63,412 nt of DNA, taken from positions 104,073 through 167,484 of the forward strand of contig NW_019218144.1 of assembly GCF_002571385.2 (NCBI RefSeq), in the 5' to 3' direction. Origin of the DNA: Stylophora pistillata (taxonomy: Eukaryota). Made by a program: the position numbers and the translations under genes. A model generated the notes under the pieces. It worked only from the letters and a program-made list of their open reading frames with translations. It had not been told where the DNA came from and did not search any database. Of the stretch, positions 1 to 63,412 are shown piece by piece. Within the stretch, counting starts at the first letter, position 1, and the number at the start of each line of letters is the position of its first letter.

Positions 1-25549: not shown

Positions 25550-28500
25550 ATGCGCAGCTCTTCGCTATTGAGAGCTGTCCTGTTCTTGCTAGTTGCTAGC
25601 CATGTGCTTACCAAGAAAAATAACACATCTACCTTAAATCAAGAAAGGAAAAATGTAACGAATGAAAAACGTCAAAATATAGGTAAGTACGTTCGTAAAC
25701 CCACGCACGAGTTTTCGTAAGCGCCAAACACAGACTAGAGATGCCTTTTCTCAGATGTTTCCTTTGGCCTTTTTAAAAAAATTGATTGTGAGTGATGCCA
25801 AAGATGTTTTTAGAAGCAGATACGTTGCAAACACATGTTTTCATATCCTTTTTATTCTTATAATATTTCATATTACGCAGTGACAAGTTGCTGTTGCTGA
25901 TGTCTTTGATTGGTCAGTCAGGTAACCCCTGCTTATTTTCAAAAATTTTACACACGACCCTTTCGTCTCGGATAGGAATGGTTACCTTATCCCAAACTTT
26001 AATTTGAGAGTAATAAAATGATTGACTGATTGATTTATTGAGTGATGCCTCGATAACTTCAGCAGAACGTTGCATCACCCAAGAAATGTAATTATCGACG
26101 GAAAAAGACCCTCTTTCCATAAAAAATACCCAAAATGGGTATTCATTTCTAAACAGTTGTTAAATTCCTGCGCTGACGATATAGCTCTCTTCTGTACTTG
26201 TCACAGCCTACAGTTATCCAAATGTTGCAATTCCATATGGCGCTGATGGTCTCCCTTGCTGTCCAGCCAACAGTTTTTGTACAGGTATGCATTCTTTTGT
26301 ATAAAAATGAAAAAATATCTCCTAAAGTCACAGTTTCCTATTGAATCATGCGTGTTCCCGACGAATAAACGAAGCAGCTCTGGTAACTGAATGACACTCA
26401 TCGTTAAGTGTGTAACTGCATGAGTGCCTGTATGGGTGAAAACAAGCTAAATTACACCGCCTATGCGGTCTGGTGTACCCCATAGGCATACAAATCGATC
26501 AACGACTTTCTGTCAAGGGTTACAGACACCGTCTACGATTAAGAGCAAAATAATATAAAAACAAAGTTATTACATCCATCTAAAGAAATTTTTGTGCCAA
26601 ATCGGGCTCAATTGCCTCAAATTTCCCTGGTTGATTCAGTCTCGAGTCTCACTCATGACAAATGCGGAAGCTAAGTGACATTTTTTTTTTTCTGCTCAGA
26701 CAAACCTCCCTGTCCGCCAAGTGCGATGCCGGAGATATCCAGTGCCCCTCAGCTGGATGCCGGGATATCATTCAACATGGTACCAGGTGGTATTCAGGAG
26801 CCAACAGCCCCACCTCAATCAGCATCTGTACTATCTATTCCAATTCAGGATCAACCAGAAAAGCCAACGCAACCGCAAATTCCACTGCATGCTAAACACT
26901 CTGAGGAGGATAAGACAAAGTTAAAATTACAGCCCAACAGAGATCAGGTGTATCACATCAGAGGAAAAAGTACGCACATTTTGTTGTTGTTGTTGTTGTA
27001 ATGCGCAACTTTGCTAATGCTGGAGTCAGAATGAATGTTGTGTTGTTGTTGTATAAGATGCAGGGCCAAAAAAGCTTCGAAAAATACTTGAAATTTGTCT
27101 GTTTGCAAGCCTTTTTTTCCATGAGGGGTCGAGGTCATCATTAATCTACGAGGGAATGTGAAAATGTCTGTAGGCATACCGTAAGGTACCATATTTTAAC
27201 GAAAACCTTTTGTTTCCATTTCGTGGGGCTCGTCCTGAAGTATTAGCTAGGTCGCGTATTGCTGTGCATGTTGTCCATGCTTTTCATATAATGTTCTTGT
27301 TTTGTTTTTTCAGTGTTTACAATTTGTTTTATAACATAACGTTGATACATTGTAGCAAAAAAATTCACTTTTATTTAACACTAAAATCTTACATGAGCAG
27401 AAAAAGAGAAGCGCGCAGAAACTGGTCCCTGCATTTGCACACGTCTACTGTACGTACACTCCTGGGAAAACGGTGTACACTAAATTGGCCAATCAGAGCG
27501 CGCGCTTTACTTTGGTTATGTTATAATGTGCGATGCTTCACAGCTCGTAAAAGATTCCCGTGTTTAAAAAGAGATAATTACTTCCTTGTTATTTTAGTTT
27601 GCCTCTGCTGATTTGCTTTGTTTCGTAACCAGGTTTCAAAAGTCTCGGTTGTTGGAAAGACACCTGGGACAGAGCTATTCCTCTGATGGAAAAGAAACAT
27701 GCCATGTTGTTTGAGCCTGACTACAAAAAGAGAACAAACGCGCTTATGAAATGCGCTGAGGCTGCATTGGACAACAGCTTTATCATTTTCTCTCTTCAAA
27801 ATGGAGGACAGTGTTTCTCTGGCAAAGATGCTGATAAGACTTTTATGAAATATGGCGTCAGTGATTCCTGCAAAGGTGAAGATAACATTGTGTTTTGATG
27901 AATATGCTTATCAGAAATCCTGGTAAACATGACAAACTATCGATTAAAATCAAATCAAATAGTTATCTTGCTCAGATCACAGGAGGCGGCTTACACTTAT
28001 CGTCTCGTTCAGTTATAAATCCCAGATGACTTCAGCTAGGTGACCATTTGCCCCCCAAAAAAAGTGGCACAGACCCAAAGGCGAGTGTGCCACTGCACTG
28101 ACGCTCCTATCACATTTTGACGTACAAATGAACAAACGTGCTATTTACACAATGAAAAGGGGAGAAAAAATCAATAACTTGCCTCGGACCTCCACCGTTG
28201 GCGGACAGTTTCTTTTAAGTTCCCAACGACATTTCTCGCCTACCCTTTCTTTTTGCTACTGGACGGATCCTAACTATTTCCTCAGGAAGCATTGACTTCG
28301 CCAATATAATTATTTAAGACTCCACGAGACGAGTATCTGTTCTCTAAATAAAAAATAGCCTCTATTTGACGCGAAAATATGCACTGATATTTGTCTTCGG
28401 ACATTTTCTGTTTCAAGTTGCGAACAGTTTTTCGAGAAAAACATCATGCCAGTCAGTAGACACGTATATAAAACCTAATTCCTTTATCGTCGTTTTAGTT

Positions 28501-31500
28501 TCATCGTTATTATCATTATGCATTATTCCTATCAATAATGTTGTTATTATCACAATTATGATTATTATTGCTATCTTAATTATTTTATTATTTCATTCGG
28601 CATCTTTTCTGTTCTCTTTTCGCCTTTCCTGCTGTTCAAAAACAGCATTTAATACTCATTTTTTGATGATCACCTGTCATGAGTTTTTTGCGCGATTTCT
28701 CTCTCTTGTTTCCACTGATTTATGATTAAACCTCTGCGTTTTCTTCCCTCAGCTGATGGAGAAGGAGGACCTTGGGGAAACGAAGTTTACCAGTGAGTAT
28801 TGTTACTATAAGATATGTCCTTACTTGTCAGTACTAACAAGGTGGGGGGGTGGGGTTTAAATGAATGCACGTCAAGATACAGAATGTTCTTCATGCTAGC
28901 CGTTGTCTAGTCGATTTCAAAAACTTCTTTTTGTTCCGATATAGGTATTTTAACAGCAACGCTTCCATTCCTAAGAAGAGCGACGAAACAGAGAGTGGAA
29001 TTTCCAAGGAAAGCATAGCTCAAGCTAACCCTAACCCGACAGCACCACCGACAACACAGCCGATAGCTGCAAATACACTGCCTCCAGCGGTGCAATTAAC
29101 GTCTTCACCCGTTGCACACAAAGCAGAAGTGAACCAATCCTCAGAGATCAACCCCTGGACGGAGCCTCAGAAAGAATCCGTCGACAGCGCAAGGAAACCG
29201 GACCTGAAGCCTTTTAAAGATGAAGTAGAAGAAGACGCCGTCGTGGCAGAGAACGAGGCAGACAAGCAAGCTTTGCTGAAAGAAATTCCAGCTAACATAA
29301 CAGAAGCAACTGTCGCCGAAGAGAGTAACGATACCATAGATGAGGACAATCCCTCTCAAACAGAAGTTTTCAATGTAAGCCCGCCAAGACCAAAACTTGT
29401 CACGCCGTTCAGAGGAAGATGCCCAGTTTGTCGTGAGTACTGAAGCACGATAACTTGTAACCTGCGAGCATCCCTTCATTGTGAGCGCTTCTGCAAGAGT
29501 GTTTTTTTTTTTTGCCCGCAGCTTTAACTACAGCGGCATTAAGGAAGGCTTGCTCGCAGGTTAGACAACCTTTTGAAGCCCTTTAAGGTGGTTCCTCGGT
29601 TTTTCACTGCGCATTCTGTACTGCGCATAAAAATCACCCAATCAAGCGAATAAGCTCGCCCATTCCGAGAACACGGTATTGTTCTTAAATCAATGGACCA
29701 AGTAAAGAGATACGATGGTCTTTAGCTCTTAAACAAACACGGTGACCTATATTTTTTATTGTATAATTTTGGTGAACAAATTATCTCCTTTTAATTGGAG
29801 AAATTGGAACAAGGTTATCGAGGGGAATAAAGGTATAGCTAAAACTTTGCACGAATCCCGTTACACGATGATGCACATATTATGACCTTGAAAGCAACGA
29901 ATCGCGGAACGTTTTGAGCCGATGTCGTTAACAAATTGCGCGATGCTCCACAAATTATAAATCAAATTGTTCCTCACGCACGTGAATTTCTACCTATCAC
30001 TTTTTTTTTTTTAAGTGTTACTTTGCTTCCAGTTACTGCAAAATGTACCGTCAACCGATGAACTGACACGCGTGATTAGTGAATCACCTTAAGTGTAAGT
30101 GTAAATGTGTGGTTCAAGTGGGAACATTTTTATGCCGTGTGGGAAAGGTCATTCCTCGTTTTTCTCCAAGATTGAATTCTCTAGTGGTAGATCAGTGAGC
30201 AAAAAATGTATTTAATGAAGTCAATTTTCGTATTATTCCTTTTTTTTTCAATGTTTGAAGTCACGAAATAACCCAGCAGAAGATAACCTTTTTTCGGAAC
30301 GTTTAGGACTACACGGTATACTACTTTATGATCACATACACGGTATACTATATGATGACATACATAACATACCTTCGGTGCAGCTGACCGTCACGCTCGT
30401 GTCACACAATTTTCCCGCTGGTCTATGAACGGCATCGTTTCCCAGCCACGATCCTTCAGTTTTCTCGATTTATTGACAATACAGCCAGCAGATTTGTTCT
30501 GATCTATATTCATCTCGACATTCAAGATGTATTTTTCAGAAATAGCTGGGCAAAGCTGCAGGTATTTACATTGTTTTCTTTACGTCGGAGTTGTTGACAT
30601 TGCGGATCGATTGAGTCGGATTTATGTTTGTGAATTGTTTATTCAAGCCAAGATTGAGTTCAGTGATGGTCCGTTCGATACTTTTCTAGGAATTTAAGTA
30701 ATATACCATTTACAATGTAAGACATCTGGCATCTGAAGGAGCGATTTTGAGGGATAATTGTAAAATTAGAATTGTTCACGGTGGCTACACTTTTGTTTTT
30801 GTACAGCAGTGCTGTGTTGTCGTGCACGTTCCAGGCATATATTTTTTACTGTTTCTGGGTTTTCATGTTTTTTTTTTTATGCTTACAAACCATGTAATAG
30901 AGGTTATTCCAAAGTAGAAAGACTAAATTAACCTACATTGCTAATATTTTTTTCGTCTGAAGCAAAATTATCTCTATGAACTTCAGTAACGCAATCTTTT
31001 GTTATTGTTAGTCACGCATGACGGATCTGCGAATTCAGACTAGCTTTAACGTTTTACCGCCTTGCATTGTGTAGAGTTTGATTTTTCTGGTTTGGCTTCC
31101 AAATGTGTTTTACCTGTATTATCATTTGAGTGACCGAAGTTGAGATATACCCTGTTATTTCCAATCCAGCGTCTCAAGAGATACAATATTTAACCATCGT
31201 GTTTTGATAAAACAAAATCACCACTTTAAGTTTTTTTTTTAAACCTCTTCGTCATGTGCATTAAAATGGGGAAAAGTAGGAAAGTGCATCAAATAGGCTA
31301 TTCCGATTTATTATTATGATAGTTTACAGATATATTGAACATGGTCACTGGATGTCAATTCGTCTAGGAGCTTGGTAATTGTTTTGCGTAAAGATCATGC
31401 TGCTCAGTCTTGGAATGAATCTGACCCTCATCAATTCTTATCAACTCTTCTTTCTTTCAGCAACTTTAAAGCCAACAGCGCCAATGAGTAAGTAAAATTC

Positions 31501-34500
31501 TATAATCATCATACTGTAGCTTAGGTTTTCTACCCCCCTTCGTTCTAACTCATCGTAATGTTCAGCGTAACTTATATCACTTTTTCTTACCAAGATCTTT
31601 TGTATCCACCTGTTTCTTAACATCTAGGTAGGATCCCCTACATCCGTTTGAGGATTTACTAAAAAAAATATTTCTCTCAAAGGTGAAGGTGACCCAAACT
31701 CCCCCCCCCCCTGCTAGAAACGCAAATGAAGTTCAATAAACTCTTAATAAGAAGCCATAGTTTATCACAGTTTCTATGCCACTGGGCATCACGTCGCCTA
31801 AATGTTCTTTTTCCTGTTTCAATAGCATGCAGAACGGCCATAGATCTTGCTTTCTTGATCGACGGCTCGGCGAGCGTGGAACGATATGGCATCGGAAACT
31901 TCCGACGATTGATCGACTTCGTCCGTAATGTTGTCCTCGGTTTTTCAGTTTCCCGAACAAACACGCGAGTTGGGGCCATTGTGTTTGGTACCAGGCCTTA
32001 TAAGCTTTTTGGCTTTAATAGCTACACAAACAACGGTGCCATATTCAACAAGCTCAACAAGGGGGTTCGTTATCCCAAATCAGGAAGCCGTATTGGTAGG
32101 GCGTTATTGATGGCGCAAAACCAGATGTTCCGTAAGAACACCAGGCGTTCGAGGACCACTAAGGTAGTAGTGGTCATAACCGATGGAAGTTCGATGGATG
32201 ACGTTTCAGGACCTTCAAACGCTTTAAAGGCCCGTGGAGTAAGAATTTACTGTCTAGGGGTGGGACGATATATTAATGGTCGTCAGTTAGACATCATGGC
32301 CTCTCCTCCTCGGAGAAATCACATCTTTACCGCGGACTGGACTCATTTGGGAATCGTAGTTAACGAACTCAGGAACGCAATTTGCTTAGGTACGTAACTT
32401 TTTTTCCTTTGATACAAAAAAAAATCGCATTATTTCGAATCTTGAGGACTTTGTTTCCCTCTTCCCGTTATCTCGAGCTTAAGATTGGGACCTGTCTGTG
32501 TATCTTTCCAATTTTACACAGGAAATGAACATCTTTTTAAGAAAAAAGAAATGGGTAACGAAATGATTTTGAATTGATACTAGTTTGACACCGATGTGGC
32601 TTGACTTACCCCAAGTTATCAAACTTGCTTAAACGTGCGATGGGGAAAGACTTTTAGTTCACGCAAGCAATCCAACTCGTCTTGTTTATTTTCAGGCACT
32701 GGAGGAAATCTTTTACCAGCCAAGCATCGTGTGTGCCTCTGTCCCATCACCAGACCCCCAATAAGTGAGTGGTAACTTAAAACAGCTAAAGTCTCAACAG
32801 TGTCGCAAGCAGTCCGGGTTTTCCCAGGTTTTGGTATACAAAACCCGAGCTATCTCTCGACTAACAGATGCACATATAATAGTAATCGCGACTCGATCAC
32901 ATATTTTCCTGCGCCTCAGTCAGTTCGTGAGAGGTGCGGTGGCTTCATGGTTTGTGCGCTCCACTCCAGATCGACTGGTCTGGGTTTGAGCCTTGGACAT
33001 TGTGTTGTGTTGTTAGGCAAGACACTTTACTCTCACAGTGCCTCTCTTCACCCAGGTGTTTAAATGGGTACCGGCGAATTTAATGCTGGGGAGTAACCGG
33101 GGACGGACCAGCATCCCATCCAGAGGGGAGTACAAATAAGGAGTTAAGCACCAGCCTGATGGGCCATTTGGCTCGTAAACAAACTTTACTTACAGCCAGT
33201 TTGTTCATTTTTTCACCCTGAGTTCTCACAGGCTCGTTTGATAATAATCTTTGCTCTGATTGGTAGTTGTGATCATTTCAAAACCATTTGAAAACGTAGG
33301 CTGGGCCAGTATAGTGACATACCGCAATATCAGTTTTTAAACTATAGTGGACTGGACACGGAACAAATGGTCGTGGAATCATCCCTTGCCAAGGATGAAA
33401 TACCAATCCACTAAAGTGGTCTCGTTTCTTAGTTGGAGTATGCACAGTTACTGTGTATGGTGAACGTACAGTTTAGTGTTAAAGTGACACGTTCTCTTAC
33501 CATTTCTCTTTCGATTTCAGAACCGACTACGAAGCCTACTAAAAGGATACGTAAGTGCAGATCTTCCAGGAATTGAAACACTATGTTAAATGGGTTGAGT
33601 GAGATGCACGGGGAAATGCTTTTTTTTTTTTAAGATAACCAAACAAAGGGGTGCTATATAATCTCGTGCTTGTAATTTGTTTTCAGTTCACATAAATTGT
33701 CGCCTATCATTTGTGGAAATCTTTAAACAAGTCTTGTATTAGGATATGCACATGCGTTCATTCGATCTCCACTACTAGACAAATAATTTTTACTTCATGT
33801 GGCTTACAGACTGCAACCACACTGAAACTTTGAATATAATGCAAATCTTTTCGACATGCCCAGTTTTTTGAGATCCGGAAATGTCTTGCTCCTTACAGCA
33901 CACGAGAATCTTTAGTCTGGTAACGCTGAAATTTTCGGGGAAAGGGCCCCTAGATGATATATGCCAAACAACAAAAATAAACAATGGAGAAGTTAATAGA
34001 TAAATAAATAGATAAATAATGTTGTTTTTCTATTTCTATCGAATCTGTTTCATATTTGCAGGATTTCCCCGTATTGTTGCGTTCTACCCGCTTAGTAGAA
34101 AAACAAGAGGCAAAGACATCAGCTCTAGCCAGAACCCTGAAGGAAGATTACACAACGTACGCCCCGCGCCTGGTCCTGATGGGCTGCCCGATGGCTCTTA
34201 CTATTTCAACGGAAGAAAAACCAGTTACATACATTTTCCCAACAAGGGAAAGCTCGATTCTAGATATTCCTTGACCCTCCTCGCCTGGGTCTACCCCGAA
34301 GGTTCTGGACCAATATTTCATTTTTCTCCGGGTGGAGTTCGCTTCTGGGTCGTCAGACCGAATACTCTATTCGTGCGATTTGTTCGCCGCACAGGGAGAC
34401 CAACCCGACAGTTGATCAGTCGCACTTTGAGACCTGGAAGGTGGAATTACGTTGGAGCGTCGTATGACGAAAGGACAGGAATTGCAACGTTATGGCGAGA

Positions 34501-37500
34501 CTCTCAACCTGTTAAGTCCCTGTTCATTGGTCGCATTCGTCTAGCTACCAATCGACCAGTAAGAATGGGGGCATTGCCACGTGACCTGCGGTACTTTCGT
34601 GGAAGGGTCTCTTGTATGCAAGTCTATAGTGTACCTTTGTCTGGTCCTGAAATAAAAAGAGCTGAAAGAGTTTGCTTCCGAGCACGTGAGTAAAAATCCT
34701 TGTGTTACACATATTTGAGTGGTAGCCAACTAGAGCTCCGCTCGTATCTAGTTAACCCTTTAATATCATAGGTGAGAAATTACTCCTTAAATTTGGCTCG
34801 AAATTTCAGCGTCAGTTTTTGATTTCACATGTGAAATTACAAAATTGCAATGGTAACATCTCTTGTATCTCGATCAGAGCCAAGATGGCGTCGAGATTTA
34901 AGACGGTGACCCTTGAAGAAGTTACGAAATTAAAAGAAGCGGCCGAAAATTTAACTACGCGAAAGAGCACAATTAACTAGATGCGACTTTTTGAGAAGTA
35001 GTGTGACGAGAATAGCTTTGAGAAAAACCTGGAGATAATTCTTCCCGAGCAGTTGAATAAAGTAATCGAGCAATTTTGCGCCTCCGTGTGTAAACAAGAC
35101 GTAATTTGTTACACACGATATTAAAAGGTAATCAAATGGTTTTCTCGTGAAATTAGGAAATAATTTCACTTGCGTTTTGTCAAAATTCTGATAATTTCCC
35201 TCGCCTAAAGGCTCGGGACATTATCAGAATTTTGACAAAACGCGCGTGGAATAGCCCATTTCCGAATTACCCTTAGCCTCATTTTCAAAACGAGTCCCCG
35301 TGCTCATCCTTTCATACGATTATAAGTTTTCATTCACATGCAAATTGAACTCATTTTCACAAGAATGGTTGAGCACCAGGCCTCGGTTTGAAAAAGAGGC
35401 CAAGGGTAATTCGGAAATGGGCTATTATTTCCTAATTTCACTCGTCGCCATTTGATTACACATACTNAGATATAAACGAAGAAGGAAGAAAAGCCGGCAG
35501 GTGTACACACACAAAAAGACCGAGCCCCCACTTAGCTCAAGCTCTGGACCCGCCACTGAATATTCATACATTATCTAGATAATGAGAATACTCAAACTTG
35601 TCAGGTAGAAGTAGTTATCTTGATCTACTACCAGATTCTCACAACTAATTTACAAGGCAATGTGCAATAGCTTAAGGGGAGAATTTACAATCAGATATTG
35701 GGATTTAAACGGTTAACAAATAGATTCCATGTTGCCGTGCGTCTGTTTAGTAATAAATCACATATGACGTCAAGACGTGGTGAGAACTCAAAAGTGACAC
35801 ACAAGGCACAGCTGAGTGTGTTACTGATGTTCCTAAGTGATTACGTCTTATGTGATGTACTACTGTACAGGCCAACTTCAACATAAAGTCTATTTGTTTT
35901 CTATGACAAAAAAAGCAAAATTTTCTTCATGGTGACGCCATCTATGCGTTTGTTTTGCATTAGATCAAAGGTAAGAACCAATCAAAATGCGTGCAAGATT
36001 TAGCCACTCCTGTATCTGGCTCAAAGTCAGTGTTATTATTCATTTACGTAGCACTAATGTTTGATATTTACTTTCATTTGTAGGTCCAACTCAGAAGCCC
36101 AAGCCACCTCCACGTAAGTAGTTAGATTGACTTTATCATCACGTTCTTTAAGTTCTTCCCCGTTGAATGTAATAGCCTTAAGCTTCATATTTGGTAACAT
36201 TGTTCAGTAAGCTAACATCATTATATGACGAATTTCTTCTACTTTTCATTACTCACGTATTAACCAATTATGGTGTGTAAAATACACTAATAACTACTAA
36301 AGCTTAAAACAAAAGTACGACACCAGTATTTCTTAATCATAACTTCATACGTAATATTAGTTTACAATGTAGTTCGCGAACGTGAACTATAAACCTGTCC
36401 TCCATTTACAGGGCTCCCGAATGCTGTTGCGTTCTACCCCTTGACGGTGAATTACAGAGGTTATGACGTTGGTCCCAAGAGGAATCCACCGGGAAAATTA
36501 TTTAACGTAAAACCAGCGCCCGGTCCCGATGGTAGACGTGGTGGCTCCTACAGTTTCTCAGGGAAGTCTAATAGCTTTATTGAGTTCCCTAACACTGGGC
36601 CACTTGACACCCAGAACTCCATCACTCTCTTGGCATGGATCAACCCCCATGGAGGTGCGGGGCCTATCTTTAACTACGATCCCAGAGGGTTTGGCGTCCA
36701 TTTTTGGTTTACACGTGCAGGAAGACTATTTGCACGTTTCGTGCGGCGCACGCGAGCTATGACACAGCCGCTGATCAGTCGAATCCTTAGGCGCAGATCT
36801 TGGAGTTTTGTCGGTTGCACGTACGATCATACCACGGGAAATGCAGCATTGTACGTCAACGACAAAAGAGTCGCTACTAAGACTATTGGTCGAATACGTC
36901 TATCAACAAACTATCCTGCTAGGATGGGCGCAAAGATACGGGATAATCGCAACTTTCGTGGTTGGATAACGTGTATGCAGGTTTATGATGTAGCGCTTTC
37001 ATTACGAATGATAAGGATCGCTAAGAAACTTTGTTTTAAAGGTGAGTACAAACCTTTTAATGCTTTGACCCCAAAAAAGTGACCAGCATCTAATTTCTCC
37101 TTACAATATCACCCCTGAAACTCACATTAAGGTCATAAGAGAAAAGAGAATGACTACCAACTAGAGAAGTTCTTGACTGTTAAACAAATGATCCTTGTCA
37201 GCACCTTGGAAAATCTATAGAGAACAGTAGAGAGTATACAATGAAAATATGAAGTTCATATATTTTGAACTGCGGTACGAGATACGTATGATGCACGATC
37301 CTGCATCATACGTATCTAGTACCGCAGTTCAAAGAATATGAACTTCATATATTCATTGTATCTGATTTATCATCACGGGTTTATTACGAATCAACTTAAC
37401 GGCCTGCTCCCAGTTGGCTTGTTAGCTCAATTGGTAGAGCCCTGCACTAGTATCGCAGAGGTCAGTGGTTCGAATCCCGTCCAGGCCTGACTTTTTTCAG

Positions 37501-38226
37501 GTCTGATTTTCACTATTGCATAAATAGCGCTTTCTGCTGCGAGGATCGTGCATCATAAGTAGAGAGTATGTTAAGGTGTAAGGGATTAAGACCACTTTGT
37601 TTTCATTAAGCTGACTTGTTCTTTTTTCGTTGTTTGTCTCTTAATAGGCCATTTTATAGTTGTGTACTTTGACAGTTGCCAAACTTTTGGTTTGGATTGA
37701 GGCTGAAGGTGACATTGTTGTGATAGAGACCAGTGTTTGGTTAGCAGGATAACAAATTAACTAAATTTGAAGAGCAGCAACATTTTTATCACAACAAGGT
37801 CACCCTTAGCCTCACTCCTGTTCAAAGGCTTGGCAATCAAGCACACAACTGTAAAATGGACCATTTGGAGGCATATTTGATCGACATAACTGTTTCTTCT
37901 TTCTGTATTATTACATCTTTCAGCTTTCCCCACCCCTGCACCGCCAACTACGCCACCACCCCTTCATGGAAAAAGTAAGTTGTATTCATTAAACCCTTTA
38001 AGCTGCTACTTAAATCTAAGAGTTGTTTAAACGATCCAAACTTCTTTTATGCTTGGACTGATTGACTTTAGTTTTATGTATAGCTTTGGTTATCCTGAAA
38101 ATGTGAAATGAAATAGATATCTGAAAGAAGTATTTTCCACTTTGTACGTTTCCCGCCTATCGTTAAGTTTGTGGTGTTTTATGACAAGTAAAAAGTAAGT
38201 GACTAATTAACAATTATTCCACGAGC

Positions 38227-38284
<58 letters not shown>

Positions 38285-38285
38285 A

Positions 38286-38322
<37 letters not shown>

Positions 38323-38411
38323 TTTTATTAAAAATTATCAATTTTTAGCTCCCTTTTAATTTTAAGCTGACACGTACGCTTGCCGTATTTGTAGATATGG
38401 TATATTGGCTG

Positions 38412-38466
<55 letters not shown>

Positions 38467-41400
38467 TAGTTTTTAATAATTCTTATTATGAAATGACAGT
38501 GAAGGAATTTCATTAGAGGAGATTGACTAAAAGCATCGTATGGAATAATTTTCATTTGGCTTTAATCAGATCATGGTGACCTTTGTGAGAGAAACCGTAT
38601 TATACTAATAAAATGAATTAACTATGTATTTCAAAATGTTTTTTTAGCTTGCAGAGCTCGGATTGATCTTGGTCTCCTACTGGATGGCAGTGGCAGTCGG
38701 TATAGATTCAGCCAAGTCATTTACCTCGCACGCCTGATCATCAGATATTTTGACATTTCTAGGATCTATACTCGCGTCGGTATCATTGCATATTCCAACA
38801 CTCCAATTCCGGTATCCAATTTCCGTACCTTCTCGCGCAAATATGATGTGATAACGGCGGTCAAAAAGATCGGCTTTCCTCGTGGATGGTCCTATACAGG
38901 ACGTGCGCTGCGCTTTGCTAAGAGATATCTGTACACTGGGTCTCGATCGTCTTCTCGTGCACGAGTCCTTCTTGTAGTCACGGGTAGTAGATCATCCGAT
39001 GGTGTCAGGCGGCCTGCCGAGATGCTCAGGCAAGCTGGGGTCGAGATATTTGCGGTTGGAATGGGTGGAAAAACCAGTATGACTTCGTTGTCTTCCATAG
39101 CGAATGACCGTCATCACGTGTTCACTGGTGTGAGATTGAGGATTACAGCCACCCTGCCCAAACTGGTGGCTAAGATATGTGCGGCTACTCCAAAACCGAC
39201 ACCAACAAGAAGTAAGTTAAACATTCGATAGTCGTTGATCTAAGTCATTTTCCTTTTTAATAGTTCTCTATATAAACAAACGGCAACTAAAATAAATCAA
39301 AGTTATGCAGAACTGGGGCCTTTTAAGACTGTACTATCTATTGGGGCATATGTGCGAGCTTTTAATCACTGAAAACGTTTGAAAATTCTGCACATTTTGT
39401 GAAGTTGTGGCTGCATCATGTTTTGTTAGCAGTTGTTGTGATGCTGACTTTGCTTATTTGCTTTGATTGCAGGACCTTCACCATATGTAACAAAAAAACC
39501 ATCACCAAAGATCGGTAAGTAATTTTGTAATCAGGTGATAGTTTCCTTCAGGTAATCTGAACATAGTGTCACACATTTTCCCTGCAATTCACTAAATGCT
39601 TAGATGTGTTCTGGACTTGGTCTTTGCCAATGTTTCGCGTTCATTTTTTTGTTTACTGTGAGCAACTATCCATTACACACTGACACCAAACTCCCTCTCC
39701 ACTGACCTTTTTATGTTTTCATCGCTTCGTCGTTTAGTGAGGAAAACTAATACGAGTTGTAAAAAAATATCACACTCTTTATCACTCCTACGTATACTAT
39801 TGGCTAAATAATCCGTTTACGTTTATTTCTATTGGCTAAATAATCCAATTACGTTTATCTCAACAGAACCACCCCCGGCTATGGGCGTGTACCCATTAAA
39901 TGGCATAGAACGTGGAAAAGACAAAGGCCCCTTTAAAAATCCGCCTGCAAGACTTGTCAATGTCGTCTCTAAGAACGGACCTGACGGGCTTCCGGCCGGT
40001 TCTTACCAACTACAAGGATTTGCCAATAGCTTTATTTACTTCCCAAATACTGGGCGGCTGGATACACACAACTCAATCACTATCCTTCTGTGGCTTTACC
40101 CAGAAAGCGCTGGACCGATATTTCATTACTATCCCAGGGGTATCGGTGTCAATCTCCGTATGATTAGCCGAAGGGTAATCCGTGCGGAATTTGTGACTCG
40201 CAACCGGAGAAAATCGTTCAGGATCTCTAGTAGAATACGTTCGCGAGTGTGGAACTACATTGCTGCTACTTACGATCAGAAAACTGGTTTAGCAACCTTG
40301 TGGTTGGATGCTGTTCCAATCACTCAACAAAACATTGGAAGAATACGACTGGCCACGAATTACCCAGCTATTTCAGGACGAAGGCCAGGCGACCCTAGGC
40401 ATTTCCGAGGTCGCATCTCGTGTCTTCATATTTACAATCTTGCACTAAACTCTTATCAGATAAGGAAGCTCAAAAGATTTTGCTTCCGCGCAAGTAAGTT
40501 GATATATTTTATCTGACATCACTAGTGTATGTGATTCGCGTCATGAAGTCCTCCAAATTACTTCAATTCCATTTCAATTCGCGCTGGAAATATTTTTTCG
40601 TGCATTTTTCATATCTTCATCTTCACTTATGCCTGGTGAATACTTTCTCATCCAAGTTTGCTGCTCACAGTTTAAATGTTGTGAGGTAGATAGATGACTT
40701 TAGACACAGATTTTTCAAGGCTGTATAAAGCATGCGCACTTCCACTGACTTTCCTCAAGTCTGTGTACCTTAAACAAATTTCCATTTATTCATCCTTCTA
40801 GGACCTGTGACACCGAAACCAACACCAGGTACGTTCAAAAAACTGTTACAAAAACATATCACGTATTCTTAGCGCATTGTATTTCAAGGGTAAAAGTTAC
40901 CGCCCAGGGAGTCACACTTGCAATCTAGGCTTTGAACTTTTCGTTTCCGTTTAGCTGAGAAGGTTTCAATAACTTTAAAACCGAAATCATAATTCGGAAT
41001 GAGTGGGACATTATAGTTTGCAGTGGGACGCAATCACCCAGCGCCATTTGCGATTTTTGCCTCAAAACGTTACGCAGTTAGAATATCGTGCTTGCAGCTT
41101 TTGAGCGTCAGCTGGTATGCGCCGGATTTTGTTCGCCTGATTTCTCACAAATATAAATCCTATCTCCAAGTGGCAAAATTGTATTTGGTACGTCCACTTA
41201 CTATTTTACACTGATTTTAATTCAGGTCTTCCCCGAATTGTTGCCATCTACCCTCTCGATGAACAATATCAGGGACGTGACGTCAGCGGAAACCGAAACC
41301 CTAGTGGTACCTTTGTTGGCGTGAGAACAGGACCAGGTCCCGACGGATGGCCGAACACTGCAACCGAATTCTTCGGGAATCGGAACAGCTACGTGGAGTT

Positions 41401-44400
41401 CCCGAATACTGGCAAGCTAGACGCAAAGAATTCCATAACCGTGTTGGCCTGGGTCTTGCACATGGGTTATGCGGGTCCGATTTTTAACTACAACCGTGGC
41501 CCGGGATGGGGAGTACATTTATGGATGACAAAACCACGACAGTTCTTTGCCCGGTTTGTCCGGCGGGATGGTCGCCCCACCACACCGCTTGTTACCCATG
41601 GAAACAACGTGCGATACAAAGCGTGGAATTTCGTTGGTGCATCTTTCGATGGAAACACAGGGATGGCGACACTGTGGGTGAAAAATCGACCAGTTGTTCG
41701 GTCCAATATCGGGAAAGTTCGTCTGGCGACAAACCGCCCCGTGCGTATGGGTGCAAAGATTGGCGATCGTCGGTACCTCCGTGGCAGAGTATCGTGTGTT
41801 CAGGTTTACAGCGTGGCACTTAACCGAAAGCAAGTCATAAATGCTGCAAAGAGATGTTTCAAACGTAAGCCTGGTCCAAATTTTGTCAAACTGTACAGAC
41901 CTATACTTTTAAAAGTTTTTAAGGCACCAACTTATGTGGCAAACTCAAGAAGACATACATAAAAGTACAAAATCACACATGCGCTTACACTGGGAGAGAG
42001 CATATCTGGGCTGCGAAGTAGCTTAGAGTTCAACTGAATTGTACCTCAAGCACATTTTCCACCACATTGAGATGAACACTTCTTTTTGTGTGATAGTAAG
42101 AGAATAACTTGTTTACAGCAATTTGATGTTTCATTGCTAACATTGGTTACTTGATCAAAACATTCTATTTATTTTACAATCAACAGGACAACCACCACCA
42201 ACACCTCCACCTCCAGGTATGATTTATGAAAGTTATTCTTTTTATTTTTTTTACAACTTTTACAGTAATGACTATGAGCATGACGTTTGGTGTAAAGGCA
42301 AACGGAAAACTCTATTCTGAACGTATTTACTTAAACAACAATCCTAAATACAACTTTGTTTAAAATATTTTGATCACCTTCTTCACCTAGCACCAGTCCT
42401 TTCTTATGAATTTTTACCTAATCCCTGCCAGTCTTTACATTTTCTTCCACGGTTGACGAAGGAGTCTTTGCCCCTACTTATAACCATCTACATGACTCCT
42501 GACTGATTCGAAGGCGGTTGCACATATATATACTTTTTTAATTTTAAGATTTCAACATAGTTCCTTTCGAAATGCTGTGACTCCTTTTCTCTAGGCATTG
42601 TTAGACAATTGAGCTCGGTAATTGTTGCGACTAAACTTCGTTCGCGGAAGTTTTCCTCTCAAGTTTCATCCCTGACTGGTATCTTTGATGTAATTGCTTG
42701 TTACACAACATAGGATTCTTCATCCAGTATCATCAATGACTGTAATAATTGTGATTATAACTCCTTCCTTAAGCTCTCGTGGAACGTTGGGTAGAAGCTC
42801 CAGTAGAACCAAAGCATACATGTTAGACAGCCTTGTCTAAGTGGGTGGGTACCTGTGACGGTTGCTGGATCCGTCAGCTTCCAAAATGGTTTGGCCCAAG
42901 GGTAGACTGACCTATTTTACTTACCATTCACGCGTTACTTTGCCCTTTCAGTCTGTAGAACGGTTGTAGACCTTGGTTTCTTAATTGATGGCTCTGGAAG
43001 TATCGAATATCATGGTCGAGGGAACTTTAGGCTGATGCTTCGCTTCGTAAAATCCGTTGTGGTCACGCTTCCCATTTCGAGAACTCAGTCACGTGTGGGT
43101 GCAGTGCTCTTCTCCACGAATCCAATACCGTTGTTCAGATTTGGTCAGCTGAACACCATCACGCATGTACAACAGGCTATTGACAGCATCAGATACCCTC
43201 GTGGCAAGACGTACATCGGCAAGGCCTTGGCCTACGCCAGAAGATTCTTATTTAGTGGACGTAGGAATCGGAATCGCAAGCGCGTCTTGATTATGCTCAC
43301 GGATGGCATATCACAGGACCGTGTTGGGCGTCAGGCGTTGCTTCTGAAGGCAAAAGGCGTTGAGGTTTTTGTTGTTGGTATCGGAAGAGCACTTAGGAAA
43401 CGGCAACTGCTGCAGATTGCCACAGACAGGAACCATGTTTCTGTTGTATCCTTCAGAGGACTGGCTGGTTTGTCAAGGATGATAAGGTCCAAAATCTGTC
43501 AGCTTATCCAACCTACAGGTTAGTGCATGAATGTCCTTGTGATGTGCCACCGGGATAGGGAACAAAGATAAATACAGAAAGTGAATGGGAATTCCTTGCG
43601 AGAAGTAAAGAAAATAGAAGACATGTACGCGGAGGCTAAAGAAGAAATGTGACTTTGTAAAAACCCTTGCTGCCTAGGGAAAGAAAGACTCGTGCACGTT
43701 TAGCTAAATAGCACCCAAGGGTTTGTATCGGGGCGAAGTATTCACTTTTTATACTTCTTTTTCAGGAGGGCCAAGCAAGCCTACACCGACAAGAAGTAAG
43801 TGTCACTTCGAACCAGCACTTCTTTTAATTGTTTCAGCCAGTAAAACGTTGTGTTACGGTTATTCTGATCTACCCAACAATTTCATCACTAAGATCGTGT
43901 CACAGGAAATGGGATACCATTGCCCAATGTTTTTCTTTCCTTTTTTTCTGAACTCAAACATTTTGCCTTCAAAAAATTATCTTGCAGTTTATATTCCGGA
44001 TTCCATAGTTGTGTACCCTTTGGATGGTCTGAGGCGGGGAAAAGACATCAGCCGAACCAAGAACCCCTCAGCCTCTCTAATGGGCGTAGGCACTGCTCCA
44101 GGTCCGGACGGCCGCCGTGATGGGTCCTTACGTTTCTATGGAAGACGAAACAGCTACGTCGAAATTCCCAATACAGGAAAGCTGGACACAAGATACTCAA
44201 TAACAATTCTTATCTGGGTGTACCACTCAGGGATATCAGGACCTATATTCAATTACAATCCACGAGGCTTCGGCGTGCACGTGTGGATGACAGGGCGACG
44301 CCAACTTTTCGCACGCTTTGTGCGACGCTCAGGGAAATTCACGTCACCGATTACAAGTGGAAGAATGAAATACAAGGCGTGGAATTACGTCGGTGCAAAG

Positions 44401-47400
44401 TACGATGGTAGAACAGGCGTGGCGACGCTTTACATCAACTCAGTACCAGTCGGAATAAGACGTTTAGGACGAATAAAGTTATCGACAAACTATCCTGTGA
44501 GACTTGGAGCACGGGAAGGAGACAGGCGCTATTTCCGTGGAAGACTCTTTTGCGCGCAGGTATACAGTGCTGCCCTCAGCCAGAAACAAATCTTCGCGGC
44601 CAAACAGAGATGCTTTTTGCCAGGTTTGTGCTATTTGTGTTCTATTTAAATGCTTTTGCAGAATTAATGGAAATGGCGATGGACTTCCTTCTCAAGACCT
44701 TTAGCTATCTGTGGAACTTTTAAATTAAGGGGAAGCCTGTTCCTTTTCGAGATTGTTCCTGCTTGTTAGAAGAGTACTTCATCCCCTGAGCTCTTTCTAA
44801 ATAATACGTAGAGAAGATTAAGATTTGCGCGCGTCTGGCTTTCGTTGATGACAATCTGAATCTGGTACACAGGTTTTAAGTTGTGGCAAAGTGCAGATGA
44901 AGTTTTACGATGATGAAAGTATTAACAAAAAGCTCTTCTCTTGCAGTTCCCTCTCCTACTCCTCCCCCTAGTCCTCGCCCAAAACCAGCTCCACGTGGTA
45001 AGCCTGTCATGATAGAATATATTCATCATACTTGTTTTAACAAAGGTCAACGTTTGAGAAACTTAAGGTCATTTGCAAGTGCTTTTCTTTAAGATGTTTC
45101 TTCCTTCTCTGTTAGTTTGCAGGCAGCGTATCGATCTCGGCTTCCTGGTGGATGCGTCTCGCGTCAGGTATAGCTCCCGTGTCATTTTGCGATTCCTCAA
45201 AGACACAGTCAGGTTATTTGAAGTTTCCAGGTTGAAAACTAGAGTTGGCATCGTGCAGTACACCTCTAGAGTTAGGCTCCTTTTGCGATTTGGAAGAAGT
45301 AACAATCCAAGTCAAATTAACAGACTGATCGATCAGATCCGACTCATCGGTCGCACTGCTAGATACCTTGGAAGAGCCCTGACTTACACAGCACGGTACT
45401 TGTTTAGAGGTAGACCACGCTGTGGGCGAAGAAGGGTTCTTGTTGTTCTGGCGACTGGAGAGTCCCGCGATGGGGTCACAAGGTCCGCAAGAGGATTATT
45501 TTCTTCGGGAGTGGAATTATACGCTGTTGGTATTGGAAGTGTGAGGAGACAATCGTTGCTTCGCATTGCCACCATCTCAAGTCACGTGTTTAGAGTTCGT
45601 GCCAGGCAGATGGTGTCGCTTAGTCGGATTATTAAAGATAAAATATGCAGTTCGACAGGTTAGTGGGATTCTGGTCGTCGTATAATTTTAGCCTTTTGAT
45701 CCCAACAAATCATGTAACTTAAAGGTTACTTCCTCGTTAATGCTTTTAGAATCGGTTTTGCGTGTTATATCTCGCCTTGTATATCCTGTCCCAATGCGTT
45801 TCGTCAACGGTCCTCAGATAGTAAAGCTCAAGAAGTAAGTGTGGCGGACAATGGCGGTCTAAAAATAAGGCAGCTACACAATAATGGCGTGACACACATG
45901 GCAAAAATCATTTCCCAAGTTCTCTCTCATGTGTACTACTTCTAGTAAAAGTCAGAGCTACTTACTTTTTTTATCGCGACGCACATCATCGTACGTAGTT
46001 TGATCTTTTACAGTCTGTGATGGAGACAAATTTATTTTTCAGGGGCAGAAAAATTCACAAAAAATTCGCTAAACTATTCGAAATAGGTTGTCGCTTCAAC
46101 TTGTTCCCATCCCGTGTCTCGTTGACCTGTCTCCCAGCGAGTTTTGGCTTTAATAACCACGGCTAAAAAAGTAGCGTTCACCGTACGGAAAACAAAAGTT
46201 GAATTCACGGAAAACGTGGCAATTTACTAACGTTTACCCGTGTTTTTCCAGCGTTAACGCTCTTCTTTATCTTCAGTTGTCACTTCCGGTGGCGCGGTCG
46301 GTTTCTATCCATTTACAAGCACCTCAGGCGGACGTGACGTCAGTAGGTTCAGGAATCCTTCAGCACAACTTGTTGGCGTTTCATTCATTCAAGGCCCAGA
46401 TGGACATCCACAAGGAGCTTTCTTTTTCCCAGGGGTGCGAAGACGTGGGGGAAGATCAAGAGGCAGTTATGCCCTGATCCCAAACAACGGATGTCTGGAC
46501 ACCCGTTACTCTATAACGATAATTGCATGGATTTACCCGGAGAAACCCGGTCCCATTGTGCACTACAATCCAAAGGGATGGGGTCTTCACTTGTGGCTCA
46601 CTCATCCAAACGAACTCTACTTCCGCTTAATGCCCAGGCGGGGCTCTCGGCGTAATGTTAAACCGCTGACCACCCAGAGCTTGAAGCCTTACAGATGGAA
46701 CTATATCAGTGCTACTTATGACCACCGCACAGGACTTGCAACGCTTTGGTTGAATGGGCTTCCTGTGTCTCAGAGGAATATCGGAAAGTTTTCTTTGGGT
46801 GTAGCCACAAACTACCCCATAGTCATTGGTCAGCGGCCTGGAGATCGTCGCGTGTTTCGTGGACGTATCGCGTGTTTGCAAATTTATAATGTGGCTATGA
46901 CGAGAGCACAGATCATCGCCAGGAGAAAGCAGTGCTTCAGACCAGGTGGGAATAGAAATAAACTGCGTTTAAAACTAGCATTTAATCAAACTAGATTGAA
47001 ATTGACATTTGAAGCGTTCTATACCGTGATGTCTCTAATTTATTAGTAGATTGCTTTTGTATAAGATATCGCTCAATTTTTGGACAAAAAAAACCTGGCC
47101 CCGGTTGTTCGAAGATTGGATAACGACGCTATCCAGTGGATAAATCCTTATCCAGTGAATAGTGCAGTGCGTTTTGGTATAACGTATCCGCTGGATAGCG
47201 TTATTTGCCCTTTTTACAACAGGGCGCTGGAGGGTGTGATTGTTGGTGAAAACGTAAATTCCGTCCGTCAACGTCTGCTATGCATAAGTTAAATAATGTA
47301 AAATATCTTGAGTGCCATAGCTCTCGTGGTCGAAACTGATTGGCCATCTTGTCCTTGATATAATTTGCTTGATAAGTAACCGTTTGGGTTGTAAAGGTGT

Positions 47401-50400
47401 TGACAAGTATTTGAGAGTTCTAATATAATGTTTCTTTAAACATTCTAGTGGTTGTACCCACCGCACCAACTCAGAAACCATCAACTCCTCGACCAGGTAC
47501 GTTTCACAGCTTTGTCGTTATTTTTCGAAATCAGAAAGGCCACAGAAGTAGCAAACCTTGAATTTAAGTTTTACTCGGCAATAATACGCGTCTTCTCTCC
47601 ATAATGGTTTTACTAGGGGAAAGCTTGGAGGCGCTAGCGGTTAGCTAACTTTTAAAGTTTTAAATGGTAATGGGATTTCAAACCCGAAAACTTCGGAAAA
47701 GAGGCAACAATTTCAATTTTACCAGTGGACAAGTGAAAGGAAAGGAAGGGGCTTCGAAAGTTTGCCGTGAAATTTAAGGGAATAGTGTTTCGACATGTTT
47801 GGGCAAAATATTATTTGGTTTAAGTTTGAGTATATTCAACAACTTTCTGTTTATAATCTTTTAGCAGCTTACACGTAGCGTATTTAAACCGGTGCGTGAA
47901 CTTAGAAAGATCAGGTTAATTGAAACAAATAGTACAAAAAAAGGCTATTTTCAGGCGCTTTTAAATGAACTTCTCCGCTCAAAACAGTGAGAAAGCTTTA
48001 ACGCAGTCTCTCTGGCATTTGCTGTTTTTACCTACTCTCCTGTATATTCTTGTTTTGTTCTTTAGTTTGTGCAGTACCTATTGATCTTGGCTTCCTCATT
48101 GACGGTTCCTCCAGTATAGAACGTTACGGCCGAGGGAACTTTGCCCGTATGTTAAACTTTATCAAGTCTTTTGTGAGCTTCTTTCCAATCTCTCGTCGAG
48201 ATACCCATGTTGGCGTAATCCTATACACTCGCCGGGCTATACCTATCTTCAGCTTCAATAAATACTACTCCAGGGCGACCATCTTGAAAGCTATTGAGAA
48301 CCTGAGGTATCCCCGAGGAGGCACCTACATCGGGAAGGCTTTGTCATTTGCCCGACGGTACCTTTACCCAGGAAGATTTGCATCTAATAGAAAGAGGGTG
48401 ACGATTGTGCTTACCGACGGCATCTCCCAGGACCGTGTAAGTGGACCGGCGCGCCGTCTGCGCGATGCAGGCTGCGAGATCTTCGTTCTTGGCATTGGAC
48501 GAGGGTACAGGATATCTCAGTTGCGGCAGATTGCCACTGATAATAATCACGTATTTACGGCGTCCTTTAGATCCCTCGGGACACTCATACAGAAGATTAA
48601 AACCAAAGCCTGCCAGAAGCCAGTACCTACTCCAAGTAAGCATTGCTGTTGTAAACATCAACATATTTTTATACTAGGTTTAATAATTTTAATTATTGAA
48701 CATAGTGTAAGAATATTGAACATAGTGTAAAAAAATTGAACATAGTGTATGTTCGATTCAATTTCTTAGTTTGCTTGCACACTTAAATTCAAGTTATTCC
48801 ATCTTTGAAATTGTCATAGAATATAGAAGATAAGGTGGCAAACTGTATTGTACTTATTTAAACAATATAATTTACTGTCTATCTTAACTGATATTCTTTT
48901 TCACTGCTTTTTTGCAGTACCAACAACCCAAAGAGGTAGGTCAGTTCTTGTTAGATTTCAATACCGTATATTAGCTGAAGTTATATTAAGAAATGTAAAT
49001 GAATTTAATTTTTTTTTTACTTTTTAAATTCGCTAGAAATTTCAATTCAATCTTTTCATGGTAAGATTTCGATTCGTTTACCTCTCTTTAACTACTCATG
49101 GAATCGATGTTTTAGACATGAGTTCGTTTTAACTTCAGTTCGACTCCCAAGTACCATGGCTGTTTACCCATTCGATCGTGCGCGAGCGGGTCGAGATATA
49201 AGTCGAGGCAGAAATCCAAGTGCACGAATCGTCGGTGTGAAATACGGACAAGGCCCGGACGGCCGAAGGGACGGCTCTACGGTGTTTGACGGAAGACCTA
49301 ACAGCTACGTGGAAATCCCCAACCGTGGGAAACTGGACGCGAGGTATTCCATAACCTTCTTAATCTGGGTGTACCATGACGGCCGCAAGGGACCAATTGT
49401 GAACTACAACCCGAATGGCTACGGCGTTCATCTATGGATGACAAACTATCGGCAGCTATTTCTTCGCTTTATGCACCGCAATGGACGCACAACTAGACCC
49501 CTAAGAACCAATCGGTTTAAGTACCGAGCTTGGAATTATGTTGGTGCCACTTACGACGAACGGTCTGGTATTGCTACGCTGTGGTTGAATTCTCATCCGG
49601 TAGCAAGACGGCGGTTGGGTAGAGTACGTCTCTCCACAAACTATCCTATTAGACTGGGAGCCATCAGGAGAAGTCGCAGTTATTTCAAAGGAAGAGTCTT
49701 CTGCTTACAGCTTTACAGCGTCGCTTTGACTAGGAAACAGATCTTTGAAGCCAAGAGCAAGTGCTTTTTGCCAGGTGAAGTTGCTCAACTAGATTCTGAA
49801 GTCTGTTGTACATGTAGGCTAGAGAATGTTTCAACTTGAACTACAGGCAGATAACTTTTCTGTTTCATTGTCCTTTAACTAACTCTTTGACAGTGTTGAC
49901 GGCCTTCCTCTTTAGCGTCTTTCTCCAATTGGTTTCTCTTCTCCTGATGTAAACACAACTGGAAAGTTATCACTTACCTAAAAATCTTCATGGTGACTTC
50001 CCATTTCGGAGATAGCAGTTTTTTTCTAAAATGATCGCCGTTTGGCGATATCGTTCACAAGAATGTGGGTCATTTGTAGGTACAAAGTTAGTAAGTACCC
50101 AGTTAGCCCAATGGATAGTGCGCTGGACTGTTGTGCGGGAGGTCGAGGGTTCGAGCCCCGGCCGGACCAACACTCAAGGTCTTAGATTAATTGAGAAGAA
50201 TTTGCTACCTTTCTATAACATCAAAAAATGGTTGGACATTCTACTCTTCTGCTGGGTTGGGGGTAGGAGACGTTAATTTCCCACGCACGAGATTACTGTG
50301 TGATGGACGGTCCTCCCCTGGGTTGGCATGGGTGGGTTTACTGGGTTCGCAGTAATTCGCGCAAGCTGTTGCGATGTCCCTGCCGGTCGGCGAAGCTAAT

Positions 50401-53400
50401 AAACCAAACGCGTACCAACGAATCATAATCACATGCAATTGTGTATCAATTTTTATTTAAAGTTCCTAAGCCAACTACGCCGGTCACCAAACCAACCACT
50501 CCGCCCCCGAGAGGTAAGTAAATGTGTTGTTTGTTCCTCTGTGTGTGTAGCCTTCTCGATTCTCACTTCCTTTTTGACCTGTGCATAGCCCCGTCAATCA
50601 AACTCATAACACAAACCTACTGTACACTATTTTAAAATACACTATTTTACAATTAATTCTCAAGTGAAGGCCAGAGACGTTGTAGTGGTGTTTACGTGTT
50701 TTTTTTAATTTTGTTTAGCAACTTGGTTTTACTGCGACACGACTTAATCTCTCTTTCTCTTCCTTTTTTTTTTTTCAATCTCTTTGCGGTCTTTATTACA
50801 ATCAGGAGCTACACAAACACCGCTTTAGACTCAGAATAACCGAGCAGCAGCTGCTTCTGAACCGCGCCTTGTGACCATGTTCGTGGCTAGGTTACAGAGT
50901 TGTTTTTAAAATGGTGCCGTCCATAAATCAGGCGCACATTTGAAGACTTTATGTTCAAATGGTCAACTTAATTTTTTTGAGTCTCAAAATGCGTTAGGTA
51001 ACAAATTGTTGCGGAGACGTTTTGATTATGGGGAGAAAAATCATACGATTCCAGGTTACCTCTCTTTTTGCGTTAAGAAGTCGCGCTTTGTGAAGGATAC
51101 CTTGTTAAGGAATCATGCTTTGGCAAGGATACCTCGTTCCTTTCAATGGTTTCCTTATTGTTCTTTTTCACTCAGTTGAATGAGCTGGCTTAAAAGTTGC
51201 TTCGCTGATTACTTGGTTTGTCACCAGATGTACTATAATTGCTTTAAACATCGTCAAAATGATTTTCCTCATATTTCTTTTTTATTTCAGTCTGCAGAGC
51301 CCGTATCGACCTTGGTTTTCTTATCGATGGCTCTCGTTAAACTGGATCCGTTACTTTTCAGCGCATCATCGAATACGTGAAGGAAACGGTCAGGCGATTT
51401 GATGTCCAGAGGTCACAAACAAGAATAGGCCTAACCCTTTTCGCTTCAAGCCAGCGGCTGGTGTTCGGCTTTGGTAGATCGCACAGTAGAGCGCAAGTAT
51501 ACCAAGAACTTAGAAGGTTGACGCTATTGCGTGGAAGACGAAGAAATACAGCGCGAGCCCTGATGTATGTTAAGAGATATCTGTTCCAAGGCAAACCCAC
51601 ATGCGGCAGGAGACGAGTGCTTATACTGGTAACTGCCGGTGAATCACGTGACAATGTGGTGCGTCCGGCAAGAATCTTGCATGCTGCCGGTGTCGAAGTG
51701 TACACGGTCGGCCTTGGTCGGGCTAGTGGGCGATACTTGAGGAAAATCGCCACAGACCGGTTCCACGTGTTTTCCACGAATGTCCGTAGTTTGTTGACTA
51801 TAGTGAGAACCATCAAGGACAAGATGTGTCATTCCCCAGGTAAGGCTAAAAAAAAATTTGGAGTTACAATTGATACCTTTTCTTCGAAGTATTCTATCCG
51901 CTAACTGACTAATTGACTGACTGACCGGCCAACCGATAGACAGACAGATAAACATCGAATGTCTTCAAACTTCAAATATATTGGAACAATTCAATTTATC
52001 GTATTCAGTTTAACTTGGCTATATTTTAACTTTGAAAACACGCCACTTTGCAAGAACAAGATAAAATAACTCAACAGAAATTAACCCAGAATATATTTAT
52101 TCATTTTATTTTTCTACTAGTCATCATTTCTAGAGGAGCTGTAGCCACGTATCCCTTCACAAGTGCAGTACGAGGCGGTGACATCAGTCAGTACAAGAAC
52201 CCTCCCGCACGACTTGTACGTGTTACCTACATCCAAGGACCTGACGGACACCCGAAGGGGGCTTACTACTTCCCAGGGAGAACTCGGATAAGGGGAAGAA
52301 CAAGAGTGAGCTATGCCGTTCTGCCGAACAATGGTTGTCTTGACACGCGGTACTCGCTGACGATGATACTCTGGGTGTATCCTGAATCTCCAGGACCTTT
52401 GATTCATTTCAACCCTAGGGGATGGGGAGTCCATCTGTGGGCAACCCGTCTCACTCAACTCTACTTCCGGCTTATGCCAAGGAGTAGGACTGGCCGTAGA
52501 GTGAAAGCTCTGATTGGTCGCGGGCTCAAACCAAGGACATGGAACTACGTTGCAGCAAGTTACAACCACCGCACCGGTTTGGCGACTTTGTGGTGTAACG
52601 GCTATCCGATTGTCCAGAGAAATGTTGGCAGGTTCCCAAGTGGATTGGCCACCAATTATCCCATAATGATCGGTCGAAAGCCTGGCTCTCGTCGCGTGTT
52701 TCGTGGACGAATCGCGTGTCTGCAACTGTTTAACGTGGCTCTCACGCGACCTCAGATCGTTGCCCTACAGAAGAAATGCTTCCGACAGGGTAAGTGTCAC
52801 CAGCTTTTCCGATATTAGTTATATTTTGAATTATCCCATTATTCTAACTTCTTTTCATACAAGTGTATTTCATTATTTTACTTACCAAACATTGAATTTC
52901 TCTTTCATTCTAGTTCCTAAACCCCCGCCCACTCCAAGTCCAGGTAGATGTCAAATATTTGTATTTTCTCAGAACTTCTCTATCGTGTAACTTTTTGAAC
53001 ACCTTTTTAAACTCTATACTAATTTACTCACTTAATGATTCATGGCTGTTAATGAACATCGCATTTCTGTTCATAATTATTCCAGCTAAGACCGTAATCA
53101 CTTTTACAAAATACGTGAATTTAGTATGTTAGTCCACTTTGGTGTTGTAACAAGAGATTTTAGTTTGTAGGGCGACTTCATTCCCCTTAAATTGCATGTT
53201 TCCTAAACATGTTACTTTATTCTTATTTCTCAAACACCATCAGGAGACTTTTAGGGGACAATTATTAAGGGACCAGTATCACCCCGGGGGGGGGGGGAAA
53301 GGTTGGTTAGATCACAGGGTTTTGAGACGGAACATATTGTCTCCGCTAACAAGGCATAAAGAGGAGGCCAGAGAAAATTGATTGCCATTTAACTGCCAAT

Positions 53401-56400
53401 GGGAAGGGCATCACAAGGACATATAGAGTGTTGTTAATTATCTTCTATACTTTAGTATGCAGATCTCGGGTGGATCTCGGTATTCTTATCGACGGTTCCA
53501 GAAGCGTCGGACGAAGGAACTTCAGAAAAGTTATTGACTTCTTGAGATCCTTGGTCAGCTTCTTCCCCCTGTCCACGCGACAAACACGAGTGGGTGTGAC
53601 GCTGTTCTCTTCTCGATCGAGACTCGTGTTTGGATTCAAAAGATATGGCTCAAGAGCGCAGATTGTAAGAGCCATCAACCGTATAAGGTTTGTGTAAGAC
53701 TGGTGTCATGTGATTTGTTCCACACTTTGCCTATTTCTTCATATTTTGAGTGGACGAAACTTTGTTCCGCGTGCCAAACTCTTTTTTCTTCAGCCAATAA
53801 AACTGTAACACTCCCTGGCGGAAATATCCAAGCTGCGATTTACCTTGTTCTTATCCTTGCCAGATATCTGCCAAGAGGACGTGGAAGCTATATTGGACGA
53901 GCTCTCAGATATGTCCGAGGTGCGCTGTTCCGAAGGCGCGTCATACGAGGGCGTAAACGCACCCTGCTTATATTATCCGACGGTGCTTCCTCGGATCGTG
54001 TTCGAGGACCTGCCTTGCGCCTTAAGAGAGAAGGTGTAGAGTTATTCGCACTGGGAATCGGCTCGCGGTTTAGCAGAAGTCAGCTTCAAATGATTGCTTC
54101 CAGTCCTCTTAATGTTTTTACGGCTGGATTTAGTCGGCTTGGTAAAGTTATTCAGGCCATCAAAGAGAAAGTGTGTCGCCCTAGACGACCAACACCTACA
54201 CGTGAGTTTATCACCGTGTGATACTGAGTCCTCTGACTTTCCTAAGGGTTATTGAGTTTCCACATTGATCGCCATGAACTCATGTTTTTTTTTTTTTCTG
54301 TTACGAATAGCTCAGAGAATTCGGCGCAAATTATGACAATTGGGAAATTTTCATTTCGCTCAAGACTTCAATCCTGGGCCTAAGTGATAAGTAGTGGGAA
54401 GTACACAAACCCTTCAAAACGAAACAAATTTCAGAAAGTTTGGAAGATAATCTCTTGTTTCTTTTCTTTCGGTTTTTGTTTCTTTTTATGTTGGCTATTT
54501 TTTGTTTGAACTTTTGACTTTCCGTTATGTTCTATTATTAGTTTTAAATTGAAGCTTAAGACGTTTCTTTTTAACGAAGCATTTTGTAATTGATAAAGTT
54601 TTTATAGTTATTTATTCATTGTTAAGGTTTCAAATAGAACATTTCAAGTAATAATTAGTTATATGTTATATATCTTATTTATTATGAATCACATTTATTG
54701 TTATTTTGTTTTCCAATTATCATTATTATTATTTTTATTTTATCTTTAGTTTGTTGTAATTATTATGTTACGGTGCATTTGAATATATATACATAGAATT
54801 TGCGCCTTAGAAGTCAATAAATTATCATTATTATTATTATTATGAATTGCTCGAATACCTAACCGTCCAACCAGACAATTGAATTTATATTTCCCAACTT
54901 ATGATCTTTATGTCACTCTGAAAGAATTATTGGTGTACTTATCATGATCTGGCATGAGTACTCGGCTAATTGTAAATTATTTTTCTTTTGCAGCTACTGT
55001 ACCAACGCCGACGAGTAAGTGTATCATAATTACTGCCAGAGTTGCGGTTACGCTACTGTTTTGAGCAATCCAATGATACCTCGCCAAAAAACAAGTTCGA
55101 TCAGTTCTTTTCAAACTGCAAGACGTATTGAGACTGATTTATTGACTGATTGTTAACCTCAAAGGCTCACTCTTTGATTATAACACAATCCGTTTAGGAG
55201 ATGTAAGATTATATTAGAAGACGCTTTACTAAACCCAACAATAAGTTCATTTGCATAGAAACATTTCCTGCAATTGCAGGGTAATTTTCAATTAAGAGTC
55301 GGTAGTACTCAAAAATTGCATTGGTTTTGCTTTGATTCGCTCTGTAAATGGTTTAGAAAACTCGCCCCACCATCGAAATCAGTGATAGGCGAAGCTAAAA
55401 CCAATTACGATTTGTTCCCCTGCGTCTTCCCGCGCTTCAGGCATTTTGTTTGTGTTTTTTTCTAAAAGTTGTGAAATACCACAGAAGATAATTTTGTTCA
55501 TTCGAATGGCGGCTGTGATAAATTTGGTTTGAGGTTAAGAAACTTAATCGAAATGTGCTCCATGCGATGAATAGCAAAAGTAAAGTATAGCTATTTTACA
55601 GAACCACCCCGTGCCGTGGCACTGTATCCCCTGAACAGCAGAACCCAAGGACGAGACATCGGCCCCAGGAAAAATAAACCCGGGCGTCCCAGTCAAGTAC
55701 GTTTGGCCTCTGGACCAGACAAGTTTCCACGGGGATCCTTCTATTTCACCGGTCAGCGTGGTAGCTACATCTATTTCCCTAATAATGGTGGCATTGATAC
55801 CAGAAACTCAATTACTCTCCTAGCTTGGGTCCACCCTGAGAAAGGTGGTCCTATATTCCACTACAACCCGCGAGGCTCGGGCGTAAGCTTCTGGATCTTA
55901 AGGAAGAATACCTTGTATGTAAAGTTCGTTCGGCGCTCCGGTCGTGGGTCGTTTATTCTGAGAGCACAAGGTATTCGCCCGCGGATCTGGAACTATATTG
56001 CTGCAAGTTATGACTGTAAGACCGGGCTAGCTACCCTCTGGCGCGAGTCAACGCCCATTGCACAGAGAAATATCGGAAGAGGTTTGAGGCTCGCTACCAA
56101 TTATCCCGCGATTATGGGAAGTAGACCAGGATCTAGAACTCGTTTCCGTGGTCGGATTGCTTGTATGCAGGTGTTTGATGTGGCACTAACGGGACCTCAG
56201 ATGAACAAGCGACGTAATGTTTGTTTCAGAGGTGAGCACTACTGGATTTGACTCTCGGCTATTACGCTATACCATATCTGAAAAAAAAACTACACCACTT
56301 CGTACACCACAGGAATTCTATACGTTGATGAAAATTCGTTAAAAATATCGCTTCATTCTGCAAATTTGTGTGATAAAACTTCAAGTCTCTTCCAGAGAAT

Positions 56401-59400
56401 ACCATCTAAGCCCTGATCTTTTTGGTTCCTCATGGGATAATAGCCTAGCTCTCACAAATCGAAAGTGAAGAATTTTCACAAGTTTTTGTAAAAGAAGAGT
56501 TCCAAAAGCGTAAGTCATAAAAATTCCTCACTAGTTGCTTTAGTTTTTTACCGACCGTTATCATAAAGTTATACTAATTCAGGCGAGAGCGGAGACTGGG
56601 GCATTCTTTCGGTCAAGTTACTTATCTTTGAAGCCTAGTTTCGAGACATGCTCACGAAGAAAAAGTATTCATTGAGATATCTTGTTTTATATTTTCCAAT
56701 AGTTAAATTTTGAGCTCCCATGTGGCAATTATTCCAGTCAGTTGCGGATGTAGACTTCACCCTAAGACTTATTAGTCGGCCGAGCTTAAATCCCTGCAAT
56801 ATTCCACACTTTAAGCTGAGTCGATATGTTTGCTTTTAATTGCCACTATGTGATTTTTTTTATTTTAGGTGCTCCCCCACCAGAGCCGCCTCCTCCAGGT
56901 ACGTACTGGTTCTTCTTCAATGACACAAGTTAATTATTGAACTGTGTGACTTCTAGTATGGTCATTCAACACGTTAAACTTTGGGTTACAGATTTCATCT
57001 TCCTGATAAAAAGAGCTTAACGTTGGCAGGGAATAATGTCAAAAACGCTTTATATGAATGCATGATTTATTCTAACAAAGATATAGATATCGTGTGGCAA
57101 CCGAGGGTGATTTTCTGTCTTTCAGAGTTACCGCCTCTTGTAGCCATATTCACTCTGGATGGTGAAACAAAAACCAAAGATATCACTCGTAACAACCCGC
57201 CCGGTATCCCATCGCATGTCCGTCCAGCACCTGGACCCGACGGAAATCCCAAGGGATCAACTCAGTTCTTCGGATCGTCAAACAGTTATATCGAATTCCC
57301 AAACAATGGAAGGCTTGATACCAGGCGTTCTATGACCATCTTGGCTTGGATTTACCACAACGGGAGGTCTGGGCCTATCTTCAATTACGATCGGCGTGGT
57401 TTCGGAGTTCATCTATGGATGGTTGGACCCAGAGTACTTTTCGTTCGTTTTGTTAAACGCTCACGAGGGAGAACATCTTCAGTGGCGACCTACTCTACAA
57501 AACCGCGTTATAGAGCTTGGAACTACATCGGAGCCACTTACGATTACAACACCGGTGTCGCTACATTATGGCTGGACTCGAAACCTGTGGCGCGACAGAG
57601 CATCGGCCGCTTCGAGCTAGCCACGAATTATCCAATCAGGATGGGTGCGCGAATCGGCGATAAAAGGGCTTTCCGCGGTAAAATCTCCTGCGTGCAAGTG
57701 TATAGTATCGCTTTAAACGCGAAACAGATACGTGGAGCACGGAAGCGGTGTTTCAAGAAATGTAAGTTGATCTATGTTGATTGCCTGCTTTTAGAAAGCT
57801 ATGGTGATGCGTGCTCGTCGAAGTTTAATGCCTAATAAAGACAAGCAAAGGCATTCTTCACGTTGCAATTTACAGTTGAAAAGACTCAATATCGTAAGAC
57901 ACACGATGAAAACTTTGACTTAAGTTGTACCAAAATGGTTTGCACGTTTTCAAACGCCAATTATTTGATGAGTCGAATGGGCCACCAATTTTTTTTTCTT
58001 TTTTTTTTTTTTTTAAGTCAGCACACTCATAAAACAAAATATATCATTTTAGGCAAGGTTGTATTTATATAAGCACGATAAACAGAAAACTCATCTTTCA
58101 TCAAAACTATAATTAGCCTACTGGTTGTTCAAAAGAAGACAACAATTGATATAAGCTCAACGTGTAGGATCTGTTTTATTTTTTATAGGAACTTTTATTT
58201 TAGGGAGAACAGTTCTATCAAGTTTTGCCTGGGAATACTTGAAAAAAGATTCACAAACTGTTTATGAAATGAATGGAAAGCGTAATGAGATTTTTAATGC
58301 AGGCTAGCCCTTTTAACTTTGCGAAACAACAAAATGGTTACTTTTACGAGCAAGCTTTACCACTGTCATCGATTTTCGACATATTTTAGTACAGATCTAA
58401 TCAACAAATTGACAGTGGTTTAGCGTGGTCTGCACTCTTATCGACAACGATATTCTTCATCACAGTTGTTAAAATGTTGTGGACTCACGAGACGCAGCCA
58501 AGCTAAGCCACCGTGGATTTGTTTTTTACCACAACATCGGCGTCAAATAAAACTTTCAGTGCGTGACACGTTGCGTGACACGTTGACGAGAGAAGCGTTT
58601 TCTCTACTGTTATCGACAACGGAGAATTGGCCAATCAGATTGCGACAATATTGCCAATGGTGATGGAAAGGCCATTTTAATTTCCTTTATTTCTCGCTCA
58701 TATTTAGGGCCCATCACAAAGCCAACGCCTCCAGGTAAGTAGGTTTCAATGCTAAAAATAAATGTGTTAAACTCTGGATAATCACTGTGAAAGATATTGC
58801 TCAAGCACTCCAAAACCCGAGACTAAAATTGTTTAACTTCAGGAGAGGCGTCTTTTGCCACCGCTGATAAACGCTATAAAAAGTGACAGCTTTTTTGGAG
58901 GTTACGGAACTTTCCTCCTTTTATGCGGCGTCTTTTTAAGATTTTGTTTACATTGAGTTTAAGGTCGAAGTCAGAAATAAGGTGAGGCTTGCTATCTTAG
59001 ATATTGCATTTTTTGTGATAATCACTTTTGTCTCATTTTTCTTTTCAGTCGTAACTCCTACACGTCCTCTGCCAGAAAGTACGTTAAAGTCGTAATTTAT
59101 CATTTGTCATTTATTATTTATTTATTATTTATTATTTATTTGTTATTTATTATTTATTGTTTATCGTTTATTATTGGTAGTAGTATTGGAAGTAGCATTA
59201 CCGTTGGGCTTTGATTTAGAGCCTTTTTTATCTATGAAGCCGGCGTTACTTGTCTTTGCCAAGCGTTATCTCAATGATTTATCAAGTATGGCTTTGTGAA
59301 CTCGCAAAAATATTAGACCTGTTAATCGAACGAAAGTGTGATATCACACTGTTTATATCGGGCGTAAAATGTAATGTGTTTTGTCTTTCCTTTGTTTGTC

Positions 59401-62400
59401 GTATCTAGTGTGTAAGATTGGAATAGACCTCGGGTTCCTTGTCGATGGATCTGGAAGCATCGAATACCAAGGTAAGGGAAACTTTGCTCGTATACTAAAC
59501 CTCATTAAATCGTTGGTCAGCTTCTTTGAAGTGTCTAAAGGAAAGTCACGAATCGGTTTTGTGTTATTCTCTTCTCGACCGATCCCAATTTTTGGGTTCC
59601 GACGTTATTCGTCTAAAGTGCAAGTCCTTCGGGCGATCGATCAGGTTCGTTATCCTCGAGGGGGCACGCGCATCGGAAAAGCTTTACATTTTACCCGAAA
59701 CTACCTCTTCAAACGACGGATACCTCGGAGGAGAAAGCAGGTGCTGGTGTTGATCACTGATGGTATTTCACAAGACCGTGTTGGTCCAGCTGCAAGTCGC
59801 CTAAAGGCCACTGGCACTGAAGTGTTCGCAGTGGGTGTTGGAAAGAACTACAGGCGTAGACAGTTGCACCAGATAGCTACAGATCAGAAGCATGTACTGA
59901 CCACCTCATTTAGCATGCTAATGACAATTATACCGGGCATAAAGAACCAAGTGTGCCAGCGGCAAAAAGTTGGTGAGTACAGAAGATCTTTACTTCTCTT
60001 CTATACCAGGATCGTATTGTTTCATTAAAAAGAAAACAAGATAGCGGTAGAATTCAGGGCACTTTTGTTAATGATTTCATTTTAATGAAACTTTTGCGTG
60101 AAAAAAGTGCTAAAATCGTGCTTTCAAAAGATGATGATGTGGAGTGGCTTAAAGATGGCTGGTTGTATAGTTGCTCTGCATAAGTAGTTTCCTTTGAAAC
60201 TTGAAGAGGAAGGATGGGGAACTCACAGCAATAACTGTTTCAACATATGATTTAGGTTTACTATCTTATTTGTCTGAAAGAAATTATTTTCTATTTTCTT
60301 TTCCCAATCTTACTGTGGTAGAGATGATGTTATGACATTTGAAAACCATATCACTGTCTGGATAGCAAAAACACTCGCAGAAACACCACGCATCGAAAAT
60401 GCGTTAGGAATCATCTCTTCTCCACAACAATTCATTGCTACTTTGTGAATAAGGAGCTCATGAATATTGCACATTTTTTCACTCTGTCTTTCTTAACTCT
60501 CAGTACCCACCGTCCGCCCTATCAGCAAACCAACCACTACACAACGAGGTAACTATACAACTATTCTAAATCTCTTATATCGATTTCTTTTGTTCAATTA
60601 TTCCTGTGTAATTCTTTAAAGTCTGCTTCCTTATCTTCCTCAGCGTGTCTGATTTTATCAGCTAACTTCACCTTTTTTCTTAATATTGCTTGGCATAAAT
60701 AAAAAAATACAATGATTACGTGCTTTTAAACTTTTGCATTTACTCTCTCGCACCGATACTCACACTTTTAAACACAGCTTTGCGAATTCAGGATTTGCTT
60801 TTTTCTACTTAAACTTACAATTTCATTTTCTTTACATCCTATAGTGGAACTTCCCAGAACACTGGCTGTGTATCCGCTGGACTACATCAGGCGCGGACGA
60901 GACATCAGTCGTAATAGAAACCCATCAGCCAGATTTTATGGTGTCACATACAAACAAGGCCCTGATGGCAGACGGGGCGGTTCTTCACAATTTTACGGAA
61001 GATCAAGTAGCTACGTGGAGATTCCTAACAAAAGGAGACTAGACGCTAGATATTCCATCACTGTCTGTATTTGGGTATATCACGAGGGACGACGTGGTGT
61101 TATACTTAACTACAATCCAAACCGGAGAGGCTTCCAGCTGCGCATGATCAGTCCCAGAGTACTTCAAGTGATAATTGTTCGACGAATAAGAAGGACAACA
61201 ATAACGGTACAGACAAGAGGAAGAGCTATAAATTACAGGGCTTGGAGCTACATAGCTGTAACATATCACGAGCGAAGTCAAGTAGTGACCATTTGGGTAA
61301 ATTCCAAACCAGTTGTTAGACGAACAATTGGTAAAGTTCAGTTAGAAACCAGGAAGGCAATCAGACTCGGTGGACAGAGAGGCAGCAGGGAGTACTTCCG
61401 TGGTCGTCTGTTTTGTCTTCAGTTGTACAGTGTGGCGCTAAACAGGAAGCAGATTGAAGAGACTAAGAAACGATGCTTCAGGAAAGGTAATGCATCTTTC
61501 TTTAGTTTCCTCTTAATTTGAGTTTCTCCATTTTTAATCCCTTACATCAGCCAGTTCATTTGATTCAACATGAATTACCATTGGCTCGTTGTGTTTACCT
61601 GACATTTGATTTCATAACACTCAATCGAATGCTCTCTGATAGCTTAAGTTTTACTTAACTTTTGTCCTTTGTTTTAGTGCCCATCACAACTCCAACTCCG
61701 ACGCGTAAACCTACACCTGCTCCAAGAGGTAAGCCACAAATCCGTGACGTAATATGGTTTTTATCTCCTCGTACTAATCACACGACACCAGAACCTGTAT
61801 TGAAATTGAATAAACCGGCAACAATAGATACCTACGAAAAAAAACTTCTCTATTCCTGGGATCAAGACATCAATGATATATCAATGCAACATTATTTAGC
61901 TTAAACTCATGTCCGATCTTAACACAATGCAAAACTCGTCTAATTTGTTCAGGGTTTGCGATTACCTTGCGGTAAGTGACATAACTTTCTTAGCGAGATA
62001 ACATCTTTTGGTGCTCCGTATCCAAATGATTCCAAGAACATTCTGCCGTAGTGCAGTATTTTGAAAAAAATTACCTCTGGTCATTTTTTTTTTTATGCAC
62101 AGTTTGCACAGCCCGTGTTGACCTCGGCTTCCTTATTGATGCGAGCAGCTCTGGAAGGAGAAACATCCCCCGTATCGTTCAGTTTTTGAGGGAGACTGTT
62201 CGCCGGTTTACCATCACGAGTAGAGCGGCACGTATAGGGGTGATAACATATGCATCTCGTCCCAGTCGAATTATTGGATTTTCGAGATACACTCGTGGTC
62301 AAATTTATAATGCCTTTAGAAGAATTGGTGTTGTTGGACGCGGAAGGTATCTAGGTAGGGCATTGGCATATACCAGACGTTACCTATTTGGAGGAAAACC

Positions 62401-63412
62401 TCGGTGTGGGAGGCGAAGAGTTCTGATTGTTGTGACGACGGGACAGTGGGTCGATAGGGTAAAGAGACCAGCCGAGGCACTTAAGGGAGCTGGTGTGGAG
62501 ATATTCACGATTGGTATTGGCAGCATCAGAAGGACCAGTCTGTTACGAGTTACAACTGACACAAAGCATGTATTTATGGTTGGGTATACACAGCTTTTGT
62601 CCATTGTAAAAACATTAAAGGACAGGATTTGTTACTCTCCTGGTAAGTTTAATTTAGGGACATGTGTCTTCACTACTGTGAAGTGACGGGACCATAGTAC
62701 TTTCTGATCACTCGTGACCTTCCTAAAAAACCCTTTTTTTCGTCTTCGGAGCAATCCGTTTTAATTAATATCTGTCCTATAACCTTTATCAAGATCAGAT
62801 CTATTTATCATCAGTAGCTGAGCTTAGTTGCCGCGTTAAATTTAACGTTCAGTGTAATTCTCGGGATGGTTATCAGCACACTAACCACAGCAATGAGACA
62901 ACAGCAATTTCTGATTACTCGTGACCTTCCTAAAAACCCTTAATTTCATCATCAGAGCAACTAACCATGCCTACCATGCATTTGATAATTATTCGTACTC
63001 TCTTTTCTTAGTTATTCGCCGTGGAGCAGTTGCAGTTTATCAGCTCACCGGCGCCTCCAAGAACCGTGACACCAGTGGATACGTCAACCCACCTGCCACA
63101 TTTGTAGGTGTTTACTACGCACGTGGCCCAGACAATCATCCACAAGGAGCCCTTTCCTTTAGAGGAACAAGAAACAGTTATGTTTTGATTCCCAATAACG
63201 GCTGTCTGGACACAAGATACTCACTTACAATTATCATGTGGGTGTATCCCGAGAGCAGTGGACCTTTGTTACATTTTAATCCAAAAGGCTGGGGTGTTCA
63301 CGTGTGGATCATAAGTCAGTTCAGACTTTTCGCTCGGTTTGTACCTCGCTCACGCAAATCTGTGACAGCTGTATACAAAAAGATAAAGCCACGCCAGTGG
63401 AACTATATACGA
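25550..63412 (+). CDS. Giant secreted Arg-rich VWA/LamG multidomain protein; 3'-incomplete, at least 46 exons, about 4,780 codons, in-frame TAA at 51338
   Basis: 5' exons 25550-25682 (signal peptide MRSSSLLRAVLFLLVASHVLT), 26700-26969, 27633-27875, 28753-28792, 28945-29432. Then domain exons (listed separately) with micro-exons 32696-32764, 33521-33550, 36084-36113, 37924-37974, 39473-39514, 40802-40828, 42187-42216, 43766-43795, 44947-44997, 47449-47496, 48918-48935, 50463-50513, 52914-52943, 54994-55014, 56869-56898, 58708-58734, 59049-59078, 60504-60548, 61678-61728. All GT-AG with consistent phase. Confidence 0.85.
27633..27875 (+). CDS. Gene 4 exon: WSC-like domain
   Basis: FKSLGCWKDTWDRAI...LMKCAEAA...FSLQNGGQCFSG...KYG.SDSC; completed by micro-exon 28753-28792 (DGEGGPWGNEVY). 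Confidence 0.85.
28945..29432 (+). CDS. Gene 4 exon: acidic P/T/E-rich linker ending CPVC
   Basis: ORF 28865-29443 trimmed to ag|g...c|gtgag; rich in E/D. Confidence 0.8.
29587..30088. mobile_element. TTAA-flanked non-autonomous DNA transposon (Kolobok-like termini)
   Basis: TTAA-ggtggttc ... gaatcacc-TTAA. Confidence 0.6.
31826..32389 (+). CDS. Gene 4 VWA domain 1
   Basis: DLAFLIDGSAS...VVVITDG...IYCLGVG; phase 1-1 exon. Confidence 0.92.
32928..33190 (+). mobile_element. tRNA-derived SINE with CORE-like middle region
   Basis: A/B-box-like head, then gtgttgttaggcaagacactttactctcacagtgcctctc...aaatggg resembling the MIR/CORE domain, and a tttac tail. Confidence 0.65.
34062..34685 (+). CDS. 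Gene 4 LamG-like domain 1
   Basis: AFYPL...GPDG...FPNKGKLD...LLAWVYP...WNYVGASYD...FRGRVSCMQVY. Confidence 0.92.
35251..35426. mobile_element. MITE with 21-bp TIR, nested in a palindromic element (about 35125-35465)
   Basis: aatagcccatttccgaattac ... gtaattcggaaatgggctatt interrupts the right arm of the host hairpin. Confidence 0.75.
36412..37041 (+). CDS. Gene 4 LamG-like domain 2
   Basis: Same motif set; phase 1-1 exon of 630 nt. Confidence 0.92.
37238..37557. mobile_element. tRNA-like-sequence-containing retroposon with terminal fold-back and 12-bp TSD, nested in a MITE (about 37056-37590)
   Basis: TSD agtagagagtat at 37226-37237 and 37558-37569; hairpin about 37236-37360; tRNA-like ggcttgttagctcaattggtagagc...ggttcgaatcccgtccaggcc at about 37416-37487. 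Confidence 0.75.
38205..38480. mobile_element. Palindromic non-autonomous repeat (hairpin 38208-38325)
   Basis: aacaattattccac ... ccaacgaggcgcgtagcgccgagttgg ... gtggaataattgtt. Confidence 0.7.
38648..39211 (+). CDS. Gene 4 VWA domain 2
   Basis: DLGLLLDGSGS...LLVVTGSRS...EIFAVGMG. Confidence 0.92.
39867..40493 (+). CDS. Gene 4 LamG-like domain 3
   Basis: Motif set conserved; phase 1-1. Confidence 0.92.
41226..41864 (+). CDS. Gene 4 LamG-like domain 4
   Basis: Motif set conserved; phase 1-1. Confidence 0.92.
42952..43518 (+). CDS. Gene 4 VWA domain 3
   Basis: DLGFLIDGSGS...RGKTYIG...MLTDG; intact MIDAS. Confidence 0.92.
43988..44623 (+). CDS. Gene 4 LamG-like domain 5
   Basis: Motif set conserved; GRLFC subtype. 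Confidence 0.92.
45116..45658 (+). CDS. Gene 4 VWA domain 4 (degenerate MIDAS, CGRRR subtype)
   Basis: DLGFLVDASRV...GRPRCGRRRVLVVLATGES. Confidence 0.92.
46277..46945 (+). CDS. Gene 4 LamG-like domain 6 (NNGCLD subtype)
   Basis: 669-nt phase 1-1 exon. Confidence 0.92.
47095..47228. mobile_element. Short MITE-like repeat with tatccagtggata palindromes; degenerate relative at about 2595-2680
   Basis: ggccccggttgt...acaacagggc ends and repeated tatccrstggata. Confidence 0.55.
48066..48635 (+). CDS. Gene 4 VWA domain 5
   Basis: DLGFLIDGSSS...RGGTYIG...VLTDG; intact MIDAS. Confidence 0.92.
49139..49774 (+). CDS. Gene 4 LamG-like domain 7
   Basis: GRVFC subtype; 636 nt, like domain 5. Confidence 0.92.
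50097..50410 (+). mobile_element. tRNA-derived SINE
   Basis: ttagcccaatggatagtgcg...gagggttcgagccccggccggacc head with A/B boxes continuing into a non-tRNA body. Confidence 0.6.
51291..51839 (+). CDS. Gene 4 VWA domain 6 (CGRRR subtype) with in-frame TAA at 51338-51340
   Basis: CRARIDLGFLIDGSR*TGSVTFQRIIEYVKETVRRF...; otherwise open, with intact splice sites. Confidence 0.85.
52121..52789 (+). CDS. Gene 4 LamG-like domain 8 (NNGCLD subtype)
   Basis: 669 nt; close paralog of domain 6. Confidence 0.92.
53456..54201 (+). CDS. Gene 4 VWA domain 7, split by a phase-2 intron (53456-53687, 53864-54201)
   Basis: DLGILIDGSRS...INRI AG|gtttgt ... ccag|A YLPRGRGSYIG...LSDG. Confidence 0.88.
55602..56231 (+). 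CDS. Gene 4 LamG-like domain 9
   Basis: Closest to domain 3 (PP.A, NYPAI.G.RPG). Confidence 0.92.
57126..57761 (+). CDS. Gene 4 LamG-like domain 10
   Basis: Closest to domains 2 and 4 (RMGA.IGD). Confidence 0.92.
59409..59972 (+). CDS. Gene 4 VWA domain 8
   Basis: DLGFLVDGSGS...RGGTRIG...LITDG; intact MIDAS. Confidence 0.92.
60845..61486 (+). CDS. Gene 4 LamG-like domain 11
   Basis: GRLFC subtype. Confidence 0.92.
62103..62642 (+). CDS. Gene 4 VWA domain 9 (CGRRR subtype)
   Basis: DLGFLIDASSS...GKPRCGRRRVLIVVTTGQW. Confidence 0.92.
63012..63412 (+). CDS. Gene 4 LamG-like domain 12 (NNGCLD subtype), truncated by the window edge
   Basis: ttag|TT ATT CGC: IRRGAVAVYQL...GPDNHPQG...IPNNGCLDTRYS...WVYP...WNY; not in the ORF track. 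Confidence 0.88.

What the first reader, a model, noticed from the sequence alone, without database searches (positions are those of the whole stretch)
25550..63412. Giant secreted, extremely Arg-rich VWA/LamG bead-on-string protein
Seen: at least 4,780 codons with order SP-WSC-acidic-V L L V L L V L V L V L V L V L L V L V L..., still continuing at the edge. Domains are strikingly rich in Arg and aromatics and poor in Asp/Glu (e.g. FRRRVIRGRKR, FKRRIPRRRKQ). No collagen, EGF or transmembrane segment is visible, so it is not collagen VI/XII, matrilin or laminin despite likely automated labels. Inference: a polycationic structural or adhesive protein binding polyanions (sulfated glycans, acidic skeletal proteins, microbial surfaces).
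Basis: partly seen in the sequence, partly recalled or inferred. Interest (0 to 1): 0.9.

Follow-up and report, generated by a model that had tools for sequence, protein, structure and literature searches.

The report
Giant polycationic coral matrix protein gene
A stony-coral gene of about 106 kb seems to encode one secreted protein of roughly 12,000 residues, built from about 60 adhesion-type domains that each carry an extreme positive charge and almost no N-glycosylation sites; this conserved but unnamed protein probably binds negatively charged matrix material.

Summary
On the + strand, 21 one-domain exons give the order V L L V L L V L V L V L V L V L L V L V L (VWA PF00092, Laminin_G_3 PF13385). 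All have canonical splice sites. Every exon is phase 1-1 except the two halves of V7, which a phase-2 intron splits. Upstream lie a signal peptide, a WSC-like exon and an acidic spacer.

Joined in frame, the domain exons give 4,022 codons with one stop: Arg 13.9%, Asp+Glu 4.6%, net +539. Every domain has pI 10.95 or more.

The array runs 68 kb past the window: 28 VWA, 29 LamG and 4 WSC domains, about 11,700 domain residues, net about +1,690. The adjoining window's reader noted this continuation (s1-776283).

Three results are new:
- Only 1 N-x-S/T sequon against about 57 expected.
- Pro/Thr linker micro-exons, one confirmed by RNA.
- Collinear orthologues in two other coral-type assemblies with dN/dS 0.06-0.16 and the same charge.

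A second polycationic VWA/LamG/WSC gene lies on contig C62. No named relative, collagen or EGF was found. "Aromatic-rich" is a trait of the domain family, not of this protein. Polyanion binding is inferred, not shown. RNA support is thin, and four in-frame stops remain unexplained.

The parts
25550..25682 (+). Exon 1: ATG and signal-peptide-like N-terminus (charged start, hydrophobic core LLRAVLFLLVA), with 3 N-x-S/T sequons after it; phase-1 donor G|gtaagt
   Evidence: 91% nt identity to orthologue L013
26207..26284 (+). Small Cys-containing exon (78 nt, phase 1-1)
   Evidence: an island of 82.6% conservation in the orthologue
26700..26969 (+). Pro-rich exon (16 Pro in 89 aa, phase 1-1)
   Evidence: conserved in L013
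27633..27875 (+). WSC-like domain exon, near-neutral (pI 7.8-8.7)
   Evidence: Pfam WSC E 1.2e-5, 25.8 bits against a 27.8 cut-off; aligns with three internal WSC domains; 88.7% identity to the orthologue
28945..29432 (+). Acidic Pro/Ser/Thr-rich spacer exon (pI 4.5, net -12, 5 sequons). Its acceptor and phase relative to the WSC exon are unresolved
   Evidence: conserved in L013
31461..31487 (+). Predicted Pro/Thr linker micro-exon before VWA1
   Evidence: canonical ag/gt sites; 89.6% conserved in L013 at the collinear place
31826..32389 (+). VWA1 exon (pI 11.2)
   Evidence: Pfam VWA 7.4e-36; splice sites; dN/dS 0.06
33521..33550 (+). Predicted Pro/Thr linker micro-exon
   Evidence: 93% over 29 nt in L013, collinear
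34062..34685 (+). LamG1 exon (Laminin_G_3, pI 11.4)
   Evidence: AlphaFold model pLDDT 97; dN/dS 0.06
36084..36113 (+). Predicted Pro/Thr linker micro-exon
36412..37041 (+). LamG2 exon (pI 11.2)
37924..37974 (+). Predicted Pro/Thr linker micro-exon
38648..39211 (+). VWA2 exon, MIDAS degenerate (pI 11.5)
39867..40493 (+). LamG3 exon (pI 11.2)
40802..40828 (+). Predicted Pro/Thr linker micro-exon
41226..41864 (+). LamG4 exon (pI 11.2)
42187..42216 (+). Predicted Pro-rich linker micro-exon
42952..43518 (+). VWA3 exon, full MIDAS signature (pI 11.8)
43766..43795 (+). Predicted Pro/Thr linker micro-exon
43988..44623 (+). LamG5 exon (pI 11.0)
45116..45658 (+). VWA4 exon, MIDAS degenerate, 19% Arg (pI 11.9)
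46277..46945 (+). LamG6 exon (pI 11.4)
48066..48635 (+). VWA5 exon, full MIDAS. The donor at 48635 is used in an RNA contig
   Evidence: (X2 record 9)
48918..48935 (+). 18-nt Pro/Thr linker micro-exon, seen spliced between VWA5 and LamG7 in a poly(A) RNA contig
   Evidence: 16 letters between the joints, plus AG; unique match; ag|...|gt sites
49139..49774 (+). LamG7 exon (pI 11.3)
51291..51839 (+). VWA6 exon with an in-frame TAA at 51338-51340, at the second Ser of the D-x-S-x-S motif
   Evidence: The codon is not covered by any RNA record
52121..52789 (+). LamG8 exon (pI 11.6)
53456..53687 (+). VWA7, first half. The domain is split by a phase-2 intron, not a frameshift
   Evidence: The split is conserved in orthologue L012. 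An RNA contig breaks at the acceptor (record 14)
53864..54201 (+). VWA7, second half
   Evidence: An RNA contig leaves the genome exactly at the donor 54201 (record 15)
55602..56231 (+). LamG9 exon (pI 11.7)
57126..57761 (+). LamG10 exon (pI 11.0)
59409..59972 (+). VWA8 exon, full MIDAS (pI 11.5)
60845..61486 (+). LamG11 exon (pI 11.5, net +35)
62103..62642 (+). VWA9 exon, MIDAS degenerate (pI 11.7)
63012..63412 (+). LamG12 exon, cut by the window end and a 4,979-base N stretch. The gene goes on to about G000:C360:235,877
   Evidence: continuation

Best explanation
Shown: this is the 5' 38 kb of a real coral gene under strong purifying selection (G000:C360, about 129.6-235.9 kb, + strand). It is built almost wholly of symmetric phase-1 exons, one folded domain per exon, joined by short Pro/Thr linker micro-exons. 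The order is: signal peptide, small Cys exon, Pro-rich stretch, WSC-like domain, acidic sequon-rich spacer, then at least 28 VWA, 29 Laminin_G_3 and 3 further WSC domains. Every domain of the array has pI 10.2-12 and a net charge of about +20 to +40 (short or split pieces carry less). That sums to about +1,690 over about 11,700 residues. The array carries almost no N-x-S/T sequons. Inferred: it is one secreted protein of roughly 12,000 residues. The sequon depletion makes sense only for a protein that passes through the ER and must stay free of N-glycans on its domains. It would act as a very long, self-repelling and therefore extended, multivalent scaffold that captures and cross-links polyanionic partners. 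Three binding modes are proposed: bulk electrostatics (most basic residues sit at variable positions, so net charge rather than particular sites appears to be selected); metal-bridged carboxylate binding at the roughly two thirds of VWA domains that keep a full MIDAS signature; and glycan binding by the WSC and lectin-fold LamG domains. The likeliest partners in a stony coral are sulfated glycans and Asp-rich acidic matrix proteins. The tissue or compartment is unknown.
For: Domains and their order. Canonical splice sites at every exon, with phase 1-1 throughout apart from the phase-2 intron inside V7; 4,022 joined codons contain one stop. Charge per domain. Charge is specific to this subfamily: ordinary LamG copies in the same genome have pI 5-9 and animal homologues have pI 4.4-5.9. 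Purifying selection and conserved charge in collinear orthologues: dN/dS 0.06-0.16 against L013, and 0.05-0.16 against L012 with dS saturated or not computable there. Sequon depletion: 0 observed against 20 +/- 4 expected in the window, and 1 against 37 +/- 6 downstream. Depletion is also seen in the orthologues and in the C62 paralogue, while ordinary homologues are only mildly depleted (obs/exp about 0.6). The non-domain exons E1 and E5 hold 8 sequons in 206 aa. A signal-peptide-like start is conserved at 91%. An RNA contig from a poly(A) library joins VWA5, an 18-nt linker micro-exon and LamG7 at the predicted sites, and other contigs break at the predicted VWA7 boundaries. All seven predicted linker micro-exons checked between the acidic spacer and LamG5 are conserved, collinear islands in the orthologue. 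MIDAS signatures. Only 12 of about 37 basic positions per LamG domain are conserved. The VWA domains are closest to collagen VI alpha-3 N-terminal VWAs and to the mussel byssal matrix protein PTMP1. The LamG model (pLDDT 97) is a ConA-like jelly roll.
Against: No transcript evidence spans more than two domain exons. Two deep raw-read RNA runs gave zero reads on the exons, and one metatranscriptome covers introns as well as exons, so it probably holds DNA or pre-mRNA. Four in-frame stops lie in otherwise intact exons: a TAA in VWA6, and three TAG at Tyr codons downstream. A 5-kb N stretch and smaller gaps interrupt the locus. The splice phase between the WSC exon and the acidic exon does not close in my model. 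The 3' end is ambiguous: a stop plus AATAAA at C360 about 235.9 kb, or a phase-1 donor at the same place. No binding experiment or localisation exists. The coral skeletal proteome papers I read name no such protein, although 64% of its residues would fall in tryptic peptides of detectable length.
Confidence: 0.55

Rival explanations
1. The locus is not one gene but two or more tandem transcription units, or one unit producing many exon-skipped isoforms, so no 12,000-residue protein exists. Because nearly all exons are phase 1-1, any subset can be spliced in frame, and exons carrying stops could simply be skipped.
For: No RNA continuity beyond two exons. There are four in-frame stops. Internal WSC domains at about 113 and 119-120 kb echo the N-terminal WSC-then-VWA order, and exon structure changes to two-exon VWAs after 120 kb. 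N gaps interrupt the locus.
Against: No internal signal peptide or start exon was found before the internal WSC exons. Those exons open with Pro-rich linker sequence, and the preceding VWA ends in a phase-1 donor. Strand, phase, linker micro-exons and charge are uniform throughout. Exon order is collinear in two other assemblies.
Confidence: 0.2
2. It is a storage or packaging polycation of a secretory organelle rather than an extracellular scaffold. It would condense polyanionic granule or capsule contents inside a specialised cell, for example an acidophilic granular gland cell or a cnidocyte capsule.
For: A protein of pI about 11.6 stored in bulk would make a cell acidophilic, and acidophilic granular gland cells are described in a scleractinian (PMC5363355). 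Very low bulk expression fits a rare cell type. A +1,690 protein needs a counter-polyanion during transit (inference).
Against: No localisation data exist. No giant polycationic counterpart appeared among Nematostella or Hydra proteins in the profile search: their hits are ordinary or only mildly basic. That argues against a component common to all anthozoan cnidae.
Confidence: 0.15
3. It is a surface or mucus defence polymer that agglutinates microbes through charge (binding LPS or teichoic acids) and lectin-like domains.
For: The protein is polycationic with lectin-fold LamG and WSC domains. The family has expanded to two loci.
Against: dN/dS of 0.06-0.16 shows no sign of the rapid evolution common in immune effectors. 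Arg is spread over folded domains rather than forming amphipathic peptides, and few furin-type sites exist (6 R-x-K/R-R in 4,000 aa).
Confidence: 0.1
4. It is a decaying pseudogene array with no function.
For: Four in-frame stops and almost no RNA reads.
Against: There are only 4 stops and no frameshifts in about 11,700 domain codons. dN/dS is 0.06-0.16, splice sites and linker micro-exons are conserved, orthologous exons in other assemblies are intact, and a spliced poly(A) contig exists.
Confidence: 0.03

Closest known systems
Collagen VI alpha-3 (and alpha-5/6) N-terminal VWA arrays
   Same: Best solved-structure match of the VWA domains (about 60-91 bits per domain). Long tandem VWA arrays, a Cys at each end of the domain, and a secreted matrix protein.
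   Different: No Gly-X-Y triple-helical region anywhere in the locus. LamG_3 and WSC domains are interleaved. Extreme positive charge and sequon depletion.
Mussel proximal thread matrix protein 1 (PTMP1, PDB 4cn8)
   Same: Second-best VWA match (193 bits over two VWAs). An invertebrate structural and adhesive matrix protein made of VWA domains.
   Different: PTMP1 has only two VWA domains and no LamG or WSC. No orthology is implied.
FACIT collagens XII/XIV and SVEP1/polydom (VWA combined with a ConA-fold or pentraxin-type domain)
   Same: They combine VWA with a jelly-roll (TSPN or pentraxin) domain. The LamG exons give weak Pentaxin hits. One amphioxus LamG+VWA hit is labelled COL12A1 by its source.
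   Different: No FN3, collagen, sushi or EGF modules were found. The LamG type here is Laminin_G_3.
Uncharacterised multi-Laminin_G_3 proteins of amphioxus, Lingula, Ptychodera and Nematostella
   Same: True sequence homologues of the LamG domain over its full length (profile scores 370-554 bits for 2-5 domains).
   Different: They are acidic or only mildly basic (amphioxus, Lingula and Ptychodera pI 4.4-5.9; the Nematostella hit 8.0), much shorter, mostly lack VWA, and are only mildly sequon-depleted. All are unnamed.
Oppositely charged protein pairs of marine bioadhesives (sandcastle-worm cement, flatworm and sea-star footprint proteins). Analogy from my own knowledge, not tested here
   Same: Very large secreted multidomain or highly charged proteins that work by electrostatic association with polyanions.
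   Different: No sequence relationship was tested or claimed. In those systems the charge lies mainly in low-complexity repeats, whereas here it sits on folded domains.

Membership tests
VWA domain (PF00092) | Profile match above Pfam's gathering score | tested here: met
   All nine window VWA domains score 46-131 bits against a cut-off of 23.8.
VWA domain (PF00092) | MIDAS metal site (D-x-S-x-S, a Thr, and an Asp in T-D-G) | tested here: met
   Read by motif pattern, roughly 17-19 of the 28 VWAs keep the whole signature. In the window these are V3, V5 and V8, with V1 and V7 nearly complete. It is degenerate in V2, V4, V6 and V9 and in some downstream copies.
Laminin_G_3 / ConA-like lectin superfamily (PF13385) | Profile match above the gathering score, and a jelly-roll beta-sandwich fold | tested here: met
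   46-66 bits against a cut-off of 27.6 for all eleven complete window copies. AlphaFold model pLDDT 97, pTM 0.93. Foldseek probability 1.0 to ConA-like lectin-fold domains at 9-17% identity, which is fold-level similarity only.
WSC domain (PF01822) | Profile match above the gathering score (27.8 bits) | tested here: inconclusive
   The N-terminal copy scores 25.8 bits (below the cut-off). Internal copies score 28.1 and 30.8 bits (met) and 20.4 bits (below). All four align well with one another.
Collagen VI | Gly-X-Y triple-helical region flanked by VWA domains | tested here: not met
   No run of five or more Gly-X-Y triplets in any + strand open stretch from 25 to 134.5 kb of the extended locus.
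Matrilin | VWA plus EGF repeats plus a C-terminal coiled coil | tested here: not met
   No EGF-type six-Cys pattern and no EGF Pfam hit in the stretches scanned. The coiled coil was not tested.
FACIT collagens XII/XIV | FN3 repeats, a TSPN domain and collagenous segments together with VWA | tested here: not met
   No FN3 or collagen was detected.
Secreted protein (classical ER route) | N-terminal signal peptide | tested here: inconclusive
   The start at 25550 has a basic n-region and a 12-residue hydrophobic core, read by eye and conserved in the orthologue. No signal-peptide predictor was available. Strong sequon depletion in the domains supports ER transit indirectly.

The most novel reading that the evidence does not exclude
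Stony corals make a family of giant, N-glycan-free, folded-domain polycations (this gene and the C62 paralogue). These would be the missing positive partners of the very acidic skeletal and matrix macromolecules. They would condense Asp-rich proteins and sulfated glycans by charge and by MIDAS-bridged carboxylates into a dense phase that templates or glues the calcifying or attachment interface.
Probability: 0.15. Interest if true: 0.85.

Novelty: new variant of a known kind. Interest (0 to 1): 0.66.

Why it matters
Coral matrix biology has centred on acidic proteins. A conserved secreted protein of about 12,000 residues with a net charge near +1,700, carried on folded VWA, LamG and WSC domains that avoid N-glycosylation, would be a counter-charged partner that has not been described. 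It is present in many public coral-associated assemblies only as unnamed single-exon fragments. Current annotation therefore hides it from proteomic and expression studies. A correct gene model makes its tissue, developmental stage and binding partners directly testable. The near-total loss of sequons alongside extreme charge is also an unusually clean case of selection on bulk physico-chemical properties of folded extracellular domains.

Tried and rejected
- Frameshift in VWA7: rejected. It is a phase-2 intron (53688-53863), and the same split is conserved in orthologue L012.
- "Aromatic-rich": rejected as special, 12.1% against 11.8% in ordinary paralogues.
- Invisible to tryptic proteomics: rejected. 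The mean tryptic peptide is 5.9 aa, but 64% of residues fall in peptides of 7-30 aa.
- RNA check. Raw-read runs X11 and X14 gave no exon reads. Run X1 covers introns too, so it says nothing about splicing. The TAA codon was not covered by any record.
- Search for a named relative. The profile search of 1.84 billion representatives, two word-indexed searches and three cluster look-ups returned only unnamed single-exon fragments for the polycationic type, and "uncharacterized protein" for acidic homologues. No giant annotated coral model appeared.
- Literature searches found no description.
- The upstream + strand VWA at 18.5-21.2 kb and the minus-strand WSC and LamG at 9.4 and 4.2-4.9 kb have ordinary charge, so I take them for neighbouring genes, not part of this one.
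- Joined sequence. The spliced model was never searched as a joined sequence. All database searches were exon by exon, by reference. Exons were concatenated only inside scripts to count frame, stops and composition, and the joined sequence was neither printed nor sent anywhere.
- N stretches. None was filled or looked up, including the 4,979 bases just past the window.
Full report
**What is in the sequence**

The window is eukaryotic DNA, G000:C360:104073-167484, from a 398-Mb assembly in 5,513 contigs. RNA libraries that hold the stretch are labelled coral metagenome or a coded coral-type organism.

On the + strand, Pfam finds VWA (PF00092) and Laminin_G_3 (PF13385) alternately in long stop-free stretches from 31.8 kb to the window edge.

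Each domain is one exon with a polypyrimidine-AG acceptor and a GTAAGT- or GTGAGT-type donor. Every exon begins with two bases of a split codon and ends with one, so it is phase 1-1. The apparent frameshift in VWA7 is a 176-nt phase-2 intron (53688-53863). Orthologue L012 has the same split.

Concatenated inside a script only, the 21 domain exons give 12,069 nt, or 4,022 codons, with a single stop. That stop is a TAA at 51338-51340, at the second Ser of the D-x-S-x-S motif of VWA6.

**The 5' end**

An ATG at 25550 opens a signal-peptide-like sequence and ends in a phase-1 donor at 25682. The exons that follow are:

| Exon | Coordinates | Notes |
|---|---|---|
| Small Cys-containing exon | 26207-26284 | 78 nt, phase 1-1 |
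| Pro-rich exon | 26700-26969 | 16 Pro in 89 aa |
| WSC-like exon | 27633-27875 | Pfam 25.8 bits, cut-off 27.8 |
| Acidic Pro/Ser/Thr-rich exon | about 28945-29432 | pI 4.5, five sequons |
| Linker micro-exon | 31461-31487 | predicted |

All are islands of 76-91% nucleotide identity in an orthologous contig whose introns do not align. I could not close the splice phase between the WSC exon and the acidic exon, so a small exon may be missing there. The upstream VWA at 18.5-21.2 kb and the minus-strand WSC and LamG exons at 9.4 and 4.2-4.9 kb have ordinary composition, and I take them for other genes.

**Charge**

The in-window array has R 13.9%, K 4.1%, D 3.1%, E 1.5%, net +539 and pI 11.6. Every domain exon has pI 10.95-12.0 and, for whole-domain exons, a net charge of +19 to +35.

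This is specific to the subfamily, not to the domain type:
- Copies of the same LamG type scattered elsewhere in the genome have R 4.6%, D+E 9.3% and pI 5-9.
- Full-length homologues in amphioxus, Lingula and Ptychodera are acidic (pI 4.4-5.9). The Nematostella hit has pI 8.0.

Of about 37 basic residues per LamG domain, only 12 alignment columns are basic in at least 80% of copies, while 88 columns are basic in some copies only. The constraint therefore appears to be on bulk charge.

**The gene is much larger than the window**

I fetched 80 kb downstream and scanned it with profiles built from the window's own exons. The array continues on the same strand to about C360:235.9 kb.

In total there are 28 VWA and 29 LamG domains. 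There are also three internal polycationic WSC domains (pI 11.0-11.6) and a Pro-Arg repeat exon. The last six VWAs lie in tandem, and seven of the last eight VWA domains are split into two exons.

Every domain has pI 10.2-12. The VWA and LamG matches sum to 11,719 residues with a net charge of about +1,690.

The internal WSC exons begin with Pro-rich linker sequence, and the VWA before them ends in a phase-1 donor. I see no internal start there. After the last VWA there is either a phase-1 donor or, read through, a TAG followed 31 nt later by AATAAA, so the 3' end is probably there.

No Gly-X-Y run and no EGF-type Cys pattern occurs anywhere in the locus. Other intronic ORFs are transposon remnants. 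A 4,979-base N stretch follows the window directly. It was left as it is.

**Linkers**

Nearly every intron between domain exons holds a candidate phase-1-1 micro-exon of 18-51 nt encoding a Pro/Thr-rich peptide.
- One of them (48918-48935) is present in a poly(A) RNA contig that runs VWA5, micro-exon, LamG7, using the predicted donor 48635 and acceptor 49139.
- All seven candidates checked between the acidic spacer and LamG5 have collinear matches of 87-100% identity in the orthologue, where the surrounding introns do not align.

The protein is thus literally beads on a string, with short spacers that are probably O-glycosylated.

**Selection and orthologues**

Two long-read metagenome-type assemblies hold collinear copies:

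| Locus | Source | Matches in this locus | Exon nt identity | dN/dS |
|---|---|---|---|---|
| L013, L014 | ENA ERZ25067556 | 25.5-44 kb | about 85% | 0.06-0.16 (dS 0.56-0.76) |
| L012 | ENA ERZ25073751 | 52-78 kb | about 74% | 0.05-0.16, dS saturated or not computable |

In both, the orthologous domains keep 10-19% Arg and pI 10.8-12.0. The gene is therefore functional, and its charge is conserved.

Hundreds of public assemblies carry such exons, always as unnamed single-exon ORF calls.

**A new feature: almost no N-glycosylation sequons**

| Set of domains | Observed | Expected (shuffles that keep each domain's composition) |
|---|---|---|
| Window VWA/LamG exons | 0 | 20.0 +/- 4.0 (minimum 8 in 2,000 shuffles) |
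| Downstream domains | 1 | 37.4 +/- 5.7 |
| C62 paralogue, LamG exons | 1 | 9.0 |
| Orthologues L012 / L013 / L014 | 1 / 0 / 0 | 9.8 / 8.8 / 7.4 |
| Database LamG domains with pI 10 or more | 7 | 50 |

Ordinary homologues are only mildly depleted, at an observed-to-expected ratio of about 0.6. The N-terminal non-domain exons hold 8 sequons in 206 residues.

The domains are paralogues and so not independent observations. Even so, at 40-55% identity there has been ample turnover. Selection against sequons only makes sense for a protein that meets the ER glycosylation machinery. This supports secretion independently, and it implies that N-glycans on the domains would be harmful.

**Domain-level relatives**

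- The VWA domains match collagen VI alpha-3 N-terminal VWAs best, then mussel PTMP1.
- They have a Cys at each end.
- By motif, about two thirds keep the full MIDAS signature. A second subtype, interleaved with it, has lost it.
- The LamG domain has no close solved relative by sequence (best E 2.5e-4).
- Its AlphaFold model (pLDDT 97) is a ConA-like jelly roll, similar at fold level only to lectin-fold domains.

**Family**

A second polycationic, sequon-poor gene lies at C62, about 152-187 kb, on the minus strand. Its order is V V, nine LamG, V V, seven WSC.

**Expression**

Support is thin. Only low-depth contigs from one poly(A) library show splicing at predicted sites. Two deep raw-read runs (about 2% and 6% of each run was read) gave no exon reads. 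One metatranscriptome covers introns as well. Expression is therefore low in those samples, or restricted to a rare cell type or life stage.

**Interpretation**

- Shown: the architecture, charge, sequon depletion, conservation and selection.
- Inferred: a single secreted protein of about 12,000 residues that acts as an extended multivalent binder of polyanions, through charge, MIDAS-bridged carboxylates and lectin-type domains.
- Unknown: the site of action. The skeletal proteome papers I read do not name such a protein, and a sea-anemone matrisome paper does not mention one.

**Open problems**

- The TAA in VWA6.
- Three TAG codons that replace Tyr in downstream LamG exons. Two of them sit at the same homologous codon of diverged paralogous exons, while orthologues in other assemblies have Tyr there. 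Because the exons are symmetric, skipping them would keep the frame. Reading errors, alleles or RNA editing were not tested.

Earlier notes of the scan (s1-776323, s1-776282, s1-776271, s1-776283) pointed to these stops and to the continuation of the gene. I checked each in the sequence.

Noticed in passing
window 51338-51340: An in-frame TAA inside the otherwise intact VWA6 exon, at the second Ser of D-x-S-x-S (one base away from TCA). No RNA record covered it, so it is open whether it is a real allele, a consensus error or a skipped exon.
   Followed up: partly
G000:C360:174618-174620, 189225-189227, 207441-207443 (7.1, 21.7 and 40.0 kb past the window end): Three in-frame TAG codons in otherwise intact LamG exons, each where relatives have Tyr. 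Two sit at the same homologous codon (W-I-*-H) of exons only 61-72% identical to each other. Orthologous exons in other assemblies (82-86% identical) read W-I-Y-H.
   Followed up: partly
G000:C62:152251-186696, minus strand: A second polycationic, sequon-poor gene of the same domain kit: two VWA, nine LamG, two VWA, seven WSC. All have pI 10.3-12.0, and one sequon occurs in about 3,300 aa.
   Followed up: partly
window 50098-50400: An intronic element with enormous, variant-rich RNA depth in all four runs and many loose ends. One loose-end consensus looks tRNA-like, so this is probably a dispersed SINE-type repeat expressed elsewhere in the genome.
   Followed up: no
window 62000-63412 versus G000:C360:173488-174910: The VWA9-LamG12 pair at the window edge is 79-94% identical to the first VWA-LamG pair after the 4,979-base N stretch. 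The more distant orthologue L012 has only one such pair. This is either a recent tandem duplication or an assembly duplication around the gap.
   Followed up: partly
window 4245-4889 (-), 9433-9906 (-), 18513-21211 (+): Neighbouring genes use the same domain types with ordinary charge: a minus-strand LamG (pI 9.9) and WSC, and a + strand VWA split into three exons.
   Followed up: partly
window 12914-13780 (-); L005:2082-2465; L006:5216-6010: Reverse-transcriptase fragments and a weak GIY-YIG fragment lie upstream of the gene and in its introns. They are transposon remnants.
   Followed up: no
G000:C360 about 224,222-224,527 (L009:6738-7043): An open stretch encoding a Pro-Arg dipeptide run (RPRPRPRPRPRP) just after the third internal WSC domain. 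It is probably a polycationic linker exon.
   Followed up: no

Follow-up and report, generated by a model that had tools for sequence, protein, structure and literature searches.

A probable disulfide-stapled VWA–LamG pair in a repetitive gene of the coral Stylophora pistillata

The window analysed here is a stretch of 63,412 nucleotides of the Stylophora pistillata genome (contig NW_019218144.1), which carries part of one plus-strand gene running from position 31461 to beyond the window end at 63412.

31461..63412, + strand: host gene (partial), domain order V-L-L-V-L-L-V-L-Vc-Lc-V-L-Vc-Lc-V-L-L-V-L-Vc-Lc (V, VWA; L, LamG; c, extra Cys)

The modelled part of this host gene comprises 4,402 codons and specifies nine VWA domains (V1 to V9), 12 LamG domains (L1 to L12) and short stretches encoded by Pro/Thr micro-exons. 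Its exons are of symmetric phase 1, and V7 alone is split in two exons. PF00092 scored 93 bits in V4 and 97 bits in V9 (curated cut-off, 23.8), with a VWA fold match at Z 27, while PF13385 (Laminin_G_3) scored 66.7 bits in L6 and 54.7 bits in L8 (curated cut-off, 27.6), an assignment in which the atlas concurs. The encoded protein contains 13.4% Arg and 4.4% Asp plus Glu and likely acts as a secreted matrix scaffold of strongly cationic character; judged by its charge, it would have an affinity for polyanions, for instance acidic proteins or sulfated glycans. A scan of 29450–31460 for a signal peptide gave no convincing first exon. Close relatives are Acropora proteins annotated as “uncharacterized”, and coral metagenomes are among the sequencing runs that contain this DNA. 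A search for long relatives returned only P0001, eight fish collagen XII proteins and two other LamG proteins, with none at 3452–5000 aa. A Gly-X-Y triple helix, as in FACIT or type VI collagens, is absent from the approximately 4,400 amino acids modelled, in a gene that extends past the window, and from the Pfam scans of P0162 and P0275.

Other features lie upstream in the window. On the minus strand, 4170–4925 is another Laminin_G_3 exon of the same type (E 3e-16), part of a neighbouring gene; on the plus strand, a further VWA is spread over several small exons between 18550 and 21800, belonging to the same gene or to another. Just upstream of the basic VWA–LamG gene, a separate-looking plus-strand gene (25547–29443) has a signal-peptide-like start and acidic, Pro/Glu-rich exons, the last of which gave no match in the Pfam scan.

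The earlier note on this DNA, made from the letters alone, had pointed out three VWA domains with an extra Cys in a CGRRR motif (V4, V6, V9) and three LamG domains with an extra Cys in NNGCLD (L6, L8, L12). The six codons are located exactly there, at 45421, 51602 and 62405 in the VWAs and at 46492, 52336 and 63203 in the LamGs. The exons concerned, called Cys-type below (the others being plain), and the two extra residues of the V4–L6 pair are as follows:

45116..45658, + strand: V4 exon, Cys-type VWA with Cys1, Cys102 and Cys177; MIDAS degenerate (DASRV, ATG); PF00092 E 3e-26
45421..45423, + strand: V4 extra Cys102, located in the loop that connects helix 4 to strand D
46277..46945, + strand: L6 exon, Cys-type LamG with Cys72, Cys199 and Cys219; PF13385 E 3e-18
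46492..46494, + strand: L6 extra Cys72, in predicted contact with V4 Cys102
51291..51839, + strand: V6 exon, Cys-type VWA with its extra Cys codon at 51602 and an in-frame TAA at 51338–51340
52121..52789, + strand: L8 exon, Cys-type LamG with its extra Cys codon at 52336 and a further, odd Cys158
62103..62642, + strand: V9 exon, Cys-type VWA with its extra Cys codon at 62405
63012..63412, + strand: L12 exon, truncated where the window ends, Cys-type LamG with its extra Cys codon at 63203

The other nine LamGs of the window have K, R, P or G at the site, just as described before, and the other six VWAs have S or R in place of the extra Cys. In V6, the in-frame TAA, which the earlier note does not mention, lies upstream of the extra Cys; the nearest homologous exon (P0159, 74% identical) has no stop at that position, and spliced RNA exists downstream of it. 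The TAA may be an assembly error, a null allele or a fixed stop.

Five Pro/Thr micro-exons border the Cys-type pairs:

44947..44997, + strand: Pro/Thr micro-exon before V4
47449..47496, + strand: Pro/Thr micro-exon after L6
50463..50513, + strand: Pro/Thr micro-exon before V6
52914..52943, + strand: Pro/Thr micro-exon after L8
61678..61728, + strand: Pro/Thr micro-exon before V9, both splice joints present in an RNA contig

Within the pairs, single introns of 618 nt (V4–L6), 281 nt (V6–L8) and 369 nt (V9–L12) separate the two domains, and a connector of roughly 10 residues is encoded at the exon ends. The claim that no linker exon hides there agrees with our scan of these three introns, which yielded three, zero and two weak candidates, respectively (donor score 3), none of them Pro/Thr-rich; the same scan retrieved the Pro/Thr micro-exon in all five VWA–LamG introns used as controls.

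The earlier note had named cDNA as the place where a hidden linker could surface. In one contig of the polyA RNA run X16, 62641 is spliced straight to 63011 (GT..AG ends, zero letters between), while the control joints of that run do contain linker letters (at V5–L7 and V7–L9) or show both joints of the exon before V9. The contig differs from the window in 17 of 251 and 18 of 395 letters. Relative to 60845–63412 and beyond, its order is a V9-type exon, an L12-type exon, 282 nt, and then an L11-like exon. Because of the mismatches and this continuation, the contig probably represents a further downstream repeat (a sister copy) or an allele, and the gene likely goes on as (L-Vc-Lc)n, as in A. 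palmata XP_074635745. The direct splice is seen in RNA for a V9-type to L12-type joint; V4–L6 and V6–L8 lie outside the 15 of 36 RNA joints that were displayed. Depth over the exons was near zero in the raw RNA runs X21 and X24.

Taking the window together with five Acropora gene models as annotated in RefSeq, we counted 18 VWA-to-LamG junctions (one plain junction has a LamG flagged as partial). Both Cys occur along with a 13–15-residue connector in 10 of them, neither Cys occurs and a Pro/Thr linker of 24–44 residues is present in the other eight, and mixed junctions number zero. One spare Cys per adjacent domain is thus co-conserved in the Acropora models too, the covariation that had been proposed as a check. 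An exception is the partial Nematostella model EDO35180, which joins a CGRRR VWA directly to another VWA; the LamG exon may have been skipped in that model.

V4, V6 and V9 form one clade (96/94), as do L6, L8 and L12 (100/99). The Cys pairing does hold in all three pairs of the window; these are, however, paralogous copies of one module and not three events, so that the threefold match represents one event copied and is, by itself, not beyond chance. At the level of sequence, the weight beyond chance lies in conservation: the Cys-type copies are only 38–63% identical, and both extra Cys are kept in them, also across genera. In the alignments, all 32 Cys-type VWAs have the extra Cys and none of the 14 plain ones does; among the LamGs, it occurs in 37 of the 38 of Cys type (the remaining one has a gap) and in none of the 126 plain ones. 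Many of these rows are near-identical, dereplication at 90% leaving 12 versus 13 VWAs and 6 versus 28 LamGs, and seven of 53 VWAs and 21 of 185 LamGs are unclassed in the counts.

A second contrast involves the following block near the start of the modelled gene:

38648..40493, + strand: V2, linker exon and L3; no extra Cys in either domain, while the matching A. digitifera block has both, joined directly

In that block (A. digitifera XP_015766254), V1644 (RCGRKR) is directly joined to L1830 (PNRGCMD), with both Cys present. L1830 is the sister of L3 of the window (94/91), and the block order agrees with L2-V2-L3 of the window. The LamG tree requires two changes of Cys state, one change sufficing in 8% of the bootstrap trees. 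As V2 was not recovered as the sister of V1644, this contrast depends on the LamG tree and the order of the domains; it is suggestive of both Cys having changed together.

The Cys-type VWAs also differ at the metal site. By the criterion of a DxSxS motif plus the Asp after strand D, and with 24 of 31 VWAs parsed, all 11 Cys-type VWAs have a degenerate MIDAS, whereas 12 of the 13 plain ones retain it. With the MIDAS aspartate lost from its sequence, the Cys-type VWA is likely a metal-independent structural partner. The sole plain VWA with a degenerate MIDAS is V2, which would fit V2–L3 being a released former module.

To see how the two domains could meet, V4 and L6 were docked with ESMFold2 as separate chains, without the linker or an alignment. 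The pair scored 0.65 (0.67, 0.64 and 0.65 in the runs) versus 0.02 for the best of three controls, which were unrelated proteins, and close relatives can pass such docking. Of 78 solved complexes, 51 pass the docking mark applied, as do two of 108 mismatched pairs (in eukaryotes, 39 of 65 and two of 126, respectively). At least 96% of the contacts agree between the runs, and the pLDDT of the partners is at least 85. The predicted contact with the least error, 1.5 Å, is Cys102–Cys72, i.e., the two extra Cys, and the model thereby favours the disulfide put forward earlier over the refuting case named in the earlier note, that of two Cys far apart, with the caveat that a language-model folder may pair two spare Cys by habit. 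Model recall of a similar complex would be less likely, because no VWA–LamG tandem is among the fold matches listed (50 entries for VWA). The predicted interface on the VWA comprises residues 3, 99–106, 128–133, 152–153 and 179, the face that holds the termini. It includes three of the four other Cys-type-specific residues of the VWA (two of them adjoining the Cys) and none of the 12 of the LamG. These 12 residues (e.g., P119, G174 and P187 in L6 numbering) lie outside the predicted interface and possibly mark a separate binding surface.

For a joined Acropora Vc-Lc chain of 398 aa, AF2 folds both domains well (pLDDT 91.7, pTM 0.68), and the pLDDT of the connector is below 50 in both AF2 models. 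By rough estimate, independent domains would give a pTM of about 0.53 and a rigid pair at least 0.83. The pair had been called rigid and the linkers between pairs flexible hinges; rigidity is partly supported, the pTM falling between the two estimates and the connector having low confidence. Instead of acting as flexible hinges, the Pro/Thr linkers may be glycosylated and serve as stiff spacers.

We propose that a Cys-type VWA is followed, over a short connector without a linker exon, by a Cys-type LamG, that the two extra Cys would meet across the interface, and that they would bond within the chain and staple the pair into one unit. We judge it highly probable that this intrachain bond is made in the secretory pathway and locks the two domains together. 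In the predicted arrangement, the LamG would sit against the side of the VWA carrying its termini, across the domain from where the metal site used to be. The usual internal disulfides (first to last Cys in the VWA, the C-terminal pair in the LamG) are likely kept, by which all six Cys would be paired. The module would have a single origin and have been duplicated since as a two-exon block, so that stapled units alternate in the whole protein with free domains on Pro/Thr spacers.

Docking of separate chains fits a contact in trans as well as one in cis, and the same bond could accordingly link two chains, by a domain-swapped contact or by cross-linking of spare Cys; the module would then be a polymerisation point instead of an internal staple. 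The low-confidence connector in the AF2 models and the Nematostella fragment, where no LamG follows the Cys-type VWA, are compatible with such cross-linking. We nevertheless deem it unlikely, given that Cys-type VWA and LamG are adjacent over a connector of fixed length in all 10 complete cases, that VWA residue 179, where the connector starts, is within the predicted interface, and that the AF2 pTM exceeds the estimate for independent domains.

It is also conceivable that both Cys are unpaired passengers, co-occurring solely through shared descent of one duplicated block, as the single clade on either side would allow in the window. Odd Cys are indeed common in the host gene (V1, V5, L2, L8, L9 and L11), yet each of those occurs in a single row of the dereplicated alignments, while the two extra Cys are invariant among the diverged copies, form the top predicted contact, and apparently change jointly in the V2–L3 block; that they are mere passengers is in our view very improbable. 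Hardly any weight, finally, goes to a different connectivity in which the loop Cys bonds to one of the two terminal Cys of the VWA, first or last, and the Cys so freed bonds the LamG. By VWA topology (AF2 secondary structure and the known fold), the loop Cys would lie on the same face as the terminal pair, with residues 3 and 179 in the interface, but Cys1 and Cys177 themselves are outside the listed interface, 102–72 is the best contact, and the terminal pair is kept in the plain VWAs as well.

Inter-domain disulfides have a precedent. In the laminin alpha chain, a Cys in the LG3–LG4 linker bonds to LG5 (PMC3544776). LG4-5 thus shares with the V4–L6 type of pair an inter-domain disulfide in tandem, and LG4-5 structures are among the fold matches; there, however, a linker Cys is involved, whereas here the bond would link a loop Cys of a VWA with one of the LamG that follows it, and the LamG is of the PF13385 type. 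The search for a solved sequence relative of the LamG found none (best E 0.04), and clostridial neurotoxin binding domains matched only as generic LamG folds; the protein was not taken to be a toxin. The best fold matches of the VWA (VIA) belong to collagen VI alpha-3 and mussel PTMP1, with 4ihk at Z 27.2 (rmsd 1.9, 185 aligned) and 4cn8 at Z 26.4 (rmsd 2.1, 186 aligned). The latter is PTMP1 of mussel byssus, which, like the arrays of collagen VI alpha-3, has tandem extracellular VWAs with terminal Cys but no LamG partner; in PTMP1, the linker is stabilised by a disulfide. Inter-domain disulfides being common in extracellular proteins, the surprise of finding one more is limited.

VWA and laminin G domains do meet in the molluscan shell matrix proteins Pif and BMSP, with chitin-binding domains between them (PMC11291548). 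The host gene differs by alternating VWA and LamG many times and by having none of those chitin-binding domains: its junctions consist of connectors of only 13–44 residues, and no such Pfam match was found in P0162 and P0275. The same family, the same module, both Cys and the direct join do occur in Acropora, namely, at LOC122957851 (A. millepora), LOC141894096 (A. palmata) and LOC107331766 and LOC107345043 (A. digitifera), where the L-Vc-Lc repeat has undergone more expansion than in the window and the annotation falls into several models. In the passages covered on the skeletal proteome of A. digitifera (PMC4890752), none of the VWA or laminin G proteins named corresponds to the host protein. 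Likewise, supplement file 4 of PMC12549020, which lists no domain architectures, has no recognisable VWA–LamG entry among the 15 of 56 vWF places covered. No description of a VWA–LamG disulfide module was found in the literature searched; subscription papers and supplements could hold one. We consider the module real and the proposal probably correct. Inter-domain disulfides are known, and it is the VWA–LamG form for which we found no description.

If the proposal is true, the pair is a novel building block of two domains, belonging to a giant matrix protein of corals that has yet to be described, and a ready construct of approximately 400 aa for structure and ligand work. It would also be a clean case of exon shuffling followed by fixation of the joint, in which paired Cys go together with loss of the linker exon and of the metal site. 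RefSeq splits this gene into several “uncharacterized” models. On a wider and decidedly tentative reading, which we think has a small though real chance of being right, the host gene would belong to an old family, in anthozoans, of giant matrix or adhesive proteins of cationic character with two exon-encoded kinds of joint, switched by coupled changes. Gain of both Cys, a direct splice and the loss of MIDAS would make a stapled, metal-independent unit; loss of both Cys and gain of a Pro/Thr micro-exon, as in V2–L3, would free the domains again; and the staple might additionally cross-link chains into a network.

Some further sequence elements of the host gene are of note. The intron after L7 contains, at 50098–50400, a high-copy element that is abundantly transcribed and dominates the RNA reads; its start resembles a tRNA, and by eye it looks like a SINE. 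The micro-exon after V1 (32696–32764) encodes a CLC motif with two more Cys, unlike the other Pro/Thr linkers, and V1 itself has an odd Cys142. Furthermore, L6 and L8 both carry a seven-residue, Arg-rich insertion.
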